64,000 nucleotides of DNA. It comes from a virus. Numbering within the stretch: the first letter of the stretch is position 1; each line of letters begins with the position of its first letter. A program made the translations under genes and the position numbers. Below, piece after piece: positions 1 to 64,000 of the stretch. The DNA lies in IMG/VR virus record IMGVR_UViG_3300008267_000018, positions 20,613 through 84,612 of that record; one strand, given 5' to 3'. A model generated the notes under the pieces. The model ran no database searches. It was not told where the DNA came from and was given only the letters and a program-made list of their open reading frames with translations.

Positions 1-133
1 GCGTGTTGATTTCCAGCTGCAGATTAAAGTCATCTACTGCGTGGTTGTGACAACTCATCTTGATGTGAGCATCTTCCAAATCAGAAGGAGCTTCAATCTT
101 TTGGTAGAAGGTCTCCGGGATATTCGGATGCAT
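1..133 (-). CDS. hypothetical protein, runs off the window edge
   Basis: ATG at 133 gives MHPNIPETFYQKIEAPSDLEDAHIK..., open to position 1; overlaps the end of the upstream gene. Confidence 0.6.
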   Translation of the reverse strand, partial: MHPNIPETFYQKIEAPSDLEDAHIKMSCHNHAVDDFNLQLEINT

Positions 134-794
134 CCAGCTCCACCCTTGGCTCGGAGTAGATGCGGCTTGTGCGTACCGCGTATTCTTGAGTGACTTTGAC
201 TCCGCTTGGGAGGGACTGACCGGCTTCGTACGCATTGCGGATGGCATCGAGATTTGGGAGTACTTCGTGTTTAGTTTTGGGTTCAGTCCTTTCAGCAAGG
301 ACTTCCCCTGTCATTGAACGTACCACAACATGCTTGGTCGTGGTGGTTTCTTGCTCAATGCAATACAGCTGTCGTTCTTCTGAGTTCCAAAACTCTGGAT
401 CGGACGTGATCTCAACGGTGAGATCCCTCTTCTTGGTTAGCGTAAACTGATAGTTCCTGCCCTGAATCTTATTAGATTCTTGTGGCAGGGAACGCCTGAG
501 CCAACTGATCAAACCCTTGAGGGATCGCAGTTGGGATTCATGATGACGTTTGGCCTGGGCAATGAGTTCCCCTTCTTTCTTGATGCGCTCAAGAGCATCC
601 TCATGGGCCGCCATAGCGTAATAGATACGGTCGACCTTCTCTGAACGGAGAGAGGCACAGGCCTCCAGCTCAGCTTGCGCCAGTTCCTGGGACTCAGGAG
701 TGAGGAGAGGAAGACTACGTTCCAGGGCACCATAGTGCTCGTAGAGTTTGAGAATGTTTAGATCCTTGAGTTTAACCTGTGTGATTTGAGTCAT
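93..794 (-). CDS. Siphovirus Gp157-like protein
   Basis: coiled coil KVDRIYYA..LERIKKE..AKRHHESQLRSLK and C-terminal PNLDAIRNAYEAGQSLPSG, as in Gp157. Confidence 0.7.
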   Translation of the reverse strand: MTQITQVKLKDLNILKLYEHYGALERSLPLLTPESQELAQAELEACASLRSEKVDRIYYAMAAHEDALERIKKEGELIAQAKRHHESQLRSLKGLISWLRRSLPQESNKIQGRNYQFTLTKKRDLTVEITSDPEFWNSEERQLYCIEQETTTTKHVVVRSMTGEVLAERTEPKTKHEVLPNLDAIRNAYEAGQSLPSGVKVTQEYAVRTSRIYSEPRVELDASEYPGDLLPKD

Positions 795-809
795 GGCTGT
801 TCAATTGAA

Positions 810-995
810 TCAGAGTTGACTGTTTAGTTTTTGCATGCGTTTTGTATAACGCTTTGCTTCACGTTCACGCATGCGTCTGTATTCTCGTGTTGACATTTGA
901 ACTGGCTTGTAATTTCCAGCATCACCACCAATAGCTTTTGTTTGTTGTTCTAAAAAACGATCAAGGCTAACCCGAGGATCAAGATCAAAGGACAT
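810..995 (-). CDS. hypothetical protein
   Basis: 61-aa ORF in operon orientation. Confidence 0.55.
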   Translation of the reverse strand: MSFDLDPRVSLDRFLEQQTKAIGGDAGNYKPVQMSTREYRRMREREAKRYTKRMQKLNSQL

Positions 996-998
996 TGC

Positions 999-1112
999 TT
1001 AATTAAAACAAGATTGAACTTTATTTAGTGCATAGGCCAGCAATGCTGCGGCTGCTGTCCAAAGAATATCTTTCATTACCGGAAGTACGGCAGCAAACAA
1101 GGATTCAAACAT
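999..1112 (-). CDS. small membrane peptide (37 aa, MFESLFAAVLPVMKDILWTAAAALLAYALNKVQSCFN)
   Basis: read manually; hydrophobic; preceded by an ACTCAACTC leader and pseudoknot copy 1. Confidence 0.6.
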   Translation of the reverse strand: MFESLFAAVLPVMKDILWTAAAALLAYALNKVQSCFN

Positions 1113-1131
1113 GAGTTGAGTGTATGGTTGG

Positions 1132-1159
1132 CGGTCAGTTTTACGTCATGACCAGGACG
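1132..1159 (-). ncRNA. leader pseudoknot, copy 1
   Basis: CGTC-CTGGTCAT-GACG-TAAAAC-TGACCG; loop TGGTCA pairs with TGACCG. Confidence 0.7.
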
Positions 1160-1164
1160 TTAGA

Positions 1165-1500
1165 TCACTCTGGTTTAGTCAGCAGTTCTTTGATAGCTTG
1201 GATTTCATCCATCAAGTCCTGGCGACTATATAACGTGAGTGAATCATAGGAACGCTCCACGATTTTTTCAGGGGCTTCAGTCTTCTGGATAATGCGAGCC
1301 TCATCATTGACATCGTACGTAACAGTCTCGTACATTCTCCAGATCACATCATGGGGCCAACCATTGAGGTCTACGTTTTCCTCAAGTGATGCACGAATGA
1401 GTGCATGCATTGTCTTGAAAAGAAACGTAGCCTTATCCTCAAAGATCTCAAGGTAACGATCTTCGTCAAGGCCGTAAGTGTCAATCGACATAGCAGTCAA
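1165..1500 (-). CDS. hypothetical protein
   Basis: 111-aa ORF coupled to its neighbours. Confidence 0.65.
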   Translation of the reverse strand: MTAMSIDTYGLDEDRYLEIFEDKATFLFKTMHALIRASLEENVDLNGWPHDVIWRMYETVTYDVNDEARIIQKTEAPEKIVERSYDSLTLYSRQDLMDEIQAIKELLTKPE

Positions 1501-1672
1501 GTGCGTTGGTTAATGCTTCAATGATAAAGGATTTTTGTCCTTTTTCACCAAGGTTTGTCCAGTATTCAAGATCTGGATCAGCATCATCCCACTCAATGCG
1601 GATGATGCAACCACCATCTTCTTCGTCAATCACAGTCACTTGCAACTTGTTTACCCAATTCGTGTTCAACAT
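1481..1672 (-). CDS. hypothetical protein
   Basis: 63-aa ORF in a chain of overlapping genes. Confidence 0.6.
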   Translation of the reverse strand: MLNTNWVNKLQVTVIDEEDGGCIIRIEWDDADPDLEYWTNLGEKGQKSFIIEALTNALDCYVD

Positions 1673-1811
1673 GAGCTTTTAATACCTCTTCGACATAGTC
1701 TTCTTGGTGCATCCTAAGTTCTGCGCCAAGTTTTACAAGACCCCAGTGGGTATCTTGATCTAGTTCAAGATCGTAACGGATTGTTGTTTTGGTGTGTAAG
1801 TTGTGCTTCAT
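1626..1811 (-). CDS. hypothetical protein, possibly ribbon-helix-helix-like
   Basis: 61-aa ORF with ATGA coupling to the upstream gene. Confidence 0.55.
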   Translation of the reverse strand: MKHNLHTKTTIRYDLELDQDTHWGLVKLGAELRMHQEDYVEEVLKAHVEHELGKQVASDCD

Positions 1812-2743
1812 TTCTTTTTGATTGCGGATTGCAGTTGTGACAATGCAGTACCAGGAAATGGTACATAGCCTGCCTCCATCATATTGAAAAACAAATCCCA
1901 GGCATGCCCTTGGTTGAATACCTCCGTTGGTTTGTACGTACGCCAGTGAGTCAATGGAGCCTGAGCACCAGACTTGGTATGCAGAAGTACAAACTTACCA
2001 TCACTGATGTGATCCTGAGGAGGTGCATACCACCATGCCACACACTTATCAGGTGTACCACTGGGCAATGCATTACGCACCTCAGTCCGCTTGCACAGCA
2101 GCTCACGGTATTTATGGAACCAAGTCAGGTGGATGCACCAGGGCTTGAATCCTTCGATCTCTTGTCGGAACAAATCCAAGTTGTTGAGCTGACGTTGAAA
2201 GGACCCGCATGAACAGAAAGGTTCAGGGACTTTGGACTCAGCTTGGTCCTCCACCAAGTCAGCGTCCATATCAATGGGCCGATTTGGAGCCCGCAACCCG
2301 TCCGGCGCAACCAAATGCCCCAGGTCCGTTTGGTCATTCTGGAGAAGAGCGATGACTTTATTGGGGTCAGATAAATGAATGAACTTGTCTGCCCAGTGTT
2401 GTTGGAGCTTGGCATTGGAAGTCAGGTGTCCGAGTGCGTGTGAGTAGTTCCAGCCCTTAAACATAACGTAAGCATTGTTATGCCATACACTAGGGCCACG
2501 GTAATTAGGACCAAGGTAAGAAAAGAAGTCTTTGAGTCGGTGAGTATACTGCTGGAACGCTGTCTTGATCAACGTCCGTTCATAAGCCTGCTCACTACCA
2601 TCACAACGCACCACAACACAATTGTCATCTCGCAGATAAATGCCAGAGATTTCGGTGTCATCAAAGTCTGCATACGCACGACGAATGTTGGACCGTGAAT
2701 AGATGAGGGCTTGAGCTGAGTTGAGTTCGGTTTGGAGTTGCAT
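1808..2743 (-). CDS. SWIM zinc-finger protein
   Basis: FCSCGSF...PWCIHL matches CxC-x(n)-CxH. Confidence 0.7.
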   Translation of the reverse strand: MQLQTELNSAQALIYSRSNIRRAYADFDDTEISGIYLRDDNCVVVRCDGSEQAYERTLIKTAFQQYTHRLKDFFSYLGPNYRGPSVWHNNAYVMFKGWNYSHALGHLTSNAKLQQHWADKFIHLSDPNKVIALLQNDQTDLGHLVAPDGLRAPNRPIDMDADLVEDQAESKVPEPFCSCGSFQRQLNNLDLFRQEIEGFKPWCIHLTWFHKYRELLCKRTEVRNALPSGTPDKCVAWWYAPPQDHISDGKFVLLHTKSGAQAPLTHWRTYKPTEVFNQGHAWDLFFNMMEAGYVPFPGTALSQLQSAIKKK

Positions 2744-2757
2744 GAGTCTGAGTTGAG

Positions 2758-2961
2758 TTAGATGAAGAGATCAGCGTCCTGGTCCCTGTCGTGAAGTGTA
2801 TCACGATACTTGGTCCGCTTGTAGGCCAAGCGCGCCATCCGATACGTTCCGTAAAGAACGCCAGCCCAGCATACAGGACTACCAATGGCCAAGGCAACCA
2901 CTCCTGCTATGGCAGCAGTTGCGGCACCATCTTTGATTGCAGCTTTTTCTTCAGGTTTCAT
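2758..2961 (-). CDS. small membrane protein
   Basis: hydrophobic segment AATAAIAGVVALAIGSPVCWAGVLYG. Confidence 0.6.
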   Translation of the reverse strand: MKPEEKAAIKDGAATAAIAGVVALAIGSPVCWAGVLYGTYRMARLAYKRTKYRDTLHDRDQDADLFI

Positions 2962-3040
2962 TTGTGATTGTTAATACATTTTGAAGTTTTGATCTAGGGT
3001 TTACTATAGATGTAACCTATGGATGCCAACTGAATAAGCC

Positions 3041-3292
3041 ATGGAAGAAATCAAATACGTACCATTAACTAAATTTCAAATTGAACCAACGCTTGATGAT
3101 AAGTTTTGGCTAGAAAAAATCAAACGATCAATTGAAGATTGCAATTCAGTAAGTACCTTAAAAGAAATGGCGACCTTGCTTGCGCAGATCGCCACTCAAC
3201 GTCAAGGTGTGATTAGGGGATTAGTACAAGACATGTTTATTTTTAACGGCATTGCAATCAATCAAGATGACATTGCCAACCCTCCGACTTAG
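3041..3292 (+). CDS. NblA-like protein (divergent)
   Basis: TLDDKFWLEKIKRSIEDCNSVSTLKEMATLLAQIATQRQGVIRGLV fits the NblA helix-loop-helix pattern; oriented against its neighbours. Confidence 0.55.
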   Translation: MEEIKYVPLTKFQIEPTLDDKFWLEKIKRSIEDCNSVSTLKEMATLLAQIATQRQGVIRGLVQDMFIFNGIAINQDDIANPPT

Positions 3293-3707
3293 CTTCTGCA
3301 ATTAAACGAAAAACGGTTCTTTTGTTGTAACCAACATGTTTTGCAATCACATGGACAGCAGTACCTTCTTGTTTCATTTTTAAAATTGTTTTTCTTGTTT
3401 CAAAAGTACATTTTTTTGGATGGGTTCCATGGCGCTTTTTATTGTTCATATCATTTAAATTATCTAATTGTGTTCCAAGTTTTAAATGAAGTGGATTGCA
3501 ACACAATCGTACATCGCATACATGCATAACAACTTTCCCTTTAGGAATAGGACCATAAAAATGCGAGTAAGTCCACCTATGGGCTAGTCTACTCACAGGG
3601 TTTGTAGGCATTTGGCCATAGCCTGCACCCATAGTAGAGCCAAGAAAAGGCCAGCATGAAGCTGGCCCGCCCTCAGAATCAATGAGACTGAGAAAATAAT
3701 AACTCAC
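3258..3707 (-). mobile_element. free-standing HNH homing endonuclease with C-terminal HTH
   Basis: CWPFLG..GYG..AHRWTY..GPIPKGKVVMHVCDVRLCCNPLHL; AT-rich. Confidence 0.85.
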
Positions 3708-4720
3708 AAGCTATTGTCCTCCCCAGTTAAAAGGTCACGAGAAGGTAATGCCTTGACTTCTACTTCATTCAATGTACGAGACACTGGAAGAACCTGCACG
3801 CCTTCTTTCATTCCATATGCTCCATTAAGTTTTTGAGCATCTTGTTTAGCATGGATGTTAATGTAATCACTGAACAGTTCCTGGAACTTCCAAGTAGATT
3901 CACGATCTTCATCAGGAATCGACATGCGATTCAAAGATTCGACCGCCTCTTCTTGGTTGCTGTAACCAGGAATGTCAAAAGATTCAATTGCACAGATCTC
4001 AACGTTGTTGGCTCCGCGCATCTCATTGGCAAGTACTGGAGCAAATACGGTAGTTGCATAGAACTTTTCATTAAAGCTCAGCGGTACTTCAGCATCCAGT
4101 GCTTTGCTCAAGCACTTGGACATTTCCTTTTCGTACAGCTTGACCTTGTCGCTAACGTCAGTACCATTCAATCCCTTTAGTGTAAGCACCATCGGAATCT
4201 TGTGGGCACGCTTGTTGTCCTGCGTAAGGATATACACCAGGTACTTTGTACGTACACTGTACTTACGCTTGTACATCTCACCTTTGCTGTTGGCAAGATC
4301 AGATGCAATCTTGTCAGCCTCAAACAATTCCTTGGTACTGGGATCATCAAACGTACCAATCGTCTGCCTCATCCCCGTGGTTTCCTCAACCATGAGGGGA
4401 GAACGTAGAAGGATTTGAATACGAGGCTCAACAAAATTGAGTCCTTCTTCCACTGAAGTGTTGGGAGCCATGCCGAAAGTTTGCTTGTAGTTCCAGATAA
4501 CTGAACCTTTAGCAAACTGATCTTCAGTGGCACTCCATCCGCAAGTGTCCAGATCTGAGTTCCGCACGAACCAACCTCTAGTCTTGGACTTGTTGAGGGG
4601 CTGGATAGTAACGAGGTTCTGGTACCCCGAAACAAATTCTTTGGATTGAAAAAGTTTGAAAGAATCGAGGCCACGTGTAGCAAGCGCAGAAGTTTTCTTC
4701 GTAGTCATGGAAGCAGTCAT
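3704..4720 (-). CDS. DUF5895-like protein
   Basis: 338 aa near SSB; PRIQILLRSPL and YLVYILTQDNKRAHKIPMVLTLKG motifs. Confidence 0.55.
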   Translation of the reverse strand: MTASMTTKKTSALATRGLDSFKLFQSKEFVSGYQNLVTIQPLNKSKTRGWFVRNSDLDTCGWSATEDQFAKGSVIWNYKQTFGMAPNTSVEEGLNFVEPRIQILLRSPLMVEETTGMRQTIGTFDDPSTKELFEADKIASDLANSKGEMYKRKYSVRTKYLVYILTQDNKRAHKIPMVLTLKGLNGTDVSDKVKLYEKEMSKCLSKALDAEVPLSFNEKFYATTVFAPVLANEMRGANNVEICAIESFDIPGYSNQEEAVESLNRMSIPDEDRESTWKFQELFSDYINIHAKQDAQKLNGAYGMKEGVQVLPVSRTLNEVEVKALPSRDLLTGEDNSL

Positions 4721-4742
4721 GATGTGTTCAGGGTTTGGGCGT

Positions 4743-4769
4743 GGACGCTTTTAACGCCATCCCGAGGCG
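4743..4769 (-). ncRNA. leader pseudoknot, copy 2
   Basis: CGCC-TCGGGAT-GGCG-TTAAAAGC-GTCC. Confidence 0.55.
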
Positions 4770-4774
4770 GTGAT

Positions 4775-5014
4775 CTATGCTAGATCCTTGCAGGCATCTG
4801 CGTCATAAAGAGCGCGTGCTTTTGACAAAGCTTCACGTTCATCAATGGTTTCCTGGAACGCAGAGTAGATACTGTCTTCGTGGTAACCACAACCCTTCAT
4901 AAACATTACGAAGTGCTCAAGGATCTCATCAGTAGTAACACCATCGCTTTGGAATACGATGGTGTAATCTTCTTCTTCCAAAGTAAACTTCATCCGTTGA
5001 TCAGCTTTTGACAT
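4775..5014 (-). CDS. hypothetical protein
   Basis: ILEHFVMFMKGCGY motif, common in small cyanophage proteins; start adjusted to ATG 5014. Confidence 0.6.
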   Translation of the reverse strand: MSKADQRMKFTLEEEDYTIVFQSDGVTTDEILEHFVMFMKGCGYHEDSIYSAFQETIDEREALSKARALYDADACKDLA

Positions 5015-5225
5015 TGGTTTTCTCATTGTTAGATTCAAGCTGAAGCTTGCGTGCTTCAGTAAAAATTTCTGCAATTAAATAAGAAGACCTGGCGAGTGTT
5101 GCAACTGTTTGCGCAAACTCTTCTCCGCTTTGTTCTTTGTCTTGGAAAAAAGTGTTTATGTTTTCCATGAAAAACTCATAAGCCATTGCATCAAGAAGGC
5201 TTAGGTTGGTAATTTCAAGTGACAT
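5001..5225 (-). CDS. hypothetical protein
   Basis: 74-aa ORF in operon. Confidence 0.6.
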   Translation of the reverse strand: MSLEITNLSLLDAMAYEFFMENINTFFQDKEQSGEEFAQTVATLARSSYLIAEIFTEARKLQLESNNEKTNVKS

Positions 5226-5230
5226 GGTAA

Positions 5231-6046
5231 TCAGAAAGGAACTTCTTCGAGGTTGGGAGCAGAACCGTATTGACCAGGGAGTTCAGGTAGGCCACCTCCC
5301 GATGCTTGGTTCCAAGGATCAGTTGATTCTTCTAATGTGCGACCACCCCAAAGAGTAGACACATTCTCCGGCGTGCTTACCGTAGTCTGTGATTTGATTT
5401 CCCTTGGCTGATCATTCACATTTCCTTTGGGTGCAAGGGTCATGTTTACCAATTGAATCTTGGTTTGAACACGCTTTTCATTTGTGGTTTGATCGGTCCA
5501 CGCATCAGTAACAAGCCGACCTTTAATGGTAAGACCCACGCCTTTACGCGTAAAGTTCACCAACAGTTCTGCGTTGTTCAACTTATCTTCATGCGAGTTG
5601 ATCGCATAAAAGTTAAAGAGATCAGCTTGGTTACGACCAGTGCTAACCGACAACGTTTGGTTGCAGATCATCAAGCCAGTTGATGTGGTCTTGAATGCAC
5701 GTGCATCTTCACGGTCAATGTCTTTAACACAGCGACCAGCAAGGATCACATCATTGATGATTGGAAACTCATCATTGACCTGGTGGATAATTCCACCATG
5801 AAGTGAATGTGTTTTGGATTCAAGATCATAACGAATCTTGGCGCCATAAATAAACACCAAAGATTTTTCTTTCAGCCTGGAGAAACGCTCAGCAGTTTTG
5901 CCATAGACATTGAGTTGAATTGGAGTTGGTGCTTTGTTTCCTACGGGAGGAAGCAGTACCATGCAACGCATGGCAGTAGAGGATGCGCTGATGTAAACCT
6001 CGCGTGGAGTTTCATTCAGCTGAGCACAAACGCAGACGTGATTCAT
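5231..6046 (-). CDS. ssb: single-stranded DNA-binding protein with two OB-fold halves
   Basis: VILAGR..D, FTRKGVGLTIKGRLVTDAWTD and acidic C-terminus EEVPF. Confidence 0.8.
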   Translation of the reverse strand: MNHVCVCAQLNETPREVYISASSTAMRCMVLLPPVGNKAPTPIQLNVYGKTAERFSRLKEKSLVFIYGAKIRYDLESKTHSLHGGIIHQVNDEFPIINDVILAGRCVKDIDREDARAFKTTSTGLMICNQTLSVSTGRNQADLFNFYAINSHEDKLNNAELLVNFTRKGVGLTIKGRLVTDAWTDQTTNEKRVQTKIQLVNMTLAPKGNVNDQPREIKSQTTVSTPENVSTLWGGRTLEESTDPWNQASGGGLPELPGQYGSAPNLEEVPF

Positions 6047-6068
6047 TAACTTGAGAAGTTAGGTGTTA

Positions 6069-6095
6069 AGGCAGTTTAACGTCATACCTGGGACG
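6069..6095 (-). ncRNA. leader pseudoknot, copy 3 (upstream of ssb)
   Basis: CGTC-CCAGGTAT-GACG-TTAAAC-TGCCT. Confidence 0.7.
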
Positions 6096-6109
6096 AATCA
6101 AACAAATAC

Positions 6110-7975
6110 TCAGTGAGTCTCAGCCCAACTGTACCCAATCCTAGAGTCGCCTTCAATCTTGCAACGAAAATTAAAGAAGTCTCCAGCAGCTGGGAAAGCA
6201 ATCATAGCCTGCTCCCTGATTTGATTTGTGTACACAGGATTACAAACAAGTTGAATCTCATCATGGACCATCAAGACTTGCTCCCAATCCTTGCCGTGCA
6301 CCAAGCCAAGGTTCTGTTCAATGTTGTTGTGAATGGTTACAACAACTTGCTTCATGATGATTGCACCAGCTGATTGCAATAAAACATTCAATCCTTTAAA
6401 CGCAGAACGGCAATGCAACGTACGTTTATCTAATCCATATAAATAGTTGCGTGTTGAAATGTTGTTTTCAATCTCACGCTTTAATCTTTTCAATGCTGGC
6501 ACGCCATCCATGAATGAATTGATTGCAGTACTTCCTAGTTTGCGCAGAACAAATTCATCTTTTTCATTCGGATCAATAATCGTACCAGCCTTGACTGATC
6601 CACATCCATACAACATTCCATACAGCAAACGCTTACTGATGTCCCTGGTCTCTACGCCAAATTGTTTTTGGTTGTAGATATGAATGTCACCAGTTGGATC
6701 TGTTACAAGTTCTGCATACTCACCGTTATCCCAAATTGCTAAGTACCCGGCAAGGCACCTAAGCTCCAAAGCTTTAGCATCGATCCCAATAAGATCCCAA
6801 CCATCAGGAGCATGGAATAGTGAACGGCATTCTTTTCCATAAGGTGAATAACCTGCTGGCACCTGGCCCATGTTTGGTGATCGGTGTGCACAACGACCCG
6901 TAATGCATCCGTTGGTAATCACGTCACCATGCATCCGTCCGTTCTCATTGTTGACAAGCTTGAGCCAAGCATTGTTACCATCAGCAATCTGACCAAGACG
7001 TTTCTTGATCAGCATGTATTCAGCTAATGGCTTCGCTTCTGCATACGGAAGTGCTCCGAGTATATCGTCATCAAGAGTTGGATTGCCTTTCTCAGTAGTT
7101 TTCTCTGGAACCCACCCGTATTTTTGTTGTAAGCGATCAACAATTTGCGCACGAGATCCAGGATTAAATTCTTCGTACGTGACTTTAATAAACGGCTCGC
7201 CCTTGACATACCCACGTTTAGTGTTGTTGACCTTTGGGACAAAGACCGTTTCATGTTTGATGGGCGGGAAGATTTGTTTCAGATGTTTAACAAGTTCCTC
7301 TTCCTTTGCTCGGAGATCATCCACCAAATCAATAGCAGCATCCACATCGAAAGGAATACCCGCTCTAATTTGTCGGTTAATCGCCAAGGCAAAGTCATGC
7401 TCAAGCTTGAGCGCAGCTTGCTGGTAGTTCTGCTTGACGGTATGCTCCCAAAGTTTCTTTGTGACTTGAACGTCCTGGACACAGTAGTCCAACATCTCCT
7501 GGGAATACTCTTTGAAATCTTTGAAGTCAATCTTGTGATCAGCGAGACGCCAACCCCAGGCTTTGAGCGAAGCTGAACCCCGCAAGTTCTTTGGAACCTG
7601 CGGATATTGTTCGATGTCAAGGTCATAGAGAAGTTCTTTGGGCCAGATGAGTCGTGTGCAGATGAGTGTGTCAATGACACGTGCGTTGTGTTTGAATTCG
7701 GGATACAGCTTTTCTAATACTGGTAGGTCATAGAAGATCACGTTGTGGCCAATGAGTACATCAGCGGTTGCCAGATGATCAAGAGCAGCAGCAATACGAT
7801 CAGGCCCATAAGTAAAAGTTTGTTGGGCTGTGATGTCATGAATGACAATGCAATGGGTCAGTGTGACCTTGTCATAAAGATTATTAGTCTCAATGTCAAA
7901 GATCAGCCAACGCTCATTTACGGAATCGGGCTTCATCTTGAATTGAGAGTTCTTCGCGAGAAAGGTCTTCGTCAT
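6110..7975 (-). CDS. DNA polymerase family A, T7 gp5-like, with 3'-5' exonuclease
   Basis: FDIET, GHN..YD, YCVQD exonuclease motifs; DAKALELRCLA (motif A), KRLLYGMLYG (motif B, Tyr as in T7), VHDE (motif C); start may be M15. Confidence 0.95.
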   Translation of the reverse strand: MTKTFLAKNSQFKMKPDSVNERWLIFDIETNNLYDKVTLTHCIVIHDITAQQTFTYGPDRIAAALDHLATADVLIGHNVIFYDLPVLEKLYPEFKHNARVIDTLICTRLIWPKELLYDLDIEQYPQVPKNLRGSASLKAWGWRLADHKIDFKDFKEYSQEMLDYCVQDVQVTKKLWEHTVKQNYQQAALKLEHDFALAINRQIRAGIPFDVDAAIDLVDDLRAKEEELVKHLKQIFPPIKHETVFVPKVNNTKRGYVKGEPFIKVTYEEFNPGSRAQIVDRLQQKYGWVPEKTTEKGNPTLDDDILGALPYAEAKPLAEYMLIKKRLGQIADGNNAWLKLVNNENGRMHGDVITNGCITGRCAHRSPNMGQVPAGYSPYGKECRSLFHAPDGWDLIGIDAKALELRCLAGYLAIWDNGEYAELVTDPTGDIHIYNQKQFGVETRDISKRLLYGMLYGCGSVKAGTIIDPNEKDEFVLRKLGSTAINSFMDGVPALKRLKREIENNISTRNYLYGLDKRTLHCRSAFKGLNVLLQSAGAIIMKQVVVTIHNNIEQNLGLVHGKDWEQVLMVHDEIQLVCNPVYTNQIREQAMIAFPAAGDFFNFRCKIEGDSRIGYSWAETH

Positions 7976-8147
7976 TCTTGTTAATCCACGTCAAGACTTG
8001 CTGTGCACCCGCACGATACGGATGAGAGAAGATCTTGTTAAGAGCTACGTCAGAGTCTAACGGAATTAATTCAAATGAATTGGATTGGTTGCACGCAGTT
8101 ATTGCGTGAGGTAATCCATCTTTCCATGTAGCAATGACGTAGCTCAT
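7914..8147 (-). CDS. hypothetical protein
   Basis: 77-aa ORF overlapping the polymerase start. Confidence 0.6.
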   Translation of the reverse strand: MSYVIATWKDGLPHAITACNQSNSFELIPLDSDVALNKIFSHPYRAGAQQVLTWINKNDEDLSREELSIQDEARFRK

Positions 8148-8203
8148 CGGAATAAAACAAGAACGGTCAGATGTTAACCGATCTATTTAATTATGCAAGT
8201 ATC

Positions 8204-8971
8204 TTAAGATTCTTTTTTGAATGTCTTGCCATAGCCAACGAAGCCACCATCCTTCTTGCGTTGTGTAACAGCTTGCATAGCCTCAGATCCAGCACGCTGG
8301 CTACCGTGCACCAAAAGTGCAAATGGTTTGTCACCAAGGCAATGGCTGTCGTCATGATCAATCTCAAGACCCAGCTCTGCCGCTTGCTCTTCCGTATATA
8401 CAACGTAAGCAACCCGCTGGAACACATCGCTGTACTTGGGGATCAAGTAGTCGAGTGTCCCACCGGAAGATGCAGTGAGATAGAAGTTGGATGGGATTTG
8501 ATCACGCAGGTTATACCACATACCAAGAGACTTGGTATAAGCATAGAACGTTTGCTTAGGTCGCTGGGCAGCAGCCATCAGCCAAGCACGCATGTAGTTC
8601 TCAGTCCAGAAGTCACCAGACTCATGGACACGTACCAGTTTTTTTGGTGCTTGTAATGTGAGCGATAGGTCGATCAGGTCACGAAGCAACATAGCCTGGT
8701 TCCCATTGGAGTGGATGACCTCACGAATGAGATCCCAGTTGTGCCATCGTGCCGCACGAACGTTGGGCCGCACCTCTGCCATGGCAGCAAAGCAACGGAA
8801 CTCATCTGCTTCTGTGCCCGTGTACTGGGGCAGATCGGTAATGAGTCCGGTGACACGGTCAGCAAATGTCTTACAGACACCAGCGTGTGGGCATGAGTGA
8901 CCAGCAGGCAGCGAGAAGATCAAACGATTCTTGAGCTTGCCGTTGCCGTTGGAGAATTTAAGGAGTTTCAT
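8204..8971 (-). CDS. gene product 88 (GP88)-like protein
   Basis: GNGKL..FSLPAG.SCP.AG.C...CFA, RVHESGDF, FYAYTKS. Confidence 0.75.
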   Translation of the reverse strand: MKLLKFSNGNGKLKNRLIFSLPAGHSCPHAGVCKTFADRVTGLITDLPQYTGTEADEFRCFAAMAEVRPNVRAARWHNWDLIREVIHSNGNQAMLLRDLIDLSLTLQAPKKLVRVHESGDFWTENYMRAWLMAAAQRPKQTFYAYTKSLGMWYNLRDQIPSNFYLTASSGGTLDYLIPKYSDVFQRVAYVVYTEEQAAELGLEIDHDDSHCLGDKPFALLVHGSQRAGSEAMQAVTQRKKDGGFVGYGKTFKKES

Positions 8972-9003
8972 TGGTGTTGAATGTGATTGATTAGTAGAAC
9001 TGA

Positions 9004-9031
9004 TGAATGAGTTTAGGGACATCTCAGGTCC
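9004..9031 (-). ncRNA. leader pseudoknot, copy 4
   Basis: GGAC-CTGAGAT-GTCC-CTAAA-CTCATTCA. Confidence 0.6.
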
Positions 9032-9104
9032 GTATCCCGTACAGGAATATTACCAGATCCCCTGCGCCGCAAGGGATTTGGTGCTACGATTCGGTCGTAG
9101 TTTT

Positions 9105-9329
9105 TTAGGAGTCACTAGGCATTCCGTCGCCGGTGGACGGCGGGCAGGTCAGTACGCGAGAGTGCTCACCATCCACCACCTCAATCACACCAGACATCAA
9201 GTCATCTGGTACAAAGTTCAAGGCATTGCGGATGTAGAGCATTGAGTCCGTGTACTCACGTCCATCCAATCCACCTAAAGCAATAGCTTCCCAGTGTTCA
9301 ATAGCTAGTTCTTTAATTGAGTATTCCAT
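9105..9329 (-). CDS. hypothetical protein
   Basis: 74-aa ORF. Confidence 0.55.
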   Translation of the reverse strand: MEYSIKELAIEHWEAIALGGLDGREYTDSMLYIRNALNFVPDDLMSGVIEVVDGEHSRVLTCPPSTGDGMPSDS

Positions 9330-9581
9330 TTAAATACAAGAACTCTTTTCATCTTGTTCCAGTTCTTTTATTAAGTCTTCAACGACATGAGAGGGAATGC
9401 AGTGTGGTGTTTCCACCCAGTCCTCACCGTAATAAGTTGTCTCTTCGGAATTCATGAGTTGCTTCAAAGCTGCGGCAACAGCATAGCGATGCCAATACGC
9501 TCTATCTTGTTGATGACTATCCCAAAAAACCTGCATGATTTTTCTTGTCAATTTTTGAATAGCAGTAAATTTTTTGGTCAT
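9330..9581 (-). CDS. hypothetical protein
   Basis: 83-aa ORF coupled to thyX. Confidence 0.6.
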   Translation of the reverse strand: MTKKFTAIQKLTRKIMQVFWDSHQQDRAYWHRYAVAAALKQLMNSEETTYYGEDWVETPHCIPSHVVEDLIKELEQDEKSSCI

Positions 9582-10210
9582 TCGAATACAGCCTCGCCAA
9601 TGATGGGGAATTGTTCACAGAAGATCTCTTTGATCTCCTCTGCAATTTGCCGATGCTCGAGCTGAGTGCTTACATCACAACGCAGTTGTAGGTAATGGAT
9701 CCATGAACGGAGTGATCCATTCATGTACATCTTTGTCTTAGTTGCAATAGGAAGTACAGCACGTGCACATTCCTTGGCAACACCGCTGCTAACCATCTCG
9801 CGATACAGATGTTCTGCATCTTCAAACAAATGGCCAATGCGTCGATAGTATCCAGCAATTACATCAGGAGACAAATCGTCAATACTATTCTGACGATTCT
9901 TGATGTCCTGCCTACGCAGATGTGGGATAACAGATGAGCCCAGTTCACCTACGTCCGCATACCGCTGGCTAAATTCCTGGAAAGAGAATGAACGATGCCT
10001 TAGTATTTGCGCTGAGATACCACGAGTTGTTTCGATTTCAACACAAAGGTTAGCCATCTCGTATGGTGACCAGTGCTTGTGCTTAATCAGATAACGCAAC
10101 AGGCGTGGTGCTGTATCCATGTTGTCTTGATTTTTTGGAGCGCTTACGCGTGCCATCTTGACAATCATTTCTTCTGCGTTGGGCGTAGCCCAAACAAGCT
10201 TGACGTTCAT
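9578..10210 (-). CDS. thyX: FAD-dependent thymidylate synthase
   Basis: HWSPYE, QILRHRSFSFQEFSQRY, ECARAVLP, LRC...QLEHR. Confidence 0.95.
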   Translation of the reverse strand: MNVKLVWATPNAEEMIVKMARVSAPKNQDNMDTAPRLLRYLIKHKHWSPYEMANLCVEIETTRGISAQILRHRSFSFQEFSQRYADVGELGSSVIPHLRRQDIKNRQNSIDDLSPDVIAGYYRRIGHLFEDAEHLYREMVSSGVAKECARAVLPIATKTKMYMNGSLRSWIHYLQLRCDVSTQLEHRQIAEEIKEIFCEQFPIIGEAVFE

Positions 10211-10223
10211 ACCGGAGGCGGGG

Positions 10224-10472
10224 TTAGCGTTCCCAATCATAGTTGTAACGGACATCGTTTTCGCCTTTAACAGCTTGTTCGATTAACCAATTAGACACAT
10301 CATGAATTGTTTCGTTACGAAGCCTGCGATTGCAATCAACTTCAATGAGTTCAGTTGGAATACGCTCGGCAATCATACGCATAAACTTTGCATATTTTTC
10401 TCCTGGATTTGAATGCCAAGATTCATCAAGGTGTTTCATTTGAATCCATAAAGGAAGTGTGTTGTTTGCCAT
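10224..10472 (-). CDS. hypothetical protein
   Basis: 82-aa ORF. Confidence 0.55.
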   Translation of the reverse strand: MANNTLPLWIQMKHLDESWHSNPGEKYAKFMRMIAERIPTELIEVDCNRRLRNETIHDVSNWLIEQAVKGENDVRYNYDWER

Positions 10473-10505
10473 GGTGTTATGTTGATAGCCTTTCTAATTC
10501 TGACA

Positions 10506-10757
10506 TTAGACATTGGGTTCATCTGGTAGTTCGTTGATTAATGCATAGTCACCAATGATTGCAAGCGCTGCTTTGTTGTAAGCACGTGCTGCGTCAATCT
10601 CATTTTCATAATTGCCAAGATAGTAGCGCTTCCCTTTGTAGGTCAACGTTGCTCGGTACATACCCTTGTTGCCTCGGCTTACACCACGGTATTTGCTGTA
10701 AGCAGTAGCAGGTCTTGGCCTGGATGCCTGAGAAAGATAGAAGTCTTTATCAGTCAT
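10506..10757 (-). CDS. stand-alone AP2-domain DNA-binding protein
   Basis: SKYRGVS..YRATL..GKRYYLGNY..EIDAARAYN. Confidence 0.8.
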   Translation of the reverse strand: MTDKDFYLSQASRPRPATAYSKYRGVSRGNKGMYRATLTYKGKRYYLGNYENEIDAARAYNKAALAIIGDYALINELPDEPNV

Positions 10758-10773
10758 TTTCCTGGTGAGATAG

Positions 10774-10950
10774 CTAACCATTGGCTTGCTCCAGTTCGTT
10801 GGCAAGTTTCCACAAGTAATCTTGAGATGCAGAATCATAAAGCTGATCCGCAGCAGCACGAAGGACGGCAGCGATGTCGTTATTCCTGTACCAAGTCTTG
10901 CGGCCAGCAGCATCCAACACCGCTTGAGCGGCAGGGGAAAGGTCAGTCAT
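10774..10950 (-). CDS. small protein, 'MTDLSPAA' paralog family
   Basis: MTDLSPAAQAVLDAA...IAAVLRAAADQ. Confidence 0.65.
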   Translation of the reverse strand: MTDLSPAAQAVLDAAGRKTWYRNNDIAAVLRAAADQLYDSASQDYLWKLANELEQANG

Positions 10951-11143
10951 TGATGCCCTCCAGTTCGTCGGCGATGGTGAGGATGTTTTTCTCAGTAATA
11001 CCAAAATACTTAAGTTCTTGTACCACAGCCCGCAGAACGGCGGCAGTACAGCGATAATCTTTGGCCATAGGGCCATCTAACCAGCCACAGTTATTCATGT
11101 AAGCATCCAGCACTGCATCAGCGGCTGGGGAAAGTTCAGTCAT
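10943..11143 (-). CDS. small protein, 'MTDLSPAA' paralog family
   Basis: MTELSPAADAVLDAY...AAVLRA...IADELE. Confidence 0.65.
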   Translation of the reverse strand: MTELSPAADAVLDAYMNNCGWLDGPMAKDYRCTAAVLRAVVQELKYFGITEKNILTIADELEGIND

Positions 11144-11327
11144 TAATGTTCTCCAGTTCGTTGGCAATATCTAAAATGTCTTGCCGAATATCATCTGCTC
11201 CTTTAATACGTGATGCTAATGCATAGAGAGTAGCAATAACAATTTGACGGGAATACGAATCAGGTTCTACTTCCCATTCAGCAACAGCGTCAAAGATTGC
11301 TTGACTAGCAGGGGAAAGGTTAGTCAT
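11136..11327 (-). CDS. small protein, 'MTDLSPAA' paralog family
   Basis: MTNLSPASQAIFDA...IANELE. Confidence 0.65.
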   Translation of the reverse strand: MTNLSPASQAIFDAVAEWEVEPDSYSRQIVIATLYALASRIKGADDIRQDILDIANELENIND

Positions 11328-11664
11328 CAAGTTGCTCCAGTGCTAAACGAATGGTGTCCACCTCAGCTTCACTCCAAAAATCTTTTGGATATTTCAGCGT
11401 TTCTAGTGCCTGTTCCTTCAAGCTCGGCGGCTTGGGGCGCATTGCTTCTTTTAAGGATTCACCCATTGGAGTAATCCTTAGATGCGGTTCATTCAAGGTA
11501 TTGTAATCTAGCCACTCTGCATCTTTTGCAAGTTGTTGGTCTGCGCCCCACTGAGCAGCACGTGCAGCAATATGAAGCTCGTAAAGCCAATCACGTTCGT
11601 CATAACACTTTTCAGAAGCCCACTGCTCTATGAGCTCGCGAGGTGGGGTAATAGAGTTAGTCAT
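11320..11664 (-). CDS. small protein, 'ITPPPEL' paralog family
   Basis: ITPPRELIEQW..AQWGADQ..RPKPPSLKEQAL..ALEQL. Confidence 0.65.
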   Translation of the reverse strand: MTNSITPPRELIEQWASEKCYDERDWLYELHIAARAAQWGADQQLAKDAEWLDYNTLNEPHLRITPMGESLKEAMRPKPPSLKEQALETLKYPKDFWSEAEVDTIRLALEQLDD

Positions 11665-11699
11665 CGTTCGGCCTCCTGAACTCACCTACATACGATTCG

Positions 11700-12113
11700 T
11701 CAGTCATTGGGCATAGCCTCCAGCTCGGCGGCGATGACGAGAAGTTGGGCGCGGATCTCGTCCATAGCGTCCCAACGCACAAAAGGTGTGCCGATTAGTG
11801 GAGGAGCAGTCTCTGGCACCACTTGATCCGCAGCAGCTTGCAGGGCGGCGGCAGCAATCCAGCGGGATTCGTTTAGGCAGTCATCTGCCCCCCAGGAGCT
11901 GGCACCGTTGGCGGCATCCAGCACAGCTTCAGCGGCGGGGGAGAGGTCAGTCATGGGCAGGCGATCGCTCACCGGGATGGGCTGCGGCCCCTCCGGCTCG
12001 GGCTGGTCCAGGGCGGCGCGGGCGCGTTCCAGCAAGGCGTGATGGACTTCATCCACCGCATAGGTATTGAACGCGGCGTGAAGCTCAGCGCACAGCTCTC
12101 GGTAGTCAGTCAT
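11700..12113 (-). CDS. fusion protein with a C-terminal 'MTDLSPAA' module
   Basis: MTDYRELCAEL... fused to MTDLSPAAEAVLDAA; GC-rich. Confidence 0.6.
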   Translation of the reverse strand: MTDYRELCAELHAAFNTYAVDEVHHALLERARAALDQPEPEGPQPIPVSDRLPMTDLSPAAEAVLDAANGASSWGADDCLNESRWIAAAALQAAADQVVPETAPPLIGTPFVRWDAMDEIRAQLLVIAAELEAMPND

Positions 12114-12453
12114 GGAGTTGCTCTAGTGCGCGGCGGATGGTCTGGGCGGCGTTGTTGTTGATGTGCCCACCTTCCCAAGCGTTCTCAAGCATTTCAAGCG
12201 CCTGCTCCTTCAAGCTCGGCGGATTGGGGCGGCGGGCGGCGCGGATGTAGCGAGCAAAGTCATAAGCATCCTCACCAGCGTCAATTTCAACCAGCCTTAG
12301 GCACGCCTCCAGCTCCTGGTCGGCGCCCCATTGGGCGGCGTGGTGGGCAATAAACAACTCGTATGCCCAGTTCTCGTCGTTGCTTTGAACAGGGCTAGCA
12401 GCTGACCACTGCTGCACCAGCTCCGGCGGTGGGGTGATGGGGTGGTTAGTCAT
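12106..12453 (-). CDS. small protein, 'ITPPPEL' paralog family
   Basis: HPITPPPELVQQW..AQWGADQELEAC..PPSLKEQAL. Confidence 0.65.
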   Translation of the reverse strand: MTNHPITPPPELVQQWSAASPVQSNDENWAYELFIAHHAAQWGADQELEACLRLVEIDAGEDAYDFARYIRAARRPNPPSLKEQALEMLENAWEGGHINNNAAQTIRRALEQLHD

Positions 12454-12455
12454 TG

Positions 12456-12773
12456 TTATTCTCCAAGTAATGCGCAGGTTTGATCCATGAGTTGAGGGAA
12501 TACTTCAATAGGACAAATGCGACATTGCGCATGTTCCGTTGGTGTCTTGAGATGATCCCATTGAATCATCAATACTTTCATGGTGCGTTTACCAGTTAAG
12601 AACTTGGTGCGCACTTCAACCACAGTGCCGTACCGCTGGCTGCGGTACTGAGCAATGCGTGCTTTAACTTCTTGACGCACAGCAATCAAGCCATGAGTCT
12701 TGGGACGTTCGGCAACTCGGTCACCGACTTTGTAAATGAACTGAGCTTTGGTTGACATTAGATGTGAGTCCAA
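12456..12773 (-). CDS. hypothetical protein (SH3/KOW-like)
   Basis: YKVGDRV...YGTVVEV...IQWD. Confidence 0.55.
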   Translation of the reverse strand: MDSHLMSTKAQFIYKVGDRVAERPKTHGLIAVRQEVKARIAQYRSQRYGTVVEVRTKFLTGKRTMKVLMIQWDHLKTPTEHAQCRICPIEVFPQLMDQTCALLGE

Positions 12774-13096
12774 ACTTTGCGATTGACAATACGTGAGACA
12801 TGCCCACGATTGATGCCGTAGATAACAGAGATAGCAAAATTAGTTTTGCCCTCTTGTTTTAACTTGCGAATGTCCAAGATGTTTTGCTCAGTCAATACTG
12901 AGAATCCATTCTTAGATCCTTGCGTATCAGCAAGCTTACCGCCTTTCTTAGGACCACGCCTATAGTTTTCATACCGTTCAATGGTACGAAACTTATGGTC
13001 GCAATCCAAACAACGGATGTAGCGTTTGGTTAATGTTTCGTAATGATCAGTACACGTAACTCGTGTGTTAGTCGATTGACACTGATGGCACTTCAT
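12758..13096 (-). CDS. NrdR-like zinc ribbon plus HTH protein
   Basis: MKCHQC..TRV...RCLDCDHKFRTIER, then LTEQNILDIR..YGINRGHVSRIV. Confidence 0.7.
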   Translation of the reverse strand: MKCHQCQSTNTRVTCTDHYETLTKRYIRCLDCDHKFRTIERYENYRRGPKKGGKLADTQGSKNGFSVLTEQNILDIRKLKQEGKTNFAISVIYGINRGHVSRIVNRKVWTHI

Positions 13097-13409
13097 TTGT
13101 TTTGTTGGGTTGAAGTTGATCTAGATTAAGAGCATCAAGCATGTCAACCGTTACATGCGGACTAACAAGCTTGAAGCAATCAACAATTAAATCATGTTTA
13201 CGTTCTAATGGTTTGTAATAATCAAACAAAATTTCTTCTGCTCGATCAAAGTTGTCATACTGTCCAGTCAATCGTTCAAGGACATCACTGGTCATGCAGT
13301 CAACAATTGCAGGCACAAGTGTTTCGCATACAGGACCCCATGCCCAGTCTGGGATGTGATCAACAATCTGATCAATGAGATCTAGATCAATAGGAGTTGA
13401 GCTTGTCAT
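13068..13409 (-). CDS. hypothetical protein
   Basis: ORF; start adjusted to ATG 13409. Confidence 0.6.
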   Translation of the reverse strand: MTSSTPIDLDLIDQIVDHIPDWAWGPVCETLVPAIVDCMTSDVLERLTGQYDNFDRAEEILFDYYKPLERKHDLIVDCFKLVSPHVTVDMLDALNLDQLQPNKTNEVPSVSID

Positions 13410-13410
13410 A

Positions 13411-13438
13411 GAGAAAGACCCCCGCTTGCGCAGGGGTC
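13411..13438 (-). terminator. putative intrinsic terminator
   Basis: GACCCCTG-CGCAAG-CGGGGGTC followed by TTTCT. Confidence 0.55.
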
Positions 13439-13457
13439 CGAACATTCCGCAAGTAGT

Positions 13458-13820
13458 TTACGCTGGCTGGGCCTGCGTGTCCACCACCTGATCCAACATT
13501 CCATTTTCCTTAAGGCGATCAAGCATGCCGCACATGATGTTGGCATGAGCATGAGTCTGCTCCATGAATGCACGTGCACGCTCTGCTGACATGACATGGA
13601 TGCCACCATCAGGAGCTACGTACTTCCAGCTGCCATCAGGCTGTGGATCCCCCTGGAGCGCAAGCCGTTCAGAGTTGTGGACGTACTTGATCTCTAGGTT
13701 GTGATAGTCATGGAGACCGTCCTGAGCTGTCCAGGTAGCGCCAATGTTGTAGCGCTGGTCAGCATCTGAGTATGCGTGGAACTCAGGGATGATGTGCTTG
13801 AAGCAGGCAAAGATGTTCAT
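13458..13820 (-). CDS. hypothetical protein
   Basis: ATG 13820 follows an ACTCAACTC leader, downstream of the tRNA. Confidence 0.65.
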   Translation of the reverse strand: MNIFACFKHIIPEFHAYSDADQRYNIGATWTAQDGLHDYHNLEIKYVHNSERLALQGDPQPDGSWKYVAPDGGIHVMSAERARAFMEQTHAHANIMCGMLDRLKENGMLDQVVDTQAQPA

Positions 13821-13843
13821 TGTGTTTGAGTTGAGTAGATAGG

Positions 13844-13919
13844 TGGTACCCGAGGTGAGATTCGAACTCACGCTTGAGGACTTTTAAGGTCCTTGCCTCT
13901 TCCGCTGGGCTACTCGGGC
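13844..13919 (-). tRNA. tRNA-Leu(UAA), 76 nt, short variable loop, CCA encoded
   Basis: GCCCGAG TA GCCCAGCGGAAGAGGC A AGGAC CTTAAAA GTCCT CAAGC GTGAG TTCGAAT CTCAC CTCGGGT ACCA. Confidence 0.9.
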
Positions 13920-14176
13920 TCACTTGGACTTACATCAATAGATGTTGAATGCCAAGTGTGATCTTGTGGCAATACTTCCATACCGTACTGCCAGCTGTCA
14001 TAGTCATCCTCATTACGAGGATCTTGTTCATCAATCAATACATAGTCAGGTGTGCCATGAGTATGTATGTACTCACCAAGGTTGGCAAGTGCCATTGCTA
14101 GCAGCTGTTGTTCTTCAAGAGTAATGTCACGGTGTTCAAACTCTTGATCAGTGTGCTTGCTAAACGGTTCAGTCAT
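13910..14176 (-). CDS. hypothetical acidic protein
   Basis: 88 aa; its stop codon falls inside the tRNA 5' end. Confidence 0.6.
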   Translation of the reverse strand: MTEPFSKHTDQEFEHRDITLEEQQLLAMALANLGEYIHTHGTPDYVLIDEQDPRNEDDYDSWQYGMEVLPQDHTWHSTSIDVSPSEPE

Positions 14177-14227
14177 GGATGAATGCCAGCCCTAGTATCG
14201 AGGCTAAGGCTGGCAAGCCTGTGCGGG

Positions 14228-15973
14228 CTACGCAGACTTTAGCTCATCATTGCGGGAATGCAACGCCTTGCCAAAGGCTTTTGTGTATGCATCCTTCTGC
14301 TCGTCTGTCAACCGTTGGTTTGACATGCCAACGATCTGACTGACGGTCATCATGCCCATGTCAACTTTAAGTTGAACAGTGAACTGAGGTTTGCCATCCA
14401 CCATACAGAGCACAATAAAATGCTTCTTCTTGCGTACACCATCAGCATAGTCTTTGGCATTGCCGACGCAATTGCGTACGGCTTGGCCCCATGCTGACAG
14501 TTGGTGTGTGTCATGAGGCTGGAAAAATGACCAACGCTCATCATTCACTTGTACCTTGACAGGTACAGGGAATAGATCTTGAGGTAAGCCAACGTTGGGA
14601 TGCTTGATCTTCCATGCTTCTGCTTGCACATGGTCATGGAACTCAGTGAGACGCCAACGCTTTGGTGCTGTAATAACAATGTTGTTACACAGTACATCAT
14701 CTAGCATAGACAGAGTATCATTCCAGTCACTGAAGTAGAACGTAACAACGCCTGTCTCAACAGGTGTGTAGTAGCTAAAACGATGCTGTTCACTTGCTGA
14801 AGTAAACTGCAAAGCATAGTGCTGCTTAAGCATGTTAAAGAAACTAGCTGGTTGCATATTGGTACGCAACCAAGTAACAGTTCTTTCAGGAAGGTAGCGA
14901 TCAAGTCGCACACCCAATAGTTCTGTCACATGTGTTTGATAGTAATCAATAGGGCAGTCCGGCCAGATTCTGTTGATATAGTCAATAGATTGAACCAGTT
15001 TCTCGATACGCTTCCAAGGCTGTGTTAGCTTACAAAACAGATTATTGTCTGGATCATTGAACATTGCAATAGCTTCATCACATTGTGATTGAATCCATTT
15101 ACGGAAGAATGGTTTACCAACAATGTGAATGATGCGACTAATAACACTGAAGTGTTGGCCATGAACTGAGTTGTTGCTTGGATATGTATCAGCCAATGTA
15201 TAAACAAGATCAGCAGATGGCACTAGATCAAGCATTGTTTGAACAGGATTATCAAACTGTTGCCAATACTTTGTGTAGCCTTTCAACTGAAGAATGTTGG
15301 TCCAGTTGTTAGTAGTGATACGATCAAAGAATCCACGTGAGTCATGCCATTTAGGAATGGTTGCAGATAACGTAGCTTCGAATGCATTAATGGTTTCTCT
15401 AATCCATTGGCCTTTGCCATATGAAATATAAAAACCGTTCCACCACTTTGTTGTTTGTCCGTTAACAATATCTTCCTTGGTTACGTTCTGACGTACGACA
15501 CAGAATTCACTGCGTCCGTACTTAACGTATTCAACGGTACGCTTACTGTTGTTATCAATAAGAGTATGAGGGATGGATTTAAGTACAGAATCTAGATTCT
15601 TGTATGCATATGCATAGCCATACACATAGTCATCTTCTTGTCCTTTAGGTGGCAGCCATGCTGCATACCACACCTTCTCGTAGTGATAGATGATGGTATG
15701 CGTAATGGTGCGTGCCGTAGGTGTAGCAACATCTACCACCTTGGTAAACCGATGATGACGTTGCTCTACGCCTCTGGAGTTGATGCTAGTTACTGCATCT
15801 TCTAAAGCTTCTGGTCTAATGACATCAGCAGGGATCAGATCAAACACAGCACCAAGTGGAAACTTGGGCTTAGCCTTGACAGCTTTAGGATTCTGCTCCC
15901 GTGCCAGTTGCTTAAGCTTGGGATCGTAGGCCAGTAGTTCTGTTTGGAGATTGGAAGGAAGACGGAATTCCAT
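14228..15973 (-). CDS. PcfJ-domain protein
   Basis: C-terminal FHDHV...P..T.QLSAWGQAVRNCVG...YA..V. Confidence 0.7.
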   Translation of the reverse strand: MEFRLPSNLQTELLAYDPKLKQLAREQNPKAVKAKPKFPLGAVFDLIPADVIRPEALEDAVTSINSRGVEQRHHRFTKVVDVATPTARTITHTIIYHYEKVWYAAWLPPKGQEDDYVYGYAYAYKNLDSVLKSIPHTLIDNNSKRTVEYVKYGRSEFCVVRQNVTKEDIVNGQTTKWWNGFYISYGKGQWIRETINAFEATLSATIPKWHDSRGFFDRITTNNWTNILQLKGYTKYWQQFDNPVQTMLDLVPSADLVYTLADTYPSNNSVHGQHFSVISRIIHIVGKPFFRKWIQSQCDEAIAMFNDPDNNLFCKLTQPWKRIEKLVQSIDYINRIWPDCPIDYYQTHVTELLGVRLDRYLPERTVTWLRTNMQPASFFNMLKQHYALQFTSASEQHRFSYYTPVETGVVTFYFSDWNDTLSMLDDVLCNNIVITAPKRWRLTEFHDHVQAEAWKIKHPNVGLPQDLFPVPVKVQVNDERWSFFQPHDTHQLSAWGQAVRNCVGNAKDYADGVRKKKHFIVLCMVDGKPQFTVQLKVDMGMMTVSQIVGMSNQRLTDEQKDAYTKAFGKALHSRNDELKSA

Positions 15974-16000
15974 GGTGAGTTCGTAGTAAGTTCGTAGTAG

Positions 16001-16028
16001 TGGACAGTTTAACGTCATGTCCAGGACG
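16001..16028 (-). ncRNA. leader pseudoknot, copy 5
   Basis: CGTC-CTGGACAT-GACG-TTAAAC-TGTCCA; 6-bp second stem. Confidence 0.75.
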
Positions 16029-16033
16029 TAGGG

Positions 16034-16282
16034 TTAGTCGTTATCTATTGGAAGGAGTTCCCAGTCAGGGTCGAGCTTAGCAAGATAATCGCAGAAGCCA
16101 TCTTCGTCAAGAGGGATTTGTTCTCCCTCATCCAGTTCAAAGCTAGTTCTGCATAGTGCAGGAGCGTACTCCTCAGGGTCAAGGTAAGTTGACCGATAGA
16201 TGAGACGCATCTCGTCCACAATTGCTGTAACTGTGACTTCATATCCATTGATGGTTGTGTCTTCAATAGCAAGGACTTGCAT
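16034..16282 (-). CDS. hypothetical protein
   Basis: 82 aa with a DPEEYAPALC motif. Confidence 0.6.
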   Translation of the reverse strand: MQVLAIEDTTINGYEVTVTAIVDEMRLIYRSTYLDPEEYAPALCRTSFELDEGEQIPLDEDGFCDYLAKLDPDWELLPIDND

Positions 16283-16285
16283 GAG

Positions 16286-16483
16286 TTACACCTGTGTGAG
16301 TTGTTTGGCCTGGGCAAACTGACCTTCAGGCCCATACTTCTGGACAAGGTCAGGGAATGCATCAAGCAAACGCTGCCGATTCTTTGGATCAGCAAAGCGT
16401 AGTGCTTGTGCAATTGAGGATACAAATGATCCGCCATAGCTGTCCATGCGGGCAATCATGGCGTGTAGCTCAGTGCTGTTCAT
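16286..16483 (-). CDS. hypothetical protein
   Basis: YGGSFVSSIAQALRFADPKN..RLLDAFP, a motif common in small phage proteins. Confidence 0.65.
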   Translation of the reverse strand: MNSTELHAMIARMDSYGGSFVSSIAQALRFADPKNRQRLLDAFPDLVQKYGPEGQFAQAKQLTQV

Positions 16484-16503
16484 GAGTTTAGGTTGAGTTG
16501 GAA

Positions 16504-16531
16504 TGGATGAGTTTAAGGACATCCCAGGTCC
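16504..16531 (-). ncRNA. leader pseudoknot, copy 6
   Basis: GGAC-CTGGGAT-GTCC-TTAAAC-TCATCCA. Confidence 0.6.
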
Positions 16532-16536
16532 TTGGA

Positions 16537-16734
16537 TCAGAACAACTTGATGTTGCGTTTACTCAAGCCTGTGCCAGGCAATGAGATAGATCCACGTACA
16601 CCAGATTCTCTGGCGTTAAGTGTTACCTGGAATGGTCCAAGTTGAATCGACTTAGTAAACGATTTGATTCCATGTTCAGTGACATTGAATCCAGCAATTG
16701 TCTTGTCAAAGTTAATGGGTGACTTGTCAGTCAT
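16537..16734 (-). CDS. DUF4236-like small protein
   Basis: FTKSIQLGPFQVTLN...SISLPGTGLS. Confidence 0.55.
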   Translation of the reverse strand: MTDKSPINFDKTIAGFNVTEHGIKSFTKSIQLGPFQVTLNARESGVRGSISLPGTGLSKRNIKLF

Positions 16735-17071
16735 CGAGTTGCTCCAGTGCTTTACGAATGATGTCGTAAGTGACATCATCAATCTTGTCTCTGTTGTATA
16801 CATCGCCAAGTTCAATTAACGCTTGCTCCTTTAAGCTTGGCGGCCTGGGGCGGCGGGCGGCGCGGAGTGATGGGATGAGAGCGCAGTGAGTTACTAGGTT
16901 TTGGCAGCGCAGCCACTCACAACACGCCTCTAGCTCCTGATCGGCGCCCCAGCGGGCGGCTTGGGTGGCGATGAAATCTACAAGTCCATCATGTTTGACC
17001 TTGGCATCAATCCAAGAATCGTGCCACTGCTCCACCAGTTCCGGCGGTGGGGTAATTGGATGGTCAGTCAT
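16727..17071 (-). CDS. small protein, 'ITPPPEL' paralog family
   Basis: HPITPPPELVEQW..ARWGADQELEAC..PPSLKEQAL. Confidence 0.65.
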   Translation of the reverse strand: MTDHPITPPPELVEQWHDSWIDAKVKHDGLVDFIATQAARWGADQELEACCEWLRCQNLVTHCALIPSLRAARRPRPPSLKEQALIELGDVYNRDKIDDVTYDIIRKALEQLDD

Positions 17072-17363
17072 CGTAGGAATCCTCGTGACAAAGAATGAAT
17101 TTTAATTCGAAATACTCCGAATCGCTATTGTCTTTGGAATGGTACTTGGCTTCGAATCCACCAGATCCAACACATGTTTCCTTGATGGATTCATTTAATA
17201 AATGACGTGCCCTTGCTTTAAGTCTTTGCAATGTTGGCAATGAGTATCCATTGCCTGCCGTTGTTTGCCATTGCCAGTCAAGTGCTGTCATGGCAATCAA
17301 TACTTTTTCAAAGTTGAATTTGTCAATGATCTCATCGATCATTTCCTTCTGATCAGGAGTCAT
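17064..17363 (-). CDS. hypothetical protein
   Basis: FNFEKV..AM..LDWQW...GSGGF. Confidence 0.6.
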   Translation of the reverse strand: MTPDQKEMIDEIIDKFNFEKVLIAMTALDWQWQTTAGNGYSLPTLQRLKARARHLLNESIKETCVGSGGFEAKYHSKDNSDSEYFELKFILCHEDSYDD

Positions 17364-17563
17364 TTGAGGTTGTCAGGTAGTAGTGCTTGGGTGTCTTCAT
17401 CATCCATGTTTGTCATGATGAACTTTTGTCCATCGGGGGCAACAAAGCCCCCGATAAAACCAATGCCATGTTTATCTGCTGATTCTTTCATCTTGGCTAC
17501 AAGCTGCATAGCTTGGAGTCGTTGAAGATCAATAGAGTCTGGGATGCGCAGGCTGTCAGACAT
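17360..17563 (-). CDS. hypothetical protein
   Basis: 67-aa coupled ORF. Confidence 0.6.
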   Translation of the reverse strand: MSDSLRIPDSIDLQRLQAMQLVAKMKESADKHGIGFIGGFVAPDGQKFIMTNMDDEDTQALLPDNLK

Positions 17564-17668
17564 TTGATTAGTACGTGAGGTGAGTTGAGTGTGGTCACGG
17601 CAAGTCTACCAGGGTAGTCAAGCCATGACCAATGGTCTTAATGTTTCCTTAACCTTGCGGTAGGGCTG

Positions 17669-18139
17669 TTAGCTATGAAGTTCTTGGTGCTGACGCCATG
17701 CAGCTGTGTGCATTTCATCAGCAGTCAGTGGTGACTCACTGCCATAGCCAAGCTCTTCATCTGATGGTTCATAGTCAAGTTCATTGTCAAGCATGGGGAT
17801 AATCTCATCATCCAGCATGGCAAGCATGGAGGGTGTGAGATGTTGATCCATTTCGTGACGTTTGCTCTCACGTTGAGAGATAGCTTTCAGTTCTTCGAGA
17901 ATGTTGGCAAGCTTGTGGTACTCGTTAAGGTTGGTCTTGTGAGTAGTCATGGGTTGATTATTGGAAGATTGAGTAGTGATCTGGAACTTAATCAGTTCAG
18001 TTAGTCCAACAAGCCTGGTGATTACCAGGTCTTTGTTGTCATGAACTGTTGCATCATCTTTGAGTACTTCAGTTAATGCAAACAATGCATCATGGATGAA
18101 AGTGATGTCTACTTCTGTGAAGGAGTACTGTTTAGTCAT
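17669..18139 (-). CDS. hypothetical protein; may be two fused ORFs with a second start at 17950
   Basis: AACCCATGACT start context occurs twice in frame. Confidence 0.5.
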   Translation of the reverse strand: MTKQYSFTEVDITFIHDALFALTEVLKDDATVHDNKDLVITRLVGLTELIKFQITTQSSNNQPMTTHKTNLNEYHKLANILEELKAISQRESKRHEMDQHLTPSMLAMLDDEIIPMLDNELDYEPSDEELGYGSESPLTADEMHTAAWRQHQELHS

Positions 18140-18228
18140 GGGTTGGTAAGTGAATGAATGGTGTGTAGTACAGAGGCATCTCTTATAGATTAAGGTGCAC
18201 CTCTGGTACTTCTGTCGGGGGGTCTGGG

Positions 18229-18530
18229 GGGTAGGCCAGTAGTTATCTGGCAATACCCTTGATGAGTTTAAAAACAGTTGTGAGGCGTACCTAGTTCTTT
18301 GATCAATCGCTCAAAGGAACAATTGACTCTTGTGCCGTTAACGACTGCATAGATGTTATCGCTGCCATAAGTTGTACGCAGTTCAGTTATCTTATCTTCT
18401 GGTATAGCTAGAAGATGAGGTCTGCCATCTGAAGTAACTTGAGTGGTTTTGAAAACAAAAATTCTTTGTGGCATTGTGTTAATTACGTTGAGCTTAAATG
18501 GGTAGGCCAGTAGTTATCTGGCAATACCCT
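18229..18530. repeat. 31-bp perfect direct repeat (18229-18259 and 18500-18530) flanking one ORF
   Basis: GGGTAGGCCAGTAGTTATCTGGCAATACCCT twice; each copy is an imperfect hairpin. Confidence 0.9.
18268..18474 (-). CDS. hypothetical protein between the direct repeats
   Basis: 68-aa ORF. Confidence 0.6.
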   Translation of the reverse strand: MPQRIFVFKTTQVTSDGRPHLLAIPEDKITELRTTYGSDNIYAVVNGTRVNCSFERLIKELGTPHNCF

Positions 18531-18596
18531 GGTACTTACTGTTCGCTATTCGCAAATAGCGAATGTCAGCATAACGTTAGTGTTATGTGCCGTAGG

Positions 18597-18626
18597 TTAG
18601 ATCAAGCCGAGAATCCTAAGCCAGGA
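18597..18626 (-). pseudogene. stranded original 3' end (SWLRILGLI*) of gene 19161..19520
   Basis: TCC TGG CTT AGG ATT CTC GGC TTG ATC TAA versus the current tail SWLSILGLI*. Confidence 0.8.
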
Positions 18627-19158
18627 GTTTACAACTGATTTCAGGCAATACATTTAATACTGAAAAATCTTTGTAAACATCTTTAACAAAGCAATTGTAT
18701 TCATAGGCTAAACGAGCAGGGCATATGTGATGAGCAAGATGTTTAGACTTACCGTTTAGAGTAACGGTAGACCTAAATAAACCTCTTGTCTTGTGCCATG
18801 AAACCCCCTTGTAACCCGTAGTGTTACTAGATCTAAGTTTCATGTTTGCTGCGTTTTGAGATCTACTTGATAAACGTAGATTTTCAATACAGTTATTAGA
18901 ACTATCTTGATCTATATGATCAACTTCATATTGACCAGGATCTGTACCTGTGGCCAGATAATAAACAATCCTGGCGCACTTATAGTTCTTTCCATTGATT
19001 TGAATTATAGATCGCTTGGATTTAAAATCATAGGCACCTGCCTGTTCACCAGGTTTGCATCGATTATTAAAGCTGTATTTAACAGCAAGACCAGTAGGAA
19101 AACTGGGGCAAAGTTCATAACGCTTTGCCACCAAATCGTAGTCAGGCATGTTGTGCAT
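18616..19158 (-). mobile_element. HNH-AP2 homing endonuclease
   Basis: VDHIDQDSSNNCIENLR, SSNTTGYKGVSWHK; AT-rich; start adjusted to ATG 19158. Confidence 0.85.
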
Positions 19159-19160
19159 AA

Positions 19161-19520
19161 TTAAATCAATCCAAGAATTGATAACCAAGAATCTACGTGG
19201 TCTGGTTCGACTTCGTCACTGCAGGGAGTGAGGCAGGTGCTGTCGAACGTGTACTCCTCGATCTCTTCGTTGGTTGGGATGTCGTACCATCCTTCGAGAT
19301 CTTCCTTGTCCTGGGCTGAGTAGTTACCACCGGCTGGGATCCAGTAGCACCTGAGGATTCCACGCTTGGTTCTGTAGACATTACCAGTGCAGGCGATGGC
19401 GCCTTTGGGTGCGTCCTGAAAGTCTGTCTCTGCTTGGAACTGCTGGTTACCTTCGTCTTCGTCGAAGGCTTCGTAGCCGAGTGCGTCTGCGATGAGCAGT
19501 TGTTCAGGTTGAAGAGACAT
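19161..19520 (-). CDS. hypothetical protein whose C-terminus is supplied by the HNH cassette
   Basis: DSTCLTPCSDEVEPDHVDSWLSILGLI. Confidence 0.7.
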   Translation of the reverse strand: MSLQPEQLLIADALGYEAFDEDEGNQQFQAETDFQDAPKGAIACTGNVYRTKRGILRCYWIPAGGNYSAQDKEDLEGWYDIPTNEEIEEYTFDSTCLTPCSDEVEPDHVDSWLSILGLI

Positions 19521-19672
19521 GAGATGAGATCTCCGATGAGTGTGATTGAGATTGAGATGAGTGTGATCAGGACAATGGCGATGTCGTCAACAATGTCGAC
19601 CTGCTGTTGATTAGCAGTTGATGTCGGCACAGTTGACGAGTTGTCCTTAGTACGTTGAGTTGATTTGGTCAT
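19193..19672 (-). CDS. membrane protein overlapping 19161..19520
   Basis: hydrophobic helix IAIVLITLISISITLIG followed by an S/T-rich tail in the overlap. Confidence 0.5.
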   Translation of the reverse strand: MTKSTQRTKDNSSTVPTSTANQQQVDIVDDIAIVLITLISISITLIGDLISCLFNLNNCSSQTHSATKPSTKTKVTSSSKQRQTFRTHPKAPSPALVMSTEPSVESSGATGSQPVVTTQPRTRKISKDGTTSQPTKRSRSTRSTAPASLPAVTKSNQTT

Positions 19673-19674
19673 GG

Positions 19675-19818
19675 TTAATCACCGTGGTAAGTGGATGGGT
19701 AGTCAGTGGTATCCCAATCAGATTGATTGGATTCACGCATGGCTTGCTCCTGCTCATAGGCAATGTCTGCCATAGCATCAAGCAAGTCTGCGTTGTAGTT
19801 CTGATCAAGTTGAGTCAT
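19675..19818 (-). CDS. small acidic protein (47 aa, MTQLDQNYNADLLDAM...)
   Basis: read manually; CTCAACTCA leader and pseudoknot copy 7 upstream. Confidence 0.55.
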   Translation of the reverse strand: MTQLDQNYNADLLDAMADIAYEQEQAMRESNQSDWDTTDYPSTYHGD

Positions 19819-19840
19819 GGTCTGAGTTGAGATGGAACGG

Positions 19841-19868
19841 TGAGCAGTTTAAGGACATGCTCAGGTCC
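19841..19868 (-). ncRNA. leader pseudoknot, copy 7
   Basis: GGAC-CTGAGCAT-GTCC-TTAAAC-TGCTCA. Confidence 0.75.
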
Positions 19869-19886
19869 ATACGTAGTACTGATGTA

Positions 19887-20261
19887 CTACCTCATGAGTC
19901 TGTTCTTGAAGTTGGGGATATATACATTGTCTTGGCACGGTTCCTTATAGGACCTGTACGTGACAATTGCATAGATGGCCGCTGGTGTCATGTCGTATGC
20001 CCTGGCAATAAACCCAATTGATTCATTGTATTTAGCACGGGCACGAATGTCATTGACCTGGGCATCACTAAGGAAGCCACGGTAGCGTCCACGTTTGATT
20101 GGGTCTTCCTTGAGGGGAGGACGTTGCCTCACTCTACGGATGACCTTAGTCATTGATATGGGACTGCAGTTGACAATGCTAGCGATCAGATCGTAGCGAT
20201 AACCTTTGCAACGCAGATCCCAAATCTGGTCTTCTTTCAGGATAGAAATGCGTGATTTCAT
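19887..20261 (-). CDS. tandem HTH DNA-binding protein
   Basis: LRCKGYRYDLIASIVNCS and LSDAQVNDIR..IARAYDMTPAAIYAIV. Confidence 0.65.
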   Translation of the reverse strand: MKSRISILKEDQIWDLRCKGYRYDLIASIVNCSPISMTKVIRRVRQRPPLKEDPIKRGRYRGFLSDAQVNDIRARAKYNESIGFIARAYDMTPAAIYAIVTYRSYKEPCQDNVYIPNFKNRLMR

Positions 20262-20283
20262 TGGATTTGAGTTGAGTTGTTGG

Positions 20284-20311
20284 TGAGTAGTTTAAGGACA
20301 TGCTCAGGTCC
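20284..20311 (-). ncRNA. leader pseudoknot, copy 8
   Basis: GGAC-CTGAGCAT-GTCC-TTAAAC-TACTCA. Confidence 0.65.
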
Positions 20312-20422
20312 ATCTAATACTTGGAATCTTAATAACCGTTGTTTATCAAAGATCTTAATAACTAAACAGCCATTACTTTGGTGCTGGCTGTTCGGGTGGG
20401 GGTCTGGGGGTAAACCTAGTGC

Positions 20423-20764
20423 TTATCTTATGTATAGGTATGAACCTGCATAATCACAGTTGTGTAGGCAGGTTTCAAATGATTGATCATCCAGTAGTTG
20501 GTACCGTGCATGTTCCGCTGGTGCTTTCCATGATGCAGGCTTATAGATAGTCCCTGTCTGTCTTGCGACAAATGCATGGACTGATCTGCCTTCATACCTG
20601 GTACCAGGACTAGAGACATGGATGATCTTGTAGTACTTAACCCCTCGCTTAACTTCGAAAGCTACGGGGCTACTGTGCTGTTTGTAGAACTTATCTTGGA
20701 GAGTCTCGCAGAGTTGTTGGATGCGATCCTCGATAAGCTTGGTGTTAGCGCTTAGTGTTGTCAT
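20423..20764 (-). CDS. conserved cyanophage hypothetical protein
   Basis: GVKYYKI..SVHAFV...TG.IYKPASWKAPA..ARY. Confidence 0.7.
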   Translation of the reverse strand: MTTLSANTKLIEDRIQQLCETLQDKFYKQHSSPVAFEVKRGVKYYKIIHVSSPGTRYEGRSVHAFVARQTGTIYKPASWKAPAEHARYQLLDDQSFETCLHNCDYAGSYLYIR

Positions 20765-20942
20765 GTTGTTGAGTAGGAGTTGGGTTGGTGATATCAATGC
20801 CGACTACAGCAGTTGCTGTGAAGCCAGCAATGATAAGTGATAGGGCTGCCACACAGATCTTACTAAGGCGAGTCTCATGAGACGCATAGTAAGAATCAAG
20901 GTGGACAAATTGCCCTGGTGCTAGACGAACGATGTGCTTCAT
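20745..20942 (-). CDS. small membrane protein
   Basis: hydrophobic ICVAALSLIIAGFTATAVVGI. Confidence 0.55.
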   Translation of the reverse strand: MKHIVRLAPGQFVHLDSYYASHETRLSKICVAALSLIIAGFTATAVVGIDITNPTPTQQHDNTKR

Positions 20943-20948
20943 TGGTTT

Positions 20949-21209
20949 TCAGTTGACTGCAAGGATGTACTTAACGCATACGTAGCTTGGCACTACGTAG
21001 TAGCTAGGAATCTCGTTGAGATAGTACCATTCACCCTTGTAGTCAAGAGATATGCAAGAGTTTTCGGTAACAAGCTGTAGTGCTTTGGCGCCTGTGGTGC
21101 ACCAAACCATGTATACATTCTTGTCAAACAGCAGATAGTAATCATGCTCTTTGATGTCAAACTCTTTGAGTGCAGATTGAATTTGAATGTGGTCAAGTGT
21201 GATTGGCAT
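20949..21209 (-). CDS. hypothetical protein
   Basis: 86-aa ORF. Confidence 0.55.
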   Translation of the reverse strand: MPITLDHIQIQSALKEFDIKEHDYYLLFDKNVYMVWCTTGAKALQLVTENSCISLDYKGEWYYLNEIPSYYVVPSYVCVKYILAVN

Positions 21210-21233
21210 AGAGATTCAACTGGGTTGAGTGTG

Positions 21234-21279
21234 TGCAGACGCTGAGGTCTGCAGTAAAGGCCCGAAGGCCCTTAGTGCA
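21234..21279 (-). ncRNA. intergenic double-hairpin element A
   Basis: TGCA CT AAGGGCC TTCG GGCCTTT AC TGCA GAC CTCAGC GTC TGCA. Confidence 0.6.
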
Positions 21280-21283
21280 AACG

Positions 21284-21481
21284 TCAAAGGTAACGCTTAT
21301 CCAGGCAATAGTATGCATCGCCTATAAAGCTACGCATGTATACCAGTTGATGCCCTGCTTTCGCTGGGCAATGTTTGACGTAATAATTGTTGAGTAACTT
21401 CTGTGCTCCTACGGATAAGAGCATACCTGCTCCTACGCCCATAACCATGGCCAGCACAGGTGTTGCGAGTGAGTCTTTCAT
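21284..21481 (-). CDS. small membrane protein
   Basis: N-terminal hydrophobic helix and a Cys pair. Confidence 0.55.
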   Translation of the reverse strand: MKDSLATPVLAMVMGVGAGMLLSVGAQKLLNNYYVKHCPAKAGHQLVYMRSFIGDAYYCLDKRYL

Positions 21482-21520
21482 GTCAGTTGAGCTGAGGTTG
21501 ATTGAGTGTGTTGAGAAGGA

Positions 21521-21793
21521 TCACATGCGTTGAAGCTTGCGCTCTAGTTCCATGTCAATGGAGTAATGATAGTAGTCTTCCATCTCCATGAGCATCTCCT
21601 TCATACTTGTTGGTACGCCACCGCCAAGTGTACGTACGTCACGGTCTAGCCACTCTTGCCATTCGGCATCGGTGTCTGGGTCAAATGTATTCCACAGCTT
21701 CTCAAAGTGAAGCTGGGTTGATTCGCCGCCATACCATGTGACGCGGTACTGTTGTTCGGCGGATGGTTTGTAGACCAGCTCAGGTGTTGTCAT
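21521..21793 (-). CDS. hypothetical protein
   Basis: 90-aa ORF. Confidence 0.6.
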   Translation of the reverse strand: MTTPELVYKPSAEQQYRVTWYGGESTQLHFEKLWNTFDPDTDAEWQEWLDRDVRTLGGGVPTSMKEMLMEMEDYYHYSIDMELERKLQRM

Positions 21794-21818
21794 TGTTGAG
21801 TTGAAGTAGCGTTGATGA

Positions 21819-21864
21819 CAGGATGTTGAGTCCTGCAGTAAAGGCCCGTAGACCCTTAGTGCAG
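21819..21864 (-). ncRNA. intergenic double-hairpin element B (paralog of A)
   Basis: CTGCA CT AAGGGTC TACG GGCCTTT AC TGCAG GA CTCAACA TCCTG. Confidence 0.6.
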
Positions 21865-21867
21865 AAG

Positions 21868-22041
21868 TCAGAGTTCAGGTTTAGGAGTAATGACGAATGC
21901 CACATCGTTAGGCATCAGTAGTGCTGCTGCCCTGATGCGGTATTCATTCAGCTTGGTGCTGACATACTCCTTAGATTTGTCACTCTCCAGCATTGCTGCT
22001 GTCGAGATGAGTGCATTGGCTAGTCCTTTGCGGATACCCAT
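21868..22041 (-). CDS. hypothetical protein
   Basis: start adjusted to ATG 22041 (MGIRKGLA...). Confidence 0.55.
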   Translation of the reverse strand: MGIRKGLANALISTAAMLESDKSKEYVSTKLNEYRIRAAALLMPNDVAFVITPKPEL

Positions 22042-22116
22042 GTTGTGTTGTGTAGATGCCACTGAGTGTGGCAATTCCTGACCAGGGGATTTGATCCCCC
22101 GGCATCACGCTTGTGA

Positions 22117-22308
22117 TCAGGCAAGCCAATTCTGGTAGATCCAGATACGGCACTCATCGTAATCAAGGTTGACGTTGGGGTCTTTGCACATGGCAGAAGC
22201 CTGAGCCTCTACCCATGTGCAAACGTGGCAATCAACCATGACAGGCAGCTCGATGCCACATACTGTTGCAACGTAATCGCCCTGTTGATTAAGTGAGATA
22301 CAGTTCAT
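22117..22308 (-). CDS. small Cys-rich protein
   Basis: 63 aa; leader motif and pseudoknot copy 9 upstream. Confidence 0.55.
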   Translation of the reverse strand: MNCISLNQQGDYVATVCGIELPVMVDCHVCTWVEAQASAMCKDPNVNLDYDECRIWIYQNWLA

Positions 22309-22338
22309 GATGTTGAGGTGAGTTGATGTGGGTTTGAT

Positions 22339-22363
22339 GCTACGTTTAACGTCCAGCTTGACG
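22339..22363 (-). ncRNA. leader pseudoknot, copy 9 (variant)
   Basis: CGTC-AAGCTG-GACG-TTAAACG-TAGC. Confidence 0.5.
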
Positions 22364-22561
22364 TGTAATCCCGAGCTATTACATCGGAATTAACTAGTAT
22401 TATCAGGTAGCTATAGGATCACTGTCCTATTTGAACGCTGTGATAGCAAGGGGTTTGACCCTAAATAGCGCCCGAAATGTGTTGATTTGGTAACAAATAA
22501 CAGGTATTGAGGGCTATATGAACCCCTGGTTGCCCAGGGGAATAGGTAACCGTCTACGAAG

Positions 22562-22870
22562 TCAGGCCTTCACCTTCGCGCGGAACACATACTTGTCCGC
22601 CTGCTTGGTGCAGTAGACAATATACGTGCGTGCTTCGTGATAACCTTCGCCGCAATAGGCTCCGTCTCGTTCTGCTTCCCAACATGCCTCGGCTTCTTCA
22701 AACCTCAGCCATGTTGATAGCGATACAATAACGTCTTGCGGCTTCACTCCATACCTACGGAGTTGCTGCTCTGTCATTGTTACACTCTTGCCATACCACA
22801 GGTGGCTGGCTACCATCTGGCAACGGTCGTCAAACTCGACAACCTTCTGCTCTTCCTTCGTCAGTTGCAT
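22562..22870 (-). CDS. hypothetical protein
   Basis: 102-aa ORF at the head of the left arm. Confidence 0.6.
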   Translation of the reverse strand: MQLTKEEQKVVEFDDRCQMVASHLWYGKSVTMTEQQLRRYGVKPQDVIVSLSTWLRFEEAEACWEAERDGAYCGEGYHEARTYIVYCTKQADKYVFRAKVKA

Positions 22871-23124
22871 TAGATTAGATGCGATTGGACTCTGCGTTGT
22901 ACGGATGCGCAGCCCCCGCTATTCCCCTCCTACATACCTAAACTTCTCAAGGGTATGCACCCTTTCTTTTTTTCTTTCCGGTATTTGTTTCGGAGGGGTT
23001 GTTGGAGAAGGCTCAGGAAAATCATTTACCTTTTTGGCCCTATAAGGGGCCATTTCGAAGTAAAAAAATTAAGTAATATTCAATCTTTGTGATGTTTTTA
23101 CCTAGTTAGCCCAAGTTTTTACAC

Positions 23125-23150
23125 AAAAAAGCCGAGGTGTTATCCTCGGC
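23125..23150 (-). terminator. intrinsic terminator
   Basis: GCCGAGG-ATAACA-CCTCGGC followed by TTTTTT, after 23176..23382. Confidence 0.75.
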
Positions 23151-23175
23151 GTATCAACTTATGTTTTCGTTATCT

Positions 23176-23382
23176 TTAGAAAGTATCCCTTGCGGCTTCT
23201 GCAGCACTTACAGCTTTAGCATATTGCTGCCAATCGGGCTTTTGACGGGCTAATTCACCCCTGGAACCCTGAATAAACGTACGTACTTCAATTGGATTAG
23301 CTCCTTCGCCAGCCATCTCTTCCGCTTTGGCCTTAATTGCCTTTAAAGCAACAATTCGTTGAGCCCTATCGTTTGCGTCCAT
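23176..23382 (-). CDS. hypothetical protein
   Basis: 68 aa with its own terminator. Confidence 0.6.
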   Translation of the reverse strand: MDANDRAQRIVALKAIKAKAEEMAGEGANPIEVRTFIQGSRGELARQKPDWQQYAKAVSAAEAARDTF

Positions 23383-23511
23383 TGTAAAAAATTAGTTTTT
23401 ACCCCAATTGGGCGTTAAACTTTTTTGATTCCCTTAGTCTATAACATCTACTTTCTGCATAACACCACGTAAAATACAAATATCAAGAATTTAGTAAGCA
23501 AATAGTTTCTA

Positions 23512-26493
23512 ATGGCGTTAGCACCGGCCGATTTTTACGCATACAGCCGTGCCACTGGGACTCCATACCCAGAAGATCCGCAGGAAAGGGCTGAAATGGC
23601 CCCTGCTGTAGCCGAATTCCGCCGTAATCAACTCAAAGCACCTCAACAGGAGTCAAATCTACTTGCCACCATTGGTGCCGCAGCCCTGGGCCTTGGTGCA
23701 TTAGCTGGTGGTGCGTATGGTGCCAGGCGTTTGTTCAAAGCTCCCCAAGGAGTGCGGGAAGCGGGGCGCAAAATCACTGATCTTCCCAGTGCCGAAGCTG
23801 TTTTACAGAGGGCTGCTGAGCCCTACAAACTCGCAGATACCACCCCACCTCCCTCTAAAACTGCAATTCCCCAAGCTACGGTTGATTTAACAACTATCCA
23901 GGAAACTCAAAAGCCTGCTGTTGTCAAACAACAGGTAGAAGCAAACGACACTGGAGCAGATCAACTGACTGGCCGTGTTGATCAACAGATGCAACGTGAT
24001 ACAGACTTTGTCAAATTTAGTCGTCAAGCAGATGTTGTTGCGGAACGCAATGCACGCTTGCGTACGGCTGCAGATCAAATCTGGGGATTTGAAGAAGAGC
24101 TTGAAGAAGCTGGTAAACGCTACCAAGCCTATCGCGCTGGTCAATCACAGTTCCGTCCGTCCGTTGCAGACTTAACTGGGTCGTTGAACATAAAGGGTAA
24201 GGATGTTGTATTTAGCAATCAACTTGAAAGAACACAGGCTGCCCTTGGCTTGACACCTAAAGCTGCTAATGCTCAGATCAGGGATCGCATTATGGCCATA
24301 GCATCTGCTTCTGAGGAAGAAGCTGCACGTTTAATGGATCCAAACGTACCAGTTTCTGAATTGCGTACATTAATGGGTACGACCAAACGACTCAACCCAA
24401 CAATGGAGGTACGCGGCCAGGGACAGATGGGTCCTACAGACTATGAAAACTTCCAAACCAAACGTCTTGCTGAACTTGCAGGCGAAGAAGTTGCCCAGAA
24501 ATTCCTGGAGGAACGTCTAGGTACTGGTGCGACATTGACCGGCATGCGTGAAGTGAATAATCCGGAATATACGGACATCATGTTTAATGAGTTTATTCCT
24601 CATTGGGATGAGCTTGCTGAACAAGGCGCTTTAAAGCCACGCAATACCACTGTCACTGCAGAAGACGTTGAGCGTTATGGGTTGCCTCCAGAACGGATGC
24701 ATTCCAATATGTCTTTCTTTGAACGCAAAAATCTGGAACAACAAATTGATCCTGATTATGACAAAGGCGGCACTGGGCTTTATCTAAGTGAGTTTGCAGA
24801 TGCCATTGGCTTATCCAAAATTCCCCAAACAATTATCGAGGGGCAACTTGGTAAACCTTTAACCGAAACACTTGGATCAAAAGAACAATCCAACAAAGGC
24901 ACTACTTTTATCCCTGGTCGAGTACAAGAAGCCGAGGGGAACGTAGAGGGCTCCTTGCGCCAATTACGTGAAATTGACGAAGCAATTCCTGTGCGTGCAA
25001 CCAGGGCAGGCGAAGAAAGTACCGGTGTATTTGCCACCAGTGATCCCGAGCGTCCTTTCCGTCTTGTTGGCGAAGGTCGCCGGGAACGCAACAAAATTAC
25101 CAGCGAAGATATTAATGCACAATCAACTCGCTTACGTGGTGGTTATGAAATGCCGGAAGCTACGCCCTTCTTCCAGACAGGCGGTAACGTCGAAGTAAAA
25201 CTTGACGACAAGGGTTTCATGACTCCTGTTGTAGTCAATGAAAGGGGCGGCAGAACTTTAATTACAAACTTAAATCAAGCAACAAACACACTCGGTGTCG
25301 CAGGTACGCACAAACCAGGCGAAGAAATTCTGCGCATTCAACCTTACATGATGCAGCGCACTGTAGAAGAAGGTGGGCAGCAATTGACTATCAAACAGCC
25401 CCTTTATGGAACTCTTCAGCAACGTACCGCTACAGGCCTAAAACCTGCCGCTGTAAGCAAAGCTGAAGTCCAAGGGATTGCCTCTGGCGCAGCTGAAAAA
25501 TGGAATGGATCCGTCAATAACCGTGTTGATTGGCTTGCGCAAAATGAACCAGGGTATCTAGAGGAGAAAGGGTACGTCTTAGCTCAACAGCAAATCCCTG
25601 GAACCCAACGCGTTAAAAATGTTGTTGTAGCGTCCCCCTTGAAGGCAGATCCAAATCTTGGCGAACCTTATCACTACACAGGTTTTATTGCAGAACAGGT
25701 GCATACCAACCTAAAACAAAAAGGACTTGACTTACCGGTATTGCAAGATCCTTCTGCTAAACATCAATTTATTACTGACGTTACAAATGTAACGACAGAG
25801 CGTGCGGTGTATGGCAAAAACAAAGCCAAAGAGTCTATCTTGATTCCTGGTCGCGTTGCTCAAAAAGGATTAAGTGGTATTGATCCAATGCAATTTGAAG
25901 ATGCAGGAGAGAGTGCAGGGGGTGTTGCTTTCTACACTCCTCGCGTTGATACCATCTCACAAAGAAAAACAGGTGATCAACCAGAGGCTCGAATTCTTCC
26001 TGCCGCTCTTGAATCTGGTGTTGGCCGAACTCAAGAAGAAGTACAAAACACGTTGATGATGCAAGCGGCTAATCGCAAAGAAATGCTGGAAGCAGCGCGT
26101 CTTACTCCTGGCGGCCGAATTAACCGTGAAGCCCTGGGCAGCGAGAGCGACATTCTCAATAAGTATGGCGTTTCTTCAGCTAAGTTAATGCAAGAAGCAA
26201 ATGCTCAAATGTCTCGTTCTCAGCAGTTTGTTAATCAATTACCTCAAGCGCAACGCGCTTTGGCTGAGCAACAACAAAATGCCGTTGCAGCGCAAGAAAC
26301 CGCAGATGCAGTAGCCCGGCATATTGGTAACTATATTTCTGCGGCTACTCAACGGATTGACGACCCCCTCTCCTGGAAAGGCGATGTTAAACTCAAAGGA
26401 GTAGGGCAAAACGCATTACGTCCTTATACCAAACCTTCAGAGGGAATGGTTCAGGCTTTAATTAATATGTCTCGTAGTCGAGGTCAATTATGA
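23512..26493 (+). CDS. large hypothetical protein, possibly internal virion protein
   Basis: 993 aa with one N-terminal Gly/Ala hydrophobic segment; first gene of the right arm. Confidence 0.7.
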   Translation: MALAPADFYAYSRATGTPYPEDPQERAEMAPAVAEFRRNQLKAPQQESNLLATIGAAALGLGALAGGAYGARRLFKAPQGVREAGRKITDLPSAEAVLQRAAEPYKLADTTPPPSKTAIPQATVDLTTIQETQKPAVVKQQVEANDTGADQLTGRVDQQMQRDTDFVKFSRQADVVAERNARLRTAADQIWGFEEELEEAGKRYQAYRAGQSQFRPSVADLTGSLNIKGKDVVFSNQLERTQAALGLTPKAANAQIRDRIMAIASASEEEAARLMDPNVPVSELRTLMGTTKRLNPTMEVRGQGQMGPTDYENFQTKRLAELAGEEVAQKFLEERLGTGATLTGMREVNNPEYTDIMFNEFIPHWDELAEQGALKPRNTTVTAEDVERYGLPPERMHSNMSFFERKNLEQQIDPDYDKGGTGLYLSEFADAIGLSKIPQTIIEGQLGKPLTETLGSKEQSNKGTTFIPGRVQEAEGNVEGSLRQLREIDEAIPVRATRAGEESTGVFATSDPERPFRLVGEGRRERNKITSEDINAQSTRLRGGYEMPEATPFFQTGGNVEVKLDDKGFMTPVVVNERGGRTLITNLNQATNTLGVAGTHKPGEEILRIQPYMMQRTVEEGGQQLTIKQPLYGTLQQRTATGLKPAAVSKAEVQGIASGAAEKWNGSVNNRVDWLAQNEPGYLEEKGYVLAQQQIPGTQRVKNVVVASPLKADPNLGEPYHYTGFIAEQVHTNLKQKGLDLPVLQDPSAKHQFITDVTNVTTERAVYGKNKAKESILIPGRVAQKGLSGIDPMQFEDAGESAGGVAFYTPRVDTISQRKTGDQPEARILPAALESGVGRTQEEVQNTLMMQAANRKEMLEAARLTPGGRINREALGSESDILNKYGVSSAKLMQEANAQMSRSQQFVNQLPQAQRALAEQQQNAVAAQETADAVARHIGNYISAATQRIDDPLSWKGDVKLKGVGQNALRPYTKPSEGMVQALINMSRSRGQL

Positions 26494-26714
26494 CAAAAGA
26501 AAAAAAGAAAGATAAAAAGTGGATTCAAGGCGCTGATATCAAGGAAGGCGCCTTTACTGCCAAAGCTAAACGTAAAGGTATTACCTCTGCTCAGCTCCAA
26601 GAGAACGTATTATCTGATCCAGACAAGTACGATGACAAAACCGTCAAGCAAGCGCGGTTGCGTCAAACCTTGGTAGGATTACATAAGAAGAAAAAAGAAA
26701 AAACCGAAGATTGA
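26490..26714 (+). CDS. small basic protein
   Basis: KWIQGADIKEGAFTAKAK...KQARLRQTL. Confidence 0.7.
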   Translation: MTKEKKKDKKWIQGADIKEGAFTAKAKRKGITSAQLQENVLSDPDKYDDKTVKQARLRQTLVGLHKKKKEKTED

Positions 26715-27259
26715 TGGCTAGAGATTCACGCCTGGAACTAGATCGTTATATTGATTACGCTAAGGATCCGTTTACAAAAAAACGGCAGCTTAACTTTGAC
26801 GAGCTATTTCAATCCCCATCAAGCGAAGGCCAATATCCCTGGAACCCCTCTCGCTTTACACAAAGCGATTTACTGCGCAAAATGATGACGCGCAAACTTC
26901 AACTCAACCCTGGGCTGAACTTTGTTGGTAGTAGCGCAGAAGAGTACGAAGTCTTTGCCAATATCGGCAGGTTTAAACGTGTTGATGACTATGATTTCCA
27001 AAACGGCAGGGCATTAACACCTCAGCGTCCAGAAGACCAACCCGGCTTTAACGACCTTTGGATGAGCGTTTATCAACTCAGCCCTACCATTCCTGGAGAG
27101 AAGAAAGCAAAAAATCCAATGCCACGTGCTTCTAACCCAGATCCCAAAGGGCTGCTAATGCAAGCAGCAGAAAGCCGCGTAGATAATGAAGTCAGTGGAA
27201 ATACTTCTGTTGCAGAATTACTAAGTAAATCCAAAACACCCGGTGAAGAAAAAGCCTAG
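26711..27259 (+). CDS. hypothetical protein
   Basis: 182-aa coupled ORF. Confidence 0.65.
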   Translation: MMARDSRLELDRYIDYAKDPFTKKRQLNFDELFQSPSSEGQYPWNPSRFTQSDLLRKMMTRKLQLNPGLNFVGSSAEEYEVFANIGRFKRVDDYDFQNGRALTPQRPEDQPGFNDLWMSVYQLSPTIPGEKKAKNPMPRASNPDPKGLLMQAAESRVDNEVSGNTSVAELLSKSKTPGEEKA

Positions 27260-27300
27260 AAATAGGTTGAGTACAATAAAGAAAAGAATTTAACAATACA

Positions 27301-27885
27301 GTGAGATTAGCCGGCGTTGCTAAAGGATTAACCAGGGCAGATCTCAAGTCTGTTGCTGGTAGCGTTGGTACCGGCAGTGCACTTGCTGGTGGTTTTGGTT
27401 TAATGGCAGGTGGGCCGGCCTTAGGTGCCGCATCTGCTGTAGCTGATTTTGCCTTAGCGTATCCCTTAACTCTGGCAGCAAGGGCTGCAAGGCCTGGTAA
27501 AACCCGCACCGTAATTAACGAAGCCGGAAAGCAAGTTACCGAACATGTACCTTCAAGGTTGGAGGGAGCGGCCAACTTAATTGGCTCTGTTGTTTCTCCG
27601 TTAGTTGCCGACGTAGCCATGGGTGGTGGTATGGCACGGCAAGTAGAACCTACGGCCACGTCACAAGATCAAACGATCATGCATCAAATGATGCAACGTG
27701 CCGCCGTAAATGATATGCAACTTCCGCAAGAAGTGGCGCCTTACACTCAGTTTCAAACCGCCGGCTTACCTAATCGCAATCAATTTCTCAATGACTACAT
27801 CTACCCACCCGTAGCGGGTACAGAAGTTGAGCTTCCTGATGTTGTGAAACGTGCATTACAACGCACTGGATTGGAGCTGGGCTAA
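27301..27885 (+). CDS. Gly/Ala-rich putative virion or ejection protein
   Basis: glycine-zipper-like segments; TACAAT upstream. Confidence 0.6.
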   Translation: MRLAGVAKGLTRADLKSVAGSVGTGSALAGGFGLMAGGPALGAASAVADFALAYPLTLAARAARPGKTRTVINEAGKQVTEHVPSRLEGAANLIGSVVSPLVADVAMGGGMARQVEPTATSQDQTIMHQMMQRAAVNDMQLPQEVAPYTQFQTAGLPNRNQFLNDYIYPPVAGTEVELPDVVKRALQRTGLELG

Positions 27886-28820
27886 TGGGCGCACTACAAG
27901 GCCTCCGCAATATTGGCAGTGATATTTCAACAGGTATTAAAACTGTTGAGCAACTGCAGAGGAAATTTGACAAAGATACATTGTCCGCAGTGCCAGGCGT
28001 TAATCGTCTAGCGAGCGCCCCTTCTTTTAATCAGGCACTTGCCGCAGAAGGTATTACTGCACGTCAAACGCCTGTCCAATTTGCTGGTGCTTATGCAGCA
28101 CGTGTTGCCACTGATCTAACCAATGACGGCACACGGATGCTGTTTTGGCGGTACAACCATCCCAATGCAATTGCCGATGCCATTGGTGGTGCAGCCATTG
28201 GTAAGAAAGCTGCACAAGAGATGGGTCCTCTTAAGACAGGTCTTATCAACCTCGCCGCCCTTGGCCCAGGTATTGCAGTTGCTGGCGCATATGATCTGAC
28301 CAATGTTGGTGAGATGTTTAGGCCAAAGGGTTTTGCTCAGACCTATTCACCAGAAGGTACGGATGATCGTCGTCAAACTGAACAACCTTTACAAGAGGGA
28401 TTTGAGCGCTTGTTCCTGGGACGTACTGGGCAACCACTTAAGTACGAGACTGCAAAACAAGAGATTCCAGACTTGACACCTGAACGTTATGGTAACTTCA
28501 TGCGTTCTTATTACCAAGATCGTGGTTTCCTTGGCATTGCCAAAGCAACTACCGAGAACTTGCAGGGTGATCCAGAACTTCGTATTCTGAACTATCCCAT
28601 TACAATTCCTTCCGCTCTTGGTGTTCTTGGTGGTGCTGGCGCCGCAGGCGTAGCTGCACGTTCTACACAAGGTCCTGGGCGCTTCCGTAAGTCAGCTGTT
28701 GCAGGTCTTGCCGGTTCTCTTGGTGGTATTCTTACCGGCAATGTTGTCAACGAAGTCATTGCCGCTGGTAATCGCCCAAGGCTGCCTACAACTACTGAAT
28801 ACGAAAGTATGCAGTACTGA
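27885..28820 (+). CDS. Gly/Ala-rich putative virion or ejection protein
   Basis: hydrophobic Gly/Ala helices near the C-terminus. Confidence 0.65.
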   Translation: MGALQGLRNIGSDISTGIKTVEQLQRKFDKDTLSAVPGVNRLASAPSFNQALAAEGITARQTPVQFAGAYAARVATDLTNDGTRMLFWRYNHPNAIADAIGGAAIGKKAAQEMGPLKTGLINLAALGPGIAVAGAYDLTNVGEMFRPKGFAQTYSPEGTDDRRQTEQPLQEGFERLFLGRTGQPLKYETAKQEIPDLTPERYGNFMRSYYQDRGFLGIAKATTENLQGDPELRILNYPITIPSALGVLGGAGAAGVAARSTQGPGRFRKSAVAGLAGSLGGILTGNVVNEVIAAGNRPRLPTTTEYESMQY

Positions 28821-28852
28821 TAGAATCTATTTTATAAGAAACATTTTTAATA

Positions 28853-29704
28853 ATGGCCGTATATTCAGACCCCTGGTCGTCGCCTGTACAGGCTCCTTAT
28901 AGTACGTTAAATTACAATATTGGGACTACGCCTACCCCTCAATCTTTTGCGGCACAGGCGCGTGAACAAATTAAAGAAAAAATGCAGAGCGGCAGGCAAG
29001 CTGTTCAAGGAGCTGTTCAACAAGGTGGTGAACTTCTTCAAGGGCTGGCTAATCGTCCCGGCCTTGGGCGTGCAGCATTCCTTGGTGGAATGGTTCCAGG
29101 TGCAATGACCGCTGCATCGGAAGCTGCTTCAGGGCGTGCGCTAGGTGCAGGCGTAGCTCTTGGTGCAGGAGCACTTACTGCAGGATTAGGCACCGCTCTA
29201 TTGAAAGCTCCTAACCCACTTGCAAAACTTGCCGGTGGTGCATTGATGCTTGGCGGCACGGTCATTCCTGGCATGGCTGCTACTGGTGCAGAAGCTGTTC
29301 GCCAAGAAGTAACTGGTCGTCCAACAGAAGGTAAAGAAGGTGACTTCCAAACTGAAGTTGCCCGCCGTCGTCAACTTGCAGGTGTAGACCTTGAGTTAGG
29401 TCGCAACGAATTAGGAATGCGCACTGATAACATCGTTGACCTTACTCAACGTTTAAATGCTGTAGATATTGAACAACAAAAAGCTCAATATCCCATTCTT
29501 GCCAAGATGAAGAACGATGAGCTAACTCGTTCTCAAGCAATGCTCAACTCCCAGAACAATGCTTACATGCAGCAGATGGTTCTTGGGACGGCCAGCAACC
29601 TTGTCCTGGATGCTCAGCGGGAGCGTGGCGCACTTGCACGTCAATACATCGCTTCTAGCCCCTACAACGTCGTACTAGCGGCTCCTAACGTTTCGATTGG
29701 TTGA
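28853..29704 (+). CDS. Gly/Ala-rich putative virion or ejection protein
   Basis: ALGAGVALGAGALTAGLG followed by a coiled coil. Confidence 0.65.
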   Translation: MAVYSDPWSSPVQAPYSTLNYNIGTTPTPQSFAAQAREQIKEKMQSGRQAVQGAVQQGGELLQGLANRPGLGRAAFLGGMVPGAMTAASEAASGRALGAGVALGAGALTAGLGTALLKAPNPLAKLAGGALMLGGTVIPGMAATGAEAVRQEVTGRPTEGKEGDFQTEVARRRQLAGVDLELGRNELGMRTDNIVDLTQRLNAVDIEQQKAQYPILAKMKNDELTRSQAMLNSQNNAYMQQMVLGTASNLVLDAQRERGALARQYIASSPYNVVLAAPNVSIG

Positions 29705-29706
29705 TC

Positions 29707-30171
29707 ATGGCATACTCCTTTGATCCCAAAGCACCTTTCTTAGGTGGTATTGCAGGACTTAATTCCCCTGGCTCTAGTGGCACACCTGATTCTGCTTTTG
29801 GTGGAATGTTAAATGTAGCTCCGTTAACTCCTGGTTTTACTGGTGCTCAAGCGGGAGCTAGCTTACCAGAAGGCGTGGATCCTAATCTGGGTTTCTTGAT
29901 GAATTGGCAACAACAACAACAAGAACAAACAAGGAGAGAAAGTAAGCAAGATTTGGCAGAGATAATGGCACAACGAGAAAAAGAATTTGAAAAAGCAGCA
30001 ACATACAAAACGCTTTCTCAAATTCCAAATACAATTGCGTCCATTGGTCAAGGTCTTGCTGCAACTTTGTATAACCCAGCAAGTGTTGAGATTGCGTCCA
30101 GAACTCCTGGATTACTAGCTGGCGTTTATGGACAAGCCATTGGTAGTGCCCGTCAAAAATATATCAGCTAG
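29707..30171 (+). CDS. hypothetical protein
   Basis: start adjusted to ATG 29707. Confidence 0.6.
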   Translation: MAYSFDPKAPFLGGIAGLNSPGSSGTPDSAFGGMLNVAPLTPGFTGAQAGASLPEGVDPNLGFLMNWQQQQQEQTRRESKQDLAEIMAQREKEFEKAATYKTLSQIPNTIASIGQGLAATLYNPASVEIASRTPGLLAGVYGQAIGSARQKYIS

Positions 30172-30273
30172 GTATAATAAAGCTAATGACGTATTCATTG
30201 CCGCCAACATTAACACAAAGGCCGTTTGATACCGCGTCTTCTTTTTCTACCAATCACCAAGCCAGCAGGTGCC

Positions 30274-30654
30274 ATGGATCCCGGAACAGCTACTTTAATT
30301 GGAGGTGGTATCTCCGCTCTTGGCAGCGGGGCAAGTGCTATTGGCGGTAAAAATGCAGGGAACCAAGCACGGGCTGCTGCTCGTGAGCAAGCTGCAGCAG
30401 TACAAGCCGCAGGACGTGAAGTTCCTCTTGTAAATTTTGGTCTTGATGTAGCCGGTAAAAAATTCGATACTTTATTTGGTGGTCCAGCGGACCGTTTTAA
30501 TCTTGCTCAAGATACTGCACTGCAAGGAGCCTTAGCAACTGATCCAGGCTCTTATGGCTCCATCGAAGCACGTAGACAACAACTGCTTCGAAATCAAGAG
30601 TTATTTGGTGCACGCACCCCTGGTTATGGAGCCGCCTTTAGCAGGTTTGTGTAA
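30274..30654 (+). CDS. pilot/ejection-like protein
   Basis: MDPGTATLIGGGISALGSG...AAREQAAA; start uncertain (see findings). Confidence 0.6.
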   Translation: MDPGTATLIGGGISALGSGASAIGGKNAGNQARAAAREQAAAVQAAGREVPLVNFGLDVAGKKFDTLFGGPADRFNLAQDTALQGALATDPGSYGSIEARRQQLLRNQELFGARTPGYGAAFSRFV

Positions 30655-30683
30655 ACTAAAATAAGTTCAACGCAGTAAGTAAA

Positions 30684-31349
30684 ATGCCAAAAAATAAAGA
30701 AAATAGCGATATCTATAGCGGCATTTTTGGCGCAGATAAATCTTCTATGCCAAGTCCGACTGGCGAACAATTTGAGAATTTAACAAATGCATTAAGAGCA
30801 TCTTCAGCTGGCTTAGGCGGCGGTGGGAGTGGTTCAATGCTCGGCGTGCGGGAGGCCCAAAAAAGTCTTGGTGATCTCTCAAGGGTTTATCGTAAGTTTG
30901 GTAAAAACATAGGAGATTTTGAATCATATTTAAGTAGTGCAGTTCAGCGGGGAACACTAGCTCCTGAATTAGCCGAACAATCTTATTTAAACGCTGCAAT
31001 GTTTTCTAATGCCAAGAAACCATTAGAAGGAGCAGAAAGGCTTGGGACAATGGAGCAAGGTTTTGTTGATCCCAAAAAATATGAAAGGTATCAACCTTTT
31101 ATGCAGCTAAATGCTCAACAACTTTTGGGGCGTAATTTGAGTGCCAACGAAATGAATGCATATACAGAAGCTTTCCGTGGAATGGGAATCTACAAACCTG
31201 CAGATGTTTCTGCTGCTTTTGGTAATATGCTTATGACTACTCCGGAAGCCAGGAGTCGTGAAGTCGTAGTAGATAAAGACTTGTTTAAAGACAAAACAAA
31301 AACTACAGACGAGCTTCTTGCCATGAAACAATCGTTCTTAAATTCTTAA
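30684..31349 (+). CDS. hypothetical protein
   Basis: 221 aa; TAAAAT upstream. Confidence 0.65.
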   Translation: MPKNKENSDIYSGIFGADKSSMPSPTGEQFENLTNALRASSAGLGGGGSGSMLGVREAQKSLGDLSRVYRKFGKNIGDFESYLSSAVQRGTLAPELAEQSYLNAAMFSNAKKPLEGAERLGTMEQGFVDPKKYERYQPFMQLNAQQLLGRNLSANEMNAYTEAFRGMGIYKPADVSAAFGNMLMTTPEARSREVVVDKDLFKDKTKTTDELLAMKQSFLNS

Positions 31350-31373
31350 TTTATAATATAAAAAAAGATAGTC

Positions 31374-32084
31374 ATGCCGCAATCTAGACAGGAAAAAGAA
31401 AGGGCTCAAAAACTTCTCGAAAGTTTTGGTGCCAATATCAGTAAAAACGAATTAAAACGATTTGAAGATAAAGGATTTTCTGTCAATAAAGCTCAGAATT
31501 ATGCCCAAAATCAAGGAGGTGTGCGTCTCGGTGATAATGCGCGTGACTATGTTAAGGCCGGGGGAGCGTCTAGTGCACAAACAACAGTGACACCTGACCC
31601 TGATCTTGATCCAATTGTAACTAACGATTTTGTTGATTTTCAGGGACGCACAATGTCCCGCGATCAATTTAATGTTGAATCTGAAGCATATATTAGAAAT
31701 TTGCAAGGCGGTATTGATAAAGAGCTGGAAATTTTACGAGGTTCAAGTAATGAAAATATTGCAGGGATTCAAGCTGGGGCTCAAACATTTGGTTACGCTG
31801 CAGATGAACGGGCACGCAAATATGTAGCAGATCGTGCAGGAATAACTGCAGAAAACGTTGAAAATATCCGCGCTAAAAACAATCTTGATCTTCAATCAAT
31901 TGTTAATGCCGGTTTAAAAGATGTTGCAAATATTCAAGGAGAAACTTCACGAGATGTAGAAAAAACTCGTGGTGAGTTTGGCTTGAAACAGGAAGAAACT
32001 CGTCAAGCGGGTGGGCGCGATATTGCACGTATTGCAGGAAGGGCTGGTATCTACCAAGGTTTAATGGGAGCTTTTAATTTCTAA
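31374..32084 (+). CDS. hypothetical protein, possibly ejection protein
   Basis: 236 aa with repeated (I/V)AxI(Q/R)A pattern. Confidence 0.65.
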   Translation: MPQSRQEKERAQKLLESFGANISKNELKRFEDKGFSVNKAQNYAQNQGGVRLGDNARDYVKAGGASSAQTTVTPDPDLDPIVTNDFVDFQGRTMSRDQFNVESEAYIRNLQGGIDKELEILRGSSNENIAGIQAGAQTFGYAADERARKYVADRAGITAENVENIRAKNNLDLQSIVNAGLKDVANIQGETSRDVEKTRGEFGLKQEETRQAGGRDIARIAGRAGIYQGLMGAFNF

Positions 32085-32139
32085 TTGTTATAATTAAAAA
32101 ATAGCTTTTGCTATACTTTAAGAAACACTGTAGGTAAAC

Positions 32140-32394
32140 ATGGCCTATTCCGATACTATTGCTGGTATCAATGCCGCCCTTGCACGCGGCGAAATTGATG
32201 CCGCAACTGCAACCGCTCTCAAGAAGCAAGCTGCCGAAGGTGAGTATGGTACTAAATCTTTTGACATCGGTGAATTCGAAGGCCTCCTGGGCCGCCTGGA
32301 AGGTTCCAAGATGCGTCAGAAGCGCCAAGAGAGTGTTGAGGGCCGCCGTGGCACCATGACACAAGGTCTTGCTAGCATGATGAGCAACTTCTGA
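32140..32394 (+). CDS. hypothetical protein
   Basis: 84 aa with strong codon bias. Confidence 0.7.
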   Translation: MAYSDTIAGINAALARGEIDAATATALKKQAAEGEYGTKSFDIGEFEGLLGRLEGSKMRQKRQESVEGRRGTMTQGLASMMSNF

Positions 32395-32396
32395 TA

Positions 32397-32567
32397 ATGC
32401 AAACTTCTGCCGATCCCAAGGCTCAGCCTACCGAGGGTGCAGATTTAAATCTGTACAAAAAGGCGGCAGAAGTTGCTTATCAATTTGCCAAGAAACGTTC
32501 TGAAAAAGAACCTGAAACAACCGAAGATACTTTCGGCGCAAACGATACAAAAGAACCAAGGCAGTAG
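32397..32567 (+). CDS. small protein (56 aa, MQTSADPKAQ...)
   Basis: read manually; fills the gap between its neighbours. Confidence 0.6.
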   Translation: MQTSADPKAQPTEGADLNLYKKAAEVAYQFAKKRSEKEPETTEDTFGANDTKEPRQ

Positions 32568-32572
32568 CTTAA

Positions 32573-32854
32573 ATGAACAGTTTTATTAACACTGGTTCGG
32601 ATTACGCCGATGATCCGTATTCTCTTCTATTTGATGAAGAGAAAGCCAAGAAAGCTGCTGCTGCTGCTAAGATCTTCCAAGATGTCTCCGTTGGTTCTTC
32701 CAAGGAGAAAATGAAGGAACAAGGAGCACAAGAACGTGAAACCATCACGCGAGGAGCAACAGAGCAGCGTCAGTCCGCTGAACAAGCCCAGGAGTTCGGC
32801 GAGAGGGACGAAGCACGCGATTACTCCCAGGCCCAGCGAGCTTATCGATATTGA
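32573..32854 (+). CDS. hypothetical protein
   Basis: 93 aa. Confidence 0.65.
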   Translation: MNSFINTGSDYADDPYSLLFDEEKAKKAAAAAKIFQDVSVGSSKEKMKEQGAQERETITRGATEQRQSAEQAQEFGERDEARDYSQAQRAYRY

Positions 32855-33341
32855 GGTTTTTAAAACCTGGATCGATAATCTGGACAGTGCATCCGAAGAG
32901 GCTTACCTTTCTTTCTGCAAGGATAACAATTCTGTTATTGAATGCTTCCTCTATGCCAGATTCCTTGGCTATGAAGGGAGCATTGTTGCGTGTGACCTAT
33001 GGGTAAACAGCGAGTTTGAAAAGCCTGATCATAGAAAAGTTCTTCTCAATGAAATTGAGGAGATGCAGGAAGATATTCGAAAGTTACGACAAGCTGTTGA
33101 GGATGATATCGTCAAGCGAGATGCGGGTGTCGCCAGGATCGCCAGCATGCAAAAAGAGCTTCGTGGAACTATTGCTCAATTAGATCTCTTCACCTCTTCT
33201 AGGGATCGCAAGGGCTTACTGATGGCTGGCGCTGATCGCGCTATTCGTGAGTTAGTATTTATCTTCAAAGATGATCCTATTGAAATCCCCTTGCACGAAG
33301 CATCGATGAGCGTATGGGCTCGCATGCAACTCGAAGAGTAG
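32736..33341 (+). CDS. possible terminase small subunit
   Basis: helical/coiled-coil protein just upstream of TerL; assigned by position only. Confidence 0.45.
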   Translation: MKPSREEQQSSVSPLNKPRSSARGTKHAITPRPSELIDIEVFKTWIDNLDSASEEAYLSFCKDNNSVIECFLYARFLGYEGSIVACDLWVNSEFEKPDHRKVLLNEIEEMQEDIRKLRQAVEDDIVKRDAGVARIASMQKELRGTIAQLDLFTSSRDRKGLLMAGADRAIRELVFIFKDDPIEIPLHEASMSVWARMQLEE

Positions 33342-33371
33342 TACTCTTAAAATAAACAAAAGACCAAAACA

Positions 33372-33671
33372 ATGTCTGCTTCTACAGATATCCCTGATCT
33401 TGCTGGGCGTATGCCAAGCATCGTTCGCAACCTTCAACGGGAACGCATGGGTCTTGGCCCTACCCAGAACGTTGCTGGCGCTAGTGATATCGCTAGTACA
33501 GCTAAAGCAATGTTTGGTACTACCCCACCAGATACCGAGGTAAATGGCAAACAAAATGCCCCCGCAGCTCCTGGCACACTTCAAGAAGACCGAAGCGAAG
33601 AAGGAGGACGGCTCGCAGATGAACGACAAGGAAAAACACAAGGCCGCCTTGGAAAAAGCACGCAAGTTTAA
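33372..33671 (+). CDS. hypothetical protein
   Basis: 99 aa; TAAAAT upstream. Confidence 0.55.
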   Translation: MSASTDIPDLAGRMPSIVRNLQRERMGLGPTQNVAGASDIASTAKAMFGTTPPDTEVNGKQNAPAAPGTLQEDRSEEGGRLADERQGKTQGRLGKSTQV

Positions 33672-33693
33672 AGAGTCACGTTCTAAGAAATAA
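33544..33693 (+). CDS. small basic protein (49 aa, MANKMPPQLLAHFKK...)
   Basis: read manually; GAGG Shine-Dalgarno just upstream; overlaps the previous ORF. Confidence 0.6.
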   Translation: MANKMPPQLLAHFKKTEAKKEDGSQMNDKEKHKAALEKARKFKESRSKK

Positions 33694-33722
33694 GTTAGTA
33701 TTAACTTAATTGCAAACATAGA

Positions 33723-35249
33723 GTGCCTTCTTATCTTCACCTTGCTTACAGGCGCAACGCACGTGCTGCCTCCAAGAACTACAAAGTAAGGGAAAATAAG
33801 AACGAGGATTCACTCCAACGTGCAAGGGATGACTTCGGTTATTTCTGTGAGTATGTAGCCGATAAACCTCCAGCGGAACACCACAAAGAGTGGCACCGTA
33901 AGTTCGTAACAGATCAAGATAGTTCCTGTCTAATTAAAATTGCTGGGCCTAACGTTGACCTACTTGCTCCTCGTGGTTCAGCGAAAAGCACTGTACTTGG
34001 CTTGTTAACTGCCTGGGCAATTGGCATCCATACGACAGCTAAGTTACCTCTGCAGATTCTTTACCTTTCTTATACCGTTGATATTGCACGCTCTAAGTCT
34101 GCAACAATCAAACGAATCATTGAAAGCAAACGATATCAAGAAGTCTTTCCAACAGTACGTCTTCTTAAGAACGTAACCAGTAATGAGTATTGGTCTATTG
34201 ACCATAAGTTTGCCGGCATCGACGTAACCGGTGACGAACAATTTACGCTTTGTGCGGCAGGCTTAAAAGGTTCAGTGACCTCCAAGCGTTCGCACTTGGT
34301 AATGATTGATGACGCCATCAAATCAGCCGCTGATATTGCAAACCCTGACATCAGAAAAATGATGCAGGACAACTGGAACGCGGTGATCGCACCAACGATG
34401 TTTGAAGGAGCACGTGCCATCTGCCTTGGTACCCGCTTCAGGCATGATGACATTCACTCCACTACGTTCAACGAACAAAACAATTGGCAGCAGATTATTC
34501 TGTCAGCAATTTACAATGACCCTAAGACCGGTGAAGAGATGTCTTACTGGCCAGAGATGTGGTCATTGGACTATTTAAAAGAAAAGAAACGACAAGCGCC
34601 TATTGCTTTTTCGTTCCAGTACATGAATCAAATTATCAGGCAAAACGAACTTTCGTTGGCACCTGAATTGATTGTCAAAGCTGAAATCTCCACAGAGTTC
34701 GATGCCCTTGGTATTGGCGTTGACTTGTCTGCTGGCATCAAGGAAAAGAACGATTACACAGTCATGGTCCTTGGTGGTCGCATTGGCGACCGCATTCATA
34801 TTATCGATTACCGACGTATTCGAGTAATGGGTAATTTGGAAAAACTAGATGCAATGAAGGAGCTTCTCAATGATTGGTCTATTCTTGGTCGTGATGACAG
34901 TGGCAATTATTTCCCTACTTATTCAACTTGCGATATATGGTCCGAAGCTGTTCAATACCAAGCATCGCTAGAAGCAGACTTTAAGCGTGTTTGTTTAAGT
35001 AACGAAGGATTGTATAACTTGATCTGGCACCCCGTCAAAGGATTCCGCGCAGATAAGCTGGCGCGTTTCCGTGGAATTATCGGCATGTTTGAAGATCGTA
35101 AGATTATTTTCAATCGCTACCGTAACTTCACTGCGATGTTTGAAGAACTAACCAACTTTGGTGTCAGTAGTCACGATGACTGTGTTGATGCACTTGTCTG
35201 GTTGGTAACAGGCCTGGCAAGGAAGGGACAATTGCAGCTTGATTACTGA
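33723..35249 (+). CDS. terL: terminase large subunit
   Basis: APRGSAKST (Walker A), MIDD (Walker B), GTRF..DD, GVDL, HDDCVDAL. Confidence 0.95.
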   Translation: MPSYLHLAYRRNARAASKNYKVRENKNEDSLQRARDDFGYFCEYVADKPPAEHHKEWHRKFVTDQDSSCLIKIAGPNVDLLAPRGSAKSTVLGLLTAWAIGIHTTAKLPLQILYLSYTVDIARSKSATIKRIIESKRYQEVFPTVRLLKNVTSNEYWSIDHKFAGIDVTGDEQFTLCAAGLKGSVTSKRSHLVMIDDAIKSAADIANPDIRKMMQDNWNAVIAPTMFEGARAICLGTRFRHDDIHSTTFNEQNNWQQIILSAIYNDPKTGEEMSYWPEMWSLDYLKEKKRQAPIAFSFQYMNQIIRQNELSLAPELIVKAEISTEFDALGIGVDLSAGIKEKNDYTVMVLGGRIGDRIHIIDYRRIRVMGNLEKLDAMKELLNDWSILGRDDSGNYFPTYSTCDIWSEAVQYQASLEADFKRVCLSNEGLYNLIWHPVKGFRADKLARFRGIIGMFEDRKIIFNRYRNFTAMFEELTNFGVSSHDDCVDALVWLVTGLARKGQLQLDY

Positions 35250-35287
35250 TCCTAAAATAAATAAATAAAATAATTTTTTTTATTTCA

Positions 35288-35581
35288 GTGGGACCAGAAT
35301 ATCTTGCACTTGGTTTAACCACAGTTATTTCTGCTGTCACAGGCGGTAGCTGGGCAGTAAATAAATTATTAGATAGACAGCAAGAGCGATTAAAAAGCGC
35401 TTATGATTATATCAATTCTCAAAAACGAAGGATTGATATTTTGGAAGATCAAATCAATCGCATGCCACTGGAGTATGTATTGAAGGTTGACTTCCTCAGG
35501 GAAATAAAAGAAATGCATGATAACTTTAAGCAGATCAACAATAAGCTTGATAAGCTAATGGAAAAGCTTTTGGAAAAATGA
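35288..35581 (+). CDS. small protein with N-terminal TM and coiled coil
   Basis: YLALGLTTVISAVTGGSWA...YVLKVDF..INNKLDKL. Confidence 0.65.
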   Translation: MGPEYLALGLTTVISAVTGGSWAVNKLLDRQQERLKSAYDYINSQKRRIDILEDQINRMPLEYVLKVDFLREIKEMHDNFKQINNKLDKLMEKLLEK

Positions 35582-35760
35582 GTTACATCTTGGAGATCCA
35601 GGAGGACGAAAACGGAGATCAATACATTACGCTACCCGATGAGGTGGTTGACGAGCTTGGCTGGCAAGAGGGGGATATTCTTAACTGGGACGTAAAAGGT
35701 AATGGTATTATTCTTAACAAAGTCAATGATTGCTCTGGTTACGAAGTAATAGAAGAGTAA
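35578..35760 (+). CDS. AbrB/MazE-like DNA-binding protein
   Basis: YITLPDEVVDELGWQEGDILNW. Confidence 0.7.
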   Translation: MSYILEIQEDENGDQYITLPDEVVDELGWQEGDILNWDVKGNGIILNKVNDCSGYEVIEE

Positions 35761-35783
35761 AATAGAAACAAAGAGAGGCTTAG

Positions 35784-36245
35784 ATGTATTACGCAGGTGA
35801 AAGCAATGTCCCTGGTGCGCCAGGTAACTTAATGGCTCGCGGAATTCCTGTTGGTCAGGACCCACGCCTTCCCATGTCCCAAGCAGATTTTCAGCATCAC
35901 ATGGGACTGGAAAAATTAAACCGTATTCTGGGTCCCATTGAGGAACAACGCGGGCTTCAGCGTTTTCAGGAAGTCATGCGTCAAAACATGCAAGGAGCAT
36001 CTATACCTGGAACGGGGGGAACTCCAATGGGTAACGCTGGCCTTTTCATGGGCGCTCAGCTTGGGCAAGCGATACCACAAGGACCCAATACTCCATTACC
36101 TGCTCCAGGCTGGAACCCTGGAATGATTAAGCCCCCTGGCGACCCTTCTTTCCGACCCAGTCCTCAGTGGGAAAAACCAGGTCCTACTCCCGGCTCAACA
36201 ATGCCTTGGCAAGCCGCTGGATTCCAGAACAAAACAATTTCTTGA
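35784..36245 (+). CDS. Pro/Gly-rich hypothetical protein
   Basis: 153 aa; GAGG Shine-Dalgarno. Confidence 0.6.
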   Translation: MYYAGESNVPGAPGNLMARGIPVGQDPRLPMSQADFQHHMGLEKLNRILGPIEEQRGLQRFQEVMRQNMQGASIPGTGGTPMGNAGLFMGAQLGQAIPQGPNTPLPAPGWNPGMIKPPGDPSFRPSPQWEKPGPTPGSTMPWQAAGFQNKTIS

Positions 36246-36280
36246 TTTATTGTTAGTATTAATCAAACAGAGGAGCAATA

Positions 36281-38599
36281 GTGGCTGACGCTGTAAGTCG
36301 ACTTAAGGAAATGGTTAATTCCTATCTTGAGAAAGATGGGAGTGTTGGCGTCGACACGGGCATCATTGCTTCTCACATTGCTCAGATGAAACTTTTTGGC
36401 ATTCGCCAAGGAGTTGAATTCTTCCCGTCTCAAGACAACTTTGGTGCACAGCGCAAAGACTTTCTCGACCGTGTACTGAAGTACAACAAGATGGATATCC
36501 GCCTGGATTCCATTTGGGAATACTTCTTGTGTGACGGGAAGGGTCTTTTTTATATCCGTCCTACTAAGGTAAGCTATCGCCTTTACTACTTCCGTGCTCA
36601 CGAATACCGTTCTTATTACAACGTAGACGGTGAGCTGGATGAGGTGGTGATCATCTACAGTTACAAAGTCCGCAAGGGCTTTGGTTTAAACGACAATATC
36701 AACATCAAGAGCATCACTGGTGGTGCAGTAACAGGCGACCAAGGTGCCAAGCGTTACATTAGGCTTTCTATTAAAGCTGATGAAATTGAAGAAACTCACT
36801 CCGAAGGTGAAATGTCATTTGACATGCCTTCCTATGCAGTGCCAGGGAAAACTAAAACGTTTAAAAATACGTTAGGCTTTATCCCTTGCGTTGAAATCTT
36901 CAACAACCCCAAAGGCTTCTCTACCGAAGGGGTCGGAGATTTTGATTCGATGGCCAACCATATCGTCATTCATGATGAAATGGTTCGCACGATGCGCAAG
37001 AACGTGCAGTTCTTTGGTAACCCAACACTTCTCTCATCACGTCCCAAAACGGACCTGATGGAAGCTGGGGGTGACACCACTATTCAGCGCCCCTCCATTG
37101 CTGCAAACTCTGGTTTCAATAGTCCCAGTGCATTAAGCCGGTCGACGTTTAAGTCTGATCCCATCAGTCGTGGAGTTGACGGTACTATCCGCGTGCCACG
37201 CGTCATTGCTAACCTGGAACCAAACGACCGTGTTGGCTACATTGTTCCAGATGCCATCACTGGTGACCAAAACGCATTTGCACGGCAGTACCGAGAAGAG
37301 ATTCGCACCGCACTTGGTGGCGTTGATGAACTTTCAATTTCTGCTGGCGTAACAGCAACGGAATACAAGTCGCTGTTTGGACGTGTTTCCGCAACTTCCA
37401 AGAAAAAAGCAAATGCCATCTATACGCATGGCATCTGCCGTTGCCTTGAATTGATTGTTTACCAAGAAGAGCAACTATTCAAGAACACCCTGGCACAAGC
37501 AGCCGGACTTGAGAAACCTGTTGCACCTTCTAAGGGCTCATCCGAAGAAGAAGTTGCCGCATATGAAGAGGCGCTTAAGCAACATAACGATAAAGTTAAA
37601 CAGTTAATGATGGCTTGTGTTCAGGCCCAGCAGATTCCACCTGGAGTCATGGGCTTGATTCCTGACGGGGATGTCACAATGCTTTGGCGTTGGCTAGGTC
37701 CTGTGTACGAAGACTCGACACAAGATATCCTCAACAACTCCATTGTGGTGCGTAACCTGCAAGAATTAGGTGTTGATAGCATTGAAGCACTGAAATACCT
37801 CTTCCCGTCTAAGACGGATGAGGAACGGGCCGAGATGTTATCTGGGTTCCCGTTCAGGATGGTTAACGAATTGCAGAGTGCTTACTCTCAGTTTGCCAAG
37901 CTAGTGGGGGGAATGATGCAGACGCCCCACCCGCAATCACCGGATCTTCCGATGGCTGCGGATCCAAGATTGGATTTAACCCCGTATCTGTATCGAACGC
38001 TAGAAGCTTTACAAAAGGAGATGAGTTATGCAGGACGCTACCGTCCAATCGATCCCACAGATGAGCCCCGCACAGCCGTCAGTAGCCCCGAGCAGCTACG
38101 TGACAGCAGCAGCTCCGGCACCCAGCAGCTACCAAGCGGCTCCGGTGGCGTACCAAGTGGGGACCGCTTACCCCCAAGCGATTCCTCAAGCGAATATCAG
38201 CTACCAATCCGCCCCTACTCAGTACGCCCCCCAATCCCAACCGGCGGAAGCTCCTCAGGGGAATCCATGGGAATCGGCGTTCAACAAGGTGGTGAACCTG
38301 CTGAGCGCACCAGTTCAATCCCCGTTCCAGGGTCAACAATCAGCTCCGACGACCTATACCCCGGCCAATTACGGACAGCCCAGCAGCCCAGCTACCTGGA
38401 ACTCGGCAGCCCCGACCTCATTAACCAACCCGGCCTCATTGCCCAGCTCTTCCCAAACTTCCTCGAGTCCCTCCTTGGCGGACGTAGCGGATTACCTGGG
38501 TCTGAGCCAGGAAAGCCGAGTGGTGATCGACGCGTACGGGGTGGAAGCTCCGGCTCTGCTAAACCAGTACGCCCTTCAACTCGAAGGAATGCTCGATAG
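36281..38599 (+). CDS. portal protein with long overlapping C-terminal extension
   Basis: between terL and scaffold/capsid; NTLGFIPCVEIFNNP..GVGDF typical of portals; AGGAG Shine-Dalgarno. Confidence 0.75.
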   Translation: MADAVSRLKEMVNSYLEKDGSVGVDTGIIASHIAQMKLFGIRQGVEFFPSQDNFGAQRKDFLDRVLKYNKMDIRLDSIWEYFLCDGKGLFYIRPTKVSYRLYYFRAHEYRSYYNVDGELDEVVIIYSYKVRKGFGLNDNINIKSITGGAVTGDQGAKRYIRLSIKADEIEETHSEGEMSFDMPSYAVPGKTKTFKNTLGFIPCVEIFNNPKGFSTEGVGDFDSMANHIVIHDEMVRTMRKNVQFFGNPTLLSSRPKTDLMEAGGDTTIQRPSIAANSGFNSPSALSRSTFKSDPISRGVDGTIRVPRVIANLEPNDRVGYIVPDAITGDQNAFARQYREEIRTALGGVDELSISAGVTATEYKSLFGRVSATSKKKANAIYTHGICRCLELIVYQEEQLFKNTLAQAAGLEKPVAPSKGSSEEEVAAYEEALKQHNDKVKQLMMACVQAQQIPPGVMGLIPDGDVTMLWRWLGPVYEDSTQDILNNSIVVRNLQELGVDSIEALKYLFPSKTDEERAEMLSGFPFRMVNELQSAYSQFAKLVGGMMQTPHPQSPDLPMAADPRLDLTPYLYRTLEALQKEMSYAGRYRPIDPTDEPRTAVSSPEQLRDSSSSGTQQLPSGSGGVPSGDRLPPSDSSSEYQLPIRPYSVRPPIPTGGSSSGESMGIGVQQGGEPAERTSSIPVPGSTISSDDLYPGQLRTAQQPSYLELGSPDLINQPGLIAQLFPNFLESLLGGRSGLPGSEPGKPSGDRRVRGGSSGSAKPVRPSTRRNAR

Positions 38600-38990
38600 T
38601 GCCGTAGCCTGGGGCCAACGTGCACAAAATCTGATTGGTGGTTATGCCGATTTTGCGGTTGCTGAGCATACCGAGAATCTGGCTTATAACGAAATCCTGA
38701 CCAACCCTGATGTTCTTAGCGATTACACGCTGAAGTTCTTTGGTCCTGAAGGTCCGTACCCCGTGTACGAAAATGAAGCTCAACTGGAAACCCGTGGTTA
38801 TCCCACCGCTCCGGTTCAAGCTAACTACGGTGAGTTCCCTGCTCCTCCTGCTGCTTCTGCTCCTCAGCAACCTGAAAACTTCTGGGGCAGCTTTAAGCAA
38901 CAAATGGAAACTAGCCCTGAAAACGCTTGGCGTCTTCTGAACTATGCCCAGCCCAACGTGGTTGCAAACAAACTGTTTGTGATGGAGTGA
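38028..38990 (+). CDS. putative capsid scaffold protein
   Basis: low-complexity P/Q/A/S N-terminus and helical C-terminus; AAGGAG Shine-Dalgarno; position before the capsid gene. Confidence 0.65.
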   Translation: MQDATVQSIPQMSPAQPSVAPSSYVTAAAPAPSSYQAAPVAYQVGTAYPQAIPQANISYQSAPTQYAPQSQPAEAPQGNPWESAFNKVVNLLSAPVQSPFQGQQSAPTTYTPANYGQPSSPATWNSAAPTSLTNPASLPSSSQTSSSPSLADVADYLGLSQESRVVIDAYGVEAPALLNQYALQLEGMLDSAVAWGQRAQNLIGGYADFAVAEHTENLAYNEILTNPDVLSDYTLKFFGPEGPYPVYENEAQLETRGYPTAPVQANYGEFPAPPAASAPQQPENFWGSFKQQMETSPENAWRLLNYAQPNVVANKLFVME

Positions 38991-38994
38991 GGCA

Positions 38995-39621
38995 ATGAAT
39001 ATTGCCGGTAAGTTCTCTCCGATGTTATCCAGGGCTAAGCAAGAGCTTACTACTGGCGCATTGAGTCCGGCAAAAACTGCTGCCATGGCACCATTGGCCT
39101 ACGGGCTGATTGGTGCTGGCGGTTCAGTTGCCGGTAATTTATCTGACGAAGAAAACGAAGGTGCAGGTCGCATTCTTACCGAAGCTGCATTAGCAGGCTT
39201 GGGTGGCGCAGCTGCAGGTCGAGCCATTGGTCAGATTGGCAAAGAAAACATTGCTCTTCAAAGAGGCATTGGTAATCTAGAGCGCGAAGCAACGCCTTAT
39301 ATTTCACGTGCGTTATATGCTGCAGAAGCAGGTGCGCGTGACACGGCAAAAGCTGCAAATCAAAAAGCTATTCCCATGCTGGAGCGTCTTGGTAAACAGC
39401 AGCAACTCCTTAACTTGAGTCGCGCTGAACAAGGTGCCACAATGGCAGCTGCTCCTATCGCGGCTGGTATTGGTGGCTTGGTTGGCGGTGGCGTTTCTAA
39501 CGTTGCCGGCTTAATGCTCCCTGGGTTCCAACAGCAACAACAGTACGTGGATCCTGAGCAATACGGCTCAAGTAACACGATGGGTGCACGTGCATCCACG
39601 ACCACAGCCCAGTACATGTAA
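38995..39621 (+). CDS. Gly/Ala-rich putative virion protein
   Basis: glycine-zipper-like segments. Confidence 0.6.
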   Translation: MNIAGKFSPMLSRAKQELTTGALSPAKTAAMAPLAYGLIGAGGSVAGNLSDEENEGAGRILTEAALAGLGGAAAGRAIGQIGKENIALQRGIGNLEREATPYISRALYAAEAGARDTAKAANQKAIPMLERLGKQQQLLNLSRAEQGATMAAAPIAAGIGGLVGGGVSNVAGLMLPGFQQQQQYVDPEQYGSSNTMGARASTTTAQYM

Positions 39622-39722
39622 TTAACTAAATTACGGGCTGCTAAAATTTGTGTTAGATAAGACATATAAATGTCTGAATCTTTCACCCGATAAATTCCTG
39701 CGACACTGGAGGATAAAGTAAA

Positions 39723-40892
39723 GTGTTCATTGATAACGACTTTCCAAAGATTTTGGGCGCCGAACTCTATCGGCCCCATCCTGCTTACATTGCCGAAATG
39801 GCAGTGGAGCCTGTGGTTGTCCACGACTTCACTCGTCAGCCCGGTCAAACTGTTCAGTTAGACCGCTACAAGTTCTGGGGTACCCCTGGTACTAAGGATA
39901 GCCGTGAGCGTATTGCCGACCAAACCATCGGTACCGCTAACAGCCGTAACATCACCAAGGAAAAAGTCCTGGTGGTGCTTAAGGAATACACCGGTCCTGC
40001 GGACCCCGGCGATCCGACCCAGCCTTCGACCTTCAAGATTGCTCGTGAGACCCTGATCACTGCTCAGCGCCTTCTGCTGGATAGTGGCAACCTCAACATG
40101 TTCCACCAGTCCATCGGTAGCCTGACGCTGCTTGATGACTATCGTCGTTGGCGCGACCGCGTCTTCATTGACGAACTTGCCAAAGCTGAAGCCAATGGTG
40201 CCGCTTCCTCTACCCAGGGTGGTTACTACTTCCCCGGCGGCAAAGTTAAGGACGCCTCTGGTCGTGTATCCTACACCCAAGCTCAGTACGAAGCCCAAGT
40301 GCAGCAGTTCCAGGTGCGTACCGACCTGCTGACCGTTGTTAAGGATCTGCGTAAGCGCAACGTGCCGACCTTCGCTGATGGTCTGTATCGTTGTATTTGC
40401 GATCCCACTTTCATGATGCACCTGCGTCGTGACCCCGACTTCCGTGAGATCGCTCGTTACTCTGGTAACCCCGGCCAAGGCATGTACATGGGCAACCCCA
40501 TGCTGCCTAACAACGCCAGCTTCTTCCAGGGTCCCCAAGCTGGTCAAGGTTACTTCCTGGCTGGCGAACCTGTCATGCCGACCGGCGTGCAGTTTGAAGG
40601 CGTCAAGTTCTTCGAGTCGACCAACTTCCCGACCAAGAGCATCACTGCCGACCTCAATATCGGTGGTAGCTCTAACTACACTTCTTACGAAGTTGCTCAG
40701 GGTTACTTCTTCGGTCCTCAAGCTATTGGCGTTGGCATCGGCGGCCCTAATGCCCAGGTGCTTATCAACAATAACGACGACTTCAGCCGTTTTATCATCT
40801 TAATTTGGCAGCTGTATGCTGGCTTCGAGATTCTGAACAAGGACTTCGTGACCACCGCCTTCAGCTTCCTGCAAGACGACGGCACCATCTGA
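39723..40892 (+). CDS. major capsid protein
   Basis: 389 aa; DFTRQPGQTVQLDRY, very strong codon bias, GGAGG Shine-Dalgarno, position. Confidence 0.85.
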   Translation: MFIDNDFPKILGAELYRPHPAYIAEMAVEPVVVHDFTRQPGQTVQLDRYKFWGTPGTKDSRERIADQTIGTANSRNITKEKVLVVLKEYTGPADPGDPTQPSTFKIARETLITAQRLLLDSGNLNMFHQSIGSLTLLDDYRRWRDRVFIDELAKAEANGAASSTQGGYYFPGGKVKDASGRVSYTQAQYEAQVQQFQVRTDLLTVVKDLRKRNVPTFADGLYRCICDPTFMMHLRRDPDFREIARYSGNPGQGMYMGNPMLPNNASFFQGPQAGQGYFLAGEPVMPTGVQFEGVKFFESTNFPTKSITADLNIGGSSNYTSYEVAQGYFFGPQAIGVGIGGPNAQVLINNNDDFSRFIILIWQLYAGFEILNKDFVTTAFSFLQDDGTI

Positions 40893-40923
40893 TAACAATA
40901 AATAAATTATCTAGGAGAAATAA

Positions 40924-41721
40924 ATGACCTATTTGTCTTCCAAAAAAATCTACCCAGGCAACTGGGCAGAGCCTCTGAACGGTTGGTATAAGAATATCGA
41001 CAACAGCCAGGATGGAACCAATGATGGTTCCAAGGGCGGCCCCACTTCGGTGCTGGCTACCCCTGGCTATCGTTATTTCCAACAGCGTGGTTACGTGGCT
41101 GTTACCGCCACCTCTGGCACTCCTGTTGCTACGGGTAACGTGATCATTCCTTCGCCTTACCGCCAGGATGACACCCGTACCGACATCACCGGCATGGTGA
41201 TCTCTGGTACCACCGCCCAGCCTGCTTTTGTGTATCGCACTGCCGTCTCCGTTGCCTCTGGCTGGGGCGATGGCCGCGTGGCTTCCGGTGTGTATGCCGC
41301 CACCGGTAACGTGATCTCCTTCGGTCGTGACTCCAGTGGCCCCACCGCCGCTTCTGGCGTTGGTGAAGGTGTGATCCAAGCCAACCTGACTTCCAGCACC
41401 TCTGGTGACGCAGCTACCAAGATTTACTTCGCTGGTGGCAGCCAAGCTTTTGGTACCGCTCCGTTCATCACTGCTACTGGCGGTGCTGGCGTTTCCGGCG
41501 GTGTGTGCTACTACGCTGCTACCACTGGCACCACTCTGAAAGTGTTTGCTAAAGGTGCTGCTAACGACACCTCTACTTCTGGTGGTTTCTACATCTCGAC
41601 CGCTGATGCTGCTGCTGGCCGCACCGGTTACCTGGTTGTGGAAGTTTGCTACATCCAGCCCGATGATGCCCCCGGTTACGAGGACATCGATGGTTACCTG
41701 ACTGGCCGCACTGTTAGCTGA
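40924..41721 (+). CDS. abundant structural protein (capsid decoration or tail-tube-like)
   Basis: beta-rich G/T/A/S composition, strong codon bias, directly after the capsid gene. Confidence 0.6.
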   Translation: MTYLSSKKIYPGNWAEPLNGWYKNIDNSQDGTNDGSKGGPTSVLATPGYRYFQQRGYVAVTATSGTPVATGNVIIPSPYRQDDTRTDITGMVISGTTAQPAFVYRTAVSVASGWGDGRVASGVYAATGNVISFGRDSSGPTAASGVGEGVIQANLTSSTSGDAATKIYFAGGSQAFGTAPFITATGGAGVSGGVCYYAATTGTTLKVFAKGAANDTSTSGGFYISTADAAAGRTGYLVVEVCYIQPDDAPGYEDIDGYLTGRTVS

Positions 41722-41759
41722 TTAGGTTAATATAAGACCAGAGAGAAAATCTGGTCTTT

Positions 41760-42173
41760 ATGATTCTTCATCAGCATAAAAAAACAGGCGCTCGCGTCAA
41801 GATCGTAAGCGAATGGGATAATGGCGATTGGTTCATGGTCGAAGATCAGGACGGTCGCCTTTACACTGCTTACAAAACTGAACTTATCCCTGATGAGCAA
41901 GCTACCAAAAAGGTGACTGCTCTTCAAGTAAAAGATAAGGCGGCACAGGAAGAGCCACGTACTTTTCCTCCGGACACTCGCTTGAACATCAACTCAGCCA
42001 CCGCCCAAATGATCGCAGATCATATCAAGGGCATTGGACTGAAGACTGCCCGAGAGATCAAAGATCTACAGATGTCCTTATCGGGTGAGAGATTTAACAG
42101 CCTTGAGCAGTTGAAACAAATCAAAAGAGTTGACTGGAGTGCGGTCTTGGCAGCCGATTTAATAAGGGTCTGA
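41760..42173 (+). CDS. helix-hairpin-helix (ComEA/PsbU-like) protein; C-terminus supplied by HNH cassette
   Basis: RLNINSATAQMIADHIKGIGLKTAREI...FNSLEQLKQI. Confidence 0.7.
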   Translation: MILHQHKKTGARVKIVSEWDNGDWFMVEDQDGRLYTAYKTELIPDEQATKKVTALQVKDKAAQEEPRTFPPDTRLNINSATAQMIADHIKGIGLKTAREIKDLQMSLSGERFNSLEQLKQIKRVDWSAVLAADLIRV

Positions 42174-42187
42174 TTTAAACGCATAAC

Positions 42188-42646
42188 TCAACCAAGAGGG
42201 GTAACACCCCTCTTTTTCATTATGGCGTTGAATTTTTCTTTATTTCTTGTTTTTATGTGATGGCATGTGCCACAGAGAACCTGGCATTTTTTTATTTCTT
42301 TTTCAAGTCTTTTTTTGCTAAACGTACCCCCTCGTCCAATGTTAAATTTTTTATCGTAAAGATGATCAAAATCTAGTCCCTCAGGGTGTTCGTTATACCC
42401 ACAGCATGCGCAACCTTCTGTTATTTTTAAATTGTTCATCCAGTTTCTGTTTTCAGAAGACAAACGTTGAGATCTTTTTTTGTCATAGGCTTTTTTCTTT
42501 TCTTGTTGGTCGGGACTCATCCATACCTCTAAAAAAGTTCCGTCTTGTTTAATTTTTTTAAAGTTGTAACCAATAAAAATAAAGCCGTCTTCCCTGCAGT
42601 CGCCGTGTTTAAAAAATGCCCCAGTTTTTGGATTAATTCTTTTCAT
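42188..42646 (-). mobile_element. HNH endonuclease inserted in inverted orientation
   Basis: CACCG...LDFDHL...CQVLCGTCHHIKT; AT-rich; flanked by a duplicated gene tail. Confidence 0.85.
42194..42217 (+). terminator. cassette-borne intrinsic terminator
   Basis: AAGAGGGG-TAACA-CCCCTCTT followed by TTT. Confidence 0.6.
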
Positions 42647-42691
42647 TTTTAAGATAGCAAAATAAAACTATAACACCTGAAACGTTTTATT

Positions 42692-42724
42692 GCCGTACTT
42701 GCTGCCGACTTAGTCCGCGTTTAA
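42692..42724 (+). pseudogene. stranded original 3' end (AVLAADLVRV*) of gene 41760..42173
   Basis: GCC GTA CTT GCT GCC GAC TTA GTC CGC GTT TAA versus the current AVLAADLIRV*. Confidence 0.85.
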
Positions 42725-42738
42725 CTTGTCTCCTACTG

Positions 42739-42762
42739 GCCCCTGGGAAACCAGGGGTTTTT
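42739..42762 (+). terminator. intrinsic terminator (original one for the capsid operon)
   Basis: GCCCCTGG-GAAA-CCAGGGGT followed by TTTT. Confidence 0.8.
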
Positions 42763-42790
42763 TAGTCTTAAAATTAAAAATAAAAGAATA

Positions 42791-43465
42791 ATGGCAGGAA
42801 TTGCATTCTTAGGAAATATTGGCAGTACCGGAACCTCCACTGGTCCGCATGGTCACGTCTATGTAAAGGACCTTGGCACTGGAAAACATATTGATCCGAG
42901 CACTATTCGTAGTGCTTTAACTGGGTTGCGTATTGGCGAGCAAAAAATTCCTGCAATTATCAAAAACAAAGAAGGTCAATTAGTTTTAAACCCGGCTTCC
43001 AACGTAGCCGTCACATCTAAATTTGGTCCTCGCACTGCGCCAACTGCTGGAGCATCTTCTTTCCACCAAGGTGAAGATTGGGCTCTTCCTCAGGGAACTC
43101 CTGTTTATATGGAAGGTGCGGGTAAGTTTACCCCCCTTGCCAATCAAGGTGGTTACGGAAACCTGGCAACATTTAAAACAGGAGATAACAAATACGAAGT
43201 AGGTATCGGACACATGGCAAGCCTTGGCAAGGCTGCAGAATTCGCAAGCAATCAAACGCCAACTGCTAACGCACAAAACACTGGATCCAATATGGATTCT
43301 TTTGTGCAAGCCATGATGTACGGAGCATCCCTGGCACAACCCAAGCAAAAGACTTTGCAGCAGTCTATGTTTGAACAGATGGCAGCTTCTGCTATGGCGC
43401 CCAGGCGCAGTTTGGCACAAGAAATGCTAGAGCAATACATCAGCTCAAATCCTTACCAAGGTTAA
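42791..43465 (+). CDS. M23 family peptidase, circularly permuted
   Basis: GSTGTSTGPHGH (HxH) at the N-terminus, before HQGED (HxxxD) and GGYGN...GHM. Confidence 0.8.
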   Translation: MAGIAFLGNIGSTGTSTGPHGHVYVKDLGTGKHIDPSTIRSALTGLRIGEQKIPAIIKNKEGQLVLNPASNVAVTSKFGPRTAPTAGASSFHQGEDWALPQGTPVYMEGAGKFTPLANQGGYGNLATFKTGDNKYEVGIGHMASLGKAAEFASNQTPTANAQNTGSNMDSFVQAMMYGASLAQPKQKTLQQSMFEQMAASAMAPRRSLAQEMLEQYISSNPYQG

Positions 43466-43514
43466 GTTTCAAGGGATTCTTTGCATTTATAATTGAAAGA
43501 TACGCAAGTTAGAA

Positions 43515-43976
43515 GTGCAATTATCTGACTTTGACAAAAGTAGGGTCAGGTATCACCTGGGCTATTTCACGGTTTCTGTTCCGGCGGGCGATTACGCACG
43601 TCTGGAAGAAGCCCTGAATACCATCCCAGATTCGTACTTCTACGATAAAATTGCTATTCAAATTGGTCGTTGTGATACTGCCGAGAAAAAGACTGAGGTA
43701 GCCACTTCACCTTCTACTCGACTCGAAAGTATTGCTGGTGACGTTGATCGTACTATTCGGTCAAGTAATGCCAAGGAAGCATTAAAAGTTTGGGACGAGA
43801 TCTATCTCTACGAAACAAACCGTTTGGCTGGCATTCTTTACGTACCTAACTACAAGGATCCGTTCCAGGCTCGTTATCGTTACGAACGCTCTGGTGCTGA
43901 GTTTATCCAGGCATTACCTGGACCCGCCGATGTCTCGGTTGGCACTCGCATATATCTTCACGAGCTATGGCGATGA
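43515..43976 (+). CDS. putative head-tail adaptor; C-terminus supplied by HNH cassette
   Basis: LSDFDKSRVRYHLGY N-terminus and position in the morphogenesis region. Confidence 0.55.
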   Translation: MQLSDFDKSRVRYHLGYFTVSVPAGDYARLEEALNTIPDSYFYDKIAIQIGRCDTAEKKTEVATSPSTRLESIAGDVDRTIRSSNAKEALKVWDEIYLYETNRLAGILYVPNYKDPFQARYRYERSGAEFIQALPGPADVSVGTRIYLHELWR

Positions 43977-44016
43977 TTTAATCCGTGTATGCTAGGATAT
44001 TGATACACGGATTAAA
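43977..44016 (+). promoter_or_regulatory. 14-bp hairpin over the HNH initiation region, with a -10-like TAGGAT in the loop
   Basis: TTTAATCCGTGTAT / ATACACGGATTAAA; ATG at 44020. Confidence 0.6.
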
Positions 44017-44019
44017 CAG

Positions 44020-44535
44020 ATGGTGGCCCCTTGTCCCTTGCCGGCGATTGAAGAGTTAAAAGAATATTATGAATATATACCAGAAACAGGTGAGTTGTTT
44101 TTAATTAAATCACGTTGCAAGGCTGATAAGCAAAAAATCGGTAAACCAATCGGTTCTCTTGGCGGTCCGGTAAGACGCAAAACGTGGACGATAAAACATA
44201 AAGGGAAAAGCTATTACATTAGTCGAGTTGCCTGGGTATTGATGACCGGTATAGATCCAGGTCTTTTGCTGGTTGAGCATAAAAACAGAAATGCCCAAGA
44301 CAATCGCTGGGAAAATTTAAGGTTGGCTAGTGAGGCGGAAAACAACTACAACAAAATTTTTGTTGGGTATAGCCAAAGGAAAGATAACGAGCTGTACCGT
44401 GTTCGTGTTACTTTGGAAGGTAAACGTATCACCGTAGGCAACTTTAAGACCGAGGAAGAAGCAAAGAAGGCTGCCCTAGATGCGCAAAGACTTTTCTATA
44501 AAGAATTTGCGTGTCTTGATTTAGAATCAAATTAA
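44020..44535 (+). mobile_element. HNH-AP2 homing endonuclease
   Basis: YIPETGELF, VEHKNRNAQDNRWENLRLA, YRVRV..GKRITVGNFKTEEEA. Confidence 0.85.
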
Positions 44536-44550
44536 TAAATAAAGTAGCCC

Positions 44551-44592
44551 GCTGTCGGTTCACGCATCTATCTACATGAGGTTTGGAGGTAA
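44551..44592 (+). pseudogene. stranded original 3' end (AVGSRIYLHEVWR*) of gene 43515..43976
   Basis: matches the current tail SVGTRIYLHELWR*; contains the GGAGG Shine-Dalgarno for the next gene. Confidence 0.85.
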
Positions 44593-44594
44593 TT

Positions 44595-45659
44595 ATGCCT
44601 AGTTTTGCAGGCGGAAAAGAACTAGCTGGTTTAAAGGGACTGCTTGGTCGCGCTGGGTATGGCGCAGGAGTTTTTACGGCCCCTTCTTGGATGCCGGCAA
44701 TTTTTAACCAAGGTCAGTCATCTTCTGCGACTAGTGCTGCAGTAAATAGAGCTGCACAAACAATGCCCGGTTTGAAACCGAATCCACAAACTGATATCGG
44801 TAGGCGATTGGGTAATGAACTGCTTTATGCAGGCGGCCAGATCATGCAAGGACGCCGTCCTTATACTGCTCCTGCACAGCAAGCACAGCAGACTGGCATG
44901 TATGGACGGTATGCAAGACCCTCTGCACAAAGTTCTACACCTGGAGTAAGTGCAGGTCCAAGTTCTTCTCCTGCTGCTGAGCGTGCCTACCAACAAGAAG
45001 TATCACGCGTTGCTCAGCTCACGGCACAAGACCCTGAGCTTCAGCGTTATGAACGCGCTCGCGCTGGTGCAAAGACCCAAGAAGATATGAATGCTGCCCG
45101 TGATATTGGTATGCAAATCTGGGCACAAAGGCATGGTGGTCTTGCCGCCAACGTGAAGCCTGGTCAGTCGGGTTACGACGCAATTCAAGGCACCATTAAC
45201 GCAGGTGCCATGGGCCAACCGACTGAGATGGGTGCATTTGCTGGTGCTCAGCCTTCTAGTTTGCTTTTCAACCCCTCTAATCCGCTTGCAACTGCACCTC
45301 CGACTGGTCCAGTTGATTACACAACGGTGGCGCCTTCCGCATTTACAGGAGCGACTGGTCTTGGTACTGAGTCCAGCTATTTTGGTGGTGCAGCCAACCA
45401 ACAACAAGCTAAGATGTTTACCCGGTTCCAAGATGCAGCCCCTGGTGGAACGCCCCTGCAGACCGGCATGAACGCCCTGCTTGCCCCTGGTAGCATCCCT
45501 GCTCCCATGGCCTCCTACCAGGGCGCCCAGGGCCTTTCTCCTGTTGGCACCAGCTTGACTCCTGACGCAAATGCGTATGCTTCAAGCCTGGCATCAGACA
45601 AGGCCCAGGCACAAGCCGAAGAATTCAAGAAGAAACTGTTAAGCGCACAAGCTAAATAA
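44595..45659 (+). CDS. low-complexity putative virion protein
   Basis: ATG 44595 after GGAGG; A/G/Q/P-rich. Confidence 0.65.
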   Translation: MPSFAGGKELAGLKGLLGRAGYGAGVFTAPSWMPAIFNQGQSSSATSAAVNRAAQTMPGLKPNPQTDIGRRLGNELLYAGGQIMQGRRPYTAPAQQAQQTGMYGRYARPSAQSSTPGVSAGPSSSPAAERAYQQEVSRVAQLTAQDPELQRYERARAGAKTQEDMNAARDIGMQIWAQRHGGLAANVKPGQSGYDAIQGTINAGAMGQPTEMGAFAGAQPSSLLFNPSNPLATAPPTGPVDYTTVAPSAFTGATGLGTESSYFGGAANQQQAKMFTRFQDAAPGGTPLQTGMNALLAPGSIPAPMASYQGAQGLSPVGTSLTPDANAYASSLASDKAQAQAEEFKKKLLSAQAK

Positions 45660-45744
45660 CCATCTGGCATTGCACAGCATGTAAGCCCAGCCAACTGGAC
45701 GCAGATCTTTGATCTATGGGGGCCAGTGTAGTTGCTTTAAACCA

Positions 45745-45861
45745 ATGATTCTCTGTCCTAAGTTTGTTAAACGTACTTTGACCTATTTAGCTACGGCCCT
45801 TGCGCTGCAAACTGTATTTATTCCTGGTCTCAAAGCAAGTTCAAATTGGGTAGGAGAATAA
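45745..45861 (+). CDS. 38-aa signal-peptide-like ORF
   Basis: MILCPKFVKRTLTYLATALALQTVFIPGLKASSNWVGE; read manually. Confidence 0.45.
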   Translation: MILCPKFVKRTLTYLATALALQTVFIPGLKASSNWVGE

Positions 45862-45871
45862 GGTAAATACC

Positions 45872-46567
45872 ATGAGTACTGGACGCATTGGAACACTAAA
45901 ACCAGAAGACCGCGCTGCTGTATTTCAATCAGCACAACGTCTTGGCTTGAACCCTTATGAGTTTGGTGCGCTTATTCACCAAGAGTCTGGATTCAGGCCT
46001 AATGTTTACGGTGGTGCCGGTGGAAACTATTACGGCTTAATCCAATTTGGCGGTCCAGAACGTGCAAAATACCTAGACAAAAATAAACTAGGTAACTACA
46101 CAATCGCAGAACAGCTGCCCGCCGTAGAAAAATTCCTTACTGACCGTGGATATAAGCCTGGTCAGATGGGAATTGATCGTGCATATGCAACGATTTTGGG
46201 TGGGAATCCAAACGTAAATCTTAATGCCAAGGATTCGTTTGGTACTTCTGTTGCCAGTTCCTTGCCAAAATTTAAACAAGGTGGTTCTCTTTACAAGGCT
46301 GCTCAAGCAACCTTGGGAGATCCATTGACTCAGCAACCTTCTACTCCTGCCCCCACTGCAGCTGCCCCTGCTAAAAGTTCTATTGATCCCCAGGCTTTAC
46401 TTGGTATGTTCATGGGACAAATGCTGGCAGGCGGTAATCAAAACATGAATCAAAAGTTGCTGTCGCTAATGTCTCCACCTCAAAGTCAAATGAACAAAAA
46501 TCTATTTGATGCTGAGTACTACACTCCGGTAAGTCGGTTCCTGACAGAATTAACTGGCCGACAGTAA
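45872..46567 (+). CDS. lytic transglycosylase-like (lysozyme fold) protein
   Basis: LGLNPYEFGALIHQESGFRP...YYGLIQF. Confidence 0.75.
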   Translation: MSTGRIGTLKPEDRAAVFQSAQRLGLNPYEFGALIHQESGFRPNVYGGAGGNYYGLIQFGGPERAKYLDKNKLGNYTIAEQLPAVEKFLTDRGYKPGQMGIDRAYATILGGNPNVNLNAKDSFGTSVASSLPKFKQGGSLYKAAQATLGDPLTQQPSTPAPTAAAPAKSSIDPQALLGMFMGQMLAGGNQNMNQKLLSLMSPPQSQMNKNLFDAEYYTPVSRFLTELTGRQ

Positions 46568-46605
46568 TATTGCTAAAATAAGTGTAATAGCCTAGGAGAA
46601 AACAA

Positions 46606-47382
46606 TTGGCCTCTACTAGTACAAACAAGCAACCCTTGTTGGTTGACCGTCCTTTATTTGATTCTGTACGCGTAACTACGCAGACAGTTGGCAGTCAGGC
46701 CGGTAATACTATTTTTGTTCAAGGAGGCCAATCTCCTTCGATCCTGGTCGACATGGATGCGACCTTTGGCGAAGACAATAACAATGGTGGTGTTATTGAT
46801 TCTGTTACGATTGTCAGAAACGATAAATATCGTGACCCTGATTACACAATTAGCAGTGGTACGTCTGGCACTGTGATTGCACTAACCAGTGGTCAACAAG
46901 TCTTTATTCAAAACACGGGTGTTCTTGGTACGGCTGCCATGAGTGGCTTTGGTTACTATACGTACACCGGTGCCGCCACTTTGACTGGTGTCAACACTAG
47001 CTTAATTTTTTCTGGTGGTACAGCTAGTGGTTTTAGCTATAACGGTGCTGCATATAATCAACCTGCCGTAACTTTTGTTTTCTACCATACGCGTAATACT
47101 ACTACTCCTATTCCGGCTTCGGGTGACTACCGTGTACTGTTCACCAAGACAGTCCCTGCTAGCAGCGGGCAGGTTGATTGCTCTGATGTGATGCCTGTTC
47201 TTGCCGCACCTGTTGTACAAGCTGGTAACACAACTGGCCTCGGCCCCACAGCACCTCTTCGCAACAAAGGAGTTTACCTGGAGCGTGGTGACCGTATTTA
47301 CGTCGGTGTGTTTGCTGAAGGACCTAACGTATCCGGCTACACTCCCGGTGCTCACATTTACGCACAAGGCGGTTTCTTCTAA
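46606..47382 (+). CDS. putative structural (tail) protein
   Basis: beta-rich; AGGAG Shine-Dalgarno; TTG start. Confidence 0.6.
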   Translation: MASTSTNKQPLLVDRPLFDSVRVTTQTVGSQAGNTIFVQGGQSPSILVDMDATFGEDNNNGGVIDSVTIVRNDKYRDPDYTISSGTSGTVIALTSGQQVFIQNTGVLGTAAMSGFGYYTYTGAATLTGVNTSLIFSGGTASGFSYNGAAYNQPAVTFVFYHTRNTTTPIPASGDYRVLFTKTVPASSGQVDCSDVMPVLAAPVVQAGNTTGLGPTAPLRNKGVYLERGDRIYVGVFAEGPNVSGYTPGAHIYAQGGFF

Positions 47383-47384
47383 GA

Positions 47385-48914
47385 ATGGCTAAAAAGAGTG
47401 GAAGCTCTTTTGGTAACTTCAGCCAGGGGCCTATCTTTTTACCTTCAGGGGTAAAAGCAATTAAAACAGAGTTCTCTAAAGGCTCGGTCCCTGACTCAAT
47501 CTATGCTGCCAACAGAGAATCTGCCTGGTCCAGGTGGCGCCGTGGTTACGAGTTAGCCACGGCAGTTTTTTATGACAATGATTACACATATCCTTTTCAA
47601 TATCAAATTCCAGTTCCATCGGGTACTCCAAGCTCTGTAACAAATCCGGCACCCATAGTCTCAGGTACTTTTGTTGGATTTCCAACAAAGAACAAAGAGC
47701 TTGGCATGCATTGGGCCGGCTGGCGCTATGCAGGCTCAATGCGTAGTGATAAACTTTCTGATCCAAGTAGTGGCCAAAAATTATTTATTGAATCAATTAC
47801 AGAAGATGCAAATAATTGGTACGTAAAACTTGCTGGCAATTGGAGCCCTTCCAACCCACTGCCTCCTCCTTTTTATGTGGCAGTTCCAGGCGTACCTGGT
47901 GGATTGACTCCTTTGAATAGTGAGGTATTAGAAGATCGTGTTATTGATGTTGGTGGTGAAATCATTGACAAAGAAACAATTAACCCCAATACGCAAAAAC
48001 GTTACGGCTACTCACAAGCTGTGTTAATCAATACCAATCCCTTCACTGGTATTTTGACGTTAAGAAAAACGGGCTCAGTTCAAATTACTCCTGACCAAGA
48101 GTATTTAACGCCTTCACCCGTTTCATTTACAGTAGGCAGGTACTTGATAACAGGTGCTAGGTTTTGTTGCTCGTGCCAAGACTTTACCAGACGTGATTAC
48201 TCGTTTATGCGTGATTTAACCAAAGGTAACAAACGCATTTACCCTCGTTCAAATGTTGCATCTATTAAGCCTGGTCGATATGAAGTAATGACCCTTAGTG
48301 GAGTTGTCGATAACAGTGCTATGACAACAGCTAAGTTAAACAGGCAGTTAACCGTGTATGCACCATCCGGATACTCCTTACCTTTTAATGTGGCAACTAC
48401 CTCTTTGACACCTGATCCAATCCGTGACAATCCAGGTGTCTACCGTGAATTCGGTGCAACCTATTTAAGAAGTACGGCAGATCCAGCTATCCCTGGCTCA
48501 AAAGCAGAAGGGATGCCTAGCTACAATGATTATAGTGCTGAACAAGGACAGATTACTTCGTTAACTGATAACTGGACACCATTGCTAGATGAGTTGCGTT
48601 ATTGCAAACATATTTATGCACTTCGATTTAAAGATAAAACTTTTCCGCCAGAACCATCTGATTTTCCTGTTCAACAAGGAAGCATGGTCAATTGGGAGCA
48701 GCATCTTATAGATCAAACAGCAAGTGATCAGAAATCTGCTTTGTCTTTTGTTATGACAACAAAAGCGTTAGGAAATATGGACGTACCTCCTTATAATTGT
48801 CAATCACCAATGATGATGCCAATGATGCAAAAACTTTTTAACATACCAACAAATTTTGTTGTTATGCAAGGTTTTACAATGTTTGATAAAAATGGTGAAC
48901 CATACAAACCATAA
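47385..48914 (+). CDS. hypothetical protein with a split SWIM-like motif
   Basis: FCCSCQDF ... about 140 aa ... YCKHIYAL. Confidence 0.65.
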   Translation: MAKKSGSSFGNFSQGPIFLPSGVKAIKTEFSKGSVPDSIYAANRESAWSRWRRGYELATAVFYDNDYTYPFQYQIPVPSGTPSSVTNPAPIVSGTFVGFPTKNKELGMHWAGWRYAGSMRSDKLSDPSSGQKLFIESITEDANNWYVKLAGNWSPSNPLPPPFYVAVPGVPGGLTPLNSEVLEDRVIDVGGEIIDKETINPNTQKRYGYSQAVLINTNPFTGILTLRKTGSVQITPDQEYLTPSPVSFTVGRYLITGARFCCSCQDFTRRDYSFMRDLTKGNKRIYPRSNVASIKPGRYEVMTLSGVVDNSAMTTAKLNRQLTVYAPSGYSLPFNVATTSLTPDPIRDNPGVYREFGATYLRSTADPAIPGSKAEGMPSYNDYSAEQGQITSLTDNWTPLLDELRYCKHIYALRFKDKTFPPEPSDFPVQQGSMVNWEQHLIDQTASDQKSALSFVMTTKALGNMDVPPYNCQSPMMMPMMQKLFNIPTNFVVMQGFTMFDKNGEPYKP

Positions 48915-48938
48915 AAAAGCCCCACCGAAGCGGGGTTT
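48913..48938. terminator. bidirectional terminator between convergent genes
   Basis: AAAAAAGCCCC-ACCGAAGC-GGGGTTT. Confidence 0.65.
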
Positions 48939-48949
48939 ATGTTATTTGA

Positions 48950-49168
48950 TCAAGCTTTAACCGGAAGCTTATCTTGTTTGTTGAGGTGCTTGCGTACTGC
49001 CTCTACGTTCCAGCGATAGCTATCCCGCGAGCGTGTCTCAGGAAAGGCTGCAAAGTGCGGTCCAAGCTTCAGGGTACCATTATCGCGGTACCTGAAGAGA
49101 GTCTTCTTGTCAAGGCCTAGAAGTTCTTCTACGCGTTGAGCAGAAACCCATCCCTGGTGAGTTGCCAT
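48950..49168 (-). CDS. excisionase/MerR-like HTH protein
   Basis: WVSAQRVEELLGLDKKTLFRYRDNG.LKLGPHF...YRWNV. Confidence 0.7.
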   Translation of the reverse strand: MATHQGWVSAQRVEELLGLDKKTLFRYRDNGTLKLGPHFAAFPETRSRDSYRWNVEAVRKHLNKQDKLPVKA

Positions 49169-49303
49169 GGTGCAAGCAAAACATTTACTTGCATACCTTA
49201 ACTGGTGTCAAGCCCATGTCAACCAGTTTAATAAAAATTTTATCTTTTTATTTTTGGCTTAACAGATAGGTGAAATTAAAATAAGATAACGGCAATCAAA
49301 TAC

Positions 49304-49672
49304 ATGTTTTGCAACGAGCACGAGCCCCTTGCTTTGCTAGTTGAATTAACACCAAAACTTGCTAAAAAACGTTTTCGAGATGAAATTTATAAATCCTGGA
49401 GCCACTGCTGTGGTTACTGTGGAGATCCGGCAACAAGCTTAGATCATATAGTACCCAGATTTAAATCAGGATCTTCTAATCGTCACAATCTCTTACCTGC
49501 TTGCAGGCGGTGCAATACTAACAAGGCCAGTGAAAAAATGCAAGAATGGTATTTAAAGCAGTCTTTTTTTGATGCCTTAAAACTTGAAAAAATTACAAAC
49601 TGGATGCAACAAGATACACTAGAATTACTACCCTGGAAGCCCAGGCTTGACGATAAAAATTTTGCTGCGTAA
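49304..49672 (+). CDS. HNH endonuclease (McrA-type), probably a resident gene
   Basis: CGYCG..ATSLDHIVPRFKSG...NLLPACRRCN..K. Confidence 0.85.
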   Translation: MFCNEHEPLALLVELTPKLAKKRFRDEIYKSWSHCCGYCGDPATSLDHIVPRFKSGSSNRHNLLPACRRCNTNKASEKMQEWYLKQSFFDALKLEKITNWMQQDTLELLPWKPRLDDKNFAA

Positions 49673-49675
49673 CTA

Positions 49676-52645
49676 ATGGCATCTTACAACACAAGCACAA
49701 AAACCTGGACGCCTTTTTCTTACCCTACAAACCAAAAAACGGATTACACTGCCGAAGCTTTTGCATCTCAGTACCCAGGTAAAACAGCAGCTGATTTTGC
49801 GTCTACCTATCCGGCAAACAGGCCAACCGACTTAGCAACCACGCAAAAATTCTTTGTCAAGTTCAAAGACAATGGTAAGGTAGATGAAATAAAAATCCAA
49901 AACACGAGTCCTGGTAATAACTGGGAAAGATATGATCTAAAGGCGGGTAAAGAAATAGGTGATTATAATTTTCAGTTTCCAAATGGTGATAATGACAATC
50001 GCAAGCAAGCATTAAGAGACGCAAGAAATCAATTAGATACTAATAAAGCTACAAACAACAGCAATGCTTCGGAAAATACTCAAGATATTACAAGGCGCAC
50101 AACTGCAGCAGCTACGCACAATGAGACGCAAGTTGCAAATCGCAGCAATGCAGCGGCACAGTTAAATTCTCAAAATCAATTAACAAAAAATAAAAATACA
50201 GCTATTAATAGTTTTAGTTCTTCGCTTATCTCATTAGCGTCTACCACTCAAGGTGGAGACTACTTAAACAAACTAAGAGCTTTGGACGATAGCATTTTGC
50301 AAAGCGCCGGCTTGACTAACGCAGAAATTTCAACCGTATTTAATTCGGCAAAAAACGCCTTTGATACTTTTTATTTGAAAGAAAAAGTGACTCCCTGGGA
50401 CGCGGCTTCTCAAGGTGTTCAACCTCCTACTGGTGGGTTTAATGCGTCTTATTATCAACAAAATTATCCAGACGCATTAAAAGAATGGAATGCTGCGCAA
50501 GAAACAAATGTTAACGGACGTATTTTTAAAAATTTAGATATCACTGCTCGTTACAGTCAAAATACTTATCTTTTGCAGCATTACACCAACGTAGGCAGGC
50601 ACGCTGGCTATAGAGGAAATGCAGCCCTGGAAGCTGAGCAATCAACCAATTATTTAGAAACACTTACGGACTATGAAAAACAAGTCTATAGAGACAAGGT
50701 TTTAGGCATTACAAAGATTGGTGGCAAAGATGTCATTCAACTTGCTACTCCTGAATACGACTCCGAGGGAAAGCTAATTAACCAGGCAGAGGTAAATACT
50801 TTATTAGAGCAAAATATTGCCAATGTACTAACTTCCGAGTCTAGTCGTCAAGAAAAACAATTGCAATTGCTTGCGCAGGATGTTTTGCAGCAGTCTATTG
50901 GTGAATTAAAAAAAGCAAAAGAAAAAGAATCAAATTTAATGCTCGTAAAGAATCTTCCTGCGTACAGCGAGATAATGAATATTAACACTACATTGGCAAA
51001 CTCAATTCTAGGGGACTCTTCTTTTGGTGGTATGTTAGGTTTTGTAGATCCAAAGAATACTTTTAAAACAAATCTTCAGAAAGATATTGAGGGACTTACA
51101 GGCGTTTCGTCTAACGCAACTGTTTATAACTGGCAAAAATGGTTTGACGAAACCCTGCTTAAGCGTTATGAAACCTTTCAAATGCAGCTCAATGCGCGAT
51201 CCCCTGAAGAGATTGCACGTTATCAAGAGCAAGCAAAAAATGACAAATTAACTTATGACGAAGCGCTAAAGACTAATCCAAATGCAGAAAAGCCTTTATT
51301 TTTAAAAAAAGCAGAAGAGTACAAAGTAGACATCAATAATGCAAATCAATTCAAAGAGCTGTTGTTAAAAGTTGATCAAGATTCTCAGAAAGAGTTTTTG
51401 ACTAGTTTTATTAATGGTTACATTAAGCCTCGCTTTGATCAATCAAAGTCTATGGATGAATTTGTCAGTTACTTAGATGTTAAAGAAGAAGAGCAAAATA
51501 TCTTTCAGTCTCAATCTGTTATTAATAAATTAAAGCAAGTTGCAGAACTGCGAAGCAATGCAATGCTTAGTTTTTACAAAACAGCTGAAGCCGCAAGGAG
51601 AAGTTTTGATTCTGATTTTTATCTGGATCCAATTACTAAAGCAACCAAAGATTTAACCACGGATCAACGCCTTGCTTATGCAAATCAAAAGACAATTGTT
51701 AATGCAGATTTTGAAGCAGCCAAGAATGGCGCAAGTTCCAACGGAGTAGATTGGGCAACCGAAGCTTACCGTTACGGTTATGAAGGTACTTACAAGACTG
51801 ATCCCAAAGTTTTTGCGAGGCTTCATTATCAAGTACTTGGTTCAACTGGACAGCTTAAAGACGCACAAGGAAACCCAATTGTCCTGGATCCAGCTGAAAA
51901 CATCTTGGGGTATAACGAATTGCAAAAAAAAATTACAGAAACAACAGAAGAGCTTGTCCTTAGGAAAGACTTGTATGGTGATACTGCTTTTATGAAGTTT
52001 GTAACACCAGAAGAATTTGCGGATTCTATTTTGTCTTCTGTTAGCCCAGAAAAAAACAAAGAAGAATGGGAAAAAATACTTAAACAGATTGGGCTCGAAG
52101 GGAGTGATGCTACGGTTGAAAATGTAAAGCAATATTTAATTGATTCGTTTAGGACTGAAGAAGCTAAAAATATCAGGGAAAGTATTAAATATTTAAACGA
52201 ACAAAAAGAAAACTTGAATCAAGAGAAACTTGGTGTTAGTTACATTGAAAGAGAGAAAGACAAAAAAGATATCAGTCCAGAGGCCGAGACTCAACTGTAT
52301 CAAATTTTTAAATCCGCTGGCTTTGAGGGAAGTGAAGACGATTTTTATACAAACTTTATGCCGGACGTTGATAGGGAAGAGCAGCGAACTCTAAGCAAGG
52401 CTTTGTCCAAAGAAGGACTAACCACCGAAGCCCTGGATCTTTCTGATCCCTTCAGTGCATTTTCCAACATCTCAAATTTCTTTGACCAAGCAGAACCGAC
52501 CACGACAACAGCAAAAACAAACGAGCCTGCAAAATCTTCTTATTTTAATATATTTGGAGGAGACGAAGAAGAGCTACCGACCAAGTCAAAGACAGCTCAA
52601 TCTATTCTCGGTGAATTTACATCCATGTTTAAAGGTTTTAGCTAA
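49676..52645 (+). CDS. large hypothetical protein, possibly virion
   Basis: 989 aa; two F(N/D)xxxY...HYxxxG motifs. Confidence 0.7.
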   Translation: MASYNTSTKTWTPFSYPTNQKTDYTAEAFASQYPGKTAADFASTYPANRPTDLATTQKFFVKFKDNGKVDEIKIQNTSPGNNWERYDLKAGKEIGDYNFQFPNGDNDNRKQALRDARNQLDTNKATNNSNASENTQDITRRTTAAATHNETQVANRSNAAAQLNSQNQLTKNKNTAINSFSSSLISLASTTQGGDYLNKLRALDDSILQSAGLTNAEISTVFNSAKNAFDTFYLKEKVTPWDAASQGVQPPTGGFNASYYQQNYPDALKEWNAAQETNVNGRIFKNLDITARYSQNTYLLQHYTNVGRHAGYRGNAALEAEQSTNYLETLTDYEKQVYRDKVLGITKIGGKDVIQLATPEYDSEGKLINQAEVNTLLEQNIANVLTSESSRQEKQLQLLAQDVLQQSIGELKKAKEKESNLMLVKNLPAYSEIMNINTTLANSILGDSSFGGMLGFVDPKNTFKTNLQKDIEGLTGVSSNATVYNWQKWFDETLLKRYETFQMQLNARSPEEIARYQEQAKNDKLTYDEALKTNPNAEKPLFLKKAEEYKVDINNANQFKELLLKVDQDSQKEFLTSFINGYIKPRFDQSKSMDEFVSYLDVKEEEQNIFQSQSVINKLKQVAELRSNAMLSFYKTAEAARRSFDSDFYLDPITKATKDLTTDQRLAYANQKTIVNADFEAAKNGASSNGVDWATEAYRYGYEGTYKTDPKVFARLHYQVLGSTGQLKDAQGNPIVLDPAENILGYNELQKKITETTEELVLRKDLYGDTAFMKFVTPEEFADSILSSVSPEKNKEEWEKILKQIGLEGSDATVENVKQYLIDSFRTEEAKNIRESIKYLNEQKENLNQEKLGVSYIEREKDKKDISPEAETQLYQIFKSAGFEGSEDDFYTNFMPDVDREEQRTLSKALSKEGLTTEALDLSDPFSAFSNISNFFDQAEPTTTTAKTNEPAKSSYFNIFGGDEEELPTKSKTAQSILGEFTSMFKGFS

Positions 52646-52944
52646 TGTCTGATAAAGCACGCAAAGCAGCTTCTGCAGCCAAGCTTCACAAAGATTCAAT
52701 GGAATGTAACAAACCAAGGAAGACGCCAGGACATCCAACCAAGAGCCATGTTGTGAAAGCCTGCGAGGGAGGGGAGGAAAAAATTGTGCGTTTTGGCCAG
52801 CAAGGCGTAGAGGGTGCCGGTAAAAACCCAAAAACAGAAAAGGACAAGGCACGTAGAAACTCTTATTATGCTCGACATAACGCACAAGACTCAAGCCCTG
52901 ACAAGATGTCCGCACGTTACTGGAGCCATAAAGTGAAGTGGTAG
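52645..52944 (+). CDS. conserved basic phage protein
   Basis: KSHVVKA....KIVRFGQQG...RRNSYYARH...SARYWS. Confidence 0.7.
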   Translation: MSDKARKAASAAKLHKDSMECNKPRKTPGHPTKSHVVKACEGGEEKIVRFGQQGVEGAGKNPKTEKDKARRNSYYARHNAQDSSPDKMSARYWSHKVKW

Positions 52945-52993
52945 ACAGTTTGCAAGAATTCGGCTAAATTAACCACGCCCCATCCAGCTCACG

Positions 52994-53119
52994 ATGGCAA
53001 AACCCAAGTCAACCTCATTAGTTAAAATTGAATCCCGCCCAAAGCTGACGAGGCAAGGTGATGGCAAGCATTCCAAAGCTAACCATGGTCGCAAGTTAAG
53101 CAGGGGGCAGGGCAAGTAA
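52994..53119 (+). CDS. 41-aa basic protein ending RGQGK
   Basis: MAKPKSTSLVKIESRPKLTRQGDGKHSKANHGRKLSRGQGK; read manually. Confidence 0.65.
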   Translation: MAKPKSTSLVKIESRPKLTRQGDGKHSKANHGRKLSRGQGK

Positions 53120-53162
53120 TCTAAATTATTGTGTATGATTGGGAGTAACAGTAGTTGCTCCC

Positions 53163-53822
53163 ATGTCAGATTTCAGTGAAGCAGTACGCCTCATTTGTAA
53201 ACATGAGGGGTTTAATGAAAAGGCCTACGCAGATCCCGTAACTGAAGCTGAGCCTTACACCATCGGTTTTGGTACACAGTTTTACCCAGATGGAGAGCCG
53301 GTAAAACGTGGACAGCGCTGCACAAAACACAAAGCCATGGAGTATCTTTACCATGAGCTTGCAGTTCTTGATCAAAATTTAGAAAAGTTAAATCTTGGCT
53401 TAGATACTCACATGCGACAAGCGTTGCTGTCGTTTATCCATTCGGTTGGTTGGGAGTCTTTCCTCTACAGTGCGATCCCAGATCTTGTTGAAATTGAAGA
53501 CTGGCCTGGAACTGTAAAAGAAATGAATCAGTGGATTTATGACTATTACCACAATGTTGTCGGAGGCATGGTAGAACGCCGTCGTGAAGAAGTTGAATTG
53601 TTTCTTAAAGATGTAAAGACTGTTCCACGCGAAACGACTGACCTTTTGCTGGCCGCTTTTCGTTCCTATACAGCTGCTCCTCATGAAGTAAAAGCAATAA
53701 GGAAGCTAGAAGAAAACACAAGCCCTTATGACCTGGCTCAGTTTGCTAATAATTTCAAACTTAGTCAAAACCCCTGGAGTGACGCCACCCACGAAGAGAT
53801 AGACGCTATCTTTAATGTGTAG
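53163..53822 (+). CDS. phage lysozyme (GH24) endolysin
   Basis: ICKHEGF...AYADP.....YTIGFGT...GMVERRREE. Confidence 0.85.
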   Translation: MSDFSEAVRLICKHEGFNEKAYADPVTEAEPYTIGFGTQFYPDGEPVKRGQRCTKHKAMEYLYHELAVLDQNLEKLNLGLDTHMRQALLSFIHSVGWESFLYSAIPDLVEIEDWPGTVKEMNQWIYDYYHNVVGGMVERRREEVELFLKDVKTVPRETTDLLLAAFRSYTAAPHEVKAIRKLEENTSPYDLAQFANNFKLSQNPWSDATHEEIDAIFNV

Positions 53823-53846
53823 ACTTAGAATACTTTTATTGACCCA

Positions 53847-54155
53847 ATGAAGGAATCAATGGAACGTTCGGTAGAACCACAGCATTTTGAACTTCCATTG
53901 GAACTTCAATTTGCCATGCGTAAGGCCGAATTGCAGGCCGAAGAGATGACCTGGGATGAGTTGTATTCAGCTCTTTTAAACCTCTACCATCAACGACTGA
54001 TGGAATGGCAAGCAGTCAAGGAAATCTTGGCGGATGAAAATATCGATATTGACTTTGGCCATCCAACGGATATTGAGCTAGCACAACTCGCCGCCGCCTG
54101 CATTGCAGACGACGACGAAGATGATGATGAAGACGATTACCTTCAGCCTTTCTGA
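53847..54155 (+). CDS. nblA: NblA phycobilisome-degradation adaptor homolog with acidic tail
   Basis: LPLELQFAMRKAELQAEEMTWDELYSALLNLYHQRLMEWQAVKEIL matches the NblA pattern LSLEQQF..R......MS..Q....L..LY.Q. Confidence 0.75.
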   Translation: MKESMERSVEPQHFELPLELQFAMRKAELQAEEMTWDELYSALLNLYHQRLMEWQAVKEILADENIDIDFGHPTDIELAQLAAACIADDDEDDDEDDYLQPF

Positions 54156-54748
54156 GCTGATTCGTCAAGTTCGATAAGGCGGTTTAGATACCACTGAGCT
54201 TTTTTCAGTGACTCTACACCGCCTTTTTGGCGTTCACGCCACTGGTACTTTACGCAATTCCCCTTAAGGTAACCACGGTATTCTTCTGGAGTGAGCTGAG
54301 CCTCAATTGCTTCGATGCACTCGATTGCACCAGAAGCGTAATGAGGGGGATGATTTACCAAGTCAATGGGTGCGTCCATATCCACAGCGATAATAGTGTT
54401 TTCACCAGGGAAGTTTGAGTTCCTGTCTTTAGTCAGGAACTCAGCACTAGCAAAAGCTTCGACGCCTTTTGCCCATGGCACAGGACAAACCCCATCCTTG
54501 CAACCCGTATCCTCTTCTACTGGAGCGAAGAAATCTTTCCAGTCCTTCAGCGCATCAGTCCCTTGCGGCGCAGGGATAGATTTTTTTCCTTGTCCGGTAC
54601 TGCTTCCAATTCCAATACCAGTGCCTTGGGTTTTGGAGATGAGCTTGGGTACTGGGAGAGAGCTTCCTCCATTGAGGGAATCAGTCCCGTCGTTCCGGGC
54701 CGTCCACCCTCGATTGCCAGATTTGTCCTCGGCCTGTCGTCCTGACAT
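54143..54748 (-). CDS. DUF3310 (T7 gp1.7/SaV-like) protein
   Basis: DLVNHPPHY..GAIECIEAI...GYLKGNCVKYQWR..KGG.ESLKKAQWYL. Confidence 0.8.
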   Translation of the reverse strand: MSGRQAEDKSGNRGWTARNDGTDSLNGGSSLPVPKLISKTQGTGIGIGSSTGQGKKSIPAPQGTDALKDWKDFFAPVEEDTGCKDGVCPVPWAKGVEAFASAEFLTKDRNSNFPGENTIIAVDMDAPIDLVNHPPHYASGAIECIEAIEAQLTPEEYRGYLKGNCVKYQWRERQKGGVESLKKAQWYLNRLIELDESAQKG

Positions 54749-54903
54749 GCAACTAATCCTCGGTTGTACTGATCATATAATGGCACATCATTTTCATCAT
54801 TGGCGAGAGGCGCACCAAACGTTTCAAGAGATAAACAGCGACACATCACTTCGTCGTAAACGTTTTGATCCCAGAACGGATCGGAGTCCATGTATTGATG
54901 CAT
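54547..54903 (-). CDS. hypothetical protein overlapping the DUF3310 gene
   Basis: MHQYMDSDPF...; 202-nt same-strand overlap. Confidence 0.55.
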   Translation of the reverse strand: MHQYMDSDPFWDQNVYDEVMCRCLSLETFGAPLANDENDVPLYDQYNRGLVACQDDRPRTNLAIEGGRPGTTGLIPSMEEALSQYPSSSPKPKALVLELEAVPDKEKNLSLRRKGLMR

Positions 54904-54967
54904 GATATAAAACCTTTGTGTTGGCTCTAGTACAATATTATCACGGACATTGTGGGTTAAATATTCA

Positions 54968-55273
54968 ATGCAGCGACGTGGGGTAACTACAGGTAGCTCT
55001 GGTGCTGAGCTTAGTGATCTCAATCCTGAGCACAGTTACGACATCGATATTCGGCGCCTGGATCCAGAAGAGCGTCAAGTGGCTGAACGTTCAAATGCAG
55101 CACAACCTGGGATTGCAAAATATTTTCGTGCCGCTAAAGCTGCCGGTAAGTTTCAACAGTCAAGTCAAATAAATGAACCCACCTCAGCCTATCAAGGAGA
55201 CAGGATTGGCCGAGGTGGGAGTACTAATTATGCCGATAAACCTACCGAGCAATTCGGCAAGTACTTTGGTTAA
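54968..55273 (+). CDS. hypothetical protein
   Basis: TACAAT upstream; start adjusted to ATG 54968. Confidence 0.6.
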   Translation: MQRRGVTTGSSGAELSDLNPEHSYDIDIRRLDPEERQVAERSNAAQPGIAKYFRAAKAAGKFQQSSQINEPTSAYQGDRIGRGGSTNYADKPTEQFGKYFG

Positions 55274-55857
55274 ACCTGGCTATACACAACTTCGTAGGGC
55301 TGGTTTTGGTACTTACCCTTGCGATCTTGATAGCTTGTTCTGCAAGGTTCCCCACGATAAAACAGAAGTTGCGTAATACCTTCGTTAGCATAAATACGAT
55401 TAAACAAGCCAGTGCAGTTACTAATTTCAAGAGTGAGGTGGCCCTCCCAAGCTGCTTCTGCAGGCGTAATATTTACCAATATACCTGATCGGGCATACGT
55501 AGATTTGCCGACTGCCACAACAGTTACATCACGGGGAAGTTTAATGTGTTCCATGGCAACGCCCAGGCAGTAACCGTAGGGAGGCAAAAGAAAGTACTCG
55601 CCTTTCTCATCTTCTAGTAACTCGGCTGGTTTCAGAATATTTTCATCAAATGCTTTGGGATCGCAGTCGCCTGCCTGGATCTTACCAAAGATCAAACACT
55701 GCTTGGGAGAAAGGCGAATATCGTACCCATAAGAACTGAGACCATAGCTTAAAAGCTTGCGGCCATCTTCTTTACTGACCAGGCGATCAACAAAGGGTGA
55801 AATCATCTGATGCTTTTCAGCAAGCTCTTTGATTTCCCAGTCAGCAAGGACGCTCAT
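55270..55857 (-). CDS. dcd: dCTP deaminase
   Basis: SYGLSSYGYDIRL, GKSTYARSG, TPAEAAWEG.LTLE, SY.DRKGKYQNQ. Confidence 0.95.
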   Translation of the reverse strand: MSVLADWEIKELAEKHQMISPFVDRLVSKEDGRKLLSYGLSSYGYDIRLSPKQCLIFGKIQAGDCDPKAFDENILKPAELLEDEKGEYFLLPPYGYCLGVAMEHIKLPRDVTVVAVGKSTYARSGILVNITPAEAAWEGHLTLEISNCTGLFNRIYANEGITQLLFYRGEPCRTSYQDRKGKYQNQPYEVVYSQV

Positions 55858-55890
55858 AATGGTCAGCAATCGTCTTTCAGTATATCGAAC

Positions 55891-56478
55891 CTAGGCAAGT
55901 ACTCGGCCTTTTTCGCTGTAAATGTCAATAAATTTTTGAGTGGCCGCAGCGGAATTATTCATTGGTTGCAGATACACCAGAAAGGAAGTGCACGTTTTAT
56001 GAACTGTCACACCAGTGCTTGAATTACGAAACAGTCTTGGTGGTGTTTTTAAAATGCACATAGGAAAATCAAAGATCCGCTGGTCGTAACGAATCATTTC
56101 TAAGCAATTTGTAAAGTACAGCCCCTGTTCAATATTTCCGTTTAGCCAGTTACCGTACAGCTTTTTGAACCAGAGGGCATGAGAGGAGATCAAGGTAGGA
56201 GACGTAGCTCTTGTTTTTTTCCACCTGTCATTTTTTTTATCCCAGAAGTAGGTGCCGCTTGGTGGAAACAAATAAACTTTGCCAAACCAGTCTTGGCAAT
56301 TGATCGCGTCATCCTGTGGTGTGTAATACTTGTCGGCATTGACATACTCATTTGCCACCTTGGAACTGGCAACATCTAAATCAATGTTCCCAAGTAGTGC
56401 ATGGGCAGCTTGCACCAAGTCTTTGTTGGTGATAAGCTCAATGTCTTCAACGCTTTTTCTAATGTCTGGAATTGACAT
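55891..56478 (-). CDS. phage N6-adenine DNA methyltransferase-like protein with degenerate catalytic motif
   Basis: IDLDVASS..AN..V.A.KYYT..DDAI...WFGKVYLFPPSG; FPPS where NPPY is expected. Confidence 0.65.
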   Translation of the reverse strand: MSIPDIRKSVEDIELITNKDLVQAAHALLGNIDLDVASSKVANEYVNADKYYTPQDDAINCQDWFGKVYLFPPSGTYFWDKKNDRWKKTRATSPTLISSHALWFKKLYGNWLNGNIEQGLYFTNCLEMIRYDQRIFDFPMCILKTPPRLFRNSSTGVTVHKTCTSFLVYLQPMNNSAAATQKFIDIYSEKGRVLA

Positions 56479-56864
56479 CAGTCCTCTGCAACTTTGTTGT
56501 AATCCACTTCAAAATACCGAATGCCATCATGGTCATTGATGACGTAACCAGCTTTTTCTGTTGGATCAATCTTTTGTGCAGCTTCAAGAATGCGTCGGAA
56601 GCTCTCGGCTAAATCACCATTATTGCCTCGTTCGCACTCTTCTTGTGCGCTATGGATTTCTTTGAGTGTCCAAAAGAACATAGAACGTTCTTCGTTGTCA
56701 GGTTGAAAGACCATCACACCTGGGCCTTCGTGATCCCAGAATTGAGAATATTGTTGGCCCATATCACCAAGGATTAAACGCACTGTTGCATTTAGCATGC
56801 GTGCCTTGGTTTGATCCATGTCAGGACCAATGGTTGCCGCAATTAGTTTTTCACGCCTGCCCAT
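56478..56864 (-). CDS. hypothetical protein
   Basis: 128-aa coupled ORF. Confidence 0.65.
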   Translation of the reverse strand: MGRREKLIAATIGPDMDQTKARMLNATVRLILGDMGQQYSQFWDHEGPGVMVFQPDNEERSMFFWTLKEIHSAQEECERGNNGDLAESFRRILEAAQKIDPTEKAGYVINDHDGIRYFEVDYNKVAED

Positions 56865-57321
56865 GATTTAACAAATGCTGTCGGTTTAAGGAATCAAGAA
56901 GCTTTGGTAGTGGCTGGTAGATGACAACAAGCTTGCCAAGGTTGCCACGTTTTTTAACAAGCTTACCCCTTTCGTCTCTTAGTTTATCAAATTCACCCGA
57001 CCGAATTAGGTATTCGGCTACGCAACGTAAACGACGCTTAAGGGGTAATTCAGCTAACGGAAATTTACCACAGATTGTGTCCGGTTTCATGTCTTTGAAT
57101 GCCAATCGCAAGCGATTTGCTAATGTCATATTGGAATTGGCGTCTTCCTCTTCATAGTTCCTGATGATTTCCAGGTAACGCCTGAGGCATTTATCATCAA
57201 ACGACCCATTGGGCGGCAAGAAGTCACTGACTTGTAGTGCGACAGAGGAAGGAAGCAACTCCTCATGGTTTTTGATAGTGACAACATCAATATCAACTCC
57301 TTCTAGACGATGTGTTCTCAA
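56851..57321 (-). CDS. hypothetical protein, possibly winged helix
   Basis: 156-aa coupled ORF. Confidence 0.65.
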   Translation of the reverse strand: MRTHRLEGVDIDVVTIKNHEELLPSSVALQVSDFLPPNGSFDDKCLRRYLEIIRNYEEEDANSNMTLANRLRLAFKDMKPDTICGKFPLAELPLKRRLRCVAEYLIRSGEFDKLRDERGKLVKKRGNLGKLVVIYQPLPKLLDSLNRQHLLNHGQA

Positions 57322-57728
57322 GGTAACGGCCCCCGGTCAACAAGGGTATACATATCAGTTCTCCTAAAATCAAGCTGAGTAATTTCTTTATTTTTAGCAA
57401 AAGAAGCCACAAGTTGATTCCAGGGAATTCGGATGACCGCTTTTTTTGCTGGATCCGGAGTTACGTTGACATAATGAATACCTTCCGTCCAACCTTTATC
57501 AGGGTTTTTCTTGCCTGAAGAAATCCAATTCCTGATTGTTTGGTCAGAAATTCCAAGGCGTTGAGCGCATTCTTCTGTCGATATATACTCATCGGTGAAT
57601 GCTTCTGGATTAACAATGTCAGTTTCTCCGTTGGCGTAACGAGCATGCCACATGGAGGCAAGAATATTCCGTATGCCTTTTAGTTCTTTCGCAATATCTT
57701 CCAAGCCTTTTCTAAGTCCATGATTCAT
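57318..57728 (-). CDS. excisionase-like HTH protein
   Basis: YISTEECAQRLGISDQTIRNWI...WTEGIHY. Confidence 0.7.
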   Translation of the reverse strand: MNHGLRKGLEDIAKELKGIRNILASMWHARYANGETDIVNPEAFTDEYISTEECAQRLGISDQTIRNWISSGKKNPDKGWTEGIHYVNVTPDPAKKAVIRIPWNQLVASFAKNKEITQLDFRRTDMYTLVDRGPLP

Positions 57729-57783
57729 TGGCGTACCTCTTTTGTTTATATGCTAAGGTGTGGGGAAGCGTTCTGCATAGTAA

Positions 57784-58137
57784 ATGGAAGATCAAATTCC
57801 TTCTAGCATTCCTCCCCAAAACCAAGCTCAACTCAATGAGCTACCGCCTGACTTCCTGGAACAACTAAAGGCACGTGCCAGGGAAGAGGCCGTACGTCAA
57901 ACAGTCTTGAAGCAACAAATGGCGCAGGTTGAATCACAGGTATCTAGACAGTCAGTCCCTGCTCCCCCCGTTGAAGTTGCGACTCCTCAGCCGAGCGTTG
58001 TTTACATTCGGCGTAATTTAACCGTTGCCGAATTGATTGTTGTGTTTGCTATTGCCTGTGGACTTGTAACAGGCATTCAAGCAATTTGGAATACTGGCTC
58101 CAGGTTTTTACCAAGCATTGAAATCCGCGTAAAATAA
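57784..58137 (+). CDS. membrane-anchored hypothetical protein
   Basis: LKARAREEA...RRNLTVAELIVVFAIACGLVTGIQ. Confidence 0.65.
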   Translation: MEDQIPSSIPPQNQAQLNELPPDFLEQLKARAREEAVRQTVLKQQMAQVESQVSRQSVPAPPVEVATPQPSVVYIRRNLTVAELIVVFAIACGLVTGIQAIWNTGSRFLPSIEIRVK

Positions 58138-58189
58138 ATTAAACACAGGTCAACTATAATTTATTTTATAGGATTTTGTGGCTTGGTAG

Positions 58190-60781
58190 GTGGCTAATAG
58201 GCGCGTAACAGAACTGCCAGCTATTTCGTTTGTTGAGATCAGCGACAACGATCTCTTGATGGTCGTTGATGTTGCCGAAGTTGACCCCGGTCTAAAAAAT
58301 AAGAAGTTTACATTTGCCAACACCAAAGACTACCTCAATCAGTACTACCTGCAATTGGCTGGTGGCACTATTGCAGGTTCTTTGGTTGTTAGCAACAGTT
58401 TAACTGTTAGTGGTGTTTTTAATCCGCAAAATATTCAAGTCAGCGGCGTAGGTACTTTTGCAAATATTGTTGTTACAGGTAATGCAGAAGTACAGACTAC
58501 GTTAAGCGGAAATACTATTACAGGCACTTCGCTGCTTGGCGTTAATGTTAATGCCGTTAACTTTTATGGTATTACAGGATCTATTGGTGAACTTAGTGTT
58601 GGAACAGGTAATTTTGTTCGTATTAGCGGCGTAACAATAACTGGTTCTACTGGTCGATTTCAAACTCTAACCGGTCAGTCTATAAGTGGTGCAACCGGTA
58701 TTTTTTCCAGTATTACGGGCACTAACATTACTGGGGTAAATGGTGTATTTACCACTCAGCTTTCAGGTGCAGTTGTCACTGGAGATACCATAAGAGCATC
58801 TAGTATCACAGGTGTTTTAGGTGTATTCACTTCAAGTGTTTCTGGTGCGACTGTAACGGGAAATACAGTTCTTGGTAGTAATATCACGGGTGTATCCGGT
58901 GTCTTTACAACTCAAATTTCTGGTGGAGTTGTTACCGGAAACACCGGCTTGTTTGCAAATCTTACTGGTATTTCTGGAACATTTACCAGTCGTGTTTCTG
59001 GTACTACGGTTACAGGAGCTAGTGGTTCATTTGGACGTGTCAATGGAGTTACGGGTGTTTTTACATCTGTTTTATCTGGCGATACAATTACCGGAAATTC
59101 AGGTTTCTTTGGATCAATTACAGGAGTAACTGGAGATTTTGATTTTGGTGCATTTTACACACTTGCTGCTCTTACAGGATATGTTTTTAATTTAGAAAGC
59201 GATTCCGGTAATTTTCTTTATGTTGTTTCGGGTGCTACCATCACCGGTCAGACCGGTTTATTTACAACAGTAACTGCCGCAACTGGTATCTTTACGGATA
59301 CTCTTGCAATTCCAACAATCACAACGACCGGTGATATTGACGCCAGTGGTAGTTTAACTATCTTTGGAAGTGGTGTTTTTGGTTCCGGTTTAACTGTTAG
59401 TGGAATAATCTCTGGCCAAACAGTCACTGGCTCTACGGGTAATTTTAATGTTATCAACGCTAATCAAATCTATGGTGCAACGTTTATTTCTGGTACAACC
59501 GTAACAGGAGCATCGGGTTCTTTTTCTAGAGTAACAGCCATTAGTGGCGTTTTTACTAACAACTTAAGTGGCACAACAATTACCGGCAATACTATAGACG
59601 CAACGACCGGTAATTTTGTTACTGGTATTTTTAATGTTATTTCTGGTGCAAACATAACTGGTAACATTGGACGCTTTACAACAGTTACTGGTATATCTGG
59701 AGTCTTTACTTCTCAGCTTTCAGGAACTCTTATTACTGGTGTCACTGGATCTTTTGCAAACGTTAATGCAGTAAGTGGCACATTTACAGATCGCGTCTCT
59801 GGCGCTATCATCACGGGAGACGCAGGTCGTTTTAGTAATATCACTGGCGTCTCTGGCGTCTTTACCTCTAGCATTTCAGGCGCAACCGTCACTGGCGCGG
59901 CAGGTAATTTTGGCACTGTCACAGGTGTTTCTGGCGTCTTTACGGCCCAGGTTTCGGGTGCAACGGTTACCGGAAATGTAGGTATTTTCACCCGAATCAC
60001 GGGTATTAGTGGTGCCTTTACAGCTCAGCTTTCTGGACAGAACGTCTTTGGTGAAAACGCTACCTTTAACTACATTACCGGTAGCACCAGGGTTGAAGGC
60101 GGAACCGTATCTGGTGTTACGGTAACTGGTAATACAGGTCTCTTTGGTAACCTGACAGCTGCTACTGGCAACTTCACATCTAGAGTCTCCGGTGCTTACA
60201 TAACAGGTGCAACGATTGAAGCAGTAACTGTTAATGCAATTACAGGTAACTTTACGGTCGCAAACTTTACGCAAACAACAACGGGCAATATTCAGGCCAG
60301 TGGTAGTGGCATTTTTGGCAGTGGTGTTTTTACAAGTGGAATTGTTTCAGGTGGTATTTATTACGCTAGTGGCGGTGTTGTTGTTATCTCTGGCCCAGGT
60401 GACGTTCGCCCATATGGTTTATACAGTTTTCCAAATAGTCTGGGTATTTCTGGCTACATCCTTTCTACAAATGCAAATGGAACCACCAGCTGGCTTCCTG
60501 CGCCAGGCAAAGAAGAGAATGTTGTTGTTGTATCAGGAAACGTAACAACTAGCGGGAATACGTACTACGTCTTGATTAGCGGTGCATCCTTAACGCTGCC
60601 TGGAACTCCCGTTAGCGGTAATTATGTGGGCATTATCAACAGGAGCAGCACAACAACTGGATTAATTTTAAGGAACGGAAGTAATATAATGGGTGTAGCA
60701 GATGATTTACAGATCGACGATTTAAACGCTCGTTTTAGGTTGATCTACGCAGATTCTTCACAAGGTTGGGTGATTGACTAA
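58190..60781 (+). CDS. tail fibre with G/T/S-rich repeats of about 20 aa
   Basis: MANRRVTELP..DLLMVVD anchor; repeated SGATITG..G.F..ITGVSGVFT. Confidence 0.75.
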   Translation: MANRRVTELPAISFVEISDNDLLMVVDVAEVDPGLKNKKFTFANTKDYLNQYYLQLAGGTIAGSLVVSNSLTVSGVFNPQNIQVSGVGTFANIVVTGNAEVQTTLSGNTITGTSLLGVNVNAVNFYGITGSIGELSVGTGNFVRISGVTITGSTGRFQTLTGQSISGATGIFSSITGTNITGVNGVFTTQLSGAVVTGDTIRASSITGVLGVFTSSVSGATVTGNTVLGSNITGVSGVFTTQISGGVVTGNTGLFANLTGISGTFTSRVSGTTVTGASGSFGRVNGVTGVFTSVLSGDTITGNSGFFGSITGVTGDFDFGAFYTLAALTGYVFNLESDSGNFLYVVSGATITGQTGLFTTVTAATGIFTDTLAIPTITTTGDIDASGSLTIFGSGVFGSGLTVSGIISGQTVTGSTGNFNVINANQIYGATFISGTTVTGASGSFSRVTAISGVFTNNLSGTTITGNTIDATTGNFVTGIFNVISGANITGNIGRFTTVTGISGVFTSQLSGTLITGVTGSFANVNAVSGTFTDRVSGAIITGDAGRFSNITGVSGVFTSSISGATVTGAAGNFGTVTGVSGVFTAQVSGATVTGNVGIFTRITGISGAFTAQLSGQNVFGENATFNYITGSTRVEGGTVSGVTVTGNTGLFGNLTAATGNFTSRVSGAYITGATIEAVTVNAITGNFTVANFTQTTTGNIQASGSGIFGSGVFTSGIVSGGIYYASGGVVVISGPGDVRPYGLYSFPNSLGISGYILSTNANGTTSWLPAPGKEENVVVVSGNVTTSGNTYYVLISGASLTLPGTPVSGNYVGIINRSSTTTGLILRNGSNIMGVADDLQIDDLNARFRLIYADSSQGWVID

Positions 60782-62769
60782 TGGCCATTAAATATAGCTC
60801 TTACGATTCCAGTAGCGGTAATATTTTTTCACTGGTTACAATCACTGGCCAGAGCGGTGTCTTCACGTCTCAGGTTTCTGGCGCTACCATCACAGGTAAT
60901 GCGGGTCAATTTACCACTATCACTGGTGGTACTGCACAATTCACCAACATCACGGGTGTTTCTGGTACGTTTACAAGCCGGATCTCTGGCGCCACGGTAA
61001 CTGGCACGTCTGGTCAATTCACGACTCTTACTGCAACTACTGGCGTTTTTACAACTAGTATTTCTGGAGCCACTATTTCTGGCGACCTTGGCTTGTTTGG
61101 TACCATTAGTGGCAGCCAAGGCTTTTTTAGCTCTAGTCTTTCTGTTCCCAGTGGCACTGCTAGTAGCCCATCTATTAGTTTTAACGAGGACTCAAACACC
61201 GGCATCTATTCACCAGGCGCAGACCAAGTAGCCATCAGCACTAATGGCACTGGGCGTCTCTCCGTAGATGCAAACGGCAATGTCGCCGTCGACACTAATA
61301 CGCTCTATGTTGATGCCGTCAATAACAGAGTAGCGATTGGCACTACGAGCCCTGGGGGGACGCTTGACATTAAAGCTGCAGCATCAACTGCACCGCTTAT
61401 TGTCCAAGGACCCTCCAGCGAGTTTGCCCGAATCGACTCCAGCGGCAGGCTCTTAGTTGGTACGTCTAGTGCGTCTGGGGCGGCAATTCTCCAGGTGCAA
61501 ACACCAACTACATTATCTACAACGTCAGACGATGGCGTTGTTTTTAGCAATGCCTCCACAAAAACTTACCCAACCACATCCAACTTTACGGTAACTGCAG
61601 GGTTTGATCAAAATATAGAGCTTGGCACTGCTCAAACAGTAGATACAGTGACGCCCGGTGGATTTAACTTTGTTTTTGGGCAACGACACACATTTACCAA
61701 ATCTGCCGGCAATACTCAAGACATTGTGAGGCTTTTGTTTTCCGGTTTTAGCCAGACTTTTAACTGGGCAGATGCTAATACATGCCAACAATATATAGGA
61801 TTTTCAGATACTTTTAACTATCAAGGTATTGATGCCAATAGCCGCACGTCTGGCGCCCTGTTTGCCACTACCTTGAACCTTCTCCCTCCGAATGGTGGTA
61901 CGCAAACTATTGCGAACACACAGGGAACAGGCGCCACAGCACTGAGCACGACCGCTTCATCTGCCACCATTAACATAGCTACTGGTTTAGGTGTCACACC
62001 TAACCTTAACTTTCGGGCGAACACGTCTGGAACACTCACAGCAAACATAACAAGCTACACTTTCCTTGGTACTAACACTAGTTGGGGTGCAGTCGCCTCA
62101 GGTACTGCTACTATTAATGCAACCATCACAAACCTTTATGGTTTGCGCCTCATTGCTCCATCTTCTTCTACTGGTTTAACAGTTACAAACAACTGGGGTA
62201 TCCGCCAAGAGTGGAGTAGCGCCAAAAACTGGTTTGCTGGTGCATCCAACCAGTTCCCTAATATCACCACAACAGCTTCGGGTGCCAACGCTTTCCTAGA
62301 CAGTGCTGATTCCAACAGGCTGTACAGGTCTACTTCTTCCATTGTCTACAAGAGAGATGTCGAGAACCTAGACCACGCACTTGCAGATAACATTCACCAG
62401 TTCCGCCCTGTCTGGTACAGGTCAAACTGTGCAGCCGACTGTCAGGACTGGTCGTGGTTTGGTTTAATTGCAGAAGAAGTTGCCGCAATCGAGCCACGCC
62501 TTGTCCATTACGGCTACCAGGAAGACGCCTATGAACTGGTCGATGTTACCGAGACAGTTGAGCTGCAACCTGACGACCCTCGCCGTGAGTCGGGAGAAGA
62601 AACAGAGGAAGTCACCAAGCAAGAGCGCCGTCTTAAAGATGACGCCCAGCAAGTTCCAAACGGTGTGGCTTACGACCGCCTGACAGTCCTTCTGCTTGAT
62701 GTTGTGCAGCGCCAGGAGGATCGGATTAAGGATCTTGAAGCTAGGTTATCTGCTCTTGAGACTGCGTAG
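60781..62769 (+). CDS. tail fibre / receptor-binding protein with C-terminal intramolecular chaperone (peptidase S74)
   Basis: GTASSPSISF..DSNTGIYSPGADQVAIST; SSIVYKRDVE, GLIAEEV, VAYDRL, terminal coiled coil. Confidence 0.85.
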   Translation: MAIKYSSYDSSSGNIFSLVTITGQSGVFTSQVSGATITGNAGQFTTITGGTAQFTNITGVSGTFTSRISGATVTGTSGQFTTLTATTGVFTTSISGATISGDLGLFGTISGSQGFFSSSLSVPSGTASSPSISFNEDSNTGIYSPGADQVAISTNGTGRLSVDANGNVAVDTNTLYVDAVNNRVAIGTTSPGGTLDIKAAASTAPLIVQGPSSEFARIDSSGRLLVGTSSASGAAILQVQTPTTLSTTSDDGVVFSNASTKTYPTTSNFTVTAGFDQNIELGTAQTVDTVTPGGFNFVFGQRHTFTKSAGNTQDIVRLLFSGFSQTFNWADANTCQQYIGFSDTFNYQGIDANSRTSGALFATTLNLLPPNGGTQTIANTQGTGATALSTTASSATINIATGLGVTPNLNFRANTSGTLTANITSYTFLGTNTSWGAVASGTATINATITNLYGLRLIAPSSSTGLTVTNNWGIRQEWSSAKNWFAGASNQFPNITTTASGANAFLDSADSNRLYRSTSSIVYKRDVENLDHALADNIHQFRPVWYRSNCAADCQDWSWFGLIAEEVAAIEPRLVHYGYQEDAYELVDVTETVELQPDDPRRESGEETEEVTKQERRLKDDAQQVPNGVAYDRLTVLLLDVVQRQEDRIKDLEARLSALETA

Positions 62770-62783
62770 TCCCCTTCTCCTCT

Positions 62784-62867
62784 ATGCCTGAATCTTCGAT
62801 CACGCCACCGTCGGAACTTGTTGAGAAATGGCTGGCATACCTGTAACACAAGCCGCGCAGTGGGCAG
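62784..62867 (+). pseudogene. remnant of an 'ITPPPEL' family gene
   Basis: MPESSITPPSELVEKWLAYL*, then QAAQW shortly after. Confidence 0.5.
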
Positions 62868-62988
62868 GCAATACAAGCGAAGTGATCTGGAAACACTATG
62901 CCGGAAGTACAAAAGATTATGAAATGCCAGTTTTATAATTAGATTTTTGTTTATGTAAATAAGGCTAGAATAAGAAAAAACATCTGTC

Positions 62989-63312
62989 ATGGCTAACACT
63001 ATTTGGGACATTGCTCAGCTTGAGCGTCATCTGCCTGATGGGGAAACCTGTCCTGACGGTGCTATTTACACCGTGCATTGGACAGCTTCCCTAGAGGAAA
63101 ATGGTGAGGCTGCCGGTGCGTATGGCAGTGTTGGCCTTGGTGATCCAGACCCAGATAATTTCACTCCCTTTAGTGAGCTGACAAAAGAAGAAGTCATTAA
63201 CTGGACACTTTCGGCTATTGGTATTGATCAAGTTGTTTCTATTGAAGAAGCACTTCACAATCAAATCCAGCAAAAACTAAATCCAACATCCGCAGCCGGT
63301 GTCCCTTGGTGA
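62989..63312 (+). CDS. tail-fibre-associated small protein
   Basis: WDIAQLER..DGAIYTVHW..GAYGSVGL..F.PFSELT.EEVINW..AAGVPW. Confidence 0.7.
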   Translation: MANTIWDIAQLERHLPDGETCPDGAIYTVHWTASLEENGEAAGAYGSVGLGDPDPDNFTPFSELTKEEVINWTLSAIGIDQVVSIEEALHNQIQQKLNPTSAAGVPW

Positions 63313-63339
63313 TAGTATTTGTAAAGTCACCTGTTTAAA

Positions 63340-63516
63340 ATGACCTGCAAAAAGTCTGAACTTATCTCTGCCATCAATTCATTTGGTTCTGCACGTGCTA
63401 CCGGCGATGGTAATCTCATTGCTTTTGCTGGTAATTTGATTGGCCAACTTATTGAAACCCTTGAGTTTGGCTCAGAAGAACCTGTTGAAACGGCAGAGAC
63501 TGAAGTCGTTGAGTGA
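63340..63516 (+). CDS. small protein (58 aa, MTCKKSELISAINSFGSAR...)
   Basis: read manually. Confidence 0.6.
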   Translation: MTCKKSELISAINSFGSARATGDGNLIAFAGNLIGQLIETLEFGSEEPVETAETEVVE

Positions 63517-63558
63517 TTTGGTACACCTGATCTAGAGTTAATAAAAAGCTCTAGGTCG

Positions 63559-64000
63559 ATGTCCATTAAACTTGTCGAGGCGGCACGTTACTTCAAAGAG
63601 CAGCCGCACCAAATTGAAGCCTGGAATTGGCTCCAGACTCAGATTCCGTCTGAGACTCTGGAGTCTTTTGCTGTTAAATATCGCACTGCACCAACCCCAG
63701 CAGAAGCTTATCCCAACACCTGGGAAGGCGTCATGAAAGCAGGGAAAGATGCCGGAGCAAAATACCCGGAATGCGTTGCTGCTCAATGGGCACTTGAATC
63801 AAATTGGGGTAAAGACACTTCTGGTACCCATAATTACTACGGACTCAAGGGGTCTGGTACGACGGTCAATACTCAGGAATTTATTAACGGTCAATGGGTG
63901 ACAATCAAAGCTGGTTTTATTGATTTTCCAGATCTTTACACCTGCACCTGCTACTTAGTTGATCGTTGGTACAAAGACTACGGCACATATAAAGGTGTCA
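63559..64000 (+). CDS. GH73 glucosaminidase-domain lysin, truncated by the window end
   Basis: MSIKLVEAARYFKEQPHQIEAW... then VAAQWALESNWGK....HNYYGLKG......TQEF. Confidence 0.8.
   Translation, partial: MSIKLVEAARYFKEQPHQIEAWNWLQTQIPSETLESFAVKYRTAPTPAEAYPNTWEGVMKAGKDAGAKYPECVAAQWALESNWGKDTSGTHNYYGLKGSGTTVNTQEFINGQWVTIKAGFIDFPDLYTCTCYLVDRWYKDYGTYKGV

What the first reader, a model, noticed from the sequence alone, without database searches (positions are those of the whole stretch)
1132..22363. Dispersed family of at least nine covarying H-type RNA pseudoknots in 5' leaders of left-arm genes
Seen in sequence, minus strand: 4-bp stem P1, 6-8-nt loop, P1', an A-rich linker (usually UUAAAC), then a strand complementary to the loop. 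Copies start at 1132, 4743, 6069, 9004, 16001, 16504, 19841, 20284 and 22339. P1 covaries (CGUC/GACG, GGAC/GUCC, CGCC/GGCG). P2 covaries too (UGGUCA/UGACCG, UGGACA/UGUCCA, UGAGCA/UGCUCA, AGGUA/UGCCU), with G-U pairs, which points to RNA rather than a DNA site. Each is intergenic and about 20-35 nt upstream of a start codon, including those of ssb, DUF5895, gp88 and PcfJ. I saw none in the structural arm. The architecture recalls tmRNA PK1, preQ1-I and the T4 gene 32 leader pseudoknot, but the sequence matches none that I can confirm. Inference: a phage-wide post-transcriptional regulon, for example a block to RNase J 5'-3' decay, a translation enhancer for SD-less genes, a protein-binding operator, or an antitermination signal.
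Basis: partly seen in the sequence, partly recalled or inferred. Interest (0 to 1): 0.82.

Follow-up and report, generated by a model that had tools for sequence, protein, structure and literature searches.

The report
Coremin-like RNA pseudoknots before phage genes
Small folded RNA knots sit just ahead of several early genes of this freshwater cyanophage; the same 28-base knot recurs in hundreds of unrelated phages and closely resembles an RNA that plant and fungal viruses use to stop an RNA-degrading enzyme, so it probably shields the message behind it.

Summary
All nine sites have the 4-bp hairpin and the UUAAAC-type linker, on the gene-sense strand only. A covariance model supports seven as pseudoknots. 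The copies at 4743 and 22339 are degenerate.

The element is not specific to this phage. The window is an S-EIV1-like Synechococcus phage. The same 28-nt motif, S1(4)-C-S2(6)-U-S1'(4)-UUAAAC-S2'(6), occurs in all 16 close relatives fetched and in isolate S-EIV1. It also occurs in over 100 IMG/VR stretches, 139 cultured-phage records and 69 stretches of bacterial genomes. It lies ahead of ssb and scaffold genes, tRNAs and hammerhead ribozymes.

Both stems covary strongly. G-U outnumbers A-C 85 to 11. Upstream stop codons lie at least 5 nt before it, and start codons mostly 19-22 nt after it. This is an RNA structure, not a DNA site. No Rfam family matches.

Its hairpin, first loop base and linker match the coremin Xrn1-resistant RNA of eukaryotic RNA viruses at 17 of 18 shared positions. 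The phage form has a long Watson-Crick stem 2 in place of coremin's second hairpin.

Best reading (about 0.45): a roadblock to 5'-3' exonuclease (RNase J) that protects the downstream unit. Function is untested.

This scan met the motif before on other DNA (e1-6061275, e1-5665406).

The parts
1132..1159 (-). Pseudoknot copy 1. CGUC / C-UGGUCA-U / GACG / UAAAAC / UGACCG. A 19-nt leader with no G runs to the ATG at 1112 (37-aa ORF). The upstream ORF stops 5 nt before S1.
   Evidence: R1 E = 9.9e-9
4743..4769 (-). Degenerate copy 2. CGCC / UCGGGAU / GGCG / UUAAAA / GCGUCC. A 22-nt leader runs to the ATG at 4720 (DUF5895 gene). The upstream stop lies 5 nt before S1. Stem 2 is doubtful.
   Evidence: not found by R1. 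Homologous by position to canonical copies in relatives; Pfam.
6068..6095 (-). Pseudoknot copy 3. CGUC / C-CAGGUA-U / GACG / UUAAAC / UGCCUU. A 21-nt leader runs to the ATG at 6046 (ssb).
   Evidence: R1 E = 4.8e-9; Pfam
9004..9031 (-). Pseudoknot copy 4, of the 7-nt-loop subclass. GGAC / CUGAGAU / GUCC / CUAAAC, then UCA-UUCA. UGAG pairs with UUCA. The leader runs to the ATG at 8971 (GP88 gene). There is no close upstream ORF.
   Evidence: R1 E = 0.024. The subclass covaries as UGGG/UCCA, UGAG/UUCA and UGGA/UCCA.
16001..16028 (-). Pseudoknot copy 5. CGUC / C-UGGACA-U / GACG / UUAAAC / UGUCCA. A 27-nt leader runs to the ATG at 15973 (PcfJ-like gene). The upstream stop lies 5 nt before S1.
   Evidence: R1 E = 4.4e-9; Pfam
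16504..16531 (-). Pseudoknot copy 6, of the 7-nt-loop subclass. GGAC / CUGGGAU / GUCC / UUAAAC, then UCA-UCCA. The leader runs to the ATG at 16483 (65-aa ORF). The upstream stop lies 5 nt before S1.
   Evidence: R1 E = 0.0038
19841..19868 (-). Pseudoknot copy 7. GGAC / C-UGAGCA-U / GUCC / UUAAAC / UGCUCA. A 22-nt leader runs to the ATG at 19818 (47-aa ORF).
   Evidence: R1 E = 1e-7. Stem energies: S1 -4.4 and S2 -5.4 kcal/mol.
20284..20311 (-). Pseudoknot copy 8. GGAC / C-UGAGCA-U / GUCC / UUAAAC / UACUCA, with one C-A mismatch in stem 2. A 22-nt leader with no G runs to the ATG at 20261 (124-aa ORF).
   Evidence: R1 E = 1.5e-7
22338..22363 (-). Degenerate copy 9. CGUC / AAGCUG / GACG / UUAAAC / GUAGCA. 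It lacks the invariant loop C and has no in-register stem 2. A 29-nt leader with no G runs to the ATG at 22308 (63-aa ORF).
   Evidence: only a partial R1 match, 22344-22353, E = 3.2

Best explanation
Each copy is a compact H-type RNA pseudoknot transcribed as part of the early/replication mRNAs. Stem 1 is 4 bp. One C crosses stem 2. Stem 2 is 6 bp. One U sits at the junction. The A-rich linker UUAAAC runs along stem 1.

It is a self-contained module that many unrelated phages place at the 5' edge of an RNA unit: an ORF with its ribosome landing site, a tRNA or a ribozyme.

Its core is the same as that of the coremin xrRNA of eukaryotic RNA viruses, so the most likely action is mechanical. It stops a 5'-to-3' enzyme coming from upstream, above all the exoribonuclease RNase J. 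The downstream cistron (here ssb, DUF5895, GP88, PcfJ and small ORFs) then outlives the upstream part of the polycistronic message and is expressed more.

Shown:
- the fold;
- the RNA strand;
- the spacing rules;
- the wide distribution;
- the sequence match to coremin.

Inferred:
- exonuclease resistance;
- RNase J as the target;
- the effect on expression.
For: Fold:
- 95.9% of 1326 pair cells are standard pairs, against 85.0 +/- 0.4% in shuffles (0 of 500 reach it). The covariation score is 0.404 against 0.189. Slid controls give 16-61%.
- There are 70 distinct stem-2 helices among 133 sequences.
- In an unbiased set fetched with a stem-1 + linker pattern only, 116 of 143 matches have at least 5 of 6 stem-2 pairs in register.

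RNA, sense strand:
- All 86 model hits in 404,584 bases lie on the gene strand.
- G-U/U-G cells number 85, A-C/C-A cells 11.
- There is no conserved promoter-like signal upstream.

Spacing over 193 non-redundant copies:
- ORF stops lie 5 nt (60 copies), 6 nt (14) or 7 nt (8) before S1, and only 2 copies have a gap of 0-4 nt.
- The start codon lies 19-22 nt after stem 2 in 100 copies, and closer in only 5.

Belongs to the downstream unit:
- The ssb, PcfJ and GP88 copies keep their distance to the downstream gene while the upstream neighbours vary.
- Elsewhere the motif lies before scaffold genes (6 of 10 proteins tested), 3 nt before tRNAs, directly before hammerheads and before DUF2800 RNA.

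Coremin link:
- The phage consensus matches coremin in the CGUC/GACG stem with its C-G closing pair, the loop starting with C and ending A-U, and the linker UUAAACU[G/A]C. Coremin was taken from Dilweg 2019 (results and discussion read) and from 45 natural copies.
- Coremin stalls Xrn1 and scanning ribosomes and promotes -1 frameshifting.
- A Watson-Crick variant pairs loop nt 6 and 7 with spacer nt 20 and 19. That is the register of the phage stem 2.

Host range:
- Cultured-phage hits are on Staphylococcus, Synechococcus, Nostoc, Microcystis, Lactobacillus, Bacillus, Mycobacterium, Arthrobacter and Paracoccus.
- The model hits 7 of 151 genomes of the Enterococcus class and 0 of 151 genomes of a class whose centre record is titled Gammaproteobacteria.
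- There is no match in 5,426 E. coli genomes.
- RNase J (TIGR00649) scores over its cut-off in 150 of 151 and 0 of 151 of the same two samples. It also rings in the Synechococcus, Corynebacterium, Caulobacter, Bacillus and Lactococcus controls.
Against: - No RNA data: no RNA run was listed for this phage, so neither transcripts nor 5' ends were seen.
- In coremin and its Watson-Crick variant, the second hairpin hp2 is strictly needed for Xrn1 resistance, and ordinary frameshift pseudoknots do not stall Xrn1. The phage motif has no hp2: the 24 nt after it have a median MFE of 0.0, against -5.0 for coremin. That the long stem 2 replaces hp2 is my inference.
- The loop does not fit YGAD/YGNNAD at its second position (U, not G).
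- One lineage of Vibrio phages (27 near-identical records) carries a good copy, antisense to the annotated genes. I expect Vibrio to lack RNase J, but that is recalled, not tested.
- Before a hammerhead or a tRNA, the knot is cut away from the downstream product, which fits a shield less well.
- The genome-sample scan scored only 45 candidates per genome, so 7 against 0 of 151 is a weak contrast.
Confidence: 0.45

Rival explanations
1. The knot is a translation device. It acts on ribosomes rather than nucleases. It could stop post-termination or read-through ribosomes from sliding into the next cistron, which would uncouple translation. Or it could give the 30S subunit a docking or standby platform just 5' of a leader that is unstructured and lacks a Shine-Dalgarno sequence.
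For: - The spacing limits are sharp: stop codon at least 5 nt before, start codon at least 19 nt and mostly 19-22 nt after.
- The leaders are G-poor, about 5% G at positions +29 to +50, with no SD.
- Coremin blocks scanning ribosomes and drives -1 frameshifting in vitro.
- In other phages the knot abuts an SD, 11-16 nt before the ATG.
Against: - The same knot sits 3 nt before tRNAs and directly before hammerheads and DUF2800 RNA, where no initiation takes place.
- Many SD-less left-arm genes have the same C/A-rich leader without a knot.
- The spacing limits are also what any RNA fold that must stay folded next to ribosomes would show.
Confidence: 0.2
2. The knot is an operator or aptamer. It binds a protein (for example the phage SSB, as in T4 gene 32) or a small molecule, and so sets the expression of a group of genes.
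For: - About 12 of 28 positions are nearly invariant, including unpaired ones: loop C 184 of 184, linker AA 184 of 184.
- One copy precedes ssb.
- In Erysipelotrichaceae copies the knot is closed by a helix whose 3' strand holds the SD, which is a riboswitch-like layout.
- T4 gene 32 uses a leader pseudoknot followed by unstructured RNA (review passages).
Against: - The same sequence occurs in phages of cyanobacteria, Firmicutes, Actinobacteria, Alphaproteobacteria and CPR bacteria, with no shared phage protein known.
- In this window stem 2' ends at least 19 nt from the start codon, so there is no expression platform.
- Stem 2 is a stable 6-bp helix that needs no ligand.
- No riboswitch family of Rfam matches, even in a 71-nt search at E <= 10.
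Confidence: 0.12
3. The knot is a processing mark. It is recognised by an endonuclease (an RNase P-type mimic of the acceptor arm, or RNase E/Y), or it cleaves itself, and so cuts polycistronic RNA into units.
For: - It occupies the same niches as small self-cleaving ribozymes and lies right next to hammerheads and tRNAs, which are themselves processing signals.
- High sequence conservation in a tiny fold across phyla suits a function that needs no special factor.
Against: - No cleavage site can be named.
- The discriminator/CCA-like tail is not conserved.
- It has no P2/P3 like pistol and no Rfam ribozyme match.
- A cut beside a ribozyme or tRNA would be redundant.
Confidence: 0.12
4. The element works at the DNA level: a promoter, an operator for a dimeric protein, or a single-stranded DNA structure for replication or priming.
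For: - Both stems are inverted repeats.
- TAAACT fits a minimal -10 (TAnnnT).
- The copies are intergenic.
Against: - Compensatory changes in two interleaved repeats are not expected for a protein site.
- G-U outnumbers A-C 85 to 11, so only the sense strand folds.
- There is no conserved -35 or upstream signal, and promoter-like sites are not enriched: 26 found against 31.7 in shuffles.
- No phage RNA polymerase was found among the large ORFs.
- The spacing follows codons.
Confidence: 0.03

Closest known systems
Coremin motif (xrRNA-C) and its Watson-Crick variant (xrRNA-WCC) of beny-, cucumo-, hypo-, chryso- and other eukaryotic RNA viruses (Dilweg et al. 2019 PMC6546385; 2023 PMC10520033; 2023 PMC10321173)
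   Same: - The hairpin stem is CGUC/GACG with an obligatory C-G closing pair.
- The loop opens with C. That nucleotide cannot be replaced in coremin and is invariant here.
- The loop ends A-D.
- The linker is UUAAACU(A/G)C.
- The loop-to-spacer pairing register is 7-19 and 6-20.
- It sits just after stop codons or in intergenic regions.
- There are several copies per genome.
- 17 of the 18 shared positions have the same majority base.
   Different: - The phage form has a 7-8 nt loop whose middle forms a 6-bp (or 4-bp) Watson-Crick stem 2.
- It lacks hp2, which coremin needs for Xrn1 resistance.
- The hosts are bacteria and the genomes are DNA.
- The nuclease would be RNase J, not Xrn1.
- Resistance is untested.
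T4/T2 gene 32 mRNA leader pseudoknot (translational operator)
   Same: - It is an H-type pseudoknot in a phage 5' leader.
- It is followed by unstructured RNA up to the ribosome binding site.
- It lies ahead of an ssDNA-binding protein gene (review PMC3014915, passages).
   Different: - The T4 element is a single copy, 67 nt upstream, and binds gp32 for autoregulation.
- There is no sequence likeness.
- Here there are nine copies before unrelated genes, and the element is spread across phyla.
preQ1-I riboswitch (Rfam RF00522) and other small H-type pseudoknot aptamers
   Same: - It is a pseudoknot of about 30 nt.
- It has an A-rich 3' loop along stem 1.
- It lies in 5' leaders.
   Different: - No covariance-model match, even at E <= 10 on 71 nt.
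- Loops 1 and 2 are one base each.
- Stem 2 is long and stable.
- The SD is not part of stem 2'.
Pistol ribozyme (P1 hairpin whose loop pairs downstream; Harris et al. 2015 PMC4604425, passages read)
   Same: - A short P1 hairpin whose loop forms a pseudoknot downstream.
- It is linked to phages.
- It is found near hammerheads.
   Different: - No P2 or P3 and no G-U cleavage junction.
- The pseudoknot strand follows the linker directly.
- No Rfam pistol match in 20 + 8 loci or in the window.
GP20-a / GP20-b RNA motifs (Rfam RF02991, RF03003) upstream of phage scaffold genes
   Same: - They occupy the same niche in Firmicutes phages: the leader of PF06810 scaffold genes.
   Different: - Neither model matches any locus carrying the knot, at gathering score or at E <= 1.

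Membership tests
Coremin / xrRNA-C | 5' hairpin hp1 of 3-5 bp whose loop-closing pair is C-G (Y-R) | tested here: met
   S1 is 4 bp. Closing pair: C4 in 184 of 184 copies, G13 in 179 of 184. The requirement is read.
Coremin / xrRNA-C | Loop lp1 fits YGAD (4 nt) or YGNNAD (6 nt); 7- and 8-nt loops are tolerated in the BNYVV context | tested here: inconclusive
   Here the loop is 8 nt (7 in a subclass). The first base is C in 184 of 184 copies. The last two are A (179 of 184) and U/A/G (163 of 184). The second base is U (166 of 184), not G. Consensus taken.
Coremin / xrRNA-C | Conserved spacer U13 U14 A15 A16 A17 C18 U19 A20 C21, with A16-A20 essential | tested here: met
   The phage consensus is U U A A A C U G/A C. 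Eight of nine positions have the same majority base. At the A20 position the phage has G in 153 and A in 27 of 184 copies, and this base pairs with the loop.
Coremin / xrRNA-C | Second hairpin hp2 (at least about 4 bp) right after the spacer; strictly needed for Xrn1 resistance | tested here: not met
   For the 24 nt after the motif, the median MFE is 0.0 kcal/mol and 9.6% of 177 copies reach <= -3. For 39 natural coremin copies the median is -5.0 and 72% reach <= -3. Requirement read.
Coremin / xrRNA-C | Stalls a 5'-3' exoribonuclease in vitro | not testable with these tools
   Needs an RNase J or Xrn1 digestion assay.
Watson-Crick coremin (xrRNA-WCC) | Antiparallel stem 2 between loop nt 6, 7 (8) and spacer nt 20, 19 (18) | tested here: met
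   Phage pairs A11-U23 and Y10-R24 correspond to 7-19 and 6-20. They covary: CG 83, UG 33, UA 9 at one pair. The 8-18 pair is not formed (U12 opposite C22).
preQ1-I riboswitch (RF00522) | Match to the family covariance model | tested here: not met
   No match at the gathering score, at E <= 10 on 24 kb or at E <= 10 on 71 nt.
Pistol ribozyme (RF02679) | P1, P2, P3, a pseudoknot to the P2-P3 junction, and a G-U cleavage junction | tested here: not met
   Only P1 and a pseudoknot are present. The downstream leader is unstructured. No Rfam match. Features read.
T4 gene 32-type operator | Leader pseudoknot that nucleates binding of the phage SSB over an unstructured ribosome binding site | not testable with these tools
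   The architecture is alike for the ssb copy. Binding cannot be tested. Eight other copies precede other genes.

The most novel reading that the evidence does not exclude
This is the first exoribonuclease-resistant RNA of the bacterial world. It would be a phage module sharing fold and core sequence with the coremin xrRNA of plant, fungal and invertebrate RNA viruses, used to block RNase J and set differential stability within phage operons (ssb here, scaffold and capsid genes in Firmicutes phages). The hundreds of natural phage variants would also solve the long-sought coremin fold: an H-type pseudoknot whose stem 2 pairs the loop with the CUAC part of the spacer. In the phage form that stem takes over the place of hp2.
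Probability: 0.35. Interest if true: 0.9.

Novelty: new variant of a known kind. Interest (0 to 1): 0.8.

Why it matters
Exoribonuclease-resistant RNAs are known only from eukaryotic viruses. No natural RNA fold that stops bacterial RNase J has been described in the papers I could search. Searches found nothing that links coremin or xrRNA with phages. The three Dilweg papers contain no 'phage', 'bacteri' or 'RNase J'.

A 28-nt element that is almost letter-identical from cyanophages to staphylococcal phages, and shares its core with coremin, would matter in three ways:
- It would show one RNA device in use by viruses of two domains.
- It would explain how phages raise the output of high-demand genes (SSB, scaffold, capsid) inside long operons.
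- It would give synthetic biology a tiny mRNA stabiliser or insulator.

The rich natural covariation also offers a direct structural model for coremin, whose fold is still unsolved.

It is readily testable. Cultured systems carry the motif: S-EIV1 with Synechococcus PCCC-A2c, S. aureus Phietavirus prophages, Lactobacillus phage phiEF-1.1 and Arthrobacter phage Molivia.

Tried and rejected
Rfam:
- Gathering scan of the window: only tRNA 13847-13919(-).
- E <= 10 on bases 1-24000: nothing at any copy.
- 20 bacterial loci at gathering score: only neighbouring families.
- 8 Firmicutes loci at E <= 1: nothing.
- 71 nt at E <= 10: three chance hits, all on the antisense strand.

Expression: no RNA holder was listed for window 14000-23400.

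Phage RNA polymerase or N4-type hairpin promoter: the large ORFs are a primase, structural proteins or unknowns. The Atlas look-up of the 993-aa ORF was uninformative. The promoter/terminator scan showed no link to the copies.

Stop-codon read-through or -1 frameshifting at the upstream stop:
- The frames after the stop are not consistently open or in frame (reading).
- TAA is the commonest stop.
- The last sense codons are not conserved.

RNase P acceptor-arm mimic: the 3' tail is not NCCA-like.

3'-end stabiliser of the upstream gene: considered because hammerhead or tRNA cleavage would leave the knot on the upstream product. Ranked low because the knot keeps its place with the downstream gene while upstream neighbours change, and because it often follows a terminator.

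Papers:
- The S-EIV1 genome paper is not held. I cannot say whether it mentions the repeats.
- The catalogue of about 10,000 viral csRNAs (PMC10690425; passages and section 2.6 read) lists unnamed motifs upstream of GP20 and GP32 genes. Its supplements are closed, so the knot's hairpin may be among them.
- The S1 paper PMC7038950 (passages) gave nothing on an S1 pseudoknot consensus. That idea rests on recall only and was dropped.

Statements that rest on recall, not on a call:
- the ribosomal helicase reaching about +11;
- one nucleotide being able to span the deep groove of a 6-7 bp stem;
- flaviviral xrRNA blocking RNase J1;
- Vibrio and E. coli lacking RNase J.

Full report
**What is in the window.** The window is bases 20613-84612 of an 84,612-bp IMG/VR virus record with direct terminal repeats. 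Genes up to about 23,400 run on the minus strand:
- Gp157-like;
- HNH;
- DUF5895;
- SSB;
- family A DNA polymerase;
- GP88;
- ThyX;
- PcfJ-like.

The structural arm follows on the plus strand. The polymerase is 70.4% identical to that of Synechococcus phage S-EIVl, an isolate from an Arctic lake, which has the same gene layout. Holders of the DNA are freshwater and lake metagenomes.

On the minus strand each reads:
- a 4-bp stem S1;
- a loop of 8 nt (five copies), 7 nt (three) or 6 nt (one);
- S1';
- a linker: UUAAAC in six copies, CUAAAC, UAAAAC or UUAAAA in one each;
- in seven copies, a strand that pairs with the loop.

**Is it more than chance?**
- The core pattern occurs 9 times against 1.49 expected.
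- I built a covariance model (R1) from 24 ungapped 37-mers that I chose from the window and relatives. Stem 1 was perfect in these by my selection; stem 2 was not selected for.
- Over 404,584 bases (the window, the rest of the genome up to base 21000, and 20 related loci), R1 gives 86 hits at E <= 1. All 86 lie on the gene-sense strand. None lies in the right arm, in genome bases 1-21000, or in the four distant loci with 36% polymerase identity.
- With filters off on the window, seven copies have E <= 0.024. The 22339 copy matches only in part (E = 3.2) and the 4743 copy not at all. A hit at 8534-8568 (E = 0.14) lacks S1' and the linker, and I take it as false.

**The fold.**
- On 133 distinct sequences from further IMG/VR loci, 95.9% of 1326 cells are standard pairs, against 85.0 +/- 0.4% in shuffles (0 of 500 reach it). 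Sliding the partner gives 16-61%.
- Four of the six stem-2 pairs and three of the four stem-1 pairs change on both sides.
- The outermost stem-1 pair occurs as C-G, G-C, A-U, U-A and U-G. Isolate S-EIV1 alone shows four of these.
- That alignment was fitted to a model containing stem 2. The cleaner test is the set fetched with a pattern that fixes only stem 1 and the linker. There, 78 of 143 matches have 6 of 6 stem-2 pairs in register and 38 have 5 of 6. By my arithmetic about 3% would be expected for random letters. The sequences are related, but they carry 70 different stem-2 helices.
- The 7-nt-loop subclass, which includes copies 9004 and 16504, pairs UGRR with UYCA three bases further on. 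It covaries as UGGG/UCCA, UGAG/UUCA and UGGA/UCCA.
- The geometry suits an H-type knot: one nucleotide across a 6-bp stem 2, six across a 4-bp stem 1. The rule behind that statement is recalled.

**RNA, not DNA.**
- G-U/U-G cells outnumber A-C/C-A cells 85 to 11, so only the sense strand can fold.
- Nothing upstream is conserved except a stop codon.
- Over 193 non-redundant copies, a stop triplet lies exactly 5 nt before S1 in 87. Other offsets hold 3-32.
- In-frame ORF stops lie at 5 nt (60 copies), 6 nt (14) and 7 nt (8). Only two copies have a gap of 0-4 nt. In 31 copies no ORF stop lay in the stretch searched, and in 17 an open frame ran into the motif.
- The next ATG-led ORF starts 19-22 nt after stem 2' in 100 copies, with smaller peaks at 25-28 and 34-35 nt. 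It starts closer than 19 nt in only 5 copies. No such ORF was found within 150 nt in 15.
- Such hard lower limits are what a fold must obey if it is to stay folded next to terminating and initiating ribosomes. The ribosome dimensions behind this are recalled.
- The leaders are G-poor, with 0-2 G in the nine window leaders, and have no SD.

**It belongs to the downstream unit and is widespread.**
- In the S-EIV1-like loci, the copies before ssb, PcfJ, GP88, DUF5895 and a 37-41-aa ORF keep their distance to those genes while the upstream neighbour varies (polymerase, inserted small ORFs, or none).
- A stricter pattern in 185,579 species genomes gave 69 stretches. I expected about 17 by chance (my arithmetic). 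Of 77 matches, 55 have at least 5 of 6 stem-2 pairs.
- In those loci the knot lies before capsid scaffold genes of two unrelated families: 3 PF06810 and 3 PF14265 among 10 proteins tested, with 4 unassigned.
- It also lies directly before four type III hammerheads in one contig, before a DUF2800 RNA, in tandem pairs, and inside two CRISPR spacers.
- blastn of one variant finds 139 cultured-phage records.
- It lies upstream of the scaffold gene in S. aureus phage StauST398-3, Lactobacillus phage phiEF-1.1 and phage D6E.
- It lies 6 nt after the ssb stop and 3 nt before a tRNA in Arthrobacter phage Molivia.
- It lies 3 nt before a tRNA-like gene in Nostoc phage NMeng1.
- It lies 6 nt after a stop in Mycobacterium phage Labelle and in Paracoccus phage ParMal1.
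- Vibrio phages carry a copy with stem UCUC/GAGA, antisense to the annotated genes.

**What it resembles.**
- No Rfam family matches.
- A look-up of earlier notes of this scan showed that the same knot had been followed up on other genomes. One agent had likened it to the coremin motif. I tested that.
- Dilweg et al. 2019 (results and discussion read) define coremin as follows. Hairpin hp1 has 3-5 bp, and its C-G closing pair cannot be inverted. The loop is YGAD. The spacer is U13 U14 A15 A16 A17 C18 U19 A20 C21, with A16-A20 essential. A second hairpin, hp2, follows.
- Coremin stalls Xrn1. Later work (abstracts, discussion part 1 and passages) adds four points. Loops of 6-8 nt are tolerated. 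Coremin blocks scanning ribosomes. It stimulates -1 frameshifting. A Watson-Crick variant pairs loop nt 6, 7 and 8 with spacer nt 20, 19 and 18.
- The phage consensus over 184 copies is C G U C | C U G R N Y A U | G A C G | U U A A A C | U G/A C ...
- At the 18 positions it shares with coremin (stem, first loop base, linker, U-R-C), the majority base is the same at 17.
- The classical tetraloop form occurs in 46 IMG/VR stretches. All are contigs of 1.1-10.3 kb, mostly near one end, as expected for RNA viruses, and each is followed by a hairpin.
- The phage pairs A11-U23 and Y10-R24 are the 7-19 and 6-20 pairs of the Watson-Crick variant.
- The difference is real. The phage form has no hp2, while hp2 is reported as strictly needed for Xrn1 resistance, and ordinary frameshift knots do not stall Xrn1.
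- My structural guess is that the outer three pairs of the long phage stem 2 occupy the place of a stacked hp2.

**Host range and RNase J.**
- The cultured hosts are Staphylococcus, Lactobacillus, Bacillus/Geobacillus, Mycobacterium, Arthrobacter, Synechococcus, Nostoc, Microcystis and Paracoccus, plus one Vibrio phage lineage.
- R1 hits 7 of 151 genomes sampled from the class of an Enterococcus genome. It hits 0 of 151 sampled from the class of a record titled Gammaproteobacteria. Only 45 candidates per genome were scored.
- There is no blastn match in 5,426 complete E. coli genomes.
- In the same two samples, RNase J (TIGR00649) scores over its cut-off in 150 of 151 and 0 of 151. The named controls that ring include Synechococcus elongatus, Corynebacterium, Caulobacter, Bacillus and Lactococcus.
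- The distribution fits RNase J but does not prove it. The Vibrio case speaks against it.

**Verdict.**
- The element is an RNA pseudoknot, and a member of a large, uncatalogued phage family.
- Its nearest known relative is the coremin xrRNA, of which it is a new variant with a Watson-Crick stem 2 and no hp2.
- The most likely action is to stop RNase J, and perhaps ribosomes, at the 5' edge of a downstream unit. This would favour high-demand genes such as ssb here and scaffold genes elsewhere.
- I put this at about 0.45. The rivals are a ribosome-directed role (0.2), a binding site or aptamer (0.12), a processing mark (0.12) and a DNA element (0.03).
- All functional statements are inferences. 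The assay that decides is simple and is given under next steps.

Noticed in passing
window 21794-21843 and 21210-21259, minus strand: A second, different leader element precedes the genes that start at 21793 and 21209. Both leaders open with CTTTACTGCAG and then form a hairpin (CAGGA..TCCTG and GCAGAC..GTCTGC), followed by a C/A-rich leader without an SD.
   Followed up: no
window, left arm (e.g. upstream of ATGs at 2743, 17563, 21481, 21793): Many left-arm genes without a knot also have G-poor leaders rich in CTCAACTCA-like repeats and no Shine-Dalgarno sequence. Initiation without an SD seems to be the rule in this arm.
   Followed up: partly
L198 (Firmicutes bacterium CAG:95 contig), four sites: Four knots in 8 kb, each followed within 1-2 nt by a type III hammerhead ribozyme. 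Rfam RF00008 scores two of them over its cut-off. Self-cleavage would leave the knot at the 3' end of the upstream RNA.
   Followed up: partly
L218 (Arthrobacter phage Molivia) 395-511; L220 (Nostoc phage NMeng1) 395-506: The knot lies 3 nt before a tRNA or tRNA-like gene. In Molivia it also lies 6 nt after the ssb stop codon.
   Followed up: partly
L150 (Bradymonadales MAG) about 1786-1820; L176 (Calditrichia MAG) about 5127-5168: The knot sequence sits inside a CRISPR spacer, flanked by direct repeats on both sides. Phages carrying the knot are therefore targeted in these phyla too.
   Followed up: no
L149, L162, L164, L180, L183, L190, L207 (Erysipelotrichaceae / Bacilli MAGs): Here the knot is enclosed by a helix of about 9 bp (ATTACCT / AGGTAAT). 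The 3' strand of that helix contains the SD of a conserved 74-aa ORF, which is a riboswitch-like layout.
   Followed up: no
L120 4615-4800 (IMG/VR contig labelled GVMAG, 7,982 bp, G+C-rich): Three tandem knots, about 74 nt apart, lie in a divergent intergenic region. The first two are each followed by a CCCC..GGGG hairpin and a T run, so they look like tandem small-RNA units. Further tandem repeats follow.
   Followed up: partly
L216 (Vibrio phage D456 g1) 398-430: A good copy (UCUC/GAGA stem, UUAAAC, stem 2 of 5 bp) sits in a Vibrio phage lineage of 27 records. It lies on the strand opposite to the annotated neighbouring genes and overlaps one CDS end by 10 nt.
   Followed up: partly
window 23512-26493, plus strand: The first gene of the right arm encodes a 993-aa protein with no Pfam or PHROG match and no usable Atlas neighbour.
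   Followed up: partly
window 23396-23420, plus strand: In the divergent region between the two arms, a palindrome CCCCAATTGGGG runs into GCGTTAAAC. This shares the linker letters of the knot but has no matching hairpin or stem 2.
   Followed up: no
L145, L146, L211, L215 (Enterococcus and Lactobacillus prophage/phage scaffold leaders): About 20 nt after the knot comes a second conserved hairpin, CGTGG-NNNN(NN)-CCACG. An A-rich tail and the SD of the scaffold gene follow. Rfam does not match it.
   Followed up: no

Follow-up and report, generated by a model that had tools for sequence, protein, structure and literature searches.

Three free-standing HNH genes in a freshwater, S-EIV1-like phage, each lying within the terminal 9-13 codons of a conserved gene, most probably belong to splicing-free homing cassettes, each of which is composed of a replacement gene end and the HNH gene and sits between the body of the host gene and its displaced native end. 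The original prediction, made from the letters of the window (the whole 64,000 nt stretch analysed, positions 20,613 to 84,612 of IMG/VR record IMGVR_UViG_3300008267_000018), had read the three units in this way and is largely supported by the analysis reported here. The host genes are named X1, X2 and X3, and the two copies of each gene end are referred to as the in-frame (new) tail and the stranded tail.

Site 1
18597..18626, minus strand: stranded native tail of X1, SWLRILGLI and stop, equal to the single tail of the HEG-free relatives L029 and L034
18616..19158, minus strand: HNH1, free-standing HNH_3 endonuclease gene (Pfam HNH_3, E 1.6e-12; phrog_99, 3e-44)
19161..19196, minus strand: cassette-borne replacement tail of X1, SWLSILGLI and stop, including the HEG-linked Val codon at 19194-19196
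19161..19520, minus strand: host gene X1, 119 aa, early region; an ORF of body plus in-frame replacement tail
Site 2
41760..42173, plus strand: host gene X2, 137 aa, an ORF of the virion-gene region, helix-hairpin-helix-like (HHH_3 at 25.8 bits, just below the Pfam cut-off of 27)
42138..42173, plus strand: cassette-borne replacement tail of X2, S-AVLAADLIRV and stop, including the HEG-linked junction codon
42188..42646, minus strand: HNH2, free-standing HNH endonuclease gene of the Cys-dyad type (phrog_3106 'HNH endonuclease', 7e-24)
42194..42214, plus strand: terminator-like hairpin from the HNH2 cassette, just past the new stop and overlapping the HNH2 3' end
42692..42724, plus strand: stranded native tail of X2, AVLAADLVRV and stop, a near-match to HEG-free L012 and L008
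42738..42759, plus strand: native terminator of X2, now behind the stranded tail, a hairpin common to HEG-free relatives
Site 3
43515..43976, plus strand: host gene X3, 153 aa (phrog_29158 at 8e-78)
43932..43976, plus strand: cassette-borne replacement tail of X3, VSVGTRIYLHELWR and stop, with a HEG-linked VSVGT signature
43977..44016, plus strand: hairpin of predicted pairs between the new X3 stop and the HNH3 start
44020..44535, plus strand: HNH3, free-standing HNH_3 endonuclease gene (Pfam HNH_3, E 1.2e-11; phrog_99, 6e-45)
44551..44592, plus strand: stranded native tail of X3, AVGSRIYLHEVWR and stop, to which Logan contigs join the gene body

Duplicated gene ends at three sites

All three of the predicted peptide-level tail duplications are present, and in each the peptides are nearly identical while most codons differ. 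At site 1 (minus strand) the in-frame copy at 19161-19190, SWLSILGLI and stop, and the stranded copy at 18597-18626, SWLRILGLI and stop, share 21/30 nt, with 6/10 codons differing, 5 of them synonymously; at site 2 the copies at 42141-42173 (AVLAADLIRV and stop) and 42692-42724 (AVLAADLVRV and stop) share 21/33 nt and 9/11 codons differ (8 synonymously); and at site 3 the copies at 43935-43976 (SVGTRIYLHELWR and stop) and 44551-44592 (AVGSRIYLHEVWR and stop) share 28/42 nt, with 10/14 codons different (7 synonymously). Over the three pairs 25 codons differ, 20 of them synonymously. A stop-anchored scan of the whole 84.6-kb genome, in which ORF-terminal 9-mers recurring before another stop on the same strand and at a distance of at most 1.5 kb were scored, returned these pairs as its top three, each with 8/9 identical residues, and 20 shuffled genomes produced a total of one match of at least 6/9. 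In a much looser control, which accepted 9-mers regardless of frame in both flanks of 200 random 500-bp 'inserts', the 95th percentile score was 38 and sites 1, 2 and 3 scored 40, 38 and 50, so that peptide likeness alone is not overwhelming at sites 1 and 2. The case for the tail duplications rests on the stop-anchoring together with the comparative data.

Two endonuclease types had been proposed, and the HNH identity of all three genes stands, with HNH2 being of the Cys-dyad type, but the AP2 domain attributed to HNH1 and HNH3 is weak (18.4 and 17.4 bits, below the Pfam cut-off of 33.3). HNH2 gave no Pfam match at E 0.01 and a weak match in the PDB to 4h9d ('HNH endonuclease', E 0.27). Relatives of HNH3 were found at 22 IMG/VR loci and a pattern search of IMG/VR found none for HNH1. 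Both orientations occur, as had been noticed, since HNH1 and HNH3 run along their host genes and HNH2 is inverted relative to X2; the stop codon of HNH1 falls inside the stranded X1 tail, in a different frame. No intron family was detected anywhere in the window. It should be noted that of the seven HNH-type genes detected in this genome four lack a flanking duplication, and the layout is thus one option for such enzymes and not a rule.

X1 has no Pfam or PHROG match, and its homologues are found at 20 IMG/VR loci (48-89% aa identity) and in S-EIVl; for X3 the only lead from the Atlas is a weak one (score 0.90), pointing to an adaptor family of phages. X2 and X3, with mean column identities of 92% and 93% over 12 lineages, are the most conserved genes of their region, while for the neighboring M23 gene identity in the same distant lineages is no higher than 45-62%. 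A hairpin comparable by eye to that at 42194..42214, but of different sequence, occupies the same place in L057. Of 9 cassettes, 7 or 8 conserve the predicted pairs of the hairpin at 43977..44016, and one of these pairs has a compensatory change in three sequences. Within the stranded X3 tail lies the GGAGG that serves as ribosome-binding site for the following gene (ATG at 44595).

Comparison with related loci

The comparison set consisted of more than 80 related IMG/VR loci. It had been predicted that in alleles lacking the HEG the gene body should run directly into a tail of the stranded type, and this is the case in 17/17 alleles at site 1, 21/21 at site 2 and 19/20 at site 3; the opposite outcome, relatives without the HEG carrying the new tail, was seen nowhere except in the chimeric L007. 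At all three sites the in-frame divergence begins 2-8 nt from the point where the stranded copy starts.

At site 1 the HEG-free alleles L029 and L034 match the stranded tail at 30/30 nt, differ from the in-frame tail at 9/30, and continue with the same downstream DNA as is found behind the stranded tail; identity between the window and L034 is 88% upstream, 70% in the in-frame tail and 100% in the stranded tail. All 17 HEG-free alleles have a single tail. At site 2, where L012 is the closest HEG-free allele, its identity to the window is 95% in the upstream 150 nt, falls to 61% in the in-frame tail (13/33 nt differ) and is 97% in the stranded tail (1/33; 2/33 for L008), the drop from upstream to in-frame tail being significant (Fisher p = 1.7e-6), and homology to the empty allele picks up again at 42691. 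A single tail is found in 21/21 HEG-free X2 alleles, followed by the native terminator in 20-21 of them, and both tails are present in 8/8 IMG/VR loci which carry HNH2 at 75-99% identity. A comparison of the printed sequences showed that the stranded copy of L051, starting with its GTA codon, agrees in every letter with the lone native tail of L020. In L057 the stranded X2 tail is mostly deleted.

At site 3 identity between the window and L008 is 92% upstream, 64% in the in-frame tail and 86% in the stranded tail. The stranded X3 tail is 5-6/42 nt away from every empty allele in IMG/VR and is matched only by Logan contigs. Among the HEG-free X3 alleles 19/20 end in the stranded type (AVGS...EVWR), and the remaining one, L007, has a chimeric tail without a HEG, which fits loss of the HEG through recombination between two tail copies. 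Of the 14 loci with full-length HNH3 (66-88% identity) 13 have both tails and the fourteenth ends with its contig. Metagenome contigs from runs X13, X14 and X15, which belong to three studies, join position 43930 to 44551 with four letters between them, and the same runs also hold contigs that extend through HNH3 and the stranded tail with zero differences; one contig from X15 covers 42152-42783 at site 2, also with zero differences. Empty and occupied forms of site 3 coexist in nature in three independent metagenome studies.

The new end is linked to the HEG in all of the occupied alleles (15/15 at site 3, 10/10 at site 2, 5/5 at site 1). The VSVGT signature of X3 is present in 15/15 occupied contigs and in 0/19 HEG-free alleles with a native-type tail; the junction codon of X2 is Ser, Asn or Pro in 10/10 occupied contigs and Asp or Glu in 21/21 HEG-free alleles; and the junction residues of X1 are H-V-D in 5/5 occupied alleles as against H-P-D (15), H-S-D (1) and A-P-D (1) in the 17 HEG-free ones. 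As HNH1 has no IMG/VR relative, the linkage at site 1 rests on five alleles. In the other occupied alleles of this site (L030-32, L043) the new tail is present and the stranded one is missing. The identity of their HEGs to HNH1 is no more than 35-38%, yet the new X1 tail of L030 differs from that of the window at only 4/30 nt. This pattern is left unexplained by the simple model. These alignments show that the new tail accompanies the HEG across diverged lineages and that the stranded tail is lineage-specific.

The in-frame tail had been described as recoded. It is indeed differently spelled and foreign-looking, but recoding made for the purpose is not borne out: new and native tails are about as distant as the native tails of different lineages are from one another, the native tails nearest to the new ones are 6, 12 and 5 nt away, and at sites 1 and 2 the distances fall within the native nearest-neighbor range. 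The new tails thus look like the ends of foreign alleles; at site 1 the new-tail peptide is the tail peptide of S-EIVl.

The HNH2 cassette is far more alike between genomes than its flanks. Across X2 and the cassette (41650-42700) identity of the window to L007 is 95-100% and to L011 91-100%, compared with only 82-89% in the flanking bins. The divergence of HNH3 between lineages about equals that of its flanks, and recent mobility is shown for HNH2 only.

A mirror-image arrangement was found in L007 and L091, where the initial ~30 codons of X3 have been displaced by an HNH gene related to HNH2 (49% identical), which brings a GGAGG ribosome-binding site and a new X3 head; between these two loci the new heads differ at 3/90 nt and the stranded heads at 19/90.

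Alternative explanations

The HNH genes could be passengers at module boundaries, with the duplicated ends as scars of illegitimate recombination and with neither site-specific cutting nor immunity. Identity profiles are mosaic throughout, the new tails resemble ordinary foreign alleles, and nuclease genes at boundaries of genetic exchange are described for ICP1 phages in the accessible text of PMC10448857. We nevertheless consider this unlikely, as the junction lies at the same codon in every lineage with a given cassette, the linkage of HEG and new end is constant in the occupied alleles, the layout arose at four sites with different HNH genes, and random scars would not each time preserve the frame and a full-length conserved protein. 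Duplication of the target site at insertion, followed by divergence of both copies, is very improbable. The copies do start at the same codon within 2-8 nt, as after a staggered cut, but it is the non-coding stranded copy which has not drifted (0/30 and 1/33 differences from empty relatives) and the selected in-frame copy which differs at 9-13 positions, downstream of a body that is 88-95% identical; this is the reverse of what decay after duplication predicts, and agrees with the original prediction, which had rejected a target-site duplication.

Retention of the stranded ends as regulatory DNA, with the HNH enzymes as domesticated weapons against competing phages and not selfish homing elements, would account for the GGAGG in the stranded tail of site 3, the position of the stranded tail before the native terminator at site 2, the HNH1 stop codon supplied by the stranded tail at site 1, and the persistence of HNH3 cassettes over lineages whose HEGs are 66-85% identical. 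It leaves the foreign in-frame end unexplained, and the stranded tail can be dispensed with, as L057 has lost most of it and L030-32 and L043 have none; we regard it as quite improbable, and as compatible with the homing-cassette reading but no substitute for it. The window is an IMG/VR metagenomic record and the samples contain mixtures of strains, which might be merged into one contig; however, the layout was assembled independently in 9 contigs with HNH2 and 14 with HNH3 from different samples, and Logan contigs from runs not flagged as its source cross the joints without differences, making an assembly artefact extremely unlikely.

Proposed mode of homing

We infer cleavage by the HNH enzyme at the junction, resistance of the new end and spread via co-infection. 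In a mixed infection the enzyme would cut or nick the HEG-less allele at or near the junction of body and tail, and the occupied genome would be the template for repair of the break, with homology arms provided by the gene body on the left and, on the right, by the stranded tail together with the DNA downstream. The cassette would be copied in together with its terminator-like hairpin (site 2) or hairpin (site 3), and the host protein would remain full length because the cassette brings the last 9-13 codons and the stop. The converted allele would no longer be cuttable because its junction would now have the cassette spelling, i.e., many synonymous differences and one to three amino-acid changes at the junction.

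Comparison with known systems

The atp6 gene of Allomyces had been named as precedent, and this holds, but the precedent is wider. The available text of PMC3630166 describes mORF 'gene hybrids' in atp6 of Allomyces macrogynus, in atp6, atp9, cox2 and nad3 of Glomus sp., in atp9 of Rhizopus and in cox2 of Mortierella. As in our phage, an endonuclease ORF brings a foreign in-frame C-terminal part, the native C-terminus lies downstream, and the two peptides are nearly the same; identity to close relatives is 91-98% for native and 64-81% for inserted copies, compared with 86-100% and 58-71% here. The fungal enzymes are LAGLIDADG or GIY-YIG, not HNH, the hosts are organelle genomes and not a lytic-type phage, the duplicated piece measures 50-280 nt instead of 30-42 nt, and in some mORFs the endonuclease and the host gene form a single in-frame fusion (PMC3630166); in the phage the two are separated by a stop codon in every case. 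The 5'-end version with a new ribosome-binding site seen in relatives of this phage is not described for mORFs in that text.

The WHO elements found in yeasts of the genera Torulaspora and Lachancea (Coughlan et al., 2020, PMC7282813; Osborne et al., 2026, bioRxiv 10.64898/2026.08.13.744650) are, in the parts of these sources available, also composed of an endonuclease gene and a resistant version of the 3' part of the host gene. Their homing swaps the 3' end and displaces the old one downstream as a homology-arm fragment, and the host gene is chimeric, with identity falling sharply at the cut site (FBA1, 99% versus 85%). An arms race over the target site is reported for WHO elements (PMC7282813; 10.64898/2026.08.13.744650), and the HEG-linked amino-acid changes at our junctions are consistent with one of this type. 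WHO proteins are intein-derived LAGLIDADG zinc-finger enzymes of a nuclear genome and not phage HNH enzymes, and their cleavage and allele specificity were demonstrated experimentally, whereas the phage cassettes are known from sequence. WHO elements replace ~400 nt and repeated homing leads to clusters of up to 9 genes (PMC7282813; 10.64898/2026.08.13.744650), unlike the phage sites, each of which has a single HNH gene and a single short stranded end.

The seg and mob genes of T4 are free-standing phage homing endonucleases capable of 'intronless homing' (PMC2988022). The T4-type elements share with ours free-standing HNH genes, presence/absence polymorphism among related phages, conserved targets and hairpins adjoining the HEG start codon, which are regulatory there and putatively so here. 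They are intergenic or divide a gene so that two polypeptides result (Aeh1 nrdA/mobE, T4 gene 60/mobA), and the string 'duplic' has no occurrence in the accessible text of this review (PMC2988022); here the gene stays whole, as the cassette provides a substitute end. A description in phages of HNH cassettes replacing gene ends was not found in the literature searched. The layout is already known from fungal mitochondria and yeast, and is here found with HNH enzymes and in a phage.

Duplicated Gene Ends and the Nuclease Genes between Them

The original prediction was that three host genes, X1, X2 and X3, end in a new, in-frame tail brought in by a free-standing homing endonuclease gene (HEG), the displaced native end being stranded beyond the HEG. 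Direct reading and comparison showed that all three pairs of gene ends noted at the outset are present, at the following positions.

Host genes, nuclease genes and paired gene ends at the three sites
Site 1: X1, 19161-19520, minus strand; HNH1, 18616-19158, minus strand; in-frame tail 19161-19190, stranded tail 18597-18626
Site 2: X2, 41760-42173, plus strand; HNH2, 42188-42646, minus strand; in-frame tail 42141-42173, stranded tail 42692-42724
Site 3: X3, 43515-43976, plus strand; HNH3, 44020-44535, plus strand; in-frame tail 43935-43976, stranded tail 44551-44592

The paired peptides are SWLSILGLI* versus SWLRILGLI* at site 1 (21 of 30 nt identical), AVLAADLIRV* versus AVLAADLVRV* at site 2 (21 of 33 nt), and SVGTRIYLHELWR* versus AVGSRIYLHEVWR* at site 3 (28 of 42 nt). 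Across the three pairs together 20 of the 25 differing codons are synonymous, and both tail copies have therefore diverged as coding sequence. When the whole genome was scanned for ORF-terminal 9-mers recurring ahead of another stop codon no more than 1.5 kb away, these three pairs topped the ranking, each with eight of nine residues identical; twenty shuffled genomes gave a total of one match of at least six of nine residues. A looser control, which allowed any 9-mer in any frame at 200 random positions, had a 95th percentile score of 38; here sites 1, 2 and 3 scored 40, 38 (only at the 95th percentile) and 50, so that the similarity alone is modest for sites 1 and 2. A control pairing the left flank of one locus with the right flank of another was set aside because pairs within one cassette family, scoring 38-50, contaminated it. 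Elsewhere in the window, a series of small ORFs (68-132 aa; 10774-12504, minus strand) also shows similar C-terminal peptides (ANELENIND, ADELEGIND and ANELEQANG; RRALEQLHD and RLALEQLDD); these ORFs look like tandem paralogues and not like HEG footprints, and the scan output contained no intervening nuclease gene.

The predicted free-standing HNH genes between the tail copies were recovered by profile searches. HNH1 and HNH3 match Pfam HNH_3 with 47.3 and 44.5 bits (cut-off 24.8), and HNH2, for which there was no Pfam match, is recognized only by PHROG HNH families, with phrog_3106 "HNH endonuclease" at 7e-24. The AP2 matches of HNH1 and HNH3 (E 0.0027 and 0.0058; 18.4 and 17.4 bits) lie under the Pfam cut-off of 33.3 bits.

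Empty and Occupied Alleles in Related Phages

The 84,612-bp IMG/VR record, of which the window spans bases 20613-84612, carries direct terminal repeats, and the sequencing runs which hold the window region are mostly labeled freshwater or lake metagenome, with several labeled fungus metagenome. Scans of IMG/VR returned 22 loci for the region of sites 2 and 3 and 20 for that of site 1. Synechococcus phage S-EIVl, which adds one locus to each set, is the sole relative with a name in the phage collection and shows 73-77% nucleotide identity over about one fifth of the two queried regions.

Among the 24 alleles of site 2 three are occupied, i.e., carry the HEG (the window and the relatives L007 and L011), and in the remaining 21 the native terminator comes after a single tail. 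L012, the empty relative nearest to the window, is 95% identical to it across the 150 nt upstream, and its tail differs from the stranded tail of the window at one of 33 nt and from the in-frame tail at 13 of 33. At site 3, two of 22 alleles are occupied (the window and L020), 19 are HEG-free with a stranded-type tail and one is chimeric. The chimera, in L007 (5751-5795), joins a cassette-type first half to a second half of native type, is not followed by HNH3, and looks like the footprint of HEG loss via recombination between the two tail copies. Site 1 is occupied in five alleles and empty in 17, among which L029 and L034 equal the stranded copy of the window at all 30 nt; the corresponding match of the stranded tail to IMG/VR empty alleles is 32 of 33 nt at site 2 and 36 of 42 nt at site 3. 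At each of the three sites the divergence of the in-frame copy sets in 2-8 nt from the start of the stranded copy. Identity to the empty alleles drops at the junction from 95 to 61% at site 2, from 92 to 64-71% at site 3 and from 81-88 to 67-70% at site 1, with Fisher p values from 7e-7 to 0.21 that vary with the relative compared. In the IMG/VR relatives the HEG-free alleles consist, at all three sites, of the gene body joined to a stranded-type tail, which was the outcome set beforehand as supportive; no HEG-free relative with the new tail was found among the alleles compared, the L007 chimera being half cassette-type.

These comparisons bear on other accounts of the paired ends. Duplication of the target site followed by drift is rejected because the relatives match the stranded copy, and the claim that the pairs are not target-site duplications holds. 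Splicing to alternative C-termini is likewise rejected, since the host ORFs end at their own stop codons, placed ahead of the HEG at all three sites, and a search with Rfam at gathering thresholds gave no intron family in the 64-kb window; the predicted splicing-free nature of the elements rests on the same two observations. The sole Rfam match in the window at these thresholds was one tRNA gene (13847-13919, minus strand). As to the proposal that the new tails are recoded, recoding beyond natural divergence is unsupported at sites 1 and 2, where the closest native tails lie 5 and 6 nt away, within the native nearest-neighbor range. At site 3 the nearest native tail is 12 nt off, a distance which exceeds that of all but one native tail.

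Linkage of the New End to the Nuclease

Scanning IMG/VR with the nucleases themselves returned 18 loci for HNH2 and 22 for HNH3; for HNH1 no IMG/VR relative was found by pattern search. Where HNH2 is 75-99% identical both tails are present (8/8 loci, two of which are contigs of L007 and L011), and in L057, with an HNH2 of 65% identity, the stranded tail is reduced to a remnant. Both tails accompany 13 of the 14 full-length HNH3 genes, the 14th locus ending at the contig edge. The tails also carry cassette-specific residues: a VSVGT tail at site 3 in 15/15 HNH3-bearing contigs, Ser, Asn or Pro as the junction codon of site 2 in 10/10 HNH2-bearing contigs, and His-Val-Asp at site 1 in 5/5 occupied alleles, with none of these in any native-tail allele. 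The position of the junction codon is constant across lineages. The stranded tails track the local lineage; in the printed sequences the stranded tail of L051 equals the single native tail of L020 from a GTA codon on. By these sequence comparisons the new end and its HEG travel as one unit.

Directly 3' of X1, the relatives L030-L032 (3329-3871) and L043 (3350-3871) hold HNH genes 35-38% identical to HNH1. All four lack a stranded tail, L030-L032 have a near-identical cassette-type tail (4/30 nt different from the window), and in L030 the native DNA picks up again at the old stop codon. This arrangement may reflect a nuclease swap at one site or a complete end replacement. The homing model does not explain why the other occupied alleles of site 1 lack a stranded tail, nor why the L030 tail is only 4/30 nt off when the HEGs are 35-38% identical to HNH1. 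Nor does it explain the absence of a duplicated flank at four of the seven HNH-type genes in this genome. These four, two of which were assigned by Pfam HNH_3, one by PF01844 HNH and one by eye, are listed here.

HNH-type genes with no flank duplication above the null
Window 3258-3707 (genome 23870-24319), minus strand, HNH-type gene
Window 49280-49672 (genome 69892-70284), plus strand, HNH-type gene
Genome 5201-5572, outside the window, HNH-type gene
Genome 4515-5198, outside the window, ORF that is HNH-like by eye

Flank duplication was also absent at five occupied or nearby HEGs of relatives (L030, L036, L043, L047 and L048), and at distant HNH2-like or HNH3-like loci (L058-L066, L085, L087 and L088) there was none above the range of the contaminated cross-locus control.

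A Mirror-Image Cassette at the 5' End of X3

In L007 an inverted nuclease gene, 49% identical to HNH2, is placed in X3 behind codon 30. The native X3 head (87/90 nt identical to the window) retains its native upstream region but is stranded and soon meets a stop codon; on the far side of the nuclease gene there is a GGAGG, then a start codon with a new head which is identical at 29/30 residues yet different at 23/90 nt. The same layout is found in L091, whose HEG is 80% identical. Between the two contigs the new heads differ at 3/90 nt and the stranded heads at 19/90. The principle of end replacement therefore covers both gene ends.

Signs of Movement

Identity to the window across X2 plus the HNH2 cassette is 95-100% for L007 and 91-100% for L011, compared with 82-89% in the adjoining bins. 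Close relatives, with 95-97% amino acid identity in the neighboring genes, hold zero, one or two cassettes: HNH2 and HNH3 are both missing from L008, L009, L010, L012 and L021, L011 has HNH2 only, and L007 has HNH2 together with the head cassette. In the case of HNH3 the HEG was not clearly more similar among the related loci than its flanks were, there was no clear sign of recent transfer, and this cassette therefore looks old. At L025 (3465-4000) a 536-bp insert of another kind separates the X2 terminator from the M23 gene; it contains an open reading frame that has a GDS motif and continues toward M23, and it is not an HNH gene.

Logan contigs of three metagenome runs from three studies (X13, X14 and X15) join 43930 to 44551, i.e., the body of X3 runs straight into the site 3 stranded tail, four extra letters finishing an Asp-Thr ahead of the stranded Ala-Val-Gly-Ser. 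In the same runs there are contigs that cover HNH3, and likewise the entire HNH2 cassette, without a difference; contig depths are unusable as allele frequencies. Joints at site 2 (42097, 42121 and 42137 to 42738-42740), for which the sequence in between is not known, were counted only as compatible with other-tailed empty alleles.

Anatomy of the Cassettes and Their Targets

The cassettes of sites 2 and 3 include hairpins next to the new stop codon.

Hairpins at sites 2 and 3
42194-42214, terminator-like hairpin brought by the HNH2 cassette, directly after the new stop codon
42738-42759, native terminator, after the site 2 stranded tail
43977-44016, hairpin of the HNH3 cassette, after the new stop codon and ahead of the HEG start

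The predicted pairs of the HNH3-cassette hairpin are kept in seven or eight of nine cassettes, and one of them shows compensatory change. At site 3 the gene that follows has its ribosome-binding site inside the stranded tail, and HNH1 terminates within the site 1 stranded tail in a different frame.

X2 and X3 have a mean identity of 92-93% over 12 lineages; in distant lineages the neighboring M23 peptidase is 45-62% identical, and the tblastn matches of another nearby gene, Y3, are partial and 33-59% identical. The high conservation of X2 and X3 fits with nucleases aiming at conserved sequence. Profile searches of the PDB with X3 and X2 gave nothing useful; for X3 there is only a weak Atlas lead, with a score of 0.90, to a phage adaptor family.

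Proposed Mechanism and Significance

The observations fit a homing cassette that replaces the end of a gene, and the original interpretation, its enzymology set aside, is supported. Cleavage by the HNH enzyme would fall at the native junction in an empty allele, and repair would use the gene body as one homology arm and the stranded end with the downstream DNA as the other. The end copied in would restore the protein and at the same time remove the target. From this arrangement we infer the cutting site, the resistance of the new end and a role for co-infection. The junction predicts the nuclease target site within about 10 bp, and the three enzymes are therefore new candidate sequence-specific nucleases, each with a ready pair of substrates, one predicted to be sensitive and one resistant.

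A selfish nuclease gene can in this way sit within the coding region of a conserved phage gene, with no need for splicing and with the protein left in one piece. For annotation this means that orphan short "tails" or "heads" beside HNH genes are footprints and not noise, and gene ends at such elements have a history that differs from that of the gene body, which bears on phylogenies and recombination maps. Whether gene-end replacement is, alongside introns and inteins, a third and general means by which homing endonucleases persist within essential phage genes seems to us an evenly balanced question. As such it would act at both 3' and 5' ends and with different HNH lineages, and would drive an arms race in which the ends of the best-conserved phage genes are rewritten time and again at the codon and amino acid level. 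Short gene ends displaced beside nuclease genes would then allow earlier invasions to be read from phage genomes. This locus family, with its many natural alleles (empty, occupied, chimeric and 5'-end), would be a good test system for the arms-race idea.

Comparison with Known Elements

For T4-type HEGs, the accessible part of the account describes intergenic or gene-splitting insertions and no end replacement (PMC2988022). Gene-end replacement in phages was not found described in the portions available of open-access PMC and bioRxiv texts, including PMC10448857, PMC12724721, PMC2988022, PMC2248197 and PMC8351571, and a description elsewhere is possible. The layout of the phage cassettes matches that of the mORF "gene hybrids" of fungal mitochondria, in which identity to relatives is 91-98% for the native C-termini and 64-81% for the inserted ones (PMC3630166). 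It also matches that of the WHO elements of yeasts, which consist of an endonuclease gene and a resistant 3' part of FBA1, with cleavage shown experimentally (PMC7282813; bioRxiv 10.64898/2026.08.13.744650); for WHO6 and FBA1 both the cutting of the sensitive end and the resistance of the replacement end have been demonstrated (PMC7282813). WHO elements and most mORFs use LAGLIDADG enzymes, with GIY-YIG as the other type, whereas all three enzymes here are HNH, and GIY-YIG (PF01541) had no match in the genome. The phage cassettes thus work like WHO and mORF elements but are not members of these groups by homology. With natural alleles of four kinds, this form of homing element is unusually well documented, and the mechanism, already proven for yeast and also described from the mitochondria of fungi, is here extended to phages and to HNH enzymes.
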